Origin: an uncultured Candidatus Rokubacteria bacterium
Lineage (GTDB): Bacteria; Methylomirabilota; Methylomirabilia; Rokubacteriales; CSP1-6
Direction: 5' to 3'
Assembly (NCBI GenBank): GCA_963771355.1
Contig: CAVYTA010000006.1
Coordinates: 1,664,001-1,728,000, forward strand
Length of the DNA stretch: 64,000 nt
The notes below the pieces were generated by a model. That model was not told where the DNA came from. It worked only from the letters and a program-made list of their open reading frames with translations, and did not search any database. Of the stretch, positions 1 to 64,000 are shown one piece after another. The position numbers were made by a program, and so were the translations under genes. Each line of letters opens with the position of its first letter. The first letter of the stretch is position 1.

Positions 1-1899
1 GGTGGCGGGCTCGCTGCCTTCCCACTCCACCGCCACGATGCGCTCCTTGTCGAGCACGTTCTTGACCACGGTGAGGCAGTCGCGGGCGTGCACGGTGAGG
101 CCGCGGCCCCGCGTGATGAAGCCCACGATGCCGTCGCCCGGCACCGGGGCGCAGCACTTGCCGAAGCGGACGAGGAGGTCGTCGACGCCCCGGATGCGCA
201 CGGCGCCGTCGCTCTTGCGGGGCGCCTTCTGCGGCGTCCGGGTCTCCACCGGGTCGTGCACCGCGCCGGGGGCAACTCGACCCAGCACCTGCTGCACGGA
301 GGTCTTCCCGTAGCCGATGGAGGCCACCAGGTCGTCCACGGAGGGGAAGCCGAGCTCGGCGATGACCTTGCGCATCTCGTCCCCGCCCAGGAGCGCGCCG
401 GGCGAGAGGCGGTACTTCTTCGCCTCCCGCTCGAACAGCTCGCGCCCGAGCTCGAGGGAGCGGGCCCGCTCCTCCACCTTGAGCCACTGGTTGATCTTGG
501 CGCGCGCGCGGTTGGACTTGACGATCTTGAGCCAGTCGCGGCTCGGGTGCTGGGCGGGAGAGGCGACCACCTCGACGATGTCCCCCTGCCGGAGCGTGTA
601 GCGCAGCGGCACCAGCTTGCCATTGACCTTCGCGCCCACGCAGTGGTGGCCGACGTCGGTGTGCACGGCATAGGCGAAGTCGATGGGGGTGGCCCCTTCC
701 GGCAGCGACTTGACGTCGCCCTTCGGCGTGAAGACGTAGACCTCGTCGGGAAAGAGGTCGAGGCGCACGGTGTCGAGAAATTCCTTCGGGTCCGTGACCT
801 CCTTCTGCGACTCCATGAGCTGCCGGAGCCAGGTGAAGGCGTCGTCGAACTTGTCCCGATCGTTGCGGCGCTCCTTGTAGAGCCAGTGGGCCGCGATGCC
901 CTCCTCGGCGATGCGGTGCATCTCCAGGGTGCGGATCTGGATCTCCACCGGGTCCCCCTTGGGGCCGATCACGGTGGTGTGGAGCGACTGGTACATGTTG
1001 ACCTTGGGCATCGCGATGAAGTCCTTGAAGCGGCCGGGCACCGGCTTCCACAGCGAGTGGATGACGCCGAGGGCGCCATAGCAGTCGCGCACGGACTTCG
1101 TGATCACGCGGACGGCGGTGAGGTCGTAGATCTCGTCGAACTCCCGTCCGCCCTCGTGCATCTTCTTCCAGATGGAGTAGAAGTGCTTGGGGCGGCCGGC
1201 GATGCGCACCTCGATCCCCACTTCCCCCAGCTTGCTCTGGAGGATGGCGATCAGCTGGTTGATCTCGTTCTCACGCTCGAGGCGGCGCTTGGCCACCCGC
1301 CGCATGAGCTCCTGGTAATCCTCCGGATTCATCACCCGGAGCGCCAGGTCCTCGAGCTCGGCCTTCACCTTGGCCATGCCGAGCCGATGGGCGAGCGGCG
1401 CGTAGATGTCGAGGGTCTCCTGGGCGATCTTCTTGGCCTTCTCCGACGGCAGGTAGTCGAGGGTCCGCATGTTGTGGAGGCGATCGGCGAGCTTGATCAT
1501 CAGCACGCGGATGTCGCGCGCCATCGCCACCACCATCTTGCGGAAGTTCTCCGCCTGGCGCTCCTCGCGCGAGGAGAAGGCCAGCTTCCCGATCTTGGTG
1601 ACCCCGTCCACCAGCTCGGCGATCTCGGCGCCGAACTCCCGGGCCAGGTCCTCCTTGGTGGCGTGGGTATCCTCGAGCACGTCGTGGAGGAGGCCGGCCG
1701 TGACCGTGGTCACGTCCATCTTGAAGTTGACGAGGAGGCCGGCGACCTCCAAGGGGTGAGATAGGTACGGTTCGCCGGAGGCCCGCTGCTGCCCATGATG
1801 CGAGCGCTCCGAAAAGCGGTAGGCGCGATGGACGAGGTCCAGGTCAGCCGTTGGCTGGTACTTGGGGATCTCCTCGATCAGCGTCTGGAGTTGGATCAA
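1..1899 (-). CDS. rel: Bifunctional (p)ppGpp synthetase/hydrolase (long RSH), 3' end runs off the window
   Basis: Not in the ORF track (no stop in window). TTG start at 1899 with GGAGG upstream; manual translation gives AGLLHDVLEDT (HD), IKLADRLHNMRTL, GRPKHFYSIWKKM, RFKDFIAMPK..YQSLHTTV, EIQIRT and TGS VYVFTPKGDV..GATPIDFAYAVHT. Confidence 0.95.
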   Translation of the reverse strand, partial: MIQLQTLIEEIPKYQPTADLDLVHRAYRFSERSHHGQQRASGEPYLSHPLEVAGLLVNFKMDVTTVTAGLLHDVLEDTHATKEDLAREFGAEIAELVDGVTKIGKLAFSSREERQAENFRKMVVAMARDIRVLMIKLADRLHNMRTLDYLPSEKAKKIAQETLDIYAPLAHRLGMAKVKAELEDLALRVMNPEDYQELMRRVAKRRLERENEINQLIAILQSKLGEVGIEVRIAGRPKHFYSIWKKMHEGGREFDEIYDLTAVRVITKSVRDCYGALGVIHSLWKPVPGRFKDFIAMPKVNMYQSLHTTVIGPKGDPVEIQIRTLEMHRIAEEGIAAHWLYKERRNDRDKFDDAFTWLRQLMESQKEVTDPKEFLDTVRLDLFPDEVYVFTPKGDVKSLPEGATPIDFAYAVHTDVGHHCVGAKVNGKLVPLRYTLRQGDIVEVVASPAQHPSRDWLKIVKSNRARAKINQWLKVEERARSLELGRELFEREAKKYRLSPGALLGGDEMRKVIAELGFPSVDDLVASIGYGKTSVQQVLGRVAPGAVHDPVETRTPQKAPRKSDGAVRIRGVDDLLVRFGKCCAPVPGDGIVGFITRGRGLTVHARDCLTVVKNVLDKERIVAVEWEGSEPAT

Positions 1900-1941
1900 C
1901 CCGTGTCCTCCCTAGGTTGACCACTAATTTTGCCACCAAAA

Positions 1942-2880
1942 TCAGGCTTTTGCTACCACTTTCTTGGGGCGCCGGAGCTTCCCCTCCACCCACTCCGTCC
2001 ATTCCACGATCAGAGCTCCGGCGATATAGATGGTCGAGTAGGTGCCCGTCACCACCCCTACGGTCAGGACGAAGGCCAGGTCCTCCAGCACCTTGCCCCC
2101 GAAGAGATACAGGACCACGGTGGAGAAGAAGACGGTCAGGGCGGTCAGCACCGTCCGGGAGAGGGTCTCGTTGATCGCCCGGTTGATCTGCTGAGCGAAG
2201 GGCTCGCCGCGGCGCGCTCCCTTCCCCCGGTTCTCCCGGACCCGGTCGTACGCGACGATGGTGTCGTTGACGGAGTAGCCGATGATGGTGAGGAGCGCGG
2301 CGAGCACCGGCAGCGACATCTCGCGGTTGGTCAGCGACATCGCCCCCAGGCAGACGAGCACGTCGTGGATGATGGCCGCCACCGAGGCCACGCCCCCCTT
2401 CACGTCGAAACGAAAAGCGATATAGATCAGGATCCCCGCCATGCTGACCAGCACCGCATAGATGGCCTGGAGCTGGAGATCACGGCCGACCTGCGGCCCC
2501 ACGAACTCCACGCGACGGATCTCGGGACGGCCCAGGCTCGGGTCCTTGGCCAGGGCCCCCTGGACCTGGGCGGTGACCTGCTCCACCGAGGCATTCTGGA
2601 GCGGCAGCCGGAGGATGAACTCACGGGGGTCCCCGAACTCCTGGATGACGCTCTCACCCAGCTTGATGTCCTCCAGCGCGGTCCGGATCTTCTCGACCGC
2701 GACCGGCTTCTCGAAGCGGACCTGGATGAGGGTGCCGCCGGAGAAGTCGATCCCGTAGCGGAGCCCGCCCTTCATCGCCATGGACCCCAGCCCCACGAGG
2801 ATGAAGGCGATGGACAGCAGATAGGCCCAGCGGCGCCGGCCGATGAAATTGTAGTTCGGGTTGTGGAAGAGCTGGATCAT
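1942..2880 (-). CDS. secF: Protein translocase subunit SecF
   Basis: GIDFSGGT, VGPQVG, IGYSVNDTIVAYDRVREN motifs; directly follows secD. Confidence 0.97.
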   Translation of the reverse strand: MIQLFHNPNYNFIGRRRWAYLLSIAFILVGLGSMAMKGGLRYGIDFSGGTLIQVRFEKPVAVEKIRTALEDIKLGESVIQEFGDPREFILRLPLQNASVEQVTAQVQGALAKDPSLGRPEIRRVEFVGPQVGRDLQLQAIYAVLVSMAGILIYIAFRFDVKGGVASVAAIIHDVLVCLGAMSLTNREMSLPVLAALLTIIGYSVNDTIVAYDRVRENRGKGARRGEPFAQQINRAINETLSRTVLTALTVFFSTVVLYLFGGKVLEDLAFVLTVGVVTGTYSTIYIAGALIVEWTEWVEGKLRRPKKVVAKA

Positions 2881-4487
2881 ATGGACAGGGACGCGTGCTT
2901 CCGGGAGCCCATGTAGATCAGGTCGAACACCAATCGCGTGAAGAACACCGCGGTGAAGAGGCTCGCCGCGATCCCGATCATGAGCGACACCGCGAAGCCC
3001 TTCACCGGCCCGGTGCCGAACTGGAACAGGATGAGGCCGGACACCAGCACGGTGACGTGGGTGTCGATGACGGTCTTGAACGCGCGCGCGAAGCCGGCGT
3101 CGATAGCGGCGCGCACGGTCTTCCCCGCCCGTAGCTCCTCCCGGATCCGCTCGAAGATGAGGATGTTAGTGTCCACCGCCATGCCGATGGTCAGCACGAT
3201 GCCGGCGATGCCGGGCAGCGTGAGGGTGGCCTGAAAGGCCGCCATGGCGGCCAGCAGGATGAGCAGGTTGAGGCCGAGCGCGAGGTCGGCGATGAGGCCG
3301 GACAGCCGATAGTAGACGAGCATGAAGAGGACGACCACCACGCCCGCCGCCAGGGTGGACCAGACGCCGCGCTGTATGGAGTCAGCGCCCAGCGACGGCC
3401 CCACCGTGCGCTCCTCCAGCACCTGGACCGGCGCCGGCAGCGCGCCCGCCCGCAGCACGATGGCGAGGTCGGTGGCCTCCTCGCTGGTGAAGCCCCCGGT
3501 GATCTGAGCCTGCCCGGAGGGGATCCGCTCGCGGATGACCGGGGCGGAGTGGACATTGCCGTCGAGCACGATAGCCAGGCGCCGGCCCACGTTGGCCTCG
3601 GTGAGCTCGCCGAAGGCCTTGGCGCCCGCCGCGTTGAACTCCACCGACACGTAGGGCTCGCTGGTGTTCTGGTCGATGGAGACGCGCGCGGTGGAGAGGT
3701 CGGCCCCGGTCAGCAGCGTCTTCTTCTGGACCACGTAGGGGATCTTCCGTTCCTGCTTCGTCTCGCGGTCCACCCGCCGCTGATAGAGGAGCTCGTCACC
3801 CTCGGGCACCCCTTCGCGCACCGCTCGCTCCGGGTCCACTTTCTCGTCGATCAGCTTGAACTCGAGGAGCGCGGTCTTGCCGATGAGGGCCTTGGCGCGC
3901 TCCGGGTCCTGCACGCCCGGGAGCTGGATGAGGATGCGATTGTCCCCCTGCTGCTGGATGGAGGGCTCGGCCACGCCGAACTGGTCCACGCGATTGCGGA
4001 TGGTCTCGAGCCCCTGCCGGACGGCCAGGTCCTTGAGGTGGGCCACCTCGCGCGGAGACATGGCGAGGACGAATCGGGCCGCCGCCTGATCCGCCTCCTT
4101 GGTCTCGAAGGTCGCGAGCTCGGCCACCGCGGTCTGGGCCGTGCTCCACGTCTGTGCCGAGGCGAGCTCCACCACCAGCTCGGTGGCGCCGCGCCGCTCG
4201 ATGCGCTTGACCCCCACGCCGCGCCGCTCCAGGGCGGCGCGCATGCTGGTGGCCGCGCGCTCCACCTGCGCCTCCAGCGCCTTGTCGAGGTCGATGCCCA
4301 GCACGAGGTGGATCCCGCCCTGGAGGTCGAGCCCGAGATTGATGGTTCGGGGCAGGAGCCCTCCCTTGCCCGCGGGCGCCTGGCCATAGAGCAGCGGCCG
4401 CACGAAGGGCGGCGGATAGAGATAGATGAGCGAGCCCACGATGACCGCGGCCACGATGCCGATCCGCAGCCAGAGGTTTCGCCGCAT
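2877..4487 (-). CDS. secD: Protein translocase subunit SecD
   Basis: LGLDLQGG, IRNRVDQFGVAEP, LRAGALPAP, VGPSLG, GMAVDTNILIFERIREE. Confidence 0.97.
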   Translation of the reverse strand: MRRNLWLRIGIVAAVIVGSLIYLYPPPFVRPLLYGQAPAGKGGLLPRTINLGLDLQGGIHLVLGIDLDKALEAQVERAATSMRAALERRGVGVKRIERRGATELVVELASAQTWSTAQTAVAELATFETKEADQAAARFVLAMSPREVAHLKDLAVRQGLETIRNRVDQFGVAEPSIQQQGDNRILIQLPGVQDPERAKALIGKTALLEFKLIDEKVDPERAVREGVPEGDELLYQRRVDRETKQERKIPYVVQKKTLLTGADLSTARVSIDQNTSEPYVSVEFNAAGAKAFGELTEANVGRRLAIVLDGNVHSAPVIRERIPSGQAQITGGFTSEEATDLAIVLRAGALPAPVQVLEERTVGPSLGADSIQRGVWSTLAAGVVVVLFMLVYYRLSGLIADLALGLNLLILLAAMAAFQATLTLPGIAGIVLTIGMAVDTNILIFERIREELRAGKTVRAAIDAGFARAFKTVIDTHVTVLVSGLILFQFGTGPVKGFAVSLMIGIAASLFTAVFFTRLVFDLIYMGSRKHASLSI

Positions 4488-4822
4488 CAGGCGTTGCCGT
4501 CCTTCTCACCCGCCGCGGGCACGATGCGCCCGATGGCGGCGCGGTCGAATGTCAGCTTCACCTGATCGCTCACCCGGAGAATGACGGTGTGCTCGTCGAG
4601 GCCGGAAACCGTCCCGTGAATCCCGCTGGTGGTCACCACGCGGTCGCCCTTCTTGATGGCGGCGAGGAGGGACTCGCGCTCCTTCTTCTGCTTCTGCTGC
4701 GGTCGGATGACGATGAAGTACATGATGGCGAACATGCCAACCATCAGCGGCAGGATGGACATGAGGCCGCCGTTGCTTCCGCCGCCCGGCGGCGCTGCCA
4801 TCGCGTAGGCGAGATCCACCAT
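4487..4822 (-). CDS. yajC: Preprotein translocase subunit YajC
   Basis: YFIVIRPQQKQKK, KKGDRVVTTSGIHG; ATG 4822 chosen because GGAGG lies about 10 nt upstream. Confidence 0.95.
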   Translation of the reverse strand: MVDLAYAMAAPPGGGSNGGLMSILPLMVGMFAIMYFIVIRPQQKQKKERESLLAAIKKGDRVVTTSGIHGTVSGLDEHTVILRVSDQVKLTFDRAAIGRIVPAAGEKDGNA

Positions 4823-4827
4823 GAAGC

Positions 4828-5985
4828 TCAAGCCTCCCTGTCAGACGTATCGGTGTCGGAGCCGAGTTGCGATTCTACCCCATATCGCTCGATAAACCGA
4901 GCGCGGAATGCCCGGAAGCGGCCCTCCGTGATCGCCGCGCGCATCGCGGCCACGAGATCCTGATAGAAGGTCACGTTGTGCAGAGTGAGAAGACGGTAGG
5001 CGAGGAGCTCCCGCGCCATGAAGAGGTGGCGGACGTAGGCGCGCGAGAAGCCGCGGCACGTCTCGCACGCGCATTCCGCGTCGAGCGGGGCCGGATCCCG
5101 CGCGAAGCGCGCGTTGCTGATCGCGAGAGGACCCGCCGCGGTGAAGGCCTGCCCGTTCCGGGCGTTGCGCGTGGGCAAGACGCAGTCGAAGAGATCCACG
5201 CCGCGCGCCACCGCTTCCACCAGGTCGGCCGGCTTCCCCACGCCCATGAGATAGCGCGGGCGGTGCTTCGGCAACAGCGACGCGGTCAGCTCGGCGATGT
5301 CGTAGAGAACCGGCTTCGGCTCACCGACGGCGAGGCCGCCGATGGCGTAGCCGGGCAGGTCCAGCGCTACCGCCTCTTCGGCGGCGCGCTGCCGCAGCGC
5401 AGGATACATGCCGCCCTGCACGATGCCGAAGAGCGCCTGGCTTCCGTCCCCCCGCGCGTGCGCCGCCACCGTGCGCGCCAGCCACCGCTGGGTGCGCGCC
5501 AGCGAGCGCTCCGTCTCGGGCGCGGTCGCGGGATGCGCGAGGCACTCGTCCAGGGGATGGATGATGTCCACGCCCAGCGCCTGCTGAATCTCCACGCAGC
5601 GCTCGGGCGAGAGCATGCGCAGCGAGCCGTCCACGTGCGAGCGGAACTCGACCCCCTCCTCGCCGAGACGCCGGAGCTTGGCGAGACTCCACACCTGAAA
5701 GCCGCCGGAGTCGGTGAGGATGGGACCGTCCCAGCCCATGAAGCGGTGGAGCCCGCCCAGCTCGCGCACCGCCTCGTGGCCGGGACGCAGGAAGAGATGA
5801 TAGGTGTTGGCGAGCACCATCTGCGCTCCCGCGGCGCGGATGTCGCCGGGAGCCAGGCTCTTCACGGTCCCCAGCGTGGCCACCGGCATGAACGCGGGCG
5901 TGTCCACCGCGCCATGCGGCGTGAGGAGACGGGCCCGCCGCGCGGCGCCGTCGGTGGCCAGGAGCTCGAACGCGAAGCCGCCCAC
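4828..5985 (-). CDS. tgt: tRNA-guanine transglycosylase
   Basis: TPAFMPVAT, ANTYHLFLRPG, LTDSGGFQV, GIVQGG, YLMGVG, FDCVLPTRNARNG, Zn site CACETC..H. Confidence 0.97.
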   Translation of the reverse strand: MGGFAFELLATDGAARRARLLTPHGAVDTPAFMPVATLGTVKSLAPGDIRAAGAQMVLANTYHLFLRPGHEAVRELGGLHRFMGWDGPILTDSGGFQVWSLAKLRRLGEEGVEFRSHVDGSLRMLSPERCVEIQQALGVDIIHPLDECLAHPATAPETERSLARTQRWLARTVAAHARGDGSQALFGIVQGGMYPALRQRAAEEAVALDLPGYAIGGLAVGEPKPVLYDIAELTASLLPKHRPRYLMGVGKPADLVEAVARGVDLFDCVLPTRNARNGQAFTAAGPLAISNARFARDPAPLDAECACETCRGFSRAYVRHLFMARELLAYRLLTLHNVTFYQDLVAAMRAAITEGRFRAFRARFIERYGVESQLGSDTDTSDREA

Positions 5986-5989
5986 GCCG

Positions 5990-7027
5990 CTACTCGATCA
6001 GCATCGCGTCGCCGTAGGAATAGAAACGGTAGCCGGCGGCGATGGCGTGGCGATAGGCCGCCAGCACGAGCTCGAGGCCCGCGAAGGCGGCGACCAGCAC
6101 GAGGAGCGTGGACCGCGGGAGGTGGAAGTTGGTGAGGAGCGCGTCCACCGCGCGGAAGCGATGCGGCGGGCGGATGAAGAGGTCGGCCGCCCCCTGGCGG
6201 GCCGCCACGCGGCCCTGCGCGTCCGCCGCCCACTCGAGCGCGCGCGTGGTGGTGGTGCCCACCGCGATCACGCGCCGGTTCGTCGCGCGCGCTCGATTGA
6301 CCGCCGACGCGGTGGCGGCGGGGATGTCCACCGCCTCCGCCTCCATCCGGTGCTCCTCCACCGTCGCCGACCGGAGCGGCCGGAACGTTGCCGGGCCCAC
6401 GTGCAGCGTGAGCGGGTGCACCTCGGCTCCCCGCGCGTGCACGCGCGCGAGCAGCTCCGGGGTGAAGTGGAGGCCGGCGGTCGGCGCGGCCACCGAGCCC
6501 TCCGCGCGCGCGTAGACGGTCTGGTAGCGCTCCCGGTCATCGGGCTTGGGGGCTCCGTGCCGCTCGATATAGGGCGGTAGCGGCGGCAGCCCGTACCGCT
6601 CCAGCAGCTCGCGGGCGGGCCAGGGAGACTCGAGCGCCACCACGCGGCGGCCCTCCTCCCCCTGCCCGACCACCGCGGCGTGCGCGACGCCTCCGCCCAG
6701 CGCGATCCGCGCGCCGACCCGGCACCGTCGCGCCGGCCGCGCCAGCGCCTCCCAGCGGCCGGGCTCGAGCTCGCGGAGCAGCAGGAGCTCCACCGGGCGG
6801 CCGTCCTCGGCGAGCGCGCCGAGCAGGCGCGCCGGGATCACGCGGCTCTCGTTGAGGACGAGGCAGTCGTCGGGCCGCAGCAGCTCCGGCAGGTCCGCGA
6901 AGCGGCGGTCCGCCCAGCGCGCGCGGGCACGGTCCAGGACGAGCAGCCGCGAGCCGTCACGCGGGGTGGCGGGCTCCTGCGCGATCGCCGAGGGGGGGAG
7001 TTGGTAGTCGAACTGCGTGAGGTCCAT
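5990..7027 (-). CDS. queA: S-adenosylmethionine:tRNA ribosyltransferase-isomerase
   Basis: FDYQLP..IAQEP, PLPPYI, YQTVYA, AAPTAGLHF, AVGTT, TNFHLPRSTL, YRFYSYGDAM. Confidence 0.97.
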   Translation of the reverse strand: MDLTQFDYQLPPSAIAQEPATPRDGSRLLVLDRARARWADRRFADLPELLRPDDCLVLNESRVIPARLLGALAEDGRPVELLLLRELEPGRWEALARPARRCRVGARIALGGGVAHAAVVGQGEEGRRVVALESPWPARELLERYGLPPLPPYIERHGAPKPDDRERYQTVYARAEGSVAAPTAGLHFTPELLARVHARGAEVHPLTLHVGPATFRPLRSATVEEHRMEAEAVDIPAATASAVNRARATNRRVIAVGTTTTRALEWAADAQGRVAARQGAADLFIRPPHRFRAVDALLTNFHLPRSTLLVLVAAFAGLELVLAAYRHAIAAGYRFYSYGDAMLIE

Positions 7028-7037
7028 CCGGTTTCGG

Positions 7038-7046
7038 AGTGTAGCA
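7038..7046 (-). promoter_or_regulatory. Extended -10 element (TGcTACACT) 10 nt upstream of the queA ATG; likely short-leader promoter
   Basis: TGnTAnnnT match; no Shine-Dalgarno between it and the ATG; the identical 9-mer precedes the GAF gene. Confidence 0.5.
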
Positions 7047-7048
7047 AA

Positions 7049-7381
7049 TCACCCGATGCGCGCGCCCGGCGAGACCTCGAAATCGGGGCGCAGGAGTATC
7101 ACCTGGCCCGCCTCGTCGTAGGCCCCGAGCACGAGCACCTCGGAGACGAACGGCCCGATCTGCTTGGGCGGAAAGTTCACCACCGCGATGACCGCGCGGC
7201 CGATCAGATCGGGGGCGGAGTAACGATGGGTGATCTGGGCGCTGGAGCGCTTGACGCCCAGCGGCCCGAAGTCTACCCAGAGCTTGTAGGCCGGCTGCCG
7301 CGCCTCCGGGAATTCCTGGGCGTCGACCACCACGCCCACGCGCATGTCGACCTTCTCGAACTCGGCCCAGGTGAGGCCCAT
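7049..7381 (-). CDS. csaA: CsaA/Trbp111-family tRNA-binding / secretion chaperone
   Basis: FEKVDMRVG, PAYKLWVDFG, SSAQIT, AVVNFPPKQIG..SEVLVLG. Confidence 0.9.
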   Translation of the reverse strand: MGLTWAEFEKVDMRVGVVVDAQEFPEARQPAYKLWVDFGPLGVKRSSAQITHRYSAPDLIGRAVIAVVNFPPKQIGPFVSEVLVLGAYDEAGQVILLRPDFEVSPGARIG

Positions 7382-7392
7382 GCGGGCCTGGG

Positions 7393-8517
7393 CTACGGGA
7401 GCGCGGCGAACTCGACGCCGGGGTAGTAGTACTGGAGGATCTGGCGCGCGGAATAGCCGAGCTGCGCCATGGACTTGGCGCCCGCCTGATCCAGCCCCAC
7501 CCCGTGGCCGTAGCCGCGCCCGGCGAAGCGGGCCAGGCTACCGTCCACCGCCACCGCGAAGAGCGTGCTCTTGAGCACGTCGTAGCCGACCAGACGCCGG
7601 AAGTCGTTGCCGCGCAGGACGAGGCTCCGCGCACTGCCCTGCACCGAGATGCGCGTGACGCGAAGCGAGACGCTCCGCTCCAGCACGTCCAGCGCGAGCA
7701 CCCGGCCGACCCCCTGACCCCCGCGCTGCAGCGCCGCCTCCAGCGTCGCCAGCGGCACGTCGAGCGTCCAGTTGTGATGGGGAGAGTCCGACGGGAAATC
7801 CACCCGCACCGGCGGCAAGGCCGGCATGTTGGTGGCGGCGAAGACCATCCGCGGGTCCTCGGTGTGGCCACCACTATCGGTGTGGTAGAAGGCGGGAAAG
7901 AGATCGCCCGCCCAGAGCAGCACCTGCCCCTGCGTCTCGCGTACCGCGCGCCAGACCGGCGAGTCCGCGCTCACCCGCCCCGCGTATTGCTGGTGCACGG
8001 TGGCGGCGACGATCTCGTAGGGCTTGCCCGCGTTGAGCCGGCGGTGGTAGGCCGCGTAGGTCCGCGCGACGATGGCCTGGGCCTTGAGCATCTCCACCGG
8101 CATAGCCTCGCCCGCCTCCGCCTGCACGCTGCCGGTCACGTACTCCTCCAGCGGGAGCTCGTTCACGACGGTGAGACCGTCGCCGGTTCGCCGCACCTCG
8201 ACGACACCCGGGTAGTCGATCCCTCCCACCCGCACCGCGCTCTTCCGCGCCGCCGCCACGCGCAGGGCGTCCGCGCGCAGCCCCGCGCGCCCGAGGCCAC
8301 GCACCTCGAGCCCGGCGCCGCGCTCCACCACGCGGATCCAGGTGGGCGTGGCCCCGGTGAGCGGCCGACCGGCGAGGTCATGGAGGGTGAGAGGGCCGCC
8401 CCCCAGCTCGACCGAGGACACCCCGTCGGCGAGCGCCACGCGGATGGTGTCGCCGGCCGCGAGCGCGGGCCCGGCGCCGACGAGCACGGCCGCGAGCCAC
8501 AGCAGCGCGAGAATCAG
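7393..8517 (-). CDS. SpoIID/LytB-domain peptidoglycan lytic transglycosylase-like protein
   Basis: VVNELPLEEYV, LKAQAIVARTYA, GRGYGHGVGLDQAGA, ILQYYYPG. Start uncertain: CTG at 8517 overlaps the upstream stop and gives a signal peptide; the track start at 8643 lies deep inside the upstream gene. Confidence 0.88.
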   Translation of the reverse strand: MILALLWLAAVLVGAGPALAAGDTIRVALADGVSSVELGGGPLTLHDLAGRPLTGATPTWIRVVERGAGLEVRGLGRAGLRADALRVAAARKSAVRVGGIDYPGVVEVRRTGDGLTVVNELPLEEYVTGSVQAEAGEAMPVEMLKAQAIVARTYAAYHRRLNAGKPYEIVAATVHQQYAGRVSADSPVWRAVRETQGQVLLWAGDLFPAFYHTDSGGHTEDPRMVFAATNMPALPPVRVDFPSDSPHHNWTLDVPLATLEAALQRGGQGVGRVLALDVLERSVSLRVTRISVQGSARSLVLRGNDFRRLVGYDVLKSTLFAVAVDGSLARFAGRGYGHGVGLDQAGAKSMAQLGYSARQILQYYYPGVEFAALP

Positions 8518-8741
8518 CGGCGACCGAAGACGGCCAGGATCAGGGTGAGAACGATCGAGATGAGGAGCGAGGTGCCGAGGGGGATGTAGATATTCCAGCC
8601 CCCACGCTGGATGTAGATGTCCCCGGGGAGTCGGCCGAGCCATGGCACCTTTCCTGTGAGGCTGCCCGCGAGCAGCAGAATTACTCCCAGGAGTAGCATG
8701 ACCACGCCGAACCCCACGAGGATTTTGCCCAGATCCGTCAA
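8514..8741 (-). CDS. DUF2905-family small membrane protein
   Basis: 75 aa, two TM segments flanking WLGRLPGDI..YIPLGTSLLIS; usual position after ruvB. Confidence 0.85.
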   Translation of the reverse strand: MTDLGKILVGFGVVMLLLGVILLLAGSLTGKVPWLGRLPGDIYIQRGGWNIYIPLGTSLLISIVLTLILAVFGRR

Positions 8742-9775
8742 GACAGCGGGAGCTCTCCCTGTCCGATCTCCCGCGCCGGCCGCGCGTAGCCGAGATGCGC
8801 GTAGGCGGCGCCGGTGGCCCGGCGGCCGCTGGGCGTGCGCACGATGAAGCCGACTTTCAGGAGGAACGGTTCCACGACTTCCGCGAGCGTCTCCGCCTCG
8901 TCGTTGATGGTGGCGGCGATGGCCTCGAGCCCGGCGGGGCCGCCGCCGTACTGCTCAATGAGGGCCGCGAGGAAGCGCCGGTCCAGGCGGTCGAGCCCCG
9001 CCGTGTCCACGCCCTCACGGTCCAGCGCATCGCGCGCGATCGCCGCCGTCACCACGCCCTGGGCCTTGACCTGGGCATAGTCACGCACTCGCCGGAGCAG
9101 ACGGTTCACGATGCGCGGGGTGCCGCGGGCCCGCCGCGCGATGGCCTCCGCGCCGCTGGGCTCGAGCGGCGCGCCGAGGATGGACGCCGACCGCGTCACG
9201 ATCGACACCAGGTCCTCCAGCTCGTAGAAGTCCAGGTGGTGGAAGATGCCGAAGCGCTCGCGCAGCGGCGAGCTGAGCATGCCCGGCCGGGTGGTGGCGG
9301 CCACGAGCGTGAACGGCCGGAGGGGGATGCGCATGGTGCGTGCGTTGAGCCCCTTGTCCATCACGAAGTTGACCGCGAAGTCCTCCATGGCGGGATAGAG
9401 GAGCTCCTCCACCATGCGCGGGAGCCGGTGGATCTCGTCGATGAAGAGGACGTCGCGCTCGCCCAGGTTGGTCAGGATGCCCATCAGGTCGGCCCCCCGA
9501 TCCAGCGAAGGCCCGGCGGTGGTCACCAGCGCGGCGTTCATCTCATTGGCCATGATGGTGGCCAGGGTGGTCTTGCCCAGTCCCGGGGGGCCGGACAGCA
9601 GCACGTGGTCCAGCGGCTCGCCGCGTCCGCGCGCCGCCTCCACCGAGATGCGCAGGCTCTCCACCGCCGCGCGCTGACCGACGTACTCGTCCAGCCGCTG
9701 GGGACGGAGCTGCCGCTCGAGCTGCACCTCCTCGGGGAGCGCGCCGCGGCTCATCACGCGCGCCTCGTCCGTCAC
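8738..9775 (-). CDS. ruvB: Holliday junction branch migration ATPase RuvB
   Basis: LRPQRLDEYVGQ, GPPGLGKTT, FIDEIHRL, LYPAMEDF, RGTPRIVNRLLRRVRD. Confidence 0.97.
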   Translation of the reverse strand: MTDEARVMSRGALPEEVQLERQLRPQRLDEYVGQRAAVESLRISVEAARGRGEPLDHVLLSGPPGLGKTTLATIMANEMNAALVTTAGPSLDRGADLMGILTNLGERDVLFIDEIHRLPRMVEELLYPAMEDFAVNFVMDKGLNARTMRIPLRPFTLVAATTRPGMLSSPLRERFGIFHHLDFYELEDLVSIVTRSASILGAPLEPSGAEAIARRARGTPRIVNRLLRRVRDYAQVKAQGVVTAAIARDALDREGVDTAGLDRLDRRFLAALIEQYGGGPAGLEAIAATINDEAETLAEVVEPFLLKVGFIVRTPSGRRATGAAYAHLGYARPAREIGQGELPLS

Positions 9776-10461
9776 CGGCTGCTCCCGGTGCCCGCCCGTC
9801 CATCACCAACCCCTCCGCCGCCCGCCCGGTAGATCTCCTCGAAGAGCTCCTCGGGGGTCGTGAGGTCCGGGCGGCGCCCGAGCGCCTTGTCGATGAGGGC
9901 GGCCGCCTCGCTGGGCCGGTGGCCGAGCTGCTTGACGAGCACCTCGAACACCATCCCGCGCAGGCCTTCCTCGTCCAGCGGCGGGGCGGACCGGCCGGCG
10001 GGGACCGGAGCCCCCGCGTCCGCCAGGAGCGCGAACTTCGCCACCTTGCTCGAGAGCTGGGCCACGATGTTCTTGGCCTTCTGGGGCCCGATCCCGGGCA
10101 GGCGGCGCAGATACCCCTCGTCTTGACGCGCGATGGCGGCGGCGATGTCGCCCACCGGCGCGGCGAGCGCGCGCGCGGCCACCAGGGGGCCCACGTCCTT
10201 CACCGTGATGAGCTTCTCGAAGAACTCCTTGTCGAGCTCGGAGATGAAGCCGATGAGCACCGGGCGCGGCTGATTCTGGGTGGCGTGATAGTGGATGGCC
10301 AGCGCCACCTCGGGTCCGCCGTCGCCGTTGGCGCCGGCCACGTCCACGAGCGCGCGCTGAGTCACCGGGGGCAGGAACACCTCGTAGCCCACGCCGGCCG
10401 CCTCCAGGATGACGCGGTCCTCGTACCTGGCCCGCACGCGTCCGCGCAGCGATGCGATCAC
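9772..10461 (-). CDS. ruvA: Holliday junction DNA-binding protein RuvA
   Basis: MIASLRG, GVGYEV, HhH motifs VKDVGP and LPGIGPQKA; lies between ruvC and ruvB. Confidence 0.9.
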   Translation of the reverse strand: MIASLRGRVRARYEDRVILEAAGVGYEVFLPPVTQRALVDVAGANGDGGPEVALAIHYHATQNQPRPVLIGFISELDKEFFEKLITVKDVGPLVAARALAAPVGDIAAAIARQDEGYLRRLPGIGPQKAKNIVAQLSSKVAKFALLADAGAPVPAGRSAPPLDEEGLRGMVFEVLVKQLGHRPSEAAALIDKALGRRPDLTTPEELFEEIYRAGGGGVGDGRAGTGSSR

Positions 10462-10467
10462 GTGCTC

Positions 10468-10592
10468 CGCTCGTCATCGCTCGTCGGCTGGTCGGTTCGC
10501 CGCTCGCTCGCTCCGCTCGGGAACTTTCCATATCCGCTCGGCTCGCCTTCGGCTGCGCCTCGCCAAACTCGGTATCCACTCGACGCTCGTCA
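10468..10592 (-). repeat. Junction repeat element, copy A (30-nt core at 10535-10564), flanked by 9-bp direct repeats
   Basis: Core GGCGAGGCGCAGCCGAAGGCGAGCCGAGCG on the minus strand; CGCTCGTCA at 10468-10476 and 10584-10592, the latter containing the ruvC stop. Confidence 0.85.
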
Positions 10593-11108
10593 CGCAAGCG
10601 GCGCCGCGGTGATGGCGCGCCCGGTGGGCGTGCGACCGGTGATGCGGGCCATGCCGGTCAGCGCGAGGCCGAGGGCGTCGGCCACGTGCGACGGCCGCGG
10701 CAGCTCCTTGAGCCCGAGGAGCGTCTGCACGCCCCGCTGCATCTGGGCCTTGCCCGCCGCGCCGTTGCCGGTGATGGCGCGCTTCACCTCGGACGCCGAA
10801 AGCGCCAGCACGGAGACGCCCAGCTGGCGCGCGGCGAGATAGATGACCCCGCGGGCATGCCCCATGAGGATGGCGGTGCGCGGGAACTTGTACTCGGTGT
10901 AGAGGTCCTCGACCACCACCAGCCCGGGGGCGCGATCCGCCATGAGCCGGTGCACCGCGCCGTGGATGGCGTTGAGCCGGGTCTCGAGGGACTGCCCGGC
11001 GACGGTGCTGACGACCCCCGCGTCGATCACCGTGAACCCGTGCCCGTCGGCTTCGAGCACTCCGAAGCCCGTGTCCACGAGGCCCGGATCCACGCCCATG
11101 ACCCGCAG
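10590..11108 (-). CDS. ruvC: Crossover junction endodeoxyribonuclease RuvC
   Basis: GVDPGLVDTGFG, VVVEDLY, MGHARGV, EVKRAITGNGAAGKAQM, HVADALGLA. Start is either CTG 11108 (MRVMGVDPG) or ATG 11099. Confidence 0.95.
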   Translation of the reverse strand: MRVMGVDPGLVDTGFGVLEADGHGFTVIDAGVVSTVAGQSLETRLNAIHGAVHRLMADRAPGLVVVEDLYTEYKFPRTAILMGHARGVIYLAARQLGVSVLALSASEVKRAITGNGAAGKAQMQRGVQTLLGLKELPRPSHVADALGLALTGMARITGRTPTGRAITAAPLA

Positions 11109-11112
11109 CGCG

Positions 11113-11865
11113 CTAGGCCGCGGAGATGGCGTCGAGGACCTCGTCGGGAATGTCGTAGTTCGAGTAGACAGCCTGGACGTCGTCCTGCTCCTCGAGGGCC
11201 TCGATGAGCCGCAGCAGCGCCGCGGCATCCTTGCCCTCCACGCGCACGGTGGACTGCGGGATCATGGCCGCGGTGGCCTCGAGCACGGGGACGCCCTGCC
11301 CTTCCAGCGCGCTCCGCACCGCCTCTATTTCATCAGCCGCCGTCGTGATCTCGAAAGCTTTTTCCACTCGCTTCACGTCCACCGCGCCGGCATCGAGCGC
11401 TTTCTCGAGGAGGTCGTCCTCCTTGATCCGCTCGGCATCCACCTGGACCACCCCGCGCCGGTCGAACATCCACGCCACGCAGCCCATGGTGCCCATGCGG
11501 CCGCTGTTCTTCTCGAAGGTATGCCGCAGCTCGGGGCCCGTGCGGTTCTTGTTGTCGGTGAGGACCTGCACCAGCACCGCCACGCCGCCGGGCCCGTAGC
11601 CCTCGTAGGTGATCTCCTCGTAGCTCTCCCCCGGGAGCTCGCCGGTGCCCTTCTGGACGGCGCGCTTGACGTTGTCGGCGGGCATGTTGGCGGCCTTGGC
11701 CGACTCGATGGCCGCCTTGAGCCGGACGTTGCCCTTGGGATCCCCGCCCCCATTGCGCGCCGCCACCGTGATTTCCCGGAGGATCTTCGAGAAGAGCTTC
11801 CCCCGCTGGACGTCGGTTTTGCCCTTCTTCCGCTTGATCTGCGACCACCGTGAATGTCCCGACAT
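11113..11865 (-). CDS. yebC: YebC/PmpR family protein
   Basis: MSGHSRWSQIKRKKG, YEGYGPGGVA, TDNKNRT, LEEQDDVQAVYSN. Confidence 0.96.
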   Translation of the reverse strand: MSGHSRWSQIKRKKGKTDVQRGKLFSKILREITVAARNGGGDPKGNVRLKAAIESAKAANMPADNVKRAVQKGTGELPGESYEEITYEGYGPGGVAVLVQVLTDNKNRTGPELRHTFEKNSGRMGTMGCVAWMFDRRGVVQVDAERIKEDDLLEKALDAGAVDVKRVEKAFEITTAADEIEAVRSALEGQGVPVLEATAAMIPQSTVRVEGKDAAALLRLIEALEEQDDVQAVYSNYDIPDEVLDAISAA

Positions 11866-11871
11866 GGCCCC

Positions 11872-12855
11872 TCACCTTCCCTCGTTGATGGATGCCTTGA
11901 GCGCCTTCACGCGCGCCAGCCGCCGCTCCCGCCGCCCCAGCGCTTCCTCCCAGCGTCGCTGCTCTTCCGGGGTGGCCGGGGTGAAGGGCGGACAGGGCTG
12001 GGGCCGGAGGTCCGCCCCCAGGTGCACGTAGGTCAGGTACGCGGTGCAGGCGTGGCGGGTCTCCCCCGTCATCGGCACCTCGGTGAGCACCTTCACCCCC
12101 ACCTCCAGCGAGGACGTCCCCACGTGGTTCAGCCCCGCCCTGAACGTCACCACCTCGTGCGTCGAGATGGGCGAGTAGAAATCCAGCGCGTCCAGGCACG
12201 CGGTCATGACGAGACCGCGGGTGTAGCGCATCGAGAGGATGCCGCCCGCCTCGTCCACGTCCATGAGCAGCTTGCCCGGAAACATGGTGTTACCGAAGAG
12301 CGTGTCCTCCGGCAGCACGGACCGGCTCGACTCGAACCGCCACCGCAGCTGCTCGGTGCCGTCGTCGGCGACGTCACGTGCCCGCGCGGCGCGCCGGTGG
12401 AGCCGCTCCAGCCGGTGCCGTCGCCGCACCTGGGCCGCCTCGAACAGTGCCCCCTCATCTGCCCCCCGCGGCAGGATGGCGTCGGGCACGGGCGCGGGCC
12501 GGAAGCGCTCGTCCATCTTCACGAAGACGAGATGCGAGGACAGCGTCAGCGCGCGGGCCCCGGTCGTCACGTTCTCGGAGTAGACGCGCACCCCCACCTC
12601 GAGAGAGCAGCGGCCGACGAACTCGACCTGCGCCCGCAGCACCGCTACCTCCCCGACCTTCACCGGATGGAGGAAGTCGATGTCGTCCATGGCCCCGAGC
12701 ACCACGTTCCCCCTGGCCACCCGCGACGCGGCGATGGTCCCCACGGTGGCGATCCACTGCATCATCCGACCGCCATGTATCTGCCCGGGGGCGCCCGCGT
12801 GCTCGGGGAACACCCACTGGACCATCTCGGTTACGGTGTCAGCGATTGAGGGCAT
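11872..12855 (-). CDS. Tandem hot-dog acyl-CoA thioesterase
   Basis: Two YciA-like domains: VFPEHA..GQIHGGRMMQWI..VGRCSLEVGV and VLPEDT..TMFPGKLLMDVDEAG..VGTSSLEVGV. Confidence 0.88.
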   Translation of the reverse strand: MPSIADTVTEMVQWVFPEHAGAPGQIHGGRMMQWIATVGTIAASRVARGNVVLGAMDDIDFLHPVKVGEVAVLRAQVEFVGRCSLEVGVRVYSENVTTGARALTLSSHLVFVKMDERFRPAPVPDAILPRGADEGALFEAAQVRRRHRLERLHRRAARARDVADDGTEQLRWRFESSRSVLPEDTLFGNTMFPGKLLMDVDEAGGILSMRYTRGLVMTACLDALDFYSPISTHEVVTFRAGLNHVGTSSLEVGVKVLTEVPMTGETRHACTAYLTYVHLGADLRPQPCPPFTPATPEEQRRWEEALGRRERRLARVKALKASINEGR

Positions 12856-12935
12856 CGGTCAGCCGCGGAGTGTGCTGCAACTCCTCCGTGTTTCTACCAT
12901 GTGGCCCGTTCGCAAGTCCAGCCGCCCCGTCCGCT

Positions 12936-14483
12936 TCACGGTCGCGAGCCCGCGTCGACGAGGACGCGATCGAGACGGTGGAAGCCGCTCGGGTGCAGCC
13001 GGAGATTGCGCACTTCGGGCCGCGCCACCATCCAGTGCAGCCGCACGTAGAGCGGAAGCCACGGCGCCTCGTCGACGAGCAGGGCCTGGGCGCGGGCGTA
13101 GACGCGCTGGCGCTCGAGGCGGCCGGACAGCTGGCTTCCGCGAATGAGGAGATCGTCCAGGCGCGGGTTCCGGAAGAAGGAAAGGTTCAGCGCGCCCGTC
13201 CCCTTGCCCACCCCCTCGCTGGTGGAGAGCGGGTAGAGAAGGAGATGGGGATCGCCGCCCTCGGCCGCCGCCTCCGCCAGCACCATCTGGTGCTCGCCCT
13301 TCTGCGCCAGCCGGCGCGCGTCGGACGGCGGCGGCGTCGACACGGTGAGGTTCACGCCGTTGGGCGCCAGCGCGCCGCGCAGCGCCTCCGCGACGCGCGC
13401 CCCATCGAGCGGGGGCGCGAGCGAGGTCACCAGCAGGCTCACCGAGATCGCACGCACGGCCCCGCCCTCGGTGAGGAGCCGCCGCGCGATCTCCCCCCGG
13501 CTCTCGGCGGGGGGCGCCGGCACCGGCACATGCCCCCACATCCCCGGCGGCAGCACGCTGGTGAGCGGGATGGCCAGAGGATCGAGCGCGGGGCCCAGTG
13601 CCGCCTGGTTCAGGGCGGCCGCGACCCCCTGGCGGATGCGGCGCCGCCCGAACGGTTCCCGCTCGGTCTGCATGGCGAGATAGCCGATGCGCCAGCCGGG
13701 TACCGCGAGCGCCCCGGCCAGCCGCGACGGCGCGGCGAGCGGCAGGTACGCGTCGAGCGCCCGCGCGTCCAGATCGGCGACCGCGCGCGCCTCGTCACCC
13801 TGCTCCACGAACACCAGGCGGCTGGTTCGAGCCGTCCCGCCCCAGTAGGCCGGGTTGGCCTCGAGCACCACCCGGCCCGGCAGGCTCTCGGCGACGAGGA
13901 ACGGGCCGGTGCCGGCCCATCGCGCGGAGCCGTCGGCCCCCTGGGACAGGCGCACGATGGCGAGCGCGGGATGAGCGAGCACGCTCAGGAGCGGCGCGTA
14001 CGGCAGCGCGAGGACGATCTGCACCGTGCGCGGATCCGGCACGCGCACCGCCTTGACCACCCCGGGGGTGCCCCGCAGGAGGCGTGGCACCACGGGATTG
14101 GCGGCGGGCGCGCCGGCCGCGCCCGGGAAGAGCACGCGCTCGAGGCTGGCCGCCACCGCGGCGGCGGCCAGGGGGGTCCCGTCGTGGAAACGCACGCCGT
14201 CCCGCAGACGGAACGACCACGTGAGACCGTCGCGGGACACCTGCCACTGCGTGGCCAACCCGGGCTCGACGTCGCTCGATCCCTCGCGGTACTGCAGCAG
14301 AGAGTCGAACACCTGCCGCGCCAGCAGCCCGGAGGACGCGTCCGCGGCGAGTGCGGGATCCACGCTGGCGGGCAGGGCCGGCACCGCCACCCGGAGCATG
14401 CCGCCCTGCGCACCGACGAGGCCCGGGCCGAGGAGCACCGCCAGGACACAAGCTAAGGCGGTGCGTGTGGCGGCGAGGGGCAT
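12936..14483 (-). CDS. ABC transporter substrate-binding protein, family 5 (peptide/nickel); orphan
   Basis: Signal peptide from ATG 14483; VEPGLATQWQVS.DGLTWSFRLRDGVRFHDGTPL, GTGPF, LEANPAYWG. Confidence 0.88.
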   Translation of the reverse strand: MPLAATRTALACVLAVLLGPGLVGAQGGMLRVAVPALPASVDPALAADASSGLLARQVFDSLLQYREGSSDVEPGLATQWQVSRDGLTWSFRLRDGVRFHDGTPLAAAAVAASLERVLFPGAAGAPAANPVVPRLLRGTPGVVKAVRVPDPRTVQIVLALPYAPLLSVLAHPALAIVRLSQGADGSARWAGTGPFLVAESLPGRVVLEANPAYWGGTARTSRLVFVEQGDEARAVADLDARALDAYLPLAAPSRLAGALAVPGWRIGYLAMQTEREPFGRRRIRQGVAAALNQAALGPALDPLAIPLTSVLPPGMWGHVPVPAPPAESRGEIARRLLTEGGAVRAISVSLLVTSLAPPLDGARVAEALRGALAPNGVNLTVSTPPPSDARRLAQKGEHQMVLAEAAAEGGDPHLLLYPLSTSEGVGKGTGALNLSFFRNPRLDDLLIRGSQLSGRLERQRVYARAQALLVDEAPWLPLYVRLHWMVARPEVRNLRLHPSGFHRLDRVLVDAGSRP

Positions 14484-14851
14484 GTCGTAGTTATACGCCC
14501 GAAGCCGCGAGCCTGCGACGCTCGCCGCACCGGCAAATTTTCGTCCTTCCGACGGCACTTTTTGAAGCGAAGATGGGCAATCAGGGTGGGGGCGGTCGCC
14601 AGAAACCCTGCATCTCCCTGGATACACTCACGTCCGGGTTTCGACCAGACGTGGCATCGAACTTGCCCTCGGAGCAAAGGTTGTATAGGCACATGATCCC
14701 GATCGACGCAAGACGGCTTTCGTCATGTCGAGGAACCGGGGAGATCGACGAGATGTTTGACACGGTGAGCGGTGGTGTATGGAGTCGGGCCGAGCAAGGG
14801 AAACGTCATATGAATTCGGTGGATGTCAACGATTGTTCAGGGCCAATTCCC

Positions 14852-14881
14852 TTGACTTGCTGCGAAACCGGCCCCTATACT
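14852..14881 (+). promoter_or_regulatory. Sigma70-type promoter of the proteasome operon
   Basis: TTGACT (14852-14857), 18 nt spacer, TATACT (14876-14881), about 85 nt upstream of the arc ATG. Confidence 0.65.
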
Positions 14882-14964
14882 GAGGTCGCGCGTGGGGACT
14901 TTCGCCCCCGATGGGCGCGCCTGACGCGGAGCCCGCTGAGTCACCGAGAAAGGAACGGGCGGAC

Positions 14965-16797
14965 ATGAAGGAGTTCGAGAAGAAACCGAACCCGAGCCGC
15001 GAGCCTGCCTCCGAAGGCATGAAGGGGCTCTCCAAGTTCCTTCCCATGACCGACTCGAATTACCGCCGGCGTCTCACCGAGTACGAGGTGCAGGTGCAGG
15101 ATCTCCAGGCCTACGTGCGGTCGCTCGAGGCCGAGTCGGTACGGTTGCGCAAGAAGGTCGAGGACGCGCCAAAAGAGGCGATGGTCCTCGAGAACAAGCT
15201 GCGCGAGGCCAACCGCCAGCTGGTCCAGTCGTTCAATCAGAATGAGAAGCTCGTCAACACCCTCTACGAGGCGCGCGAGCAGATCGCCTCGCTTCGCGAG
15301 GAGGTCGACAAGCTCTGCGCGCCGCCGTCCACCTACGGCGTCTACCTGTCCGTCAACGAGGACGCCACCGTCAACATCCTCTCGCAGGGCCGCAAGGTGA
15401 AGGTGAACCTGCACCCGTCGCTCAAGGTCGAGGACATCAAGCCCGGCCAGGAGCTCGTGCTCAACGAGGGGCTCAACGTCGTCGAGACGGCCGGCTACGA
15501 GATCCAGGGCGAGGTCGTCATCCTCAAGGAGGTCCTCGACGAGGCCCGCGCGGTGGTGACCCTGCGCGCGGACGAGGACAAGGTCGGCATCATCGCCGAT
15601 CCCCTCCGTACGGAAAAGCTCAAGGTCGGGGATCACATCCTGATGGACAGCAAGAGCGGCTACCTGCTCGAGAAGCTTCCCAAGAGCGAGGTGGAAGACC
15701 TCACCCTCGAGGAAGTCCCGGACATCAGCTACGAGAATATCGGTGGGCTGCAGAACCAGCTCGAGACGATCAAGGACGCGGTCGAGCTTCCCTACCTCTA
15801 CTCGGACTACTACAAGGAGCACCACCTCGCCCCGCCCAAGGGCGTGCTGCTCTACGGCCCTCCCGGTTGCGGCAAGACCATGATCGCCAAGGCCGTCGCC
15901 AATAACCTCGCGGCCCGTATCTCGGAGAAGCGCGGGGAAAAGGTCAAGGGCTTCTTCCTCAACATCAAGGGCCCCGAGCTGCTCAACAAGTACGTGGGCG
16001 AGACGGAGCGCAAGATCCGCGAGATCTTCATCAAGGCCCGCGAGAAGGCCGCCGAGGACGTGCCGGTGGTGGTCTTCTTCGACGAGATGGACGCGCTCTT
16101 CCGCACGCGGGGGTCCGGCATCTCGTCCGACGTCGAGACCACCATCGTGCCTCAGCTCCTCGCCGAGATCGACGGCGTCGAGCATCTCCGGAACGTGATC
16201 GTGATCGGCGCGTCGAACCGGCAGGATCTCATCGACCCCGCCATCCTGCGGCCGGGCCGGCTGGACGTGAAGATCAAGATCGAGCGGCCGGACGGACCGG
16301 CGGCAGTGGAAATCTTCAACAAGTACATGACGACCGAGCTACCCATCCACCAGGACGAGATACGCCAGAACGGCGGCGACAGCCAGGGCGCGGTGGACCG
16401 CATGATCGCCGCCACCGTGGAGGAGATGTACAATCTGGGCGATGACAACCGCTTCCTGGAAGTCACCTACGCCAACGGCGACAAGGAGGTTCTCTACTTC
16501 AAGGACTTCTCGTCGGGGGCCATGATCGAGTCCATCGTGCGCCGGGCCAAGAAGCTGGCGCTCAAGCGCTATATCCAGACCGCCGAGAAGGGCATCAAGA
16601 ACGAGGACCTGATCAATGCCGTCCGCGAGGAGTTCAAGGAGAACGAGGATCTCCCCAATACCACCAATCCCGACGACTGGGCCAAGATCGCCGGCAAGAA
16701 GGGCGAGCGGATCGTGTACGTGAAGCCCCTCATGGGCGAGACGAAGGAAAAGAAGCGCGACGTCGAGAAGATCATCAACACCGGCCAGTATCTGTAG
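14965..16797 (+). CDS. arc: Proteasome ATPase ARC/Mpa
   Basis: N-terminal coiled coil ending [57 protein letters not shown]-terminal GQYL. ATG 14965 follows AAGGA. Confidence 0.97.
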
Positions 16798-16807
16798 GAA
16801 TCGAACC

Positions 16808-16886
16808 GCGGCGGGGGCCTCGCGCCCCCGCCGCCCCTCCCCCTCACCCTCCGCCCCGCCGTGGTCGGGGTGGTGTCCGCGGAGGG
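16808..16886 (+). repeat. Two-hairpin palindromic element between arc and dop
   Basis: GCGGCGGGGGC-CTCGC-GCCCCCGCCGC (16808-16834) and CCCTCCGC..GCGGAGGG (16847-16886); resembles the GGGGGCCTCG..GCCCCC elements at 47679 and 57509. Confidence 0.6.
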
Positions 16887-16914
16887 CGAGCCACTGTCCG
16901 CGACCGGGGGGTTC

Positions 16915-18414
16915 ATGGCGCTTCCGAAGGTAATGGGGATCGAGACCGAGTACGGCATCACCGTCAAGAATCAGCCCGACTTCAACCCGATCCTCTCCTC
17001 GCTCCTGCTGATCAACTCCTACGAAACCTATCGGTCCTCGCGTATCCGCTGGGACTACGAGGCGGAGAGCCCGCTGCGCGATGCGCGCGGCTTCGAGTAC
17101 GCCGAAGACAAGGACGTGCCCTCGAAGGAGGAGTCGCGGCTCATCAACCTGATCCTCTCCAACGGGGCACGGTTCTACGTGGACCACGCTCACCCGGAGT
17201 ACTCCTCGCCGGAGACGACCAACCCGCGGGACTGCGTGATCTGGGACCGGGCCGGGGAGCGCGTCCTCGACCTCGCGCGCACCCGGGCGGAGGCGGTGTC
17301 GCCGCCCGAGCAGCGGATCCTCATCTACAAGAACAACACCGACTCCAAAGGCAACTCCTACGGCACCCACGAGAACTACCTCATGGACCGCAAGGTGCCC
17401 TTCGCCCGCATCGTCCAGCACCTGCTTCCCTTCTTCGTGAGCCGGCAGATCTACTCCGGGGCGGGCAAGGTGGGAGCGGAGAACAACACCGAGCACTGCG
17501 AATTCCAGATGTCACAGCGGGCGGATTTCCTCGAGACCGAGGTGGGGCTGGAGACCATGCACAGCCGGCCCATCATCAACACCCGGGATGAGCCGCACGC
17601 GGATCCCGAGAAGTACCGGCGGCTGCACGTTATCGTGGGCGATGCCAACATGAGCGAGATCTCCACCTACCTCAAGTGCGGCACCCTCGCCCTGGTGCTG
17701 GGGCTCATCGAGGACGACGTCATCGACAAGGATTTCTCGCTCGAGAATCCGGTCCTCAGCTATCGAAATGTCTCGCGCGACCTCTCCTGCCGGGAGACGG
17801 TCAAGCTCAAGGACGGCCGCGAGCTGACTCCGGTGGAGATCCAGTGGGAGTTCTTCGAGCAGGCCCGCCGGCACTACGATCGCAAGGCGGCCGAACCGTG
17901 GGCGGCGGACATCCTCACCCGCTGGGAGTCGATGCTCACGCGCCTGGGCCGTGATCCGATGTCCTGCGACCGGGAGATCGACTGGGTCATCAAGTACCAG
18001 CTCATCGAGCGCTACCGCGCCAAGCACGCGATCTCCTGGTCGGACTCGCGGGTGGCCATGATCGATCTCCAGTACCACGACATCCGGCCCGGCAAGGGGC
18101 TCTTCTACAAACTGGAGGAGTCGGACGCGGTGGACCGGCTGGTCACCGAGGACGAGGTGACGAAGGCCATCTACGACCCGCCCAAGGACACGCGGGCGTA
18201 CTTCCGGGGGATGTGCCTGCAAAAATACTCCGACGAGGTGGTGTCGGCCTCGTGGGACTCGGTGATCTTCGACCTCAAGGAAGGCCCGCTGAAGAAGATC
18301 TTCATGCTCGAGCCGCTTCGCGGCACGGAGGCTCATGTGCGGCAGCTCTTCGCCGACTCGCCCACTGCGGCGGACCTGCTGCGCAACCTCGGCAAACCCT
18401 CCGGCGACGTATGA
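16915..18414 (+). CDS. dop: Pup deamidase/depupylase Dop
   Basis: GIETEYG, Dop loop [69 protein letters not shown]. Confidence 0.95.
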   Translation: MALPKVMGIETEYGITVKNQPDFNPILSSLLLINSYETYRSSRIRWDYEAESPLRDARGFEYAEDKDVPSKEESRLINLILSNGARFYVDHAHPEYSSPETTNPRDCVIWDRAGERVLDLARTRAEAVSPPEQRILIYKNNTDSKGNSYGTHENYLMDRKVPFARIVQHLLPFFVSRQIYSGAGKVGAENNTEHCEFQMSQRADFLETEVGLETMHSRPIINTRDEPHADPEKYRRLHVIVGDANMSEISTYLKCGTLALVLGLIEDDVIDKDFSLENPVLSYRNVSRDLSCRETVKLKDGRELTPVEIQWEFFEQARRHYDRKAAEPWAADILTRWESMLTRLGRDPMSCDREIDWVIKYQLIERYRAKHAISWSDSRVAMIDLQYHDIRPGKGLFYKLEESDAVDRLVTEDEVTKAIYDPPKDTRAYFRGMCLQKYSDEVVSASWDSVIFDLKEGPLKKIFMLEPLRGTEAHVRQLFADSPTAADLLRNLGKPSGDV

Positions 18415-19226
18415 CCCCCGAGCGCTGGCAGGCTGCCTTCTCCAACTACTCGACGTCGAGCTTTTCCGAGTATCTCCGGCACGCCGCTCCGCACCTGCTC
18501 CCGGCCACCGAGCCCGCCGGCCGGCCGGCCGCGTCCGACAGCCAGGCGGCTGGGGTGCCGCACGGCACCACCGTCCTCGCCCTGCGCTACCGCGACGGCG
18601 TGGTCATGGCGGGCGATCGCCAGGCGAGCGAGGGCTACCAGGTGGCCCACCGGCGTATCGAGAAGCTGTTCAAGTCGGACGACCTGTCCGCGGTGGGAAT
18701 CGCGGGCGCCGCCGGCCCTGCCATGGAGATGGCGCGCCTGTTCCAGACCGAGCTGGAGCACTACGAGAAGGTGGAGGGCGAGAACCTCTCCCTCGACGGC
18801 AAGGCCAACCGGCTGGGCGCGATGATCCGCGCCAATTTGCCCATGGCCATGCAGGGCCTGGTGGTCGTCCCCATCTTCGCCGGCTTCGACGAGCGCGCGG
18901 GGGTGGGCCGCCTGTTCAAGTACGACGTCACCGGAGGGCGGTACGAGGAGACGGACTACTTCGCCCAGGGCTCCGGCGGGAAAGACGCGCGCGACTCGTT
19001 GAAGAAGCGCTTCCGCCGGGACATGAGCCGGGACGAGGCGGTGCAAGCGGCGCTGGAGGCCCTCCTCGACGCCGCCGACGAAGACCTCGGCACCGGGGGG
19101 CCCGACTTCCACCGGGGCATCTTCCCCACCGTCAAGACCATCAGCCGCTCCGGGATCACCGACCTGGCGGACGACGACGTCCGTCGGTATCTCGAGGCGA
19201 TTCTCTCCGACCGGGGACGCAACTGA
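18411..19226 (+). CDS. prcB: 20S proteasome beta subunit
   Basis: ATG overlaps the dop stop (ATGA); 52-aa propeptide ending HG, then TTVLALRY (catalytic Thr1), AGDRQAS, QGSGG, DAADEDLGTGG. Confidence 0.96.
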   Translation: MTPERWQAAFSNYSTSSFSEYLRHAAPHLLPATEPAGRPAASDSQAAGVPHGTTVLALRYRDGVVMAGDRQASEGYQVAHRRIEKLFKSDDLSAVGIAGAAGPAMEMARLFQTELEHYEKVEGENLSLDGKANRLGAMIRANLPMAMQGLVVVPIFAGFDERAGVGRLFKYDVTGGRYEETDYFAQGSGGKDARDSLKKRFRRDMSRDEAVQAALEALLDAADEDLGTGGPDFHRGIFPTVKTISRSGITDLADDDVRRYLEAILSDRGRN

Positions 19227-19365
19227 TGCCGCTGCCCTACTACGTGTCCCCCGAGCAGATGTGGCAGGGCGAGGCGCAGCCGCAGGCGAGCCGAGCGAAC
19301 CGTGAAGATGCGGCCGGAGGTCCGGCCTGATGCCGCTGCCGTATTACGTTTCGCCCGAGCAGATG
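19223..19365 (+). repeat. Junction repeat element, copy B (core 19268-19297), flanked by a 39-bp imperfect direct repeat
   Basis: Core GGCGAGGCGCAGCCGCAGGCGAGCCGAGCG; 19223-19261 and 19327-19365 differ at 4 of 39 positions. Confidence 0.9.
19226..19330 (+). CDS. 34-aa mini-ORF: copy of the PrcA N-terminus fused to a repeat-encoded tail
   Basis: MPLPYYVSPEQMWQGEAQPQASRANREDAAGGPA; start overlaps the prcB stop (TGATG) and stop overlaps the prcA start (TGATG). Expression unproven. Confidence 0.55.
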   Translation: MPLPYYVSPEQMWQGEAQPQASRANREDAAGGPA

Positions 19366-27934: not shown

Positions 27935-30792
27935 GGCCGCCGTAGCGGCAGCGACCAGGACTGGCGGGCGAGGAACCGATCGATGCCGCTCCGGCCCTCC
28001 GCGGACGCCACCGCGAGGCCGAACTGACGCGCCTCGAATGCGAGCCCGGCCTCGAGGCCCTCGGTGAGCCCCACCCGGACCGCCTCCAGGATGGCGCGGG
28101 CGGGGGCCTCCCGCGGGATCGCGTCGTGATGCGCGAGGAGGCGGCGGAGCTCTCCGTCCGCGGCGAGGTCGGGATAGGGCGAGAGCCGCGCGAGGTCACG
28201 TCCCTCCCCGAGCGGTGACCAGCGCGTGCCCGTCCACTCGCCGAGCGCGATGCGACGGGCGATCCCCAGCGCGTGGGACAGGGCGTCCGCGGGCGCGAGC
28301 TCGTCCACCAGGCCGAGCGCCCGCGCGGCCTCCGCCCCACGCCGGCGCCCGTCCAGCAGCATCACCAGCGCGTCGAGGAGGGCCGCGCGATCGGGGCCAC
28401 CGGCCTCGCGCACCCGGCGCAGCGCCAGCCGCGGCAGCGACTGGGTGCCCCCGAACCCCGGCAGGACGTGGAGGTTGATCTCGGGCTGCCCCCACTCGGC
28501 GCGCGCGGCGCCCACGCGCCACGCACAAGCCATCTGGAGCTCGTTCCCGCCCCCCAGCGCATAGCCGTCCACCGCCGCCACCACGGGCGCGCGCAGCCGG
28601 GCGATGCGGATCAACATCCGCTGCACCCGGACGGTGAACTCCTCCACCTCGGCGGGGCCGGCAAACGCGCGCAACGCGCGGATGTCGGCGCCCGCCACGA
28701 ACATGGTCCCCGACCCCGCCAGCACCGCCGCCCGCACTCGCGGCTCGCCCTCGATCGCCTCCACCGCTCGCTCGAGGTCCTCGAGCACGGTCAGGCCGAT
28801 GGCATTGGCGGGGGGCGAGTCCACCGTGATCAGCGCGACGAGGTCTTCAGCGCCCGGGCGGACCGGATCGAGGCGCAGGCGGACGGTGGCCCCGTCGAGG
28901 TAGCGCGAGCCCCAGGCGGTGTAGATTTCACGGGCTCTCCGGGCCGTGTCGAGCGAGGACCTCGCGCCCACGCGAACCGACAAGGTCCCCGCATGGCGGT
29001 TCTCGTGGATGAGCTGATGGCACTCGGCGAGCGCCGTCCAGTCGTGCACCACGGGCGCGTGCGGCGGGAGCGCGCCCGCGTCGAGCAGCCGCACCACCTC
29101 CTCCGCCTGGTGGGCGTTGGAGAGATGAGAGCCGAGCACCGCGAAGGTCGGAAAGAGGACGCGCTTCTCGTGCATCCACACGTTCGGCGCGTAGAAGGAG
29201 AAGCGCCGGCCCTCGGTGGCCTCGACGAAGACCACCCGCCCCGTGAAGGGGCGCGCCAGGAAGGTGCTGATCCCCAGGGTGTCCTGGCCGGCCCGCTCCA
29301 CCACCAGATCGGGATTGCCGCGCGGATTGTCGGCGGTGGCGAGGAGACGGCCCACCGCGAGACCGAACGGCTTGAGCGTGGTGTCCTGATAGGCGCGATA
29401 GCCGTCGAGGTCCACGTCGTAGTCGGGCATCGCGTCCGGCCAGTGGAAGGTGCCGGCGCGCGCCAGCGTCTCCAGGCTGACCACGCCCGACACGGCATGC
29501 GCGGCCTTGACGCGCGCGGCCTGGCGGTCGCGGCAACAGGCGACCACCACGCGCGCGCCGGCGGCCAGGGCCGCCACCGTCACCGCCTCCGCCACGGGAT
29601 CGTCGTCGCCGCCATCCTCCAGTCCCCAGTAGACGAGCACGCCCTCGCGGGGCCGCAGGTCGGCGCGCCGGAGCATCTCGGCCGGCGCGGCTGCGCCCGC
29701 CTTGCCGAGGAAGGTCAGCGTGTAGCCGCTGGTGGCGCCGTAGAAGACGAGCCGGCCGCCCGGCCCGAGGAGATCGACCATGCGGGCGAAGAGATCGCGG
29801 CCCACCGAGGAGACGACCACGTCCATTGGACCGCCTGGGGTCGCGCCGGAGGTCGCAGCGGGCGGACCGCCGCCCTGCCTATCGAGCACGCGCGCGCGGA
29901 AGGCCTCACCGCGGCGCCGCCACTCCGCACGCTCGGCGGCCGCCCGCGGGACCGGCGTGAACACGCCCTCCATACCCGGCGCCTTGCGATTGACATAGTC
30001 GTGGCCGCCCCCGGCGAGGACCAGCCGGCCCTTGTCCTCGGTGGAGACAAGCCCGGTCACGCGCGCGCCGCGCAGGGCGGCCACCGCGACGGCATGGATG
30101 CCGGTGCCGCCGGCCGCGCCTTCCACGAACACCCGCTCGCCCGGCTGCACGCGCGCCACGTCGTACAGCGCCTTGTACACCGTCTCCAGGTCCAGCATGA
30201 AGGCGGAGCCCTCGGGGAGCGTGAGCCGCTCCGTGTGGACGAGCCACTGCGGCGCCTGCCCGCGGACGAACTGGGCGAAGGAGCCGTCCGGCGTCTCGTA
30301 GCCCTGGATCTTGAAGTCGGCGTGCATCGGATCCTCGCCGGCCCGCGGCGAGAGGAGGTTGGACACCCCGGGATAGAGCACCCGGAGCTCGCCCACGCGG
30401 AGCCGTCCCTCGCGCGCCACCTCGCTCCCCAGCGCGGCGACCAGCGCCACCGCGCCCGAGCCCGGCACGTGGAGATCCCGATCGTGAAGGTCGAACACGG
30501 AGATGGGGACGCCGCGGGCGGCGAAGATGGTGTTGTAGGTGAGGCCCGCGTAGAGTACATAGCCCAGTGCCTCGGTGGGGCCGATCTCGGGCACCGGCGT
30601 CACCACGGGCCGCAGCGCGACGGCGGGCTCGCCGTGCGCGGGCCGGCCCCAGCGGTCCTTCACCACCGCCCACACCTCGTGGAGCACGGGAATGGGGTCG
30701 AGCCCCGGGCGGAAGGGCGCCCCCACCGGCAGCGTACCCTCGGCTCCCCGGCGCCACCAGCGCTCGTCCACTTCCTTCGGTTCACCCGACAT
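27931..30792 (-). CDS. Propionyl-CoA-synthase-like enoyl-CoA (carboxy)reductase fused to a C-terminal enoyl-CoA hydratase/dehydratase
   Basis: MDR/CCR-like domain (QGYETPDGSFAQF, EGAAGGTG, FYGATSGY, DNPRGNPDLVVERAG, PFTGRVVF, GSHLSNA), then a crotonase domain (PPANA, FVAGADI, GGGNELQMAC, GQPEINL..PGFGGTQ). ATG 30792 follows AAGGA. Confidence 0.85.
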   Translation of the reverse strand: MSGEPKEVDERWWRRGAEGTLPVGAPFRPGLDPIPVLHEVWAVVKDRWGRPAHGEPAVALRPVVTPVPEIGPTEALGYVLYAGLTYNTIFAARGVPISVFDLHDRDLHVPGSGAVALVAALGSEVAREGRLRVGELRVLYPGVSNLLSPRAGEDPMHADFKIQGYETPDGSFAQFVRGQAPQWLVHTERLTLPEGSAFMLDLETVYKALYDVARVQPGERVFVEGAAGGTGIHAVAVAALRGARVTGLVSTEDKGRLVLAGGGHDYVNRKAPGMEGVFTPVPRAAAERAEWRRRGEAFRARVLDRQGGGPPAATSGATPGGPMDVVVSSVGRDLFARMVDLLGPGGRLVFYGATSGYTLTFLGKAGAAAPAEMLRRADLRPREGVLVYWGLEDGGDDDPVAEAVTVAALAAGARVVVACCRDRQAARVKAAHAVSGVVSLETLARAGTFHWPDAMPDYDVDLDGYRAYQDTTLKPFGLAVGRLLATADNPRGNPDLVVERAGQDTLGISTFLARPFTGRVVFVEATEGRRFSFYAPNVWMHEKRVLFPTFAVLGSHLSNAHQAEEVVRLLDAGALPPHAPVVHDWTALAECHQLIHENRHAGTLSVRVGARSSLDTARRAREIYTAWGSRYLDGATVRLRLDPVRPGAEDLVALITVDSPPANAIGLTVLEDLERAVEAIEGEPRVRAAVLAGSGTMFVAGADIRALRAFAGPAEVEEFTVRVQRMLIRIARLRAPVVAAVDGYALGGGNELQMACAWRVGAARAEWGQPEINLHVLPGFGGTQSLPRLALRRVREAGGPDRAALLDALVMLLDGRRRGAEAARALGLVDELAPADALSHALGIARRIALGEWTGTRWSPLGEGRDLARLSPYPDLAADGELRRLLAHHDAIPREAPARAILEAVRVGLTEGLEAGLAFEARQFGLAVASAEGRSGIDRFLARQSWSLPLRRP

Positions 30793-30815
30793 CGCGGGTT
30801 CCTTTCTCTCGACTA

Positions 30816-31871
30816 TCAGCTGGTTGGGCCTCGCTCGATGCGCCATTGGATCATGTCATGGCCCGCGCGGGAAGACCGGGCGATCTCGAGCCGCAGTCGC
30901 CGGTCGTGCACGGAGAGCGCGCCGTGCCAGACCTCGCTCCACGCCTCGAAGGCCGCCGGGTGCAGGGGCGCCAGGCCCTCCGCCAGCCGCCAGCCCGTTT
31001 GCCGGACCACGGCCCCCCCTCCCGACGCGTCCACGTGCACGGTCTCGCCCTGGGCGCGCGCGAGGCGCGCCAGGTACTCGGCAAAGCCCGCCGCGCCGCC
31101 CGCGCGCACTCCCAGCAGCGCCGCCGTCTCGTCATAGAACTGCATCCCGATAAGCCGCGCCGCGTGTCCGAGAAGTCGGTGCATCTCCTCCGGCCCCACG
31201 AGGTCCTGCAGCACCGGCATCAGGGTGCGCACGTACTCCATCGCATAGCTGCGCACCACCTTGTCGAGACGCTCGGGCGTCCAGATCGCGGGATCGAGGC
31301 GCGGGGCCTTCGCAGGGTCCGCGTCGGGCATGCGCTCGCCCGGGGCGAACCGCACGCGCTCGTGCGGCGCGAGGGCATGGTCGTGCTCGAGGTAGTACCC
31401 CTCGAGGCCGGGCTGCCCGTCCACCGTCTGGCCCGTGCACACGAAGCCCAGCCTCGGATTGCCGAGGCTGACGCCGTTGTGGCCGTGCCAGCCCTCCAGC
31501 ATGGCGGCGTTGACGCGGCTCGGGATGGCGCAGATCGAGGCGCCGGCCCAGATCCACCGCGGCGGGGGGTAGCGCACCCACGCCTTCGTGTCCGATTGGT
31601 GGACGTACTCCGTCTTGACGCCGCCGAGTCGGTTCGAGAGGTAGTGATACTGCGCGCAGGCCACCGCGTGCGGCAGCCGGTCGAGGCCGAGCTTGGCGAG
31701 GCCGGGCAGAAACTTCTCGAGGTGCTGGCGCCGGAAGAGCCGGAACATCAGCTCCGCCGCCATGGTCTCGCCACGGCGCGTGATCAGCGTCAGCACGCAG
31801 CCGGTGAGGAGCCCTTGGTAGAGGACGGACACCGCGCGGTAGGCCGCGGTGTCGCCGGCCGCTAGGGTCAT
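30816..31871 (-). CDS. Conserved hypothetical protein
   Basis: ATG 31871 overlaps the upstream stop (ATGA); protein-like motifs CAQYHYLSN, WVRYPPPRW, GWHGHNGVSLGNPRLGFVCT. The track extension to 33191 is an off-frame shadow. Confidence 0.8.
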   Translation of the reverse strand: MTLAAGDTAAYRAVSVLYQGLLTGCVLTLITRRGETMAAELMFRLFRRQHLEKFLPGLAKLGLDRLPHAVACAQYHYLSNRLGGVKTEYVHQSDTKAWVRYPPPRWIWAGASICAIPSRVNAAMLEGWHGHNGVSLGNPRLGFVCTGQTVDGQPGLEGYYLEHDHALAPHERVRFAPGERMPDADPAKAPRLDPAIWTPERLDKVVRSYAMEYVRTLMPVLQDLVGPEEMHRLLGHAARLIGMQFYDETAALLGVRAGGAAGFAEYLARLARAQGETVHVDASGGGAVVRQTGWRLAEGLAPLHPAAFEAWSEVWHGALSVHDRRLRLEIARSSRAGHDMIQWRIERGPTS

Positions 31872-34237
31872 CGAGGCCGGAGCTGTTCGGGCAGGATGGG
31901 CAGCGCGGTCACCACCACGCCCAGCGAGGCTACCGCATCGGCCACCGCGTTGGCGATGGCGGCGGGCGCGCCGATGGTGCCGCCCTCTCCCATGCCCTTG
32001 TAGCCGCCGGGCGTCAGGGGCGAGGGCGTCTCGCGGTGGCCGATGTCGAACGACGGGAGGTCGGCGGCGGCGGGCAGCGCATAGTCCATGAGGGTCCCGG
32101 TGAGGAGCTGTCCCGCCTCGTCGTAGACCAGCCGCTCGCCCAGCGCCTCGCCAATGCCCTGGGCCAGAGCGCCATGGATCTGCCCGCGCACGATCATGGG
32201 GTTGATCACGGGGCCGCAGTCCTCGACCACGACGTAGTCGCGTACGGCGACGCGCCCGGTCTCGGCGTCCACCTCCACGTTGGCCACATGCACCGCGCCC
32301 GAGAAGGTCGGTCCCGGCGGATCGAAGCGCTCGGTCTCGGCCAGCGCCGCGGGCGCCCCGGCGCCGTCCCCCGCCCCATCCCCAGCGCGATCCCCAGCGC
32401 CATCGGTGCCTGCGGATTCGGCAATCCGCGCGATGTCGCCGAGCGCGAGCCCGCGGTCCGGCACGCCGCGCACGCTCGCCCGCCCGCCGGCCAGCACGAG
32501 ATCGGCCGCGCTCACCTCGAGCCGCGTGGCGGCCAGCGCGAGCACCCGCTCGCGCACCCGGCGGGCGGCGCCGTCGGCCGCGCCGCTCGACACGATGGCC
32601 CCGCGGCTGGCGAAGGTGCCGCTTCCCGCGGGCGCCACGTCGGTGTCGGGCTGCCGCACGGTCACGCGCTCGAGGGGAACGCCGAGCCGGTCGGCCACGA
32701 GCTGGGCCACCGTGGTTCCGTGGCCCTGCCCCTGGGTCGGGAAGGAGACCTCGCAGATCACGTCGCCGTGAGGGGTCACGCGCACGGTCGCCGCCTCGTC
32801 GCCCGGCACGTCCATCATGCCCCGGCCGCGATAGGTCCGCGAGCCGATGCCGGTCGATTCCGTGTAGCAGGCGATGCCGATGCCGACCAGGCGTCCCTGG
32901 GCTCGCTGGGCCGTCTGCTGCGCGCGCCGCTCTTCGTACTGAGCCCGCTCGAGGGCGTCGGCGAGGGCAGCGGGAAAGTCGCCGCTGTCGTAGACGAAGC
33001 CCGAGGCGGAGGTGAAGGGATAGCGCTCGCGCGGAATCAGGTTGCGACGGCGGACCTCGGCGGGGTCGAGGCCGAGGCGGGCAGCCAGGAGATCGAGCGT
33101 CCGCTCCATGGCGAAGGCGCCCATGGTCATGCCCACTCCGCGATAGGCGCCCAGCGGCGGCTTGTTGGTGGCGACCGCGACCGCATGCCACTCATAGGCG
33201 GGGGTGAGGTACGGCCCCGGCAGGATATTGGCGATGCCCAGCGGCTCGAGCGCCTGGGTGAGCGGGAAGATCTGATAGGCGCCCGCGTCCGAGTAGACCC
33301 GCGCGCGCAGCGCGAGGAGCACCCCCCGGCCGTCGGCGGCGGCCTCCACCTCGACCCGCGCCTCGCGCGCCTGAGAGGCGGCGGCGAGATTCTCGCGTCG
33401 CGTCTCCACCCACTTCACGGGGCGGCCGGTGGCGCGCGCCAGGGCCGCCACCGCCAGGTCCTCGGGCAGCAGGTGCATTTTCTGGCCGAAGCCGCCGCCG
33501 GTATCGGGAACGATCACGCGCACCTGGCCGCCGTCGAGCCCGAAGGCTCCGGCCAGGCCCACCCGCATCACGTGCGGGATCTGCGTGCTCATCCACGCCG
33601 TGAGCCGGCCCCCGTCCCAGGAGGCCACGATCCCGCGCGCCTCCAGCGGCGAGGCGGACACCCGCGCATGCGTGAAGGTCTCCGCGATCCGCACTGCGGC
33701 GCGGGCGAAGCCTCCCTCCACGTCGCCGAGCTGGTGACGACGCTCGAAGAGGAGATTGCCGGGCAGCGCGTCGTGGACCCGCGGCGCGTCTGGAGCCAGC
33801 GCCGCGCCGGCATCGGCCACCACCGCCAGCGGCGCATAGACGACATCCATCGCTTCCGCGCCGTCGGCCGCGGCATAGGGGCTGTCCGCGGCGACCACCC
33901 CCACCGCTTCCCCCACGAAGCAGGCGCGCTCGGGGGCGAGCGGGGCCCACGCGGTAGAAAAGTAGCCGCCCCCCTCGAGCCGTGGGGCCAGCGGGCCCAC
34001 CGTGCCCACGAGATCCGCGCCGCTGAGCGCGCCCCGCACCCCGGGCACCGCGCGCGCCGCGCCCGTCTCCACCGCGAGCACACGCGCGTGCGCGTGCGGG
34101 CTGCGGACGAAGGCGGCATGGAGGCAGCCGGCAGGATGCAGGTCGTCGAGATATTCGCCGCGTCCCGAGAGGAGACGGGGATCCTCGGTGCGCCTCACGG
34201 AGGCGCCGGTGTAGCGGAGCGCGGAGGCGTCGCTCAG
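31868..34237 (-). CDS. Xanthine dehydrogenase/CoxL-family molybdopterin-binding large subunit
   Basis: RRTEDPRLLSGRGEYLDD, VRSPHAHA, TGGGFGQK, GAYRGVG, QGQGHGT, GTFASRG, GQIHGALAQGIG, YKGMGEGG. Start inferred as CTG 34237 overlapping the upstream stop (alternative GTG 34198). Confidence 0.9.
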   Translation of the reverse strand: MSDASALRYTGASVRRTEDPRLLSGRGEYLDDLHPAGCLHAAFVRSPHAHARVLAVETGAARAVPGVRGALSGADLVGTVGPLAPRLEGGGYFSTAWAPLAPERACFVGEAVGVVAADSPYAAADGAEAMDVVYAPLAVVADAGAALAPDAPRVHDALPGNLLFERRHQLGDVEGGFARAAVRIAETFTHARVSASPLEARGIVASWDGGRLTAWMSTQIPHVMRVGLAGAFGLDGGQVRVIVPDTGGGFGQKMHLLPEDLAVAALARATGRPVKWVETRRENLAAASQAREARVEVEAAADGRGVLLALRARVYSDAGAYQIFPLTQALEPLGIANILPGPYLTPAYEWHAVAVATNKPPLGAYRGVGMTMGAFAMERTLDLLAARLGLDPAEVRRRNLIPRERYPFTSASGFVYDSGDFPAALADALERAQYEERRAQQTAQRAQGRLVGIGIACYTESTGIGSRTYRGRGMMDVPGDEAATVRVTPHGDVICEVSFPTQGQGHGTTVAQLVADRLGVPLERVTVRQPDTDVAPAGSGTFASRGAIVSSGAADGAARRVRERVLALAATRLEVSAADLVLAGGRASVRGVPDRGLALGDIARIAESAGTDGAGDRAGDGAGDGAGAPAALAETERFDPPGPTFSGAVHVANVEVDAETGRVAVRDYVVVEDCGPVINPMIVRGQIHGALAQGIGEALGERLVYDEAGQLLTGTLMDYALPAAADLPSFDIGHRETPSPLTPGGYKGMGEGGTIGAPAAIANAVADAVASLGVVVTALPILPEQLRPR

Positions 34238-35232
34238 GGCTTGACCACCCGCGGCAGCACCTCTCCGGCCAGCAGCTCGAGCTGCTCCAGGCTCCAGTCG
34301 AGCGGATTCAGCACGATGTGCTCGCAGCCGCCAAGCGTCGCGACCTTTTTCCGGATCTTGTCCGCCACCTCCTCGGCCTCGCCGAGGAGGTAGAACTCCT
34401 TCCAGTAGGGCAGATCCATCCCGGAATATGTCTTGAAGCGGGGAATGGCCGACTCCGGCTTCTCCCCCTTCTTCAGCACCCAGACGAAGTTCGAGTAGAC
34501 CTTGGTCATGTCGTCCGGCTTCCGGCCGAACTCGGCCATGAAGCGCTGGATCTTGTCCCAGTCCCCCTTGACCATGTCGGCGGTGGAGGAGGAGTGGGGC
34601 ACCCAGGTCTTGGCGTACTTGGCGATGCGGCGCAGCACCGGATCGATATTGGCCACGGTCTGGGCGTAGATCTTCTCCGACGGCTGCGTGCCGCCCCCGA
34701 TCCAGATGGGCGGGTGCGGCTTCTGCACCGGCTTGGGATCGATGGTCAGGTTCTCGAACGCGTAGTACTTGCCCTTGTAGGTCACACGGTCGCCCGCCCA
34801 GAGCGCGGTCACCGCCTCCAGCATCTCGTCCATGCGGCGGCCGCGTTCCCGGTGCGGCACGCCCATGAGGGCGAACTCCTCCTCGTGCCAGCCCACGCCC
34901 ACCCCCAGAATCGACCGCCCCCCGGAGAGGAGATCGAGGGTGGCCCACTCCTTGGCGAAGTAGGCGGGGTTGCGCAGCGGCAGCACCAGCACCATGGTGC
35001 CGAGCCGCATGGTGCGCGTGACGCCGGCCAGCGCGGAGAGCAGCGCCACCGGCTCGAGCCAGGTGCAGGCGTAGGCGGGCGGGGTGAGCAGCAGATGGTC
35101 GATGGACACCGCGCAGTCGAAGCCGAGATCCTCGGCGCGCCGGAGATACGCCCCCATGTCGGCCAGGGTTGCGGTGCGCGGGCCGAGCGCGAAGCTGGGA
35201 ATCCTCAGACCGAACTTCACCGGGGTGGTCAT
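34234..35232 (-). CDS. LLM-class flavin- or F420-dependent oxidoreductase
   Basis: AEDLGFD..IDH, LRNPAYFAKEWATLDLLSGGR..GVGVGW..EF, PKPVQKPHPPIWIGG. Confidence 0.9.
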   Translation of the reverse strand: MTTPVKFGLRIPSFALGPRTATLADMGAYLRRAEDLGFDCAVSIDHLLLTPPAYACTWLEPVALLSALAGVTRTMRLGTMVLVLPLRNPAYFAKEWATLDLLSGGRSILGVGVGWHEEEFALMGVPHRERGRRMDEMLEAVTALWAGDRVTYKGKYYAFENLTIDPKPVQKPHPPIWIGGGTQPSEKIYAQTVANIDPVLRRIAKYAKTWVPHSSSTADMVKGDWDKIQRFMAEFGRKPDDMTKVYSNFVWVLKKGEKPESAIPRFKTYSGMDLPYWKEFYLLGEAEEVADKIRKKVATLGGCEHIVLNPLDWSLEQLELLAGEVLPRVVKP

Positions 35233-35798
35233 CGGAGTCCGTCCTCCTTCTTGGCCTCGGCCACGGTGAGTCCGCCCACGCGCGCGTGAGGCCGCCCGCC
35301 GTCCGTCACCACGAGGGCCACGAGGATCTCACCCGCCTTCGGCGCGTCTACCAGACGGACTTCCATGGCGTCGAAGTGGGTGCGGACGAAGGCGGCGTCC
35401 TTGTAGTGCAGTGGCACGTCGATGGACGTGCCCGGGCCGCCGAGCTTCTTGGCCGAGGGGATGATGGCTTTCCCGCCGTCCACCGCGGCGCGGAAGGGCG
35501 TGCCCAGCGTCGGGTGCAGGATGGCGGCGGCATGCTCGTACTCGCCGTCCACGCCCACCACCGCCGCCTTGCCATAGGAGTGCACCGGCGCGCCGAGTGC
35601 CGCCACCGCACGGCGGCCAAGCAAGTCGCCCAGTTCCTCCCCCGTCTTCACCAGCTCCCCCAGGTCTTCCTGGTAGCGGCCCGCGAAGGGATTCTCGATC
35701 ACTGCCACCGCGGCGACCTTCTTGACCGGCTTCGCCGCGCGGCGTCCGCCGTCTTCCAGGATCTCCTCCGTCACCGTCACGAGCTTGCGGATCTTCAT
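35229..35798 (-). CDS. DUF1185 / amino-acid-synthesis family protein
   Basis: AVIENPFAGRY, SYGKAAVVGVDGEYEHAAAILH, IDVPLHYKDAAFVRTHFD, GRPHARVGG. Confidence 0.85.
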   Translation of the reverse strand: MKIRKLVTVTEEILEDGGRRAAKPVKKVAAVAVIENPFAGRYQEDLGELVKTGEELGDLLGRRAVAALGAPVHSYGKAAVVGVDGEYEHAAAILHPTLGTPFRAAVDGGKAIIPSAKKLGGPGTSIDVPLHYKDAAFVRTHFDAMEVRLVDAPKAGEILVALVVTDGGRPHARVGGLTVAEAKKEDGLR

Positions 35799-36973
35799 CA
35801 ATGCGCTCCTCCCGCGGGGCCCTGGCCCTTGATGACCTCGGCGGCGCGTGCCGCCGGCGGCGTGTTGCGGCTGCGTCCGATACGGATCTGCCCATCGATG
35901 AGCACCATGGAGATACCGAAGAGATCGCCCGCCCGCAGCGCCTCCAGCGCGGTCCCGCCCACCGAGCCCACCGGCGCGTCCACGAGGCAGCAGTCGGCCT
36001 CGCGGCCGGGCGCGATCTGGCCCACCGGCAGCCCGTAGACACGCGCGGTATTGCCGGTCGCCATGCAGATGGCCACCTCCGGCGCGACCCCGCCCAGCGA
36101 GGCGAGATGCGCGATGACGCGCAGGATGCCGAGCGGCACCACTCCGGTTCCGGACGGGGCATCGTTACCGATGATGATCCGGTGCAGGGCGCGAGCGTCG
36201 GTGGCGCGGGCCAGCGTGTGGAGCGCGGTCTTGCCGTTGCCGCAGTGGACGATCTCCAGCGCCATGCTCGTGGTCACGAGCGAATCGATCTCGCGCTCGC
36301 TCATGGAGGTAGTACCGCCGTTGATGTGGCCCACCACGTGGGGATCGGCCTCGAGGACCACCTCGGCGCTGATGGGATTGGAGCCGGCGATGGACGGCCC
36401 GCCGGTGTGAATGGTCACGGTCATCCCGTGCTTGCGGGCCCAGCGGACCATGGGGGCCGCGTCCTTACCCGTCTTCACCGAGCCCAGCCCGATCTCGCCC
36501 ACGAGCTTCACCCCGGCGCGGGCCATCTCCACGAAGTCCTCCTCCACCAGCCCGAGCTCGAGGATGGGCGCCCCGCCGTGCACCTTGACGCCGGCGGGCC
36601 GGAGGTTCGCGTAGGCCTTGGACGCCACGATGGCCAGGGCCTTGAGCCCCACGATGTCTCTTGGCCTTCCGGGAAGGTGAACCTCCCCCGCCGAGATCAT
36701 TGTCGTGAGACCGCCGTGGAGGCCCGACTCGATGAAGTCCATCGTCCGCTGCCGTGGGGTGAAGTCGCCGAAGACGGGATGGCAATGCGAGTCGATGAGC
36801 CCGGGGATGAGGGTGCTGCCCTTGGCGTCGATGACGGTGTCGGCGTCCGCGTCGAGGCCGCGGCCCAGCGCGACGAACCTCCCGTCCGCGATGAGGACGG
36901 CGGTCTCGTCGAGGAGCGGCCGCTCGATGTCCCCCGAGACGATCTGGCCGATGTTCTTGATCAGCGTCCGCAT
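35798..36973 (-). CDS. ena: Enamidase-like metal-dependent amidohydrolase
   Basis: IKNIGQIVSGDI, PGLIDSHCH, PRQRTMDFI, GVKVHGGA, HTGG, HINGG, GNDAPSGTG, SRNTPPA; closely resembles the Eubacterium barkeri enamidase sequence as recalled. Confidence 0.82.
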   Translation of the reverse strand: MRTLIKNIGQIVSGDIERPLLDETAVLIADGRFVALGRGLDADADTVIDAKGSTLIPGLIDSHCHPVFGDFTPRQRTMDFIESGLHGGLTTMISAGEVHLPGRPRDIVGLKALAIVASKAYANLRPAGVKVHGGAPILELGLVEEDFVEMARAGVKLVGEIGLGSVKTGKDAAPMVRWARKHGMTVTIHTGGPSIAGSNPISAEVVLEADPHVVGHINGGTTSMSEREIDSLVTTSMALEIVHCGNGKTALHTLARATDARALHRIIIGNDAPSGTGVVPLGILRVIAHLASLGGVAPEVAICMATGNTARVYGLPVGQIAPGREADCCLVDAPVGSVGGTALEALRAGDLFGISMVLIDGQIRIGRSRNTPPAARAAEVIKGQGPAGGAH

Positions 36974-36986
36974 CAGTCACGTGTCC

Positions 36987-37676
36987 TCACAGGGTGAGAT
37001 AGGCCCGGCGCACCGATTCGTCGGCCATCAGCCGCGCGATGGGGCCTTCCCACTTGATCTCGCCCTTCTCGATGATATAGGCGCGGTCGGCGAGCCGGGC
37101 CGCGAACCGCAGATTCTGCTCGGAGAGCAGGATGGTCAAGCCCTCGCGCTTCAGCGCGGCGATCTGCTCGCCCAGTGCCCGCACTACCACCGGGGCCAGG
37201 CCCTCGGAAGGCTCGTCGAGCAGGACCAGGCGGGGGTTGCTCATGAGGGTGCGCGCCACCGTGAGCATCTGCTGCTCGCCCCCGGAAAGATTTCCCGCGC
37301 GCCGGCGCACCAGCTCGCCGAGCTTGGGGAACAGCTGGTAGATGCGCGCGGCATGCCACGCGCCCCCCGGCCGCTCGCCCACGCGCAGATTCTCTTCCAC
37401 CGTGAGGTCGCTGAAGATGCGCCGGTCCTCGGGCACCCAGCCCACCCCCAGGCGGGCGATCTGATGCGTGGCGAGACGGGTGATCTCGCGTCCCTCGAGA
37501 TGGACACCGCCGCCGGTGACCTCCACCAGGCCCACGATGGCCTTGAGCGTGGTGGACTTCCCCGCCCCGTTCCGGCCCAGGAGGGAGACCACCTCGCCGG
37601 CGCGCGCCCGGAGACTGACTCCGTGGAGCACGCGCGAGAGCCCGTAGGCGGCGTGAACGCCGGACAGCTCGAGCAC
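36987..37676 (-). CDS. livF: Branched-chain-type ABC transporter ATPase (LivF-like)
   Basis: GTG 37676 overlaps the upstream TAG; LLGRNGAGKSTT, VPEDRRIF, LSGGEQQML, LLDEPSEGLAP. Confidence 0.92.
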   Translation of the reverse strand: MLELSGVHAAYGLSRVLHGVSLRARAGEVVSLLGRNGAGKSTTLKAIVGLVEVTGGGVHLEGREITRLATHQIARLGVGWVPEDRRIFSDLTVEENLRVGERPGGAWHAARIYQLFPKLGELVRRRAGNLSGGEQQMLTVARTLMSNPRLVLLDEPSEGLAPVVVRALGEQIAALKREGLTILLSEQNLRFAARLADRAYIIEKGEIKWEGPIARLMADESVRRAYLTL

Positions 37677-38458
37677 TACTTCTTGTCCTTGTCCGAATAG
37701 CTCACCGCCAGGCCGGCTCCCGCGTCCGCCTGGATGCCGTAGGGCGGGATCGGATAGCGCAGCCCGTTCTTCGACAGCGCGGCCAGGCCCTCGATCACCT
37801 TGGGCAAGAACCGCGGGGGGATGGCCATCAGCAGCTCGTCGTCCGCCACCCCGCCGTAGCGCCGCTCCGCGTAGCAGGGAATGGTCAGGGCGGGCTCGCC
37901 CGTCTTGAGCGCCTTGCCCCAGGAATCGGCGCACGCCGATTCTCCCACCGAGGTGAAGGACAGCTTCTTGTAGCCGATCCACTGGAGCCCGTTGATGAAG
38001 AAGATCATCTGGCCGGGCGTGCCGTAGATCAGGCAGATGTCGGGCGGATCGAGGCGGCCGGAGGTCAGCGGGGCCACCGCCATCGCGCGATAGCGGCCGT
38101 ACGGCACGCAGTCCATGGCGTGCTGGTGCCGGCTCGCGTCCTCCTGCGTCTTGAACCAGACGCCGGCCATGCGGTGGCCCGAGAGCCACTCGTCGTCCTG
38201 CGGCGAGAGCCCGATCACGGCGCCGCATTGCGCCCCCACCAGGTCGGCCATGGTGATGCCCACCGTCCAGCCGAGCTGGCGCGCCTGGGCCACGATCTGG
38301 TCGGTGGTGTGCTTGGCCCGGGGCCGGCGGATCTTGGGAATGGCCTCCATCTCCTCCACCGTCTCGAAGAGCTTCATCCCGATGGGGATGGAGCGTAGCC
38401 GCAGGTGCTGGTTGAGGCCCGCCACGATCGCGTCCCAGTCGTATCGTTCCGTCGTCAT
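37676..38458 (-). CDS. DUF169-family protein
   Basis: PIGMK, QARQLGWT, PDICLIYGTPGQM, ESACADS, IPCYAERRYGGVADDEL. Confidence 0.75.
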   Translation of the reverse strand: MTTERYDWDAIVAGLNQHLRLRSIPIGMKLFETVEEMEAIPKIRRPRAKHTTDQIVAQARQLGWTVGITMADLVGAQCGAVIGLSPQDDEWLSGHRMAGVWFKTQEDASRHQHAMDCVPYGRYRAMAVAPLTSGRLDPPDICLIYGTPGQMIFFINGLQWIGYKKLSFTSVGESACADSWGKALKTGEPALTIPCYAERRYGGVADDELLMAIPPRFLPKVIEGLAALSKNGLRYPIPPYGIQADAGAGLAVSYSDKDKK

Positions 38459-39207
38459 TCCTCGTCTCCCAGATAGACGCGCTGCACTTCCGGATTCGCT
38501 CGCACGTCGGCGGGCTTGCCGTCGGCGATCACCCGGCCCTGGTGCAGCACCATGATGCGGTCGGCCACCGCGAACACCACGTCCATGTCGTGCTCGGTGA
38601 ACAGCACCGTCAGCTCGCGCTCGCGCGCCAGGCGGGCGACCAGCGCCATCAGCGCGCCCCGCTCGCCGGGCGCCATGCCCGCGGTGGGCTCGTCGAGCAG
38701 GAGCACGGTAGGATCATTGGCCAGCGCCACCGCCAGCTCCAGCTTCTTGAGATCGCCATAGGCCAGCACCGCGGCCGGCCGGGCGGCCTGCTCGTCCAGG
38801 CCCACCTGCGCCAGCCGCCGGCGCGACTCCTCGACCTCGAGCCGCGCGGCGGGCGTGAGCAGCGAGTACGTCCGCCGCCGGTACGAGATGCGCGCGACCT
38901 GCACGTTCTCGAGCGCGGTGAGCGACGCGAACGTGGCCGTGATCTGAAACGTCCGGCTCACCCCGCGCCGCCAGATCCGATGCGGCGGCAGCCCGGTCAC
39001 CCGCTCCCCGTTGAGCCGGACCTCGCCCCGATCCGGCCGGAGCTGTCCCGTGAGCATGTTGAAGCACGTGGTCTTTCCCGCGCCATTGGGGCCGATGAGC
39101 GCCCGGAGCTCGCCCCGGGTCAGGGCCAAGTCTACGCCGTCGACGGCGCGGACGCCGCCGAAGGTCTTGGTAAGGCCACGCGTCTCCAATACGGACTGCC
39201 CGCTCAT
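38455..39207 (-). CDS. livG: Branched-chain-type ABC transporter ATPase (LivG-like)
   Basis: FGGVRAVD, IGPNGAGKTT, RTFQI, LAYGDLKKLELA, LLDEPTAGM, TEHDMDVV, VQRVYLG. Confidence 0.92.
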   Translation of the reverse strand: MSGQSVLETRGLTKTFGGVRAVDGVDLALTRGELRALIGPNGAGKTTCFNMLTGQLRPDRGEVRLNGERVTGLPPHRIWRRGVSRTFQITATFASLTALENVQVARISYRRRTYSLLTPAARLEVEESRRRLAQVGLDEQAARPAAVLAYGDLKKLELAVALANDPTVLLLDEPTAGMAPGERGALMALVARLARERELTVLFTEHDMDVVFAVADRIMVLHQGRVIADGKPADVRANPEVQRVYLGDEE

Positions 39208-39238
39208 GCGCTCAACGCGGTAGTAGACGGTTGTCTGC

Positions 39239-41161
39239 TCATGAGGTCGAAGCGGTGGGGGGGTCTGGGGAAGCAGGGCGAGGCGCAGCCGGAGGCGAGC
39301 CGAGCGAAGATGGCGGAGCGGCGCTCGCTCCCCCCCAGCTTAATGATCTGAGATCGAGCACCGCCACCAGCCCACGCGGGAACGCCAGCACGAGCACGAT
39401 CAGGATCCCGCCCAGGAGCGCCTGCCAGTACTCGGTGTAGCGGGTGATCACGGTGTCGAGCAGCTTGTAGGCGACGGCGCCGAGCGGAGGGCCGGCAAAG
39501 GAGCCCACCCCGCCCAGGAGCACCATCACCAGTGGTTGCACCGACATCGGCGCGTCCACATAGGGGGGGAAGACGCTGCCCTTGAGAAAGACGAACACTG
39601 CGCCGCCCAGGCCCGCGAAGAAGGCCGCCACCACGAAGGCCACCAGCCGGTGCACCCGAAGGTTCACCCCCACCGCTTCGGCGCGCCGGGGATGATCGCG
39701 CGCGGCCCGCAGGATGAGCCCGAAGGGCGAGACCATCACGCGGCGGAGCGCGGCCAGTCCGACCACGCCGGCGACGAGCGCGACGTAGTAGTAGCGGATG
39801 GGCGAGGCCAGCCACGGCGGCGGCCATACGCTGAGGAGGCCGTTATCGCCGCCGGTCAGCTCGTCCCACTGGTGGACGACCGCGTAGACGATCTGGGCGA
39901 AGGCCAGGGTGAGCATGGCGAAGTAGATGCTCGAGAGCCGGACGCAGAAGTAACCGAAGACCACCCCCACCAGCGCCGCCACGAAGGGCGCGGCGAGGAA
40001 GGCGGCGGGCATGGGCAGGCCCGCCTGCTTCATGAGAATGGCGGCGCCGTACGCGCCCAGGCCGAAGTAAGCGGCGTGGCCAAAGGAGACCATGCCGCCG
40101 CCCATGAGGAGATAGAGGCTCGCGGCGAAGAGCGTGAAGGCCAGCATCTCGATGAGGAGCCAGACGTGGAAGATGGGGAGGAAGGGCGGCACCACGACGA
40201 GAGCGACCAGGAGGGCGGCCAGCCAGGCACGCGGGATGCCCCGGCCGGTTCCGCCCGTCTCCACCGCGGCCCCCGCCGCGCGGAGCGCCACCTCGGGCCG
40301 GCCGAGAAGTCCCCACGGCCGCACGATCAGCACCACCGCCATCACCCCGAAGATCAGCACGATGGAGATACGCGGCAGGATGAGGATGCCGAAGGCCCCG
40401 AGGACGCCGATGAGGATCGAGGCGAGGAGGGCTCCCCACACCGAGCCCATGCCTCCGACCACCACGACCACGAACGCCTCCACGATCACGGTGGTGTCCA
40501 TCACGGTGGTGAGGGCCACACGCGGCACCTGCAGGGCGCCCGCGAGGCCGGCCAGGAAGCAGCCGAGCACGAACACGCCGGTGAAGAGACGTGACTGATC
40601 CACGCCGAGGGCGGCCACCATCTCGCGATCCTGGGTGGCGGCACGGATGAGGATGCCCCAGCGCGTGCGGTAGAAGAGCGCCCAGAGGCCGAGCGCCACC
40701 GCCGGCCCCACCACCAGCATGGCGAGATCGTAGGTGGGAAAGAGCTGGCCGGCGACCACCACCGAGCCGGCCAGCCCGGGCGCGCTCGGGCCCGTCTTGT
40801 TGTCCGCGCCCCAGAAGTACTTGACCGCGTCCGACACCACCAGGACCAGCGCGAAGGTGAGCAGGAGCTGGTAGAGCTCGGGCGCCCGGTACACGCGGCG
40901 CAGCAGGACCACTTCCACCACCCCGCCCACCAGGCCCGTGGCGAGGGCGGCGGCCAGAATCGCGAGATAGAAGCCGGAGCCGCCTGGCGGGAGCGCGGCC
41001 GCCAGCGCGTAGGTGAGATAGGCGGCCAGCATGTAGAACGACCCGTGGGCGAAATTGACGATGCGGGTGACACCGAAGATCAGTGTGAGCCCCGACGCCA
41101 CCAGGAAGAGGAACATGGCGTTGGCGAGGCCGCTGAGGAGCTGGATGAAGAGGAAGGACAT
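39239..41161 (-). CDS. Fused LivH-LivM ABC permease
   Basis: LivH part GLTLIFGV..NFAHGSFYM..VVVGGMGS..RPWGLLG; LivM part SFGHAAYFGLGAY..YFAMLTLAF..TGGDNGL..VLLGGVGS..FPRGL. Confidence 0.92.
   Translation of the reverse strand: MSFLFIQLLSGLANAMFLFLVASGLTLIFGVTRIVNFAHGSFYMLAAYLTYALAAALPPGGSGFYLAILAAALATGLVGGVVEVVLLRRVYRAPELYQLLLTFALVLVVSDAVKYFWGADNKTGPSAPGLAGSVVVAGQLFPTYDLAMLVVGPAVALGLWALFYRTRWGILIRAATQDREMVAALGVDQSRLFTGVFVLGCFLAGLAGALQVPRVALTTVMDTTVIVEAFVVVVVGGMGSVWGALLASILIGVLGAFGILILPRISIVLIFGVMAVVLIVRPWGLLGRPEVALRAAGAAVETGGTGRGIPRAWLAALLVALVVVPPFLPIFHVWLLIEMLAFTLFAASLYLLMGGGMVSFGHAAYFGLGAYGAAILMKQAGLPMPAAFLAAPFVAALVGVVFGYFCVRLSSIYFAMLTLAFAQIVYAVVHQWDELTGGDNGLLSVWPPPWLASPIRYYYVALVAGVVGLAALRRVMVSPFGLILRAARDHPRRAEAVGVNLRVHRLVAFVVAAFFAGLGGAVFVFLKGSVFPPYVDAPMSVQPLVMVLLGGVGSFAGPPLGAVAYKLLDTVITRYTEYWQALLGGILIVLVLAFPRGLVAVLDLRSLSWGGASAAPPSSLGSPPAAPRPASPDPPTASTS
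39242..39357 (+). repeat. Junction repeat element, copy C (core 39277-39306), read in frame as the permease C-terminal tail
   Basis: Core GGCGAGGCGCAGCCGGAGGCGAGCCGAGCG; flanks TGAGGTCGA (39242-39250) and TGAGATCGA (39349-39357). Confidence 0.85.
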
Positions 41162-41168
41162 GATCCCC

Positions 41169-41206
41169 TCACCTCACCCTCCCCGCACGGCCAGAGGGTG
41201 AGGTGA
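41169..41206. repeat. 13-bp-stem hairpin between the SBP and permease genes
   Basis: TCACCTCACCCTC (41169-41181) pairs with GAGGGTGAGGTGA (41194-41206); on the minus strand it overlaps the permease ribosome-binding region. Confidence 0.7.
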
Positions 41207-41215
41207 AGAGTCCCG

Positions 41216-42439
41216 TCAGTTACCCGTGCGGAGCTTCTTCACGTCGTCGTCGGATGGCAGCACCTTCTCGCCGGGAATGTACTCGTGATTGACCATCACG
41301 CCCACGCCGCGCTTGGGATCGACCTTGGTGGTGCCCACCCACGCGCCCATGGTGGACTGCCCGTCGGAGGCGCGGAAGGTGATGGGACCGATGGGGGTCT
41401 CCACCTTGAGACCCTTGAAGGCGGCCACGAGCTTGTCGGTGTCGGTGCCGCCCGCCTTGCGGATGGCCTCGAAGATCGAGAGATAGGTGACGTAGCCCAC
41501 CAGCGAGCCCAGCATGGGGGGCTTGTCGGTGCGCTTCTGGAACTTCGCCACGAACTCCTTGTGCGCGGGCGTCTGCACGTCGTACCAGGGATAGCCGGTG
41601 ACCAGGGTGCCCTCGGGGGCCTCGGGCCCCAGCGGATCGATGTACTCGGGCTCGCCGAGGAGGATCCCCACCACGAAGGTCTTCTGGAAGAGCCCGCGCT
41701 TCTGCGCCTCGCGGACGAAGGCCAGCCAGTCCGAGCCGAAGAGGGAGACGTAGAGCGCGTCCGGGTTCTGGTTCAGGATGGCCGTCACCATCGGCCCCGG
41801 CTCGATCTTGCCCAGAGTGGGCCAGTGCTCGCCCACGATCTGCACGTCGGGCTTCAGCTCCTTGAGCCGGTCGCGGAACGTCTCCCACGCGCGCTTGCCG
41901 TACTCGTAGTTGGGCCCGATGGTCGCCCACTTGGCGTACTTCATCTTGCCCGCCTTCTCCGCCAGCATGCGGCCCTGCTCGTAGGTGTTCGGGCGCACGC
42001 GCACCACGTAGTCGTGCCCCTTGGCCCACGTGAGCGCCTCGGTGAGGGGCTCGGCGGCCACGAACATGGTCTTGTTCTGCTTGGCCCAGTCCGACACCGC
42101 GAGGCCGACGTTCGAGAGGAAGGTGCCGGAGATGAGGGCGACCTTCTCCGAGGCCACCAGCTCCTGGGCGTGCTTCACCGCCTCCGCGGGCTGGCCCTTG
42201 TCGTCACGGAAGATCACCTCGACCTTTCGCCCATTGACCCCGCCCCGGGAGTTGATCTCCTCCACCGCCATCTCCACCGCGGCCTTGTACGGGCCGGTGA
42301 AGGGCGCGCCGATCCCGCTGAAGGAGTTGATCTCCCCGATGCGGATGGGCGGCGGCGTCTGGGCAACGGCGGGCCCGGTGGCGGCAAGGGTCACGGTCGC
42401 GAGCGCCAGGAAGACGAGGGCGGTGCGTCGCCAGGTCAT
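41216..42439 (-). CDS. Branched-chain-type ABC substrate-binding protein
   Basis: ATG 42439 after AAGGAG; signal peptide; IRIGEINSFSG, AVEEINSRGGVNGRK..RDDKGQP, PNYEYG. Confidence 0.92.
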   Translation of the reverse strand: MTWRRTALVFLALATVTLAATGPAVAQTPPPIRIGEINSFSGIGAPFTGPYKAAVEMAVEEINSRGGVNGRKVEVIFRDDKGQPAEAVKHAQELVASEKVALISGTFLSNVGLAVSDWAKQNKTMFVAAEPLTEALTWAKGHDYVVRVRPNTYEQGRMLAEKAGKMKYAKWATIGPNYEYGKRAWETFRDRLKELKPDVQIVGEHWPTLGKIEPGPMVTAILNQNPDALYVSLFGSDWLAFVREAQKRGLFQKTFVVGILLGEPEYIDPLGPEAPEGTLVTGYPWYDVQTPAHKEFVAKFQKRTDKPPMLGSLVGYVTYLSIFEAIRKAGGTDTDKLVAAFKGLKVETPIGPITFRASDGQSTMGAWVGTTKVDPKRGVGVMVNHEYIPGEKVLPSDDDVKKLRTGN

Positions 42440-42564
42440 GGTGATCTCCTTGTGCCGGGGCGTGGGTCGGGCGGGCCGGGGCCGCTCGAGAGGGACGGAC
42501 GTCGACATCTGCGGATTGAGTAACGCATCGGGAAATGCGTGTCAAGGCCGCCCGCGGGCGGCGG

Positions 42565-44985
42565 TCAGGAGCGCGAGGGCAACGCGGCGCGGGCGGCGTC
42601 GAGGAGAGGCGCGATCGGCTCGATGCGGGCCCGGCTGAAATCCACCGCCACGCGGAGCGCACGGAGCCCCGGCACCCCCTGCAGCTCCTCCAGCTCGAGA
42701 TTCTCGACCTCGCCGTGGAGTGAGCCGAGGGAGTGGAGATAGGCGATGTAGTCGCGGTACTCCGCCGCCTCCGACCCCTGCGAGTAGACGATGGCGATCT
42801 TGCCCGGCTGGGTCAGCCGCTCGGTGGATCCCCGCAGCACCGCCTTGTCGATGCGCTTCTTCATGATCTCGTAGCGAACGTTGTAGGCCCCGTCCACGTC
42901 GAAGCGCTTCTCGTCGAAGCGGAAGCGAATGGCCAGCGGCGCGTGCTGGACGAGGATGAGGTTGGTGATCTCGAGCGGCTCCGCCATCCGGGGCTTCACG
43001 CGCTCCACGTGCACCGCGATGCCGCAGGCCACCATGAGCTGCCAGAGGCGCAGGTTCTTCACGTGCAGCGGAGAGAAGGCCCCTTCCTCGAGCAGCGAGG
43101 CTCCCGCGTAGATGCTGTAGTCCACGCCGTCGGTGCGCTGCATCTCGAAGAAATGCGGGCTCAGCGCCTGGGCGGAGGCTTCCTCGGCTTCGAGGTAGGC
43201 GAGGATGGTATCGTTGATGAGCCCCACCGTGTCCTCGAAGGCGCGCCGGCGCTTGCCCACCGCGCCCAGCTGCGGATCCAGCGCCGCGCGATAGGCCTCG
43301 ATGCGGTCGCGCACCTCCGGGCCGTAGCCCTCGAGATGCTCGTAGAGGGTCTCGACTTCCCGGCGCAGGAAGGCAACCACCCCCGCCTCGTCCCCTGCGC
43401 CCATCCGGACCTCCACCGCGTCGGCGTGGGAGGCGATCCGGTGTCGGATCTGGTCGAGGATGGGCATGGGACGCATGCGATGGGCGGCCTCGAACACGTC
43501 CCGGGCCAGGCCGAGCTGGGCCAGCAGGTCGCCCTGGATGGCCCAGGACCGGTGGTTGGACGAGCCGCGGATGTCCGAGAGTGCGTACAGCGGGTGGACG
43601 TCGCGAAAGACGATAGGCTCCATCTCGCTGCCCGCGTCGGCCCCCCCCGCCGATCGCTCGAGCATGCTGAGCACGGCCTGGCGGAACCGCCACTCCACCA
43701 CCGGGTGGATGGCGGTGCACCGCTGCTTGATGACCGCCTGCACGCGGTTGTTCAGCTCGTCCATGCTGCGCTTCACCGCCATGGCGAAGAGCGGCATGAT
43801 CTGCAGCAGCTGCGGCGTGTGGGTGACGTTCAGCGCACCCGGGGTGGGAGAGACCAGCTTGAGCCCGCCAATGAGCTCGCCCTGGTAGAGGAGCGGCGCC
43901 ACCATCACGCTCCGATACCCCGCGGCGAGGAGGCCCTCCTCGACGCGGGTGCGGTCGGGATAGGTCTGGAGGTCCTCGATGATGATGGGGCGCTCCTCGC
44001 GCGCGGCCCGCTCGTGGATGGAGCCCGCGAAGTCGGCCACCTTCTGCTTCATGGAATCCGCGAAGATGCACGCGTGCTCGAAACGATTGCCGAACTGGAG
44101 GGTGAGCACCCGGTCGCCCTCGATGGCGGCCAAGCCCAGCTCCAGCTCGGGCCGGCGGAAGAGGGCCCGCATCTTGTCCTGCAGCTCCTGGAAGCGCTCG
44201 GTGGAGACGATGGACTCCTTGTCGATGAGGTCTCGCTCGATCGAGGACAGCACTTCCGGCTCCGTCACCTCGATCGCGCGCACCACCGAGAAGCCGCGGA
44301 TCACGAAGCGGTCGGCGGGCAGGATGTCCATCAGCACGGCGGCGTCGGCGGCGTGGGCGCGCACGCGCCGCAGATCTGCTTCGGACAGGGCGGGGGCCTC
44401 ACCGACCACGTCCACGTCGAGGAAGCGACGGCTGGTGATGAGCTTGAAGTGGCGGTCGAGGCCGGTATCGGGATCCTTGATGACGGCCACCCACGGGAAC
44501 TCGATGCCGAGGTCGACGCCATAGACGCGCTCCAGGATCAGCGAGTACGCGTTGAGGATGCGGACCTGCAGCACGAGCGCGATGTCCGCGTCCATGCGGA
44601 ACTGGAGCGCGCCGTCGGGACCGGCGAGCAACCGCTTGAAGCCCGGGGTGGAGTAGAAGCTCTGCAGCCGGAACGGCAAGAGGGCGGCCGCGTGCTCCTC
44701 GTTCTGGAAGGTGGGCGCGAAGACCGCGGTCATGAGCGCGTGGAGCAGGTCCTCGTGCGCCCTCACGGCGGCCGGATCGACCCCCGGGCCCGTCAGCCCC
44801 GGCGCCTCCCTCACCTGCTCCAGCACGGACCGGGCGGCAGCGGCGAACACGGATGCGCCGCCGGCGATCTCGTGCTCCCAGTACCGGATGAGGGGCGCCA
44901 GGCTGAACTCGGTCCGGAAGGGAAACCCCAGCACGGCCGAGGCGATGGAAGTCTGCGCTCCGGGCAGATGCGCGAGCGGGGTCAT
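42565..44985 (-). CDS. GAF-domain-containing protein with an uncharacterised C-terminal domain
   Basis: GAF-like segment (PIIIEDL..GYRSVMVAPLLYQGELIGGLKL); C-terminal motifs TAIHPVVEWRF, LSDIRGSS, RTDGVDY, LRLWQL, RFDVDGAYNVRYE.KKRIDKA. Confidence 0.8.
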   Translation of the reverse strand: MTPLAHLPGAQTSIASAVLGFPFRTEFSLAPLIRYWEHEIAGGASVFAAAARSVLEQVREAPGLTGPGVDPAAVRAHEDLLHALMTAVFAPTFQNEEHAAALLPFRLQSFYSTPGFKRLLAGPDGALQFRMDADIALVLQVRILNAYSLILERVYGVDLGIEFPWVAVIKDPDTGLDRHFKLITSRRFLDVDVVGEAPALSEADLRRVRAHAADAAVLMDILPADRFVIRGFSVVRAIEVTEPEVLSSIERDLIDKESIVSTERFQELQDKMRALFRRPELELGLAAIEGDRVLTLQFGNRFEHACIFADSMKQKVADFAGSIHERAAREERPIIIEDLQTYPDRTRVEEGLLAAGYRSVMVAPLLYQGELIGGLKLVSPTPGALNVTHTPQLLQIMPLFAMAVKRSMDELNNRVQAVIKQRCTAIHPVVEWRFRQAVLSMLERSAGGADAGSEMEPIVFRDVHPLYALSDIRGSSNHRSWAIQGDLLAQLGLARDVFEAAHRMRPMPILDQIRHRIASHADAVEVRMGAGDEAGVVAFLRREVETLYEHLEGYGPEVRDRIEAYRAALDPQLGAVGKRRRAFEDTVGLINDTILAYLEAEEASAQALSPHFFEMQRTDGVDYSIYAGASLLEEGAFSPLHVKNLRLWQLMVACGIAVHVERVKPRMAEPLEITNLILVQHAPLAIRFRFDEKRFDVDGAYNVRYEIMKKRIDKAVLRGSTERLTQPGKIAIVYSQGSEAAEYRDYIAYLHSLGSLHGEVENLELEELQGVPGLRALRVAVDFSRARIEPIAPLLDAARAALPSRS

Positions 44986-44994
44986 GGGACGTCC

Positions 44995-45024
44995 AGTGTA
45001 GCACCGGAAGGCGCATGCTACGAT
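44995..45024. promoter_or_regulatory. Back-to-back extended -10 promoters for the GAF gene and the kdsB operon
   Basis: Minus strand TGCTACACT (45003-44995), 9 nt before ATG 44985; plus strand TGCTACGAT (45016-45024), 8 nt before ATG 45033. Confidence 0.5.
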
Positions 45025-45085
45025 GTGGGGCGATGCGCAACCGCCCCGTAAGTACTCGAGAGTACAAGCGCTCGTGCCAGCCCAC

Positions 45086-45829
45086 ATGAAGGTTCTCGGC
45101 GTCATCCCGGCCCGGCTTGCCTCCACCCGCCTGCCCCGCAAGGTCCTGCGGGAGATCGCGGGACTTCCGCTCGTGGTTCACGTGTACCAGGCCGCCCGTC
45201 GCTCCCCGCGCCTGGACGATCTCCTGGTTGCCACCGACTCCGACGAGGTCATCGCGACGTGCCGCGCCCATGGCATCCCCGCGGTGATGACCTCGCCCGA
45301 TCACTCCACCGGGACCGATCGGCTCTGGGAGGTGTCGCGCGGGCGGGAAGCCGACGTCTACGTGAACATCCAGGGCGATGAGCCGCTGGTCACGACCGGC
45401 CACATCGAGCGGCTCGTCCAGCCCTTCTTCGATGATCCGGCCGTGCAGGTGACCACGCTCAAGATCCTGGCCAAGCCGGAAGAGGTTCCCACGCGCACGG
45501 CCAACAAGGTCGTGACGAATATTCACGGCGACGCGCTGTACTTCTCGCGCCTGCCCATTCCCTACGACCGCGATAACCGCGGGGACGTCGTCTACTGGAA
45601 GCACCCCGGCTTCTACGCCTACCGTCGCGCGGCGCTGGAGCGCTACCATGCGCTGCCGCCCTCTCCCCTCGAGCGCGCCGAGCAGCTCGAGCAGCTGCGG
45701 CTGCTCGAGAACGGCATCCCGATCCGCGTCGTCGAGACCGACGAGCCCACGGTGGGCGTGGACACCGAGGATGATCTCCGCGCGGTGGAGGCGCTGCTCG
45801 CCCACCGCGGCCGCGCTCCGGCTTCCTGA
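45086..45829 (+). CDS. kdsB: 3-deoxy-manno-octulosonate cytidylyltransferase
   Basis: VIPARLASTRLPRKVL, VATDS, TGTDR, VNIQGDEP, ALYFSRLPIP, LERAEQLEQLRLLENG, GVDT. Confidence 0.95.
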   Translation: MKVLGVIPARLASTRLPRKVLREIAGLPLVVHVYQAARRSPRLDDLLVATDSDEVIATCRAHGIPAVMTSPDHSTGTDRLWEVSRGREADVYVNIQGDEPLVTTGHIERLVQPFFDDPAVQVTTLKILAKPEEVPTRTANKVVTNIHGDALYFSRLPIPYDRDNRGDVVYWKHPGFYAYRRAALERYHALPPSPLERAEQLEQLRLLENGIPIRVVETDEPTVGVDTEDDLRAVEALLAHRGRAPAS

Positions 45830-45844
45830 GCCGGCGTCTCGCCC

Positions 45845-47035
45845 GTGACCAATCGCTGGGGCATCCTCGCCCTGATCATGACCGCCCAGACCATGGCCAA
45901 TGTCGGCCCGCTGGGCATCCCCGCCATTGCGCCGCTGATCCGCGACAGCCTCGGGCTCTCCACCGCCCAGGCGGGCTCCTTTCTCTCCGCCTACTACATC
46001 GGCCCCTCGCTGATGTCCCTCCCCGCCGGACGCATGGCCGACCGCTGGGGCGTCACCGCGACCATGGTGATGGGCCAGCTCCTGATCGCCCTGGGTCTTT
46101 TCGCCGTCGCCGGCGCGAACAGCTTCACCATGCTGAGCGTGCTGATGGTCGTGGCGGGCGCGGGCTACGGCATGCTCAATCCCACCACCGCGAAGGCGGT
46201 CATCGCCTGGTTCCCGCGGCGCCATCGCGCCACCGTGGTGGGACTCAAGCAGGTCGGGCTCCCCTTCGGGGGCGCGCTCGGCGCACTCATCATGCCGCCG
46301 CTGGCCCTCTGGCTGGGCTGGCGCGAGGCAGTAGCGCTGTCCGCCACCGTGATCGCGCTGCTGGCCGGATTGAGCTGGCTGCTCTACCGCGATCCGCCCG
46401 AGCCCGAGGGGACGAAGACGATGGCGCCCGCGGCCAGCCTCGCCAGCGTCTTGCGCAACCGCGACCTCTGGCTGGTGGCCGCCTCCACCTTCATCTTCGC
46501 GGGCATGCAGACGGTGTGGATGGCCTATCTCGTGCTCTATCTCCGCGACGTGGTCGGGATGGCACTCATCACCGCCGCGCGATTCCTCGTGCTCGCGCAG
46601 CTCTCCGGCGCGGTGGGGCGCGTGGTGTTCGGTCTTCTGTCCGACCGCCTCTTCGGCGGGCGGCGGCGCATCGTGCTCGTCCTGGCCGGGCTGGGCTCCA
46701 CCGTCTGCACGCTCCTCATCGCGGCCACGGGCAGCGGGACGAGCCCGTGGCTCCTGAGCGCCCTCGCCCTGGCCTTCGGCTTCGTGGGCATCGGCTGGAA
46801 CGGTGTCCAGCACACCTTGCTGGCCGAGCTCGCCGGCCCGCGCTCGTCGGGCACCGCGGTGGGGCTGGGCCTCGCCATCTCGTCGTTTGGCGTCACCGCC
46901 TGCCCGCCGCTCTTCGGGGCCTTGGCGGAGCGGCTGGGAGGCTTCACCGTGCCGTGGTTCGTCCTTGCCGGCGCGATGCTGCTCTCGTTGTGCTTGCTCA
47001 TCCCGGTCCGTGAGGGAAGAATGGACGTCCCATGA
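45845..47035 (+). CDS. MFS transporter
   Basis: 12-TM pattern, GRMADRWG and GLLSDRLFGGRR motifs. Confidence 0.9.
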   Translation: MTNRWGILALIMTAQTMANVGPLGIPAIAPLIRDSLGLSTAQAGSFLSAYYIGPSLMSLPAGRMADRWGVTATMVMGQLLIALGLFAVAGANSFTMLSVLMVVAGAGYGMLNPTTAKAVIAWFPRRHRATVVGLKQVGLPFGGALGALIMPPLALWLGWREAVALSATVIALLAGLSWLLYRDPPEPEGTKTMAPAASLASVLRNRDLWLVAASTFIFAGMQTVWMAYLVLYLRDVVGMALITAARFLVLAQLSGAVGRVVFGLLSDRLFGGRRRIVLVLAGLGSTVCTLLIAATGSGTSPWLLSALALAFGFVGIGWNGVQHTLLAELAGPRSSGTAVGLGLAISSFGVTACPPLFGALAERLGGFTVPWFVLAGAMLLSLCLLIPVREGRMDVP

Positions 47036-48342
47036 GCGACCGCGCCGTCTCCGCCCATCCGGCCGCGTCGGAGACGCCCTTCTACGGCTGGACCATTCTC
47101 GCCGCTGCCTTCGTCATCATCACCATGTCCATCGGCATGCTCTTCACGCTCGCCATCTTCCTCAAGCCGCTGGAAGAATCCATGGGCTGGAGTCGCTCGA
47201 GCATCAGCAGTGTCGGACTCCTCAACTGGGTGGTGATGGGGCTGGGCGGCGTGCTGGCGGGCTTCATCTCCGATCGCGTCGGCACTCGCGCGGTGGTGCT
47301 GGTGGGCAGCGGGGTCCTCGGGCTGGGCCTCGTGCTGTCCAGCCAGGTCACCGCGCTCTGGCAGCTCTACGTGACCTTCGGCATCCTCGTGGCGGGCGGG
47401 GTCAGCGCCTTCTACGTGCCGCTCACCGTCCTCGCCATCAAGTGGTTCGGCGACCGGCGCGGGATGGCCGCCTCCGTGGTCTCCGCGGGCAACGGCGCCG
47501 GCATCCTCCTCCTCTCGCCCCTCACCCGCTGGCTGGTGAACGAGCTGGACTGGCGCATGGCGTTCCTCATCCTGGGGGATCTCGCCTGGCTCGTGGTGAT
47601 ACCGGCGGCGCTGCTGTTGCGGGATGCGCCTAGCACTCTTGAAGGTTCGGCGGTTGGGCGACGCGGGCTTTTATTATCAGCGGGGGCCTCGAAATGGCCC
47701 CCGCTCTCCCCCCACGGCGGACAGCCCGCGAGCAGGGGACAAACCGTGGGGATAAGGCCGGGGGTGATCTTTCGCAGCTGGCCGTTCTGGGCGATCGCGC
47801 TGACGCATTTCGCGTGCTGCGCGGCCCACTCCGGGCCGATTTTCCACCTTGTCACCCACGCCATCGACCAGGGCGTGGCGCGGATGTCGGCGGCCGGTCT
47901 GCTGGGACTTTCCGGGCTGTCGTCGATCTTCGGGCGAGTGGGGACCGGCATCGTGGCCGACCGCGTCGGCGCCAAGCCTACCCTCATCGCGGCGCTGGCA
48001 CTCCAGGCCTTCACGGTATTCACCTTCCTCTTCGTCCGCGATCTCGGCCCGCTCTCGGCCCTGACCTTCGTCTTCGGCATCGCCTACGGCGCCTCCATGC
48101 CGCTCTATGCCCTGGTGACCCGGGAGTACTTCGGCGAGCAGGCGCTGGGCACGGCGTTCGGGGCGGTGTTCTTCATCTCGTGCATCGGGATGGGGCTCGG
48201 GTCGTACGGCGGTGGATTCCTCTACGATGCGCTCGGCTCCTACGCGTGGTTGTTCCTGGCCTCGGGCGCCATCGGCACCATGGCGGTGGTGATGGCCGTC
48301 GCGCTCCGGCCCCCGGCGCCGGCGCCCGTGCCCGCCGTGTGA
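47032..48342 (+). CDS. MFS transporter with a palindromic insertion in the central loop
   Basis: FYGW, GFISDRVG, WFGDRRGMA, GIVADRVG, REYFG; atypical loop PSTLEG..ASKWPP..GIRPG. Confidence 0.9.
   Translation: MSDRAVSAHPAASETPFYGWTILAAAFVIITMSIGMLFTLAIFLKPLEESMGWSRSSISSVGLLNWVVMGLGGVLAGFISDRVGTRAVVLVGSGVLGLGLVLSSQVTALWQLYVTFGILVAGGVSAFYVPLTVLAIKWFGDRRGMAASVVSAGNGAGILLLSPLTRWLVNELDWRMAFLILGDLAWLVVIPAALLLRDAPSTLEGSAVGRRGLLLSAGASKWPPLSPHGGQPASRGQTVGIRPGVIFRSWPFWAIALTHFACCAAHSGPIFHLVTHAIDQGVARMSAAGLLGLSGLSSIFGRVGTGIVADRVGAKPTLIAALALQAFTVFTFLFVRDLGPLSALTFVFGIAYGASMPLYALVTREYFGEQALGTAFGAVFFISCIGMGLGSYGGGFLYDALGSYAWLFLASGAIGTMAVVMAVALRPPAPAPVPAV
47662..47751. repeat. In-frame palindromic repeat element inside the MFS gene
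   Basis: AGCGGGGGCC-TCGAAAT-GGCCCCCGCT (47679-47705), CCCCACGG/CCGTGGGG (47710-47751), CGCGGGCT/AGCCCGCG (47662-47730); the same core occurs inverted at 57509-57533. Confidence 0.8.
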
Positions 48343-48451
48343 CAGCTCGCAGCGGGATACCCGTTGACAGACGCAGCCTTCTTTGTTAAGAATTCTCCAC
48401 ACTTTACCGATACTCCGCCTGTGTCCGACCGACCATCCAAGGGGGATCAAC

Positions 48452-49801
48452 TTGAGCCACGAAAGCAACGATGCTTCCACCCTGTCCCTGGGCCGCCGCC
48501 GTTTCCTGCAGACCGCGGGTGTCGCCGCCGCGGCGGCGGGCGGAATCGAAGGCATCCTCGCCGCGCGCCGCGCGCCCGCCTTCGCCCAGGGCACCAAGCT
48601 CCACTGGGTGCGCTGGGTGGACTTCATCCCCGAGTCCGACGTCGAGCTCAAGCGCCAGATGCCGGAAGCCTCCAAGGCGCTCGGCGCCGAGGTCACGCTG
48701 GAGACCATCAACGCCAACGACCTCCAGCCCCGCATCACCGCCGCCGTCCAGTCCGGCTCCGGCGCCGACATCTTCAACTTCCAGTACAACTGGCCGCACC
48801 TCTACCAGAACGCCGTGGTCGACGTGTCCGACGTCGCCAACGCCCTGGCCAAGGCCGAGGGCGGCTTCTACGAGGTCTGGGGGCCGTCCTGCCAGGTCAA
48901 CGGCAAGTGGCTCTCGGTGCCGCACTCGATCGTGGGCAACGCGGTGGCCTACCGCAAGTCGTGGCTCAAGGAGGCCGGCGCCACCCAGTATCCGAAGACC
49001 TGGGATGACGCCCGCAAGCTCTTCGCCAGCCTCAAGAAGAAGGGCAAGCCCTACGGGCAGACCCTCGGCCACACCTTCGGCGACGCGCCGGTGTTCACCT
49101 ACACCCTGACCTGGGCCTTCGGCGGGGCCGAGACCGATCCGTCGGGGAAAAAGGTCGTCCTCAACTCCAAGGGCACGCTCGAGGCGGTCAAGTTCATGCA
49201 GGCGTTCTGGAAGGAGTGCTGCGACGAGGGCGGCCTGGCCTGGGACGACACCAACAACAACCGCGCCTTCCACGCCGGCGAGCTCTCCGCCACCCTGAAC
49301 GGCGCCTCCATCTACATCGTGGCCAAGCGGCAGAAGGAGAAGATCAAGGACGACAAGGGCGAGCCAATGTGGACCGACATCGACCACGCGCCGCTCCCCG
49401 CCGGGCCCGCCGGGTCCTACCTCCTCTTCCTCAACCAGTCGCACGCGGTCATGAAGTACGGCAAGAACCAGAAGCTCGCCAAGGACTTCCTCCTCTGGCT
49501 CCACAAGCCCGACAACTTCGGCAAGTGGTTCACCACGCAGGAAGGGTACTCCGTCGGCTCCACCAAGAAGTGGGAGAGCGACCCCATGTGGGGCAAGCTG
49601 GACGAGCCGCTGAAGATGTTCCGCACGGCGGCGCGCAATACCCGCCTCTTCGGCCACGCGGGCCCGTCCACCGCCAAGGCCACCGAGGCCTTCACCAAGT
49701 ACGTCATCACCGACATGTACGCCAAGGCCGTCCAGGGCATGAAGGCCGAGGACGCGGTGAAGTGGGCCGAAGGCGAGCTGAAGAAGATCTACGAGGCTTG
49801 A
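48452..49801 (+). CDS. Carbohydrate-type (family 1) ABC substrate-binding protein with a Tat signal
   Basis: TTG after AAGGGGGA; GRRRFLQTAG twin-arginine motif; YPKTWDD, WDDTNNNRAF. Confidence 0.88.
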   Translation: MSHESNDASTLSLGRRRFLQTAGVAAAAAGGIEGILAARRAPAFAQGTKLHWVRWVDFIPESDVELKRQMPEASKALGAEVTLETINANDLQPRITAAVQSGSGADIFNFQYNWPHLYQNAVVDVSDVANALAKAEGGFYEVWGPSCQVNGKWLSVPHSIVGNAVAYRKSWLKEAGATQYPKTWDDARKLFASLKKKGKPYGQTLGHTFGDAPVFTYTLTWAFGGAETDPSGKKVVLNSKGTLEAVKFMQAFWKECCDEGGLAWDDTNNNRAFHAGELSATLNGASIYIVAKRQKEKIKDDKGEPMWTDIDHAPLPAGPAGSYLLFLNQSHAVMKYGKNQKLAKDFLLWLHKPDNFGKWFTTQEGYSVGSTKKWESDPMWGKLDEPLKMFRTAARNTRLFGHAGPSTAKATEAFTKYVITDMYAKAVQGMKAEDAVKWAEGELKKIYEA

Positions 49802-49817
49802 GGCGGCCGGACCCGGC

Positions 49818-50783
49818 ATGAAGAAGACCATCGCGGGAGGATCGGGGAGCACGGCCGGCACCACCGTCGCGCTGTCGCGCCCCGATACTCGCCCCACCGG
49901 CTACGTGCGGATGCTGGAGAACGAGCGGCTCCTCGCCGCGCTCCTCCTCACCCCCACCGTGCTCCTTCTCGGGACGTTCATCGCCTACCCCTTCATCATG
50001 GGGGTATGGCTCTCGCTGTCGGACACCAGCGTCGGCAATATCGGCCACTTCGTGGGTCTCAAGAACTTCTTCAAGGCCTGGGACGACTCGATCTTCCAGA
50101 CCGCGTTCAAGAACACCTTCGTCTATACCTTCTGGGCCACCATCTTCAAGCTCGCGCTGGGGATGTGGCTGGCCTTGCTCCTCAACCGGAGCTTTCGCGG
50201 CAAGCGAATCATCCGGGCCTCCATGCTCCTGCCCTTCATCATCCCCACCGTGCTCTCGACTTTTGCCTGGCGCTGGATGTTCGATCCCACCTTCAGCGTG
50301 CTGAACTGGCTGCTCTACCAGGGCGGCTTCATCGTGACCAAGGTGCCGTTCCTGTCCGACGGTACCTACGGCATGTGGTGCGCCATCGTGGTGAATACCT
50401 GGCGCGGCATGCCCTTCTTCGCCATCACCCTCCTCGCGGGGCTCCAGACCATCAGTCCCGACCTCCAGGAGGCCGCGTCGCTCGACGGCGCCAATGGCTG
50501 GCACCGTTTCTGGCACGTGACCTGGCCGCTCCTCAAGCCGGTCACGGTGGTAGTGGTCGTCTTTTCGATCATCCAGACCTTCTCCGACTTCCAGCTGATC
50601 TACGTGCTCACCGGCGGGGGGCCCGCGAACTCCACGCACCTGGTGGCCACCTACGCCTATCAGGTAGGCGTCGCCACCGGACTGCTCGGTGAGGGCGCCG
50701 CCATCTCGCTGTTCATGCTCCCCGTCCTCTTCATCGTCGTCTGGGCCCAGCTGCGCTACCTCCGCCGCCTCGAAGGGGCATAG
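49818..50783 (+). CDS. Sugar ABC permease (MalF/UgpA-like)
   Basis: FVGLKNF, LLPFIIPTV, WRGMPFF, EAASLDGA..RFWHVTWPLL. Confidence 0.93.
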   Translation: MKKTIAGGSGSTAGTTVALSRPDTRPTGYVRMLENERLLAALLLTPTVLLLGTFIAYPFIMGVWLSLSDTSVGNIGHFVGLKNFFKAWDDSIFQTAFKNTFVYTFWATIFKLALGMWLALLLNRSFRGKRIIRASMLLPFIIPTVLSTFAWRWMFDPTFSVLNWLLYQGGFIVTKVPFLSDGTYGMWCAIVVNTWRGMPFFAITLLAGLQTISPDLQEAASLDGANGWHRFWHVTWPLLKPVTVVVVVFSIIQTFSDFQLIYVLTGGGPANSTHLVATYAYQVGVATGLLGEGAAISLFMLPVLFIVVWAQLRYLRRLEGA

Positions 50784-50792
50784 CAGAACTCG

Positions 50793-51644
50793 ATGGTCAT
50801 CGAGCGCAAGTGGAAGCGCTGGGTGTACTTCTACATTCCTCTCACCGTCTTCGTGATCGGGACCCTCTTCCCCTTCTACTGGATGTTCATCACCGCCATC
50901 CGGCCGGACGCCGAGCTCTACCGGTCCTGGCGGGCCGCCACCAATACGCCGTTCTGGACGCTCCAGCCGACGCTCGAGCACTTCCGCGACCTGATGGCGA
51001 AGACCACCTTCCCCATCTGGCTGTGGAACACGTTCTTCATCGCTGTGATCTCCACGCTCATCTCGCTCTTCTGCGGGCTGCTCGCCGGTTATGCTCTGGC
51101 GCGGCTGCGCTTCCCCATGGCGGGCTTGCTGGGCACCTCGATCTTCGTGACCTACCTGGTGCCCCCCACCCTGCTGTTCATCCCGCTCGCCGACATCATC
51201 CGGAACTTCCAGCTCGGGAACACCCCCTGGGCGCTCATCCTCACGTATCCGACCTTCCTCATCCCGTTCTGCACCTGGCTCCTCATGGGCTACTTCAAGA
51301 CCATCCCCAAGGAGCTGGAGGAATGCGCGCGGATCGACGGCGCCACCCGGTTCGGGGCCATGTTCCGCATCATCTTCCCCATCGCCGTCCCCGGCATCCT
51401 CTCCGCCGGCATCTTCGCCTTCACGCTGTCCTGGAACGAGTTCATCTACGCGCTCATCTTCCTGTCCTCCCCGGAGCGCAAGACGGTGCCGGTGGGCGTG
51501 GTCTCCGAGCTGATCCGCGGCGACATCTATTTCTGGGGCCAGCTCATGGCGGGCGCGCTGCTGGGCTCGGTGCCGGTGGCCCTCGTCTACTCCTTCTTTG
51601 TCGAGTATTACGTGACCGGCCTGACCGGCTCGGTCAAGGGCTAG
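50793..51644 (+). CDS. Sugar ABC permease (MalG/UgpE-like)
   Basis: LFPFYWM, AGYALARLRF, IPKELEECARIDGA, FTLSWNEF. Confidence 0.93.
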   Translation: MVIERKWKRWVYFYIPLTVFVIGTLFPFYWMFITAIRPDAELYRSWRAATNTPFWTLQPTLEHFRDLMAKTTFPIWLWNTFFIAVISTLISLFCGLLAGYALARLRFPMAGLLGTSIFVTYLVPPTLLFIPLADIIRNFQLGNTPWALILTYPTFLIPFCTWLLMGYFKTIPKELEECARIDGATRFGAMFRIIFPIAVPGILSAGIFAFTLSWNEFIYALIFLSSPERKTVPVGVVSELIRGDIYFWGQLMAGALLGSVPVALVYSFFVEYYVTGLTGSVKG

Positions 51645-51706
51645 CCGCCCGCTTCACGCTGGTCTCGTAGCGCCTCTCCGGTCCCCCCCGGCGCCCGATT
51701 TGGGCA

Positions 51707-51775
51707 TTGACAGGTCCCCTGGCGGTCACTAGAATCGCGCCACCTTTCGACATTGCGAACCCTCACAGCGGAGGG
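51707..51775 (+). promoter_or_regulatory. Sigma70 promoter plus conserved leader upstream of dctP1
   Basis: TTGACA, 17 nt spacer, TAGAAT, then CGCGCCACCTTTCGACATTGCGAACCCTCA; 35 of 38 nt identical to 56263-56300. Confidence 0.8.
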
Positions 51776-51779
51776 CACT

Positions 51780-52913
51780 ATGCGTAGACTCGTGTCCGTA
51801 AAGTCTGCGATCGCGCTCGCGATCCTCGTCGGCGTCCTCGCCTTCGTCGCCGGCTCCTACAGCACGCCCACCCCCGCCACCGCACAGGCGCCGATCCGGT
51901 GGAAGATGCAGACCGCCTGGCCGCTGGGGATATTCCCCGACGACGCCGCCAAGCTGCTGGTGGCGACGATCGAGAAGACCTCCGGCGGACGGCTCAAGAT
52001 CGAGGTGTCGCCCGCGGGGTCCGTCGTTCCGCCCTTCGAGATCCAGGACGCGGTGAGCCGCGGCGTCCTCGACGCGGGGCACACCACCCCCGGGTACATC
52101 GTCGGGAAGCTGGCCGCGTTCATTCCCCTGACCCACGGGCCCCTCTTCGGGATGGACTTCATCGACTATTACGGCTGGTACTGGGAAGGCGGCGGCCACG
52201 AGCTGCTCCAGGAGGCGTACCAGCAGAAGCTGAAGATGAACGTGGTCAGCTTCCAGGTCCATCCGGAAGGCCCCCAGGCGATGGGGTGGTTCAAGAAGGA
52301 GATCCGGACGTTCGACGACATCAAGGGGCAGCGGTATCGCATCTTCGGCATCGGCGCCGAGACCTACAGCAAGCTCGGCATCGCCACCGTGACCCTGGCC
52401 GGCGGCGAGATCGTTCCCGCCCTGGAGCGGGGCGCCATCGACGGCGCGGAGTGGGTCAACTGCTCCGACGACAAGATCCTGGGCATCGACAAGATCGCCA
52501 AGTTCCACTACGCCCCGGGGATGCACGAGCCGGTCACGGTCGGGGAGTTCATCATCAACAAGGGGAAGTGGGACGCGCTGCCCGCCGACCTGAAGGAAGT
52601 CGTCAAGACCTCCGTCCAGGCGTCCTACTGGAACCACTTCGTCCGATTCCAGGAGAAGACGGCCAAGGCCTGTGTGGACATGATCGCGTCCGGCGTCAAG
52701 ATCATCAAGACGAGCGACGAGCTGAACCGGCGCTTCCTGAAGGCGTACGACGAGATCGTGGCCGGGCACGTGGCCAAGGACGACTTCTACAAGAAGGTGG
52801 TCGACTCGCAGAAGAAGTACTCCAGCGTGGTGGTGCCCTACCGCATGTCGTACTGGCCGAACTACAACTTCATCGGGGAGCACTACTACAAGGACAAGAT
52901 CTGGCTGAAGTAG
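51780..52913 (+). CDS. dctP: TRAP transporter substrate-binding protein
   Basis: WKMQTAWP, SGGRLKIEV.PAGSVV, MGWFKKEI, GGEIVPALERGAIDGAEW. Confidence 0.92.
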   Translation: MRRLVSVKSAIALAILVGVLAFVAGSYSTPTPATAQAPIRWKMQTAWPLGIFPDDAAKLLVATIEKTSGGRLKIEVSPAGSVVPPFEIQDAVSRGVLDAGHTTPGYIVGKLAAFIPLTHGPLFGMDFIDYYGWYWEGGGHELLQEAYQQKLKMNVVSFQVHPEGPQAMGWFKKEIRTFDDIKGQRYRIFGIGAETYSKLGIATVTLAGGEIVPALERGAIDGAEWVNCSDDKILGIDKIAKFHYAPGMHEPVTVGEFIINKGKWDALPADLKEVVKTSVQASYWNHFVRFQEKTAKACVDMIASGVKIIKTSDELNRRFLKAYDEIVAGHVAKDDFYKKVVDSQKKYSSVVVPYRMSYWPNYNFIGEHYYKDKIWLK

Positions 52914-52932
52914 TCGACCGGTGAGGCTGGAC

Positions 52933-52970
52933 CCCGGACGGCAGGCCGGTCAACGGCCCCGCCGTCCGGG
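52933..52970 (+). terminator. GC-rich hairpin after dctP1 (mRNA stabiliser or partial terminator)
   Basis: CCCGGACGGC (52933-52942) pairs with GCCGTCCGGG (52961-52970), with an inner GGCCG/CGGCC stem; no strong U tract. Confidence 0.5.
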
Positions 52971-53056
52971 CGTTCGACGGACCGCTCCGCCGACCCACGG
53001 ACCCACTCTTCCTTGAGCTCGGCGCTCAACTTCCGCGAACAGAACGGAGGATCCGT

Positions 53057-53641
53057 GTGGCGACGGCTGCGCCCCTAGAACCCGAGCATCGCGATGCATC
53101 GCCGGCCTTCCGCACCACCGTAGAGTGGATCGACCGCTTCGCGAGCTATATCGGCCGCGCGGTCGCGTGGCTCATCATCCCCATGACCATCGCCGTCACC
53201 TGGGAGGTCGTGGCCCGCCACTTCTTCCGCGCTCCCACCATCTGGGCCTTCGACGTGGTCTACATGCTGTACGGCACGCACTTCATGCTGGGGACCGCCT
53301 ACACCCTGATGCGGATCGGGCACGTGCGCACCGACATGCTCTATTCGCGCTGGTCCATCCGCCGCCAGAACCGGATCGACGCGATCGGGTACTTCTTCTT
53401 CTTCTTCCCGGCGATGATCTTCCTGTTCTACTTCGGCTGGCAGGAGGCCTATCACTCGTTCCAGATCGGGGAGACCTCGGACGCGAGCCCCTGGCGGCCG
53501 ATCGTCTGGCCGTTCAAGTTCGTCATCCCGTTCACCGCGCTGTTCCTGCTCATCCAGGGAATCGCGGAGCTCCTCAAGAGCCTCTACGCCATTCGAACCG
53601 GCCGCGAGTGGGTCCATCGTGAGCACATGGAGATCGGATGA
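53057..53641 (+). CDS. dctQ: TRAP transporter small permease
   Basis: EVVARHFFRAPTIWAFD, AYTL..GHVRTD, LLIQGIAE. Confidence 0.92.
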   Translation: MATAAPLEPEHRDASPAFRTTVEWIDRFASYIGRAVAWLIIPMTIAVTWEVVARHFFRAPTIWAFDVVYMLYGTHFMLGTAYTLMRIGHVRTDMLYSRWSIRRQNRIDAIGYFFFFFPAMIFLFYFGWQEAYHSFQIGETSDASPWRPIVWPFKFVIPFTALFLLIQGIAELLKSLYAIRTGREWVHREHMEIG

Positions 53642-54959
53642 GCCCCGAGCTGCTCGGCGCCCTCATGCTGGTGCTCATGCTCGGGGCCATCTTCATCGGC
53701 TTCCCGATCTCGTTCACGCTGCTGCTCCTCGCGCTGATCTTCGGCTGGGTCGGGCTCGGCGACCGCGCCTTCTACATCATGGTGTTCCAGACCATCGGGC
53801 TCATGAAGGAGGAGGTGCTGGCCGCGGTGCCGTTATTCATCTTCATGGGCTATTTGATGGAGCAGGGCGGCCTCATGGAGCGCCTGTTCAAGGGCTTCCA
53901 GCTCCTGATGGGGCCGGTGCCCGGATCGCTCTACGTGGGCGTGCTCATCACCGCCACCATCTTCGGCATCGCCGCCGGCACGGTGGGGGCGACGGTCGTG
54001 CTCATGGGCATCATGGCCGTGCCCATCATGACCAAGGCCGGCTACGACATCCAGATGTCGGCCGGGGCCATCACCGCCGGCGGCACGCTCGGGCATCCTC
54101 GTCCCTCCGAGCGTCATGCTGGTGGTGATGGGGCCGGTCATGGGCGTCTCGGTCGCCGAGCTCTACGCCTCGTGCTTCGGTCCCGGGTTCCTCCTGGCCG
54201 GCATCTTCATCGTCTACTGCCTCGTCCGCTGCCATCATCAACCCCAGCCTGGGGCCCCCGCTGCCGCTCGAGGAGCGATCCGGGAGCTTCATGGAGATCG
54301 CCATCGAGCTGACGCTGGGGATGGTGCCGCACGCCATCCTCATCATCGCCACGCTGGGGACCATCATCTGGGGATGGGCGACGCCCACCGAGGCGGCGGC
54401 CATGGGCGTCGTCGGCGCCGCCTTCCTGGCCGTGATCTACGGGCAGTTCACGTGGCCACGGCTCAAGGACGCGGTCTACAACACCCTGCTCCAGTCCAGC
54501 ACCGTCATCTTCCTGGCCGTCTGCGGCAACGTGTTCGGCGCGGTGTTCTCGCGGCTGGGGACGGCCACGATGGCCACCAATGCGCTGATCGCCTGGCAGA
54601 TTCCGCCGATGGCGATGCTGGCCTTGATCATGGTGGTGATCTTCCTGCTCGGCTGGCCCTTCGAGTGGCCGGCCATCATCCTCGTGTTCGTCCCGCTGCT
54701 GCAGCCGGTCATCGTCGGGCTCAAGATCGACATGCTGTGGTTCGCCACCCTCATCGCGGTGAATCTCCAGACCGCCTTCCTCTCGCCGCCGGTGGCCATG
54801 TCCGCGTACTATCTCAAGGGGGTGGCGCCGCAGTGGTCCCTCGGGGACATCTACCGCGGCATGGGCCAGTTCATGGTGCTGCAGCTCATCGGCCTCGCGC
54901 TCTGCATCATCTTCCCCGAGATCGCGCTCTGGTTCCCGCGGTGGCTGTTCGGAAAGTAA
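53638..54959 (+). pseudogene. dctM: TRAP large permease interrupted by two +1 frameshifts (pseudogene or sequencing error)
   Basis: Extra G at 54091-54093 breaks GGTLGILVPPS; extra C at 54232-54233 breaks RCIINPSLGP. Three consecutive frames reconstruct a full DctM. Confidence 0.85.
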
Positions 54960-54980
54960 CCCCGTAACGGAGGAGGAGCC

Positions 54981-56108
54981 ATGAAACCCAGGAACGTCGT
55001 CATCGCCTGGATCGCCTTCGCGCTACCGGTCCTGATCCTCGCCGCCGTCCTCTGGCGCGGCCCCGGCGACGCCGTCGCGCAGCAGAAGATCGTGTGGAAG
55101 GTGCAGAGCACCTGGCCCGCCAACAACCTCCTGCACATCTCCGCCCTCGAGCTCGCCAAGATGGTGGAGGAGATGTCGGGCGGCCGCCTCAAGTGGGAGA
55201 TGTCGGCGGCGGGCACCGTGGTGGGCGCCTTCGAGGTGCTCGACGCGGTCAACCGCGGCATCATCGACGCCAGCCACGCCTGGCCGGGCTACTGGGCGGG
55301 CAAGAACTCCGCGGCGGGGCTGTTCGCGCCCGGCCCCGGCGGGCCCTTCGGCATGGACCGCGAGGAGTACCTCGGCTGGCTCTACGCCGGCGGCGGGCTC
55401 GAGCTCTACAACGAGCTGCTGCAGAAAGAGCTGAAGATGAACGTGGTGGTGCCCGTCTTCACCACCAGCCTACCGTACTGGGAGCCGCTCGGCTGGTTCA
55501 AGAAGCCCTTCAACAACCTCGACGAGCTGCGCAAGATGCGGTTTCGCACCTCCGGCCTGGGCATGGAGATGATGAAGAACATGGGCGTCTCGGTGGTGAC
55601 GCTCGCCGGCGGCGAGGTCATCCCCGCGCTCGAGCGGGGCGCGATCGAGGGCGCGGAGTGGGCGGTCCCCAGCCATGACATCCTCATGGGGTTCCACAAC
55701 GTCGCCAAGAACTACTATATGCCGGACCTCCGCCAGCCCGCCTCCTACCAGGAGGTGCTGATCAACAAGGCCAAGTGGGACGCGCTGCCGAAGGACCTCC
55801 AGGCCATCGTGAAGTGGGCGGGCATGGCCGAGATCATCCGCATGACCGCGTATAGCGTGGACCAGGACAGCAAGGCGGTCGAGGAGCTGGAGAAGAAGCA
55901 CGGGGTGAAGATCCTCAAGACACCGGACGACGTCCTCAAAGCCCAGCTGCCGGCCATCGACAAGGTCTACGAGGTCGAGGCGCAGAAGAACCCCTTCTTC
56001 GCCAAGGTCCTCAAGTCGCAGAAGGACTTCGCCTCGCGGGCGGTGCCGCATGCGCAGAAGATCCGCCCGCCCATCGAGGTGGTGGTCGCCCACTACTGGA
56101 AGAAGTAG
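54981..56108 (+). CDS. dctP: TRAP transporter substrate-binding protein
   Basis: WKVQSTWP, MSGGRLK, GYWAGK, LGWFKKP, GGEVIPALERGAIEGAEW. Confidence 0.92.
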   Translation: MKPRNVVIAWIAFALPVLILAAVLWRGPGDAVAQQKIVWKVQSTWPANNLLHISALELAKMVEEMSGGRLKWEMSAAGTVVGAFEVLDAVNRGIIDASHAWPGYWAGKNSAAGLFAPGPGGPFGMDREEYLGWLYAGGGLELYNELLQKELKMNVVVPVFTTSLPYWEPLGWFKKPFNNLDELRKMRFRTSGLGMEMMKNMGVSVVTLAGGEVIPALERGAIEGAEWAVPSHDILMGFHNVAKNYYMPDLRQPASYQEVLINKAKWDALPKDLQAIVKWAGMAEIIRMTAYSVDQDSKAVEELEKKHGVKILKTPDDVLKAQLPAIDKVYEVEAQKNPFFAKVLKSQKDFASRAVPHAQKIRPPIEVVVAHYWKK

Positions 56109-56138
56109 GGGCCGTCCCGTCGAAACCGGACAGCAAAC

Positions 56139-56166
56139 GGGGCAGCGGCGCCGGCGCCGCTGCCCC
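56139..56166. terminator. Perfect 28-bp palindrome downstream of dctP2
   Basis: GGGGCAGCGGCGCCGGCGCCGCTGCCCC is its own reverse complement; the terminator role is inferred from position. Confidence 0.55.
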
Positions 56167-56241
56167 TACCGCCCCCTCCGGGGCGCTTCGTCACTGACCC
56201 GAAGGCCAGCGGCGGAAATCCGTACCAACACCCCAAATACC

Positions 56242-56308
56242 TTGACAGACGGGAAGGCCCTGACTAGACTCGCGCCACCTTTCGACATTCCGAACTCTCA
56301 GCGGAGAG
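56242..56308 (+). promoter_or_regulatory. Sigma70 promoter plus conserved leader upstream of dctP3
   Basis: TTGACA, 17 nt spacer, TAGACT, then CGCGCCACCTTTCGACATTCCGAACTCTCAGCGGAGAG. Confidence 0.8.
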
Positions 56309-56366
56309 ACGCCTCATGCGCAGGCGGGTGTCGAGGCACCTCAACCCACACTGAGGAGGGATCGCC

Positions 56367-57452
56367 ATGCGATCACGGTTGATCAAGGGTCTCATCGTCC
56401 TGGTCGTCGCCCTCACGGGCGCCGCGTATCTGGCGTCCAGCTTGACCACACCCGCCGAGGCGCAGAAGAAGGTGACGTGGAAGATGGCGAGCGCCTTCGG
56501 CAGCAAGCTCCCGCACCTGGGGACGTCCGCCACGCGATTTGCCGACAACATCAAGGTCATGTCGGGGGGCACGCTCGAGCTGAAGTTCTTCGAGCCGGGA
56601 GCGCTGGTACCCGCCCTCGAGTGCTTCGACGCCGTCTCCAAGGGCTCCGTCGAGTCGTGCTGGACGACGCCGGGCTATCACACCGGCAAGTACCCGGCGC
56701 TGGCCTTCTTCACCACGGTGCCGTTCGGTCCCCAGATCGGGGAGTTCCTCGCCTGGAAGTGGTTCGGGGGCGGCAACGAGCTTCGGAACGAGATCTACGC
56801 GAAGCACAACCTGATCGCGCTGGACTGCTTCGCGATCGGCCCCGAGACGTCGGGATGGTTCAAGAAAGAAGTGAAGAACGTGGCCGAGCTGAAGGGCATC
56901 AAGATGCGCTTCTTCGGCCTCGGCGCCCAGGTGATGCAGAAGCTGGGCGTGAACACGCAGCTCATGGCCGCGGCCGACATCTATCCCGCGCTCGAGCGGG
57001 GCGTCATCGACGCCACCGAGTTCTCGATGCCGACGATGGACCTCGCGCTCGGCTTCCACCAGATCGCCAAGAATAACTACTATCCCGGCTGGCACCAGCA
57101 GGTCTCGGTGAGCGAGCTGCTCATGAACAAGGGGGAGTGGGACAAGCTCTCCGAGCAGCACAAGCGGATCATCCAGGTCGCCCTCAACGACGCGGTGATT
57201 CACACCTACGTCGAGACCGAGGCGAAGAACCCGCCGGTGATGATGGAGATGAAGGACAAGCACAAGGTTACCAACCGCCGCTGGTCCGACGACGATCTCC
57301 GGACCTTCGAGAAGGGCTGGCTCGAGGTGCTGGAGAGTGAAAGCGCCAAGGATCCTCTGTTCAAGAAGGTCGCCGACCACTATCTGACGTGGCGGAAGAC
57401 CTACAAGATCTGGGGCGATGCCCAGGAGCTGAAGAGCACCTACCAGAAGTAG
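56367..57452 (+). CDS. dctP: TRAP transporter substrate-binding protein
   Basis: WKMASAF, FEPGALVP, FTTVPFG, SGWFKKE, KMRFFGLG, IYPALERGVIDATEFSMP, YYPGWHQ. Confidence 0.93.
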   Translation: MRSRLIKGLIVLVVALTGAAYLASSLTTPAEAQKKVTWKMASAFGSKLPHLGTSATRFADNIKVMSGGTLELKFFEPGALVPALECFDAVSKGSVESCWTTPGYHTGKYPALAFFTTVPFGPQIGEFLAWKWFGGGNELRNEIYAKHNLIALDCFAIGPETSGWFKKEVKNVAELKGIKMRFFGLGAQVMQKLGVNTQLMAAADIYPALERGVIDATEFSMPTMDLALGFHQIAKNNYYPGWHQQVSVSELLMNKGEWDKLSEQHKRIIQVALNDAVIHTYVETEAKNPPVMMEMKDKHKVTNRRWSDDDLRTFEKGWLEVLESESAKDPLFKKVADHYLTWRKTYKIWGDAQELKSTYQK

Positions 57453-57471
57453 GGACGGCGCGCGTATTCAA

Positions 57472-57533
57472 GGAGCGCCCCGGGGAACCCCGGGGCGCTC
57501 CGAGCGTCGGGGGGGACCATTTCGAGGCCCCCC
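57472..57533. repeat. Two-hairpin palindromic element between convergent dctP3 and dctM2
   Basis: GGAGCGCCCCGGGG-AA-CCCCGGGGCGCTCC (57472-57501) plus GGGGGGGACC-ATTTCGA-GGCCCCCC (57509-57533). Confidence 0.8.
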
Positions 57534-57542
57534 AAGTGGTGG

Positions 57543-58925
57543 TCAGTCGAGGAAGCCGGCCAGCTTGGGCAGCCACAGCACGATGCTGGGGAAATAGATG
57601 CAGAGCAAGAGCCCGAGGACCTGCAGCGCCACGAACGGATACATCCCCCGGTAGACGTCGGTCATGCTCACGCCGGGCGGCGCCGTTCCCTTCATGTAGA
57701 ACAGGGTGGCTCCGAACGGCGGCGTCATGAAGGCGGTCTGCAGATTGACCGCGACCAGGGTGCCGAACCACGCCATCAGGTACTGGTTGCTCCCCAGGTG
57801 GGCGGAGAAGTCGTACTTCGCGATGATCGGTCCGAATACCGGCAGGACGATCAGGCAGATCTCGATCCACTCGAAGGGAAAGCCGAGGAGGAAGATCAGG
57901 ACCATCACGAAGGCGAGCACCTCCCACCCCGTGTCGATGCCCATCTTCGCCAGCATCCCGATCATCAGATCGTCCCCGCCCAGCACCCGGAACACGTAGG
58001 AGAAGCCGGTCGCGCCCAGGAAGATCAGGAACACGAGGCCATTCGCCCGGCAGCACGAGAAGATGGCCTCGGTCATCATCTTCATGGTGAGCCGGCGGTT
58101 CAAGGCCGCGATGAGCATCGAGCCGAATACCCCGACGGCGCCGCTTTCCGTGGGCGTGGCCCAGCCGGCGAAGATCGAGCCGATCACGATCACCATCAGC
58201 GCCGTCATCGGGAAGAGGCCCCGCCACACCGCGGTCCAGAATTCGCCGCGATTCTGCGGTCCGTGGTCGGGCGGGAGCTTGGGCGCCTTGTCGGGCCGCA
58301 CTATCGCGACGATAATGATGTAGATCAGGTACAGCCCCGAGAGCAGGAAGCCCGGCATGGTGGCGGCGAGAAAGAGCGCTCCCGCGGAGGTCACCAGCAT
58401 CTCCGCCATCACCACCAGCATGATCGCCGGCGGGATGAGAATGCCGAGGGTTCCCGCCGAGGCGATGGTGCCGATAGCCAATCGCTTGTCGTAGCCCGAG
58501 GCCAGCATCTGCGGCAGCGCGATCACCGAGAGCGTGATCACCGCCGCACCGACGACCCCGATCGGCGCGGCGAGGATGGTGCCCATCACCATGACCGCGA
58601 CGGCGAGCGCGCCGGGCACCCGCCTCAGCATGGCCTCGGTCGCTTTGAGCATGTCCATGGCCGAGCCGGACCGCTCCAGGATCGACCCCATGAAGATGAA
58701 CATGGGGATCGACGCGAGCACCGGGTCGGCGGCGACGCCCCCCCACATGCGCAGCACGACGTCATAGATGCCGATGATCGAGAACACGCCGAGGAACCAC
58801 CCGGCGAGGGCGAAGATCAGGGCCATGCCACCCATGACGAAGGCCACGGGATAGCCGCAGAAGATGACGAAGAACATCGAGACGAACATGATCAGGGCGA
58901 GGTTGTCGGCCAGCAGATCGAGCAC
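57543..58925 (-). CDS. dctM: TRAP transporter large permease
   Basis: GYPVAF, IPMFIFMG, SAGTLGILIPP, GWATPTESGAVG, NLQTAFMTPPFG. Confidence 0.93.
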   Translation of the reverse strand: MLDLLADNLALIMFVSMFFVIFCGYPVAFVMGGMALIFALAGWFLGVFSIIGIYDVVLRMWGGVAADPVLASIPMFIFMGSILERSGSAMDMLKATEAMLRRVPGALAVAVMVMGTILAAPIGVVGAAVITLSVIALPQMLASGYDKRLAIGTIASAGTLGILIPPAIMLVVMAEMLVTSAGALFLAATMPGFLLSGLYLIYIIIVAIVRPDKAPKLPPDHGPQNRGEFWTAVWRGLFPMTALMVIVIGSIFAGWATPTESGAVGVFGSMLIAALNRRLTMKMMTEAIFSCCRANGLVFLIFLGATGFSYVFRVLGGDDLMIGMLAKMGIDTGWEVLAFVMVLIFLLGFPFEWIEICLIVLPVFGPIIAKYDFSAHLGSNQYLMAWFGTLVAVNLQTAFMTPPFGATLFYMKGTAPPGVSMTDVYRGMYPFVALQVLGLLLCIYFPSIVLWLPKLAGFLD

Positions 58926-58944
58926 GAGGCCCCCTTGGTGTGGG

Positions 58945-59505
58945 CTAAACTTCCGCTTCGACGTGACCTATCTGCAGATTGACTTCCTCTTCCGGCCGGC
59001 CGCCGAACAGAAAAACGATTACCCGGGCCAGGACGCTGAGGATCCCGAGCACCACCAGCCAGAGCCCGGCGGCATAGATGCCCTTGATGACCCAGCGGAA
59101 GCGGAGTCCCACCGTGCTATCGGACTGCTCGGCGAGCAAATAGGACTGGGTGACGAAGTCGAGGCTGTGGTAGGCGACGAGCGCGCAGTACGGCAGCGCG
59201 AAGAGTACGCAGCCGGCGAGCTCGATCCAGGCCTTCCGCCGGTAGGACAATTTCTCGGTGAAGGAGTCGACCCGGGGATTCGCGTTGATCGTGTACCCGT
59301 AGCCCATCCACAGGGAGAAGAGCGCGGCGTGGAAGTGCCATTCCAGCTCCTGGAGCTTGGTGAGGGGGGCGGGGATGCCGGTCTTGCGCGCGAGGACGTC
59401 GAAGCAGGTCACCGCCGCCATGACGACGAGCAGCCAACCCGACGCCAGCGCGACGGATTCGAGCATCCGCCGCACACCCTCGGAAAACTTGAGGAGAGCC
59501 CCCAA
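58945..59505 (-). CDS. dctQ: TRAP transporter small permease
   Basis: FDVLARK, LQELEWHFH, NANPRVD, AWIELAG; 4 TM segments. Confidence 0.88.
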   Translation of the reverse strand: MGALLKFSEGVRRMLESVALASGWLLVVMAAVTCFDVLARKTGIPAPLTKLQELEWHFHAALFSLWMGYGYTINANPRVDSFTEKLSYRRKAWIELAGCVLFALPYCALVAYHSLDFVTQSYLLAEQSDSTVGLRFRWVIKGIYAAGLWLVVLGILSVLARVIVFLFGGRPEEEVNLQIGHVEAEV

Positions 59506-59524
59506 GCCCTAATGACCCTTGATC

Positions 59525-59596
59525 GTTCGCATGGTAGATCGACGCACGGTAGGGCGGCGAACGGGGGCCTGTCAAGGGGAATCTTGGCATTGTCGG
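59525..59596 (-). promoter_or_regulatory. Promoter of dctQ2-dctM2 flanked by two degenerate copies of the dctP leader motif
   Basis: TTGACA (59575-59570), 18 nt spacer, TACCGT (59551-59546); ATCTACCATGCGAAC (59539-59525) and CCGACAATGCCAAG (59596-59583) resemble TTCGACATTGCGAAC. Confidence 0.5.
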
Positions 59597-59771
59597 TGGC
59601 CTCGGCCTTCGGGCCGACCGCCGCCGGGCTGGGCCCGGGCCCCGGCGGGGCACTCCCAGGAGACCGGGACGCGGGTCCGTCGAGTTGTGCTAGTATTCCG
59701 CGCGAGCGGCGGGCTCCTCACGCTCCGCGTCAGGCGCCGCCGGCCAAACCCCAAGGACAGCGAGGTCGCCC

Positions 59772-60863
59772 ATGGCACAGGTGGTGCTCAAGGAGCTGAA
59801 CAAGAAGTACGACGAGGTCCACGCCGTCAAGGACGTGAACCTGACCATCCGCGACAAGGAATTCATGGTCCTCGTGGGTCCCTCCGGCTGCGGCAAGACC
59901 ACCACGCTGCGCATGGTGGCGGGCCTCGAGGAGATCACCGCCGGCGAGATCTCCATCGGTGAGCGCGTGGTGAACGATCTCCCGCCCAAGGACCGCGACA
60001 TCGCCATGGTGTTCCAGAACTACGCGCTCTATCCGCACATGAGCGTGTACGACAACATGGCGTTCGGCCTCAAGATGCGTAAGTTCCCCAAGTCCGAAAT
60101 CCAGAAGCGCGTGCAGGATGCGGCGGAGATCCTCGGCATCCAGGAGCTGCTCAAGCGGAAACCCCGTCAGCTGTCGGGCGGCCAGCGCCAGCGGGTGGCG
60201 GTGGGCCGCGCCATCGTGCGGCATCCGCAGGTGTTCCTCTTCGACGAGCCGCTGTCCAATCTCGATGCCAAGCTGCGCGTGCAGATGCGGGTGGAGCTCA
60301 AGCGCCTCCACGAGCGACTCGAAACCACCGCCATCTACGTCACCCACGACCAGGTGGAGGCCATGACCTTGGGCAGCCGGGTGGTGGTGATGAAGGACGG
60401 CTGGGTGCAGCAGGTAGGCGAGCCCATGGAGATCTATACCCGCCCGCAGAACAAGTTCGTGGCTGGCTTCATCGGCTCTCCCGCGATGAACTTCATCCCG
60501 GTAACCATCGCGGAGGCGGCCGGCAGTCTCTACGCCCAGGCCAACGGCCTCCGGCTCAAGGTGCCCGCTGCCCTGCAGGCCCGGCTGGGCGCCTACAAGG
60601 GCCAGCCCGTCACCCTCGGCGTGCGTCCGGAGGATCTCCGGGTCAGCTCGTCCACGGACGGCGACACCACCTTCGAGGCAGTGGTGGACGTGGTGGAGCC
60701 GCTGGGGGCGGAGATCCTGCTCGACGCCACCGTGGCCGGCCAGTCCGTGGTGGCCCGCGTGGAGCCCACCGTGCGGGCACGCCCGCACGAGAAGATCCGC
60801 CTCGCCTTCGTACCTGAGCGCATGCACTTCTTCGACACCAAGACCGAGCAGGTGATCAACTAG
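59772..60863 (+). CDS. Sugar ABC transporter ATPase (MalK/UgpC family)
   Basis: VGPSGCGKTT, MVFQNYALYPHM, LSGGQRQRVA, FDEPLSNLDAKLR, YVTHDQVEAM, FIGSPAMN. Confidence 0.95.
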   Translation: MAQVVLKELNKKYDEVHAVKDVNLTIRDKEFMVLVGPSGCGKTTTLRMVAGLEEITAGEISIGERVVNDLPPKDRDIAMVFQNYALYPHMSVYDNMAFGLKMRKFPKSEIQKRVQDAAEILGIQELLKRKPRQLSGGQRQRVAVGRAIVRHPQVFLFDEPLSNLDAKLRVQMRVELKRLHERLETTAIYVTHDQVEAMTLGSRVVVMKDGWVQQVGEPMEIYTRPQNKFVAGFIGSPAMNFIPVTIAEAAGSLYAQANGLRLKVPAALQARLGAYKGQPVTLGVRPEDLRVSSSTDGDTTFEAVVDVVEPLGAEILLDATVAGQSVVARVEPTVRARPHEKIRLAFVPERMHFFDTKTEQVIN

Positions 60864-61001
60864 CCCGTCGCCCAGACCCGCCGCCCTATTCGTTGGTCAC
60901 CTTCACCCACGCACCCGCGCCTCACCAGAGGGGGTGAGACCCAAGCCGGCAAGGTTCTCTGATGGCCCGAGACCTCCATCCCGATACCGGAGGCCCTTCT
61001 C

Positions 61002-62315
61002 ATGGATAAGACCGCTCCCCGCAGTCCCCAGCGCCGCCGTTTCCTTCGCACCGCCGCCGGCACAACGGCCGGGATGGCCTCGTGGCTCGCCCTCGGTCGC
61101 GCCCCCGCCCACGCGCAGAAGCGGGAGCTGACGTTCCTCTCCTGGAACCACTTCGTGCCCGCCGCCGATGACGAGCTCCGCAAGCAGGCGGAGGCTTTCG
61201 GCAAGCAGGCGAACTGCACCGTCCGGGTCGACACCATGGCTCACCTCCAGATGCCCGCCAAGATCGCGGCGGAGGCCCAGTCGCAGTCGGGCCATGACAT
61301 GTTCCGGTCGGCGCTCTCCGACCCGTTCCTCTTCGAGAACCAGCTCGCGAATGTGGACGATGTCGTCGAGAAGCTCGCCAAGCAATACGGCGGCATGTAC
61401 CCGTTCTGCGCCGAGGCGAATAAAGCTAGTTCGGGCTGGAAGGCGATGCCCTGGTTCTGGGTCTCCTTCCCGGCCACCTATAACCAAGCCCACTTCAAGA
61501 AGGCCGGATTCGACACGCATCCCAAGACCTGGGACGAGCTGCTGAAGATGGGCAAGGTCCTCAAGAAGCAGGGCAACCCGGTGGGTATCCCGATCAGCCA
61601 CTGCTCGGACGCGCATTCGACCTACTGGTCGGTGGCGTGGTCGCAGGGGGCCAAGGTCCTCGAGGCCGACGGCAAGACCCCCGCCATCAACTCCGACAAG
61701 ACCGCCCAGGTCATCGAGTGGTACAAGGAACTCTACAAGGACGCCATGGAGCCGGAGGTCCTGTCCTGGGACGACGCCGGAAATAACCGCTTCATCCTCT
61801 CCGGCAAGGGGTCCTGGATCCACAATCCGGTCAGTCCGTACAACGCGGCCCTGAAGGAGAAGATGCCGATCGCCGACGAGATCAACCACCACAATAGCCC
61901 GTCGGGGCCGGCGGGTGCTCACTCGGCGCCGCCCATTCTGGGCATCGCAACCTGGAAGTTCTCGAAGAACCAGGAGCTGGCGAAGGAGTTCATCCAGTTT
62001 CTGTTCCGGAAGGAGAACTACGACGCCTGGATCGTGGCGTCGAACGCGTTCAACCATCCGCCGCTCAAGCACCTGTCCGACCACCCCATCTGGGCCAAGA
62101 ACCCCAAGTTCGCCATGCTGCCCAAGGAGGCGGAGTTTGCCCATCCGCGCGGCTGGCCGGCCAAGCCCAACGATGCAGTCCAGCGCATCGACAACAACTA
62201 CGTCATGGCCGACATGGTGGCCAAGGCCATCAACGGTATGCCGACCAAGCGGGCCATGGACTGGGGGCAGGAGCAGGTCGCCCTCGCCATCAAGGGTCAG
62301 CTCAAGGCCAGCTAG
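61002..62315 (+). CDS. Carbohydrate-type ABC substrate-binding protein with a Tat signal
   Basis: QRRRFLRTAAG, WNHFVP, PKTWDEL, WDDAGNNRF; paralog of 48452-49801. Confidence 0.9.
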   Translation: MDKTAPRSPQRRRFLRTAAGTTAGMASWLALGRAPAHAQKRELTFLSWNHFVPAADDELRKQAEAFGKQANCTVRVDTMAHLQMPAKIAAEAQSQSGHDMFRSALSDPFLFENQLANVDDVVEKLAKQYGGMYPFCAEANKASSGWKAMPWFWVSFPATYNQAHFKKAGFDTHPKTWDELLKMGKVLKKQGNPVGIPISHCSDAHSTYWSVAWSQGAKVLEADGKTPAINSDKTAQVIEWYKELYKDAMEPEVLSWDDAGNNRFILSGKGSWIHNPVSPYNAALKEKMPIADEINHHNSPSGPAGAHSAPPILGIATWKFSKNQELAKEFIQFLFRKENYDAWIVASNAFNHPPLKHLSDHPIWAKNPKFAMLPKEAEFAHPRGWPAKPNDAVQRIDNNYVMADMVAKAINGMPTKRAMDWGQEQVALAIKGQLKAS

Positions 62316-63254
62316 ATGGCCGTCGGTCCCCGGTTTCTAGAGGAAGCCGGCCCGCAGGAGGCCGGCTTCCTCTCGCGACTGCGCGAGTGGTGGGAGCGCG
62401 AGGAGGTTTTTGGCTATGGCCTCATCCTTCCCGCACTCGTGCTGCTTGTCGCGCTGGTGGCGTTCCCGTTCGGGATGGCCATCTACTTCAGCCTCTCCGA
62501 CTACTGGGTGGGCTCACCGGGCGCCTTCGTCGGCCTCGACAATTACCGCGCGATCCTCGGGAACGAGGTCTTCCGCCAGACCGTCCAGAATTCCTTCGTC
62601 TTCACCGCCATCGCCCTGACCCTGAAGACGGTGCTCGGCGTCTGGCTTGCCGTCCTCCTCGCCCGACCTGTCCGCTTCAAGCGCCTCATCCGCGGCGCCA
62701 TCTTGCTGCCCTTCGTCATCCCCACCGCGCTGTCCACGTTGGGCTGGTGGTGGATGTTCGACTCGCTGTATAGCGTGGTGAACTGGACGGCCATCCGGTT
62801 CGGCCTCATGAGCGCGCCCGGTCCTAACTGGCTCGGGCAGGCCGAGTACGCGATGGCCGCGGTGATTGCCGTGAACGTATGGCGGGGGCTCCCGTTCTTC
62901 GCCATCACCACGCTCGCCGGCCTGGTGGCGGTGCCCAGGGAGTACTACGAGGCGGCGGAGGTGGACGGAGCGGGGGCGTGGAACCGGTTCTGGCTCGTCA
63001 CCCTCCCGTTGCTCAAGCCCGTGCTCGCGGTGGTGATTCTCTTCTCGACCATCTTCACCTTCTCCGACTTCAACATCGTCTACGTCCTCACGCGCGGCGG
63101 GCCGATGAACACCACCCACCTCTTCGCCACCCTTGCCTATCAGGTCGGTCTGAACGGCGGCAACCTCGGCCAGGGCGCTGCCATCGCCCTCTTCATCTTC
63201 CCGCTCCTCGGCGCGGTGGTCTTCTTCCAGCTCCGCTACGTTCGCAAGGATTGA
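62316..63254 (+). CDS. Sugar ABC permease (MalF/UgpA-like)
   Basis: [31 protein letters not shown]. Confidence 0.93.
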   Translation: MAVGPRFLEEAGPQEAGFLSRLREWWEREEVFGYGLILPALVLLVALVAFPFGMAIYFSLSDYWVGSPGAFVGLDNYRAILGNEVFRQTVQNSFVFTAIALTLKTVLGVWLAVLLARPVRFKRLIRGAILLPFVIPTALSTLGWWWMFDSLYSVVNWTAIRFGLMSAPGPNWLGQAEYAMAAVIAVNVWRGLPFFAITTLAGLVAVPREYYEAAEVDGAGAWNRFWLVTLPLLKPVLAVVILFSTIFTFSDFNIVYVLTRGGPMNTTHLFATLAYQVGLNGGNLGQGAAIALFIFPLLGAVVFFQLRYVRKD

Positions 63255-63256
63255 CC

Positions 63257-64000
63257 GTGGCCACCGCCCGGAACCGCGGCGCGACGATCCGCTACAACGC
63301 CTTCACCTACGCCAACCTGGCGCCGTTCGTCTTCTTCGCGCTGTTCCCCTTCTATTTCATGTTCGTCACGTCGTTCAAGTCGAACGCCGAGCTGTACAAC
63401 CTGAAGTCGGTCCCGTTCTGGGTCCAGACCGGCGTCATCACCGACCACTACACCTACCTCTTCATGAAGACGGACTTCCTCGTCTGGATCAAGAACAGCC
63501 TCCTCATCAGCGTGGTGGCCACCAGCGTGTCGATCGTCCTGTCCATCCTCGCCGGCTACAGCCTCTCGCGGCTCCGCTTCCGCGGAGCAGGCTCCTTCGG
63601 GTTGGCGGTCTTCATCACCTACCTGGTTCCGCCCACCCTTCTGTTCCTCCCGCTCTCCCAGGTCGTCAGCTGGCTGGGATTGTCGGACTCGATCTATGCC
63701 CTGATGGTCACCTACCCGACCTTCCTCGTCCCCTTCTGCACCTGGCTCCTCATGGGTTACTTCCGCACGGTGCCGCGCGAGGTGGAGGAGTGCGCCCTGG
63801 TCGACGGGGCCACCCGCATGCAGACGCTCTTCCGCATCGTGCTGCCCATGGCGGTGCCGGGGATCATCTGCGCGCTGCTCTTCTCGTTCACCCTCTGCTG
63901 GAACGAGTTCACGTACGCGCTGACCTTCATCTCCCAGTCGGCGAACAAGACCGCGGTGGTGGGGGTCACCGCGGACCTCATCCGCGGCGACATCTACTAC
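63257..64000 (+). CDS. Sugar ABC permease (MalG/UgpE-like), 3' end runs off the window
   Basis: Not in the ORF track; GTG 63257 gives LFPFYFMFVTSFK, AGYSLSRLRF, VPREVEECALVDGA, FTLCWNEF. Confidence 0.92.
   Translation, partial: MATARNRGATIRYNAFTYANLAPFVFFALFPFYFMFVTSFKSNAELYNLKSVPFWVQTGVITDHYTYLFMKTDFLVWIKNSLLISVVATSVSIVLSILAGYSLSRLRFRGAGSFGLAVFITYLVPPTLLFLPLSQVVSWLGLSDSIYALMVTYPTFLVPFCTWLLMGYFRTVPREVEECALVDGATRMQTLFRIVLPMAVPGIICALLFSFTLCWNEFTYALTFISQSANKTAVVGVTADLIRGDIYY

What the first reader, a model, noticed from the sequence alone, without database searches (positions are those of the whole stretch)
10468..39357. Dispersed 30-nt GNA-hairpin element at operon gene junctions, with junction duplications and bridging mini-ORFs
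Seen: core GGCGAGGCGCAGCCGNAGGCGAGCCGAGCG occurs at 10535-10564 (minus), 19268-19297 (plus) and 39277-39306 (plus). The only variable base (A/C/G) is the N of GCC-GNA-GGC, which overlaps a second GGC-GCA-GCC. All three copies lie at stop/start junctions inside operons (ruvC/ruvA, prcB/prcA, livHM/livG) and are flanked by direct repeats of local sequence (9 bp, 39 bp, and 9 bp with one mismatch). Each site has a short ORF whose start overlaps the upstream stop and which ends at or near the downstream start (10593-10474, 39 aa; 19226-19330, 34 aa; 39242-39204, 12 aa). Established: C-GNA-G triloops are unusually stable in single-stranded DNA, and REP-type elements are spread by HUH enzymes. Inference: a non-autonomous element acting through ssDNA, tolerated only where translational coupling is rebuilt, and thereby seeding new micro-ORFs and protein tails.
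Basis: partly seen in the sequence, partly recalled or inferred. Interest (0 to 1): 0.8.

Follow-up and report, generated by a model that had tools for sequence, protein, structure and literature searches.

The report
Operon-junction DNA hairpin repeat of Rokubacteria
A 30-base repeat occurs about 60 times in this genome (likely a soil Rokubacterium), mostly on the coding strand where one gene of an operon ends and the next begins; it is predicted to fold only as single-stranded DNA, likely spreads rarely and likely survives where translation of the next gene is preserved, much like the MIRU repeats of mycobacteria, but no enzyme that moves it was found.

Summary
The 30-nt core is real at all three places. 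It belongs to a family with 62 copies at 39 loci in this genome, found in 80 of 126 genomes of its family (Rokubacteriales) and 0 of 55 from other orders. Covariation supports a DNA-type hairpin (tandem G·A pairs, C-GNA-G loop), often followed by a second such hairpin and often in tandem arrays. Copies face the direction of transcription (29:4), not of replication (13:11). Empty orthologous junctions exist and are mostly overlapping stop/start sites. Bridging ORFs are enriched over shuffles but absent at 7 of 24 junctions, so coupling is not required, and the micro-ORFs are not conserved. Only the 39-bp duplication (prcB/prcA) holds up; the two 9-bp repeats do not, and copy 3 is antisense, inside another hairpin repeat. 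No RAYT/IS200 or reverse transcriptase was found in the 8 genus genomes searched. Old orthologous copies keep the core nearly unchanged while the loop base drifts. Verdict: a new MIRU/REP/RPE-like variant, mobiliser unknown. The scan noted similar Rokubacteria repeats before on other DNA.

The parts
10535..10564 (-). Hairpin H1 core, copy 1 (sense to ruvC/ruvA)
   Evidence: present at this junction in 8 of 8 genus genomes, 0 of 22 others
10506..10520 (-).
10474..10593 (-). 39-aa ORF, GTG overlaps ruvC stop, ends 12 nt before ruvA; specific to this genome
10468..10476 (.). 9-bp repeat, copy near ruvA start (partner 10584-10592); not an insertion footprint
19268..19297 (+). Hairpin H1 core, copy 2 (sense to prcB/prcA)
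   Evidence: filled in 7 of 8 genus genomes
19223..19261 (+). Left copy of the 39-bp duplication of the prcB stop/prcA start
   Evidence: one copy only in the empty site of G006, G023, G010, G013
19327..19365 (+). Right copy of the 39-bp duplication (true prcA start)
19226..19330 (+). 34-aa bridging ORF with TGATG overlaps at both ends
   Evidence: frame kept in 6 of 7 filled genomes
19316..19320 (+). Shine-Dalgarno-like GGAGG supplied by the insert upstream of prcA
   Evidence: GAGG at this place in 7 of 7 filled genomes
39277..39306 (+). Hairpin H1 core, copy 3; antisense to the liv genes, inside the permease C-terminal tail
39252..39338 (+). A different G/C-run hairpin repeat (H3) into which copy 3 is nested
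   Evidence: H3 without H1 in G006, G004; in the opposite orientation in G005, G001; 4 more H3 copies in this genome
39204..39242 (-). 12-aa ORF from a short duplication of the livG start; outside the element

Best explanation
This is a lineage-specific, MIRU-like interspersed repeat whose 30-nt core is predicted to fold as a single-stranded DNA hairpin; it likely inserts rarely, in the direction of transcription, at overlapping stop/start junctions of operons through an unidentified trans-acting activity, and likely persists where expression of the next gene survives. Shown: family, polarity, junction preference, empty and filled sites, 3-4 nt (sometimes longer) junction duplications, tandem arrays, precise loss at one site, compensatory changes. 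Inferred: the folded form is the non-template DNA strand; insertion uses that form; copies are filtered afterwards, by a bridging ORF, an in-frame tail or a new Shine-Dalgarno motif (the core has no T, so it holds no stop codon on either strand, and its reverse strand would put a C-rich tract into mRNA in a genome that has Rho); slippage and recombination between duplicated ends then expand, shrink or delete copies. The micro-ORFs are by-products.
For: 62 copies at 39 loci, 18 loci multi-copy. Polarity 29 sense:4 antisense (p=1e-5) versus 13:11 by replichore; 43:7 in metagenome loci. 12 of 24 junction copies start 0-4 nt after the stop. Empty sites: prcB/prcA TGATG in G006 and 3 nearest outgroups; ruvC/ruvA overlap in 16 of 22 non-genus genomes; 34 of 46 GTDB loci lack H1 in this genome; ATGA/TGA repeated on both sides in L072, L075, L081, L108, L377 (read by eye). 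Strict coupling 10 of 24 versus 121 of 987 control junctions and 4.0 in shuffles (0 of 500 reach 10); 11 of 41 versus 7.0 in metagenome loci (0 of 300). Pair 7:24 is Watson-Crick in 145 of 160 copies versus 76 when shuffled; H2 tandem G·A turns into G-C on both sides together in 10 of 121, on one side in 1. CGAG blocks and C-GNA-G loops are stable in DNA (PMC10085684, PMC3201870 abstracts; PMC13037366 passages). MIRU model: PMC12548453, PMC3184786 passages.
Against: No mobiliser was identified, so 'mobile' rests on presence/absence between species only; 20 of 23 and 12 of 14 loci are shared with the two closest genomes, so movement is slow. With junction ends held fixed the strict-coupling excess here is weak (43 of 500 shuffles reach 10). 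L376 shows no duplication. Standard folding gives no excess stability, so the structure rests on covariation among related copies and on literature motifs. The core is far more conserved at old loci than a merely tolerated passenger should be. Gene calls come from my own codon model.
Confidence: 0.58

Rival explanations
1. The hairpin is a domesticated host signal kept by selection at each locus (acting on the non-template DNA strand or in mRNA just behind stop codons, as REPs do); spreading is secondary.
For: At loci picked in the other genome, this genome's copies differ at 2 of 418 (G002) and 5 of 286 (G003) core sites, against 11-12% intergenic and 21-26% four-fold divergence; the loop base differs at 10 of 35 loci. 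Rare locus-specific variants are inherited vertically. An RNA-library contig runs from prcB into H1 (DNA carry-over not excluded).
Against: 46 of 126 family genomes have no match and copy number runs from 0 to 72; sites are lost cleanly (G006); gene conversion among copies can give the same pattern (7:24 changes at 5 of 35 loci, two of them double swaps).
Confidence: 0.22
2. It is a REP-type element mobilised by a HUH tyrosine transposase (RAYT/IS200/IS91 type) acting in trans.
For: DNA-type hairpin with strand polarity. A single-copy RAYT-like gene (NF047646, E below 1e-23) occurs in 17 family genomes, all H1-positive. IS91-type Y2 hits in 4 of 5 genomes. The H2 motif is common in viral contigs (at least 125 stretches).
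Against: No PF01797 hit in 8 of 8 genus genomes, including this 99.8% complete one; no NF047646 hit in 6 of 6. That gene has its own terminal inverted repeats, no H1 in 10 loci read, and a cleanly empty site here; 63 of 80 H1-positive family genomes lack it, and kin are not independent. No H1 near 8 Y2 or 13 Y1 loci; no mobile-gene hit in 160 H1 loci. No replichore bias. No conserved GTAG/CGTC tag.
Confidence: 0.13
3. It is a MITE or retro-element moved by a DDE transposase, IS110 or a reverse transcriptase.
For: IS110 is present in 5 of 5 genomes tested; sense polarity and variable duplications would fit RNA-templated insertion.
Against: No terminal inverted repeats or fixed duplication length; no RVT_1 hit in 8 of 8 genus genomes; this genome's two IS110 copies sit in a different repeat. 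DDE families were not searched.
Confidence: 0.07

Closest known systems
MIRU (mycobacterial interspersed repetitive units; Supply et al. 1997, seen only through PMC12548453, PMC3184786, PMC4213456 passages)
   Same: 40-100 bp units, about 40-50 loci per genome, inside operons, same direction as neighbours, ORFs overlapping flanking stop/start codons, 4-nt duplications at filled versus empty sites, tandem copy-number variation, no known mobiliser.
   Different: Different phylum; coupling only at a part of the sites; duplications from 0 to about 50 bp; in-frame inserts inside genes; explicit G·A/GNA DNA-hairpin covariation. Sequence homology to MIRUs was not tested.
REP/BIME elements with RAYT (GTAG- and CGTC-tagged families, PMC3733652 passages)
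   Same: 20-40 bp hairpin, downstream of coding regions, clusters and mosaics of two hairpins; CGTC families also lack a dedicated transposase.
   Different: No conserved tag, not a Watson-Crick palindrome, head-to-tail only, one-strand fold, no REP-flanked RAYT.
RPE / BRE repeats that enter protein genes (PMC3184786 passages)
   Same: In-frame inserts in loops and linkers and new N- or C-terminal tails.
   Different: Much shorter core; most copies are at junctions, not in genes.
GNA mini-hairpins of ssDNA origins and promoters (G4 origin, ssiA, N4 promoter; PMC13037366 passages) and CGAG blocks (PMC10085684 abstract)
   Same: C-GNA-G loop and tandem sheared G·A pairs.
   Different: Here a dispersed chromosomal repeat with no replichore bias; H1 itself was not found in viral contigs, phages or plasmids.

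Membership tests
MIRU | 40-100 bp units at about 40-50 loci per genome | tested here: met
   39 loci, 62 copies; tandem units of about 39-64 nt
MIRU | Inside operons, same direction as flanking genes | tested here: met
   29 sense:4 antisense; 43:7 in metagenome loci
MIRU | Small ORF overlapping both neighbours | tested here: inconclusive
   10 of 24 strict, 17 of 24 loose; 11 and 26 of 41; enriched but not general
MIRU | Tetranucleotide duplication in filled versus empty sites | tested here: inconclusive
   seen at L072, L108, L377, L081; none at L376; 9 or 39 bp at prcB/prcA
MIRU | Mycobacterial host | tested here: not met
   matches are Rokubacteria/Methylomirabilota records
MIRU | Sequence homology to MIRU consensus | not tested
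   no MIRU sequence was obtained from a tool
REP (GTAG/CGTC) with RAYT | Terminal GTAG or CGTC tag | tested here: not met
   positions -3 to -1 are variable; T at -3 in only 40 of 175 copies
REP (GTAG/CGTC) with RAYT | RAYT gene flanked by the repeat | tested here: not met
IS200/IS605 non-autonomous derivative | Y1 transposase in the genome and replication-strand bias (the latter recalled) | tested here: not met
   0 of 8 genus genomes; 13:11 by replichore
MITE | Terminal inverted repeats and fixed-length target duplication | tested here: not met
RPE-like | In-frame insertion in protein genes | tested here: met
   at least 4 genes here plus orthologous sites in relatives
Any Rfam family | Score above gathering threshold | tested here: not met
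   0 matches in the window

The most novel reading that the evidence does not exclude
A hairpin built from non-Watson-Crick G·A pairs that folds on the non-template DNA strand only is both the signal by which a transposase-free host process writes copies into transcribed stop/start junctions and a structure that the host then keeps intact at each locus: a DNA-structure-based, partly domesticated repeat class that folding programs miss, possibly the general explanation for MIRU-like repeats.
Probability: 0.2. Interest if true: 0.78.

Novelty: new variant of a known kind. Interest (0 to 1): 0.43.

Why it matters
How MIRU-, CGTC-REP- and RPE-type repeats spread without a dedicated transposase is an open question. 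This family gives a compact test object: a 30-nt core with natural compensatory variants, dozens of empty/filled junction pairs and one junction (prcB/prcA) with insertion, partial deletion and precise loss in one genus. It also explains odd protein tails, linkers and spurious micro-ORFs in Rokubacteria annotations, and shows that G·A-rich DNA hairpins are overlooked by standard folding. The gene-level behaviour is the known MIRU pattern, which limits surprise.

Tried and rejected
Standard DNA folding: no excess over shuffles (z 0.6 to 1.5 for four of five stretches, -1.2 for site 3). Rfam: nothing. Mobiliser searches: PF01797 in 9 of 41 genomes, 0 of 8 in the genus; RVT_1 12 of 41, 0 of 8; TnpB domain 1 of 5; IS110 5 of 5 but in another repeat; Y2 4 of 5, no H1 nearby; NF047646 correlates with H1 but is a TIR-flanked gene at a fixed locus. 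DDE, integrase and Rep/relaxase families were not searched. H1 in viral contigs: 0 with two patterns; plasmids and phages: only chance-level hits. Extension of the stem beyond position 2:29: no clear covariation. Precise excision at prcB/prcA in public contigs: no such joint among those listed (contigs drop rare forms, so inconclusive). Titles naming Acidoferrum, Nitrosotalea, Nitrosocosmicus, Verrucomicrobiia, Limnocylindria and others were not taken as wider distribution: their flanks are 70-91% identical to this genome. Dropped rows: one chance match (C6:2522031) from the 40 loci; six loci with one sense and one opposite neighbour from the polarity count (the 35:4 figure included them and was replaced by 29:4); the G010 ruvC row was mis-parsed. 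Literature: searches listed no paper on this repeat (Rokubacteria was not a required term there); (Rokubacteria + extragenic) gave 0 papers. Subscription papers, including Supply 1997, are outside the library; no supplements were read.
Full report
Observation. The core lies exactly where stated, three times, with none expected by chance. The neighbours are ruvC/ruvA, the Pup-proteasome operon and a liv-type transporter. The three short ORFs translate as described. Of the three claimed duplications only the 39-bp one stands: the site-1 9-mer is missing from the seven other genus genomes that hold the element there, and a 9-mer with one mismatch is found in 33% of random window pairs. Copy 3 is antisense, inside the permease tail and nested in a different hairpin repeat that occurs without H1, and in either orientation, in relatives; the 12-aa ORF lies outside it.

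The family. The genome (5.5 Mb, 8 contigs) holds 62 copies of the core (H1) at 39 loci, 18 of them multi-copy. H1 is often followed, after a variable linker, by a second hairpin H2, giving tandem units of about 62-63 nt; G006 has an 8-unit array. The pattern is in 84 of 200 genomes of the phylum: 80 of 126 in the window's family, 3 of 18 in other families of the order, 0 of 55 in other orders, with 0 to 72 copies. Named GTDB matches are Rokubacteria/Methylomirabilota; other labels have flanks 70-91% identical to this genome and look mislabelled. No Rfam match; H1 not found in viral contigs, plasmids or phages, whereas the H2 motif is common in viral contigs.

Structure. Standard folding shows nothing special, but the copies covary. 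Reading H1 as a hairpin around the GNA loop gives C-G, C-G, G-C, then A·G, a bulged C, G·A, three pairs, tandem A·G/G·A and two closing pairs. Position 7 pairs with 24: C-G or G-C in 145 of 160 copies against 76 on shuffling, and it is the top mutual-information pair among 175 distinct copies; copies are related, so this is not a probability. Position 8:23 is C-G or T·G; 2:29 shows G-C, G·T, A-T and C-G. In H2 the tandem G·A pairs become G-C on both sides together in 10 of 121 copies and on one side in 1, which fixes the register. CGAG blocks with sheared G·A pairs and C-GNA-G loops are thermally stable in DNA (PMC10085684 and PMC3201870, abstracts), and corresponding RNA mini-hairpins are much less stable (PMC13037366, passages). 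The opposite strand would have T·C mismatches, so the fold is predicted for one strand only. That the working form is DNA, not RNA, is inference.

Position. Of 33 loci with unambiguous context 29 face the direction of the genes and 4 are antisense (p=1e-5); by replichore on C6 the split is 13:11. An independent set of 80 metagenome loci gave 43 sense and 7 antisense among those with both neighbours in one direction. Half of the junction copies (12 of 24) start 0-4 nt after the stop codon. An RNA-library contig runs from prcB into H1 (DNA carry-over not excluded).

Empty and filled sites. prcB/prcA (30 loci read of 39 genomes with a hit): filled in 7 of 8 genus genomes, a bare TGATG overlap in G006 and in the three nearest outgroups. 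The tree nests G006 in a clade with filled members (support 100), so it is likely a precise loss through the duplicated ends. The bridging ORF is 105, 105, 105, 21+105, 78 and 78 nt in six genomes and out of frame in G002 (107); all seven have a new GAGG before prcA. The duplicated copies carry lineage-specific synonymous letters in both copies (G003, G005), which points to homogenisation. G037 has a different hairpin element with a similar long duplication of the prcA start, so long duplications are not special to H1. ruvC/ruvA: filled in 8 of 8 genus genomes and 0 of 22 others, 16 of which have overlapping stop/start; in G001, G004 and G005 the element is read as a RuvC tail ending in ATGA; the 39-aa ORF is seen only here, and a contig of a near-identical strain differs by 32 gap letters in this junction. 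Elsewhere, 34 of 46 GTDB loci lack H1 in this genome; by eye ATGA or TGA is repeated on both sides at L072, L075, L081, L108 and L377, and nothing is repeated at L376. Turnover is slow: 20 of 23 (G002), 12 of 14 (G003) and 4 of 12 (G006, 30 of 67 matches fetched) mapped loci are shared.

Coupling. A chain of ORFs with -4/-1 overlaps links the genes at 10 of 24 junctions, against 121 of 987 element-free junctions of 40-300 nt (Fisher p=4e-4; many of those are operon borders) and 4.0 in shuffles (0 of 500); keeping three bases at each end raises the shuffle mean to 7.2 (43 of 500). Loosely, 17 of 24 versus 9.0-11.8. Metagenome loci: 11 of 41 versus 7.0 and 26 of 41 versus 15 (0 of 300). So coupling is favoured, not required. 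The core has no T, so all six frames are open and ORFs across it are cheap. In-frame inserts in genes mostly use one frame that gives a small, acidic peptide (gene names there are my recognition, not family searches).

Mobiliser. None found. No Y1 transposase or reverse transcriptase in 8 genus genomes, no TnpB domain in 3. IS110 is present but sits in another repeat; IS91-type hits have no H1 nearby. A RAYT-like gene occurs in 17 H1-positive family genomes, but it has its own inverted repeats, no H1 in 10 loci, a fixed place and a cleanly empty site in this genome; it matches the TIR-flanked class of PMC3733652 (passages). No mobile-gene hit in 160 H1 loci.

A result that strains the passenger model. 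At loci chosen in the other genome, this genome's copies differ at 2 of 418 (G002) and 5 of 286 (G003) core sites, where half the intergenic divergence predicts 23 and 17 (p=2e-8, 6e-4), while the loop base differs at 10 of 35 loci, about the four-fold rate. Either selection keeps the fold in place or conversion among copies restores it; two double swaps at 7:24 show that conversion or replacement happens. I cannot separate these.

Comparison and verdict. It works like a MIRU (PMC12548453, PMC3184786, PMC4213456 passages; the 1997 paper was not read) with RPE-like entries into genes, but it is not shown to be a MIRU, and it fails the tag and transposase tests for REPs and the TIR test for MITEs. 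No paper on it turned up, within an open-access library. Earlier notes of this scan describe similar two-hairpin junction repeats in other Rokubacteria genomes, one with the same MIRU comparison; I could not check that they are the same family. New variant of a known kind; interest 0.43.

Noticed in passing
G000 C6:2705378-2706625 and C8:62078-63339 (L215, L219): Both IS110 copies are inserted at the same point inside a different, about 140-bp palindromic repeat that has about 10 copies in the genome, often ending in CTAG.
   Followed up: partly
L443-L449, L453, L455, L029; empty site G000 C8:13305-13309: Single-copy RAYT-like gene of about 290 aa between 14-28 bp inverted repeats, mostly beside the 3' end of a typA-like gene (name recalled), vertically kept in several Rokubacteria genera and absent from this genus.
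   Followed up: partly
L177 (G037), L161 (G019), L168 (G028): The prcB/prcA junction holds three other unrelated inserts in other genera; in G037 with an about 50-bp duplication of the prcA start.
   Followed up: no
L040, L071; window 39252-39338: H1 nests inside other hairpin repeats; the H3 repeat lies in both orientations at the same liv junction in different species.
   Followed up: partly
G000 C6:1-967000, C2, C3, C8: No H1 locus in the first 967 kb of C6 (chance about 6e-4 for 39 loci), around the GC-skew peak at 780 kb, nor in three small contigs.
   Followed up: no
G000 C7:326787-326875: Two H1 copies join an oxidoreductase-like and a short-chain dehydrogenase-like ORF in one frame; G003 has a stop there and three copies.
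   Followed up: partly
G000 C5:925053: H1 inside an acyl-CoA dehydrogenase-like gene shifts the frame here but is in frame in G002; possibly an assembly error.
   Followed up: partly
L037, L038, L041, L054, L070, L079, L098 and others: GTDB records titled Acidoferrum, Verrucomicrobiia, Nitrosotalea, Nitrosocosmicus or Limnocylindria have flanks 70-91% identical to this genome and look like mislabelled Rokubacteria.
   Followed up: partly
L231-L310: The 15-nt H2 motif occurs in at least 125 viral stretches, many in AT-rich non-coding context or near contig ends.
   Followed up: no
window 16861-18414 and 18411-19226: dop-like gene runs straight into prcB with no room for a pup gene; earlier scan notes report the same in relatives.
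   Followed up: no
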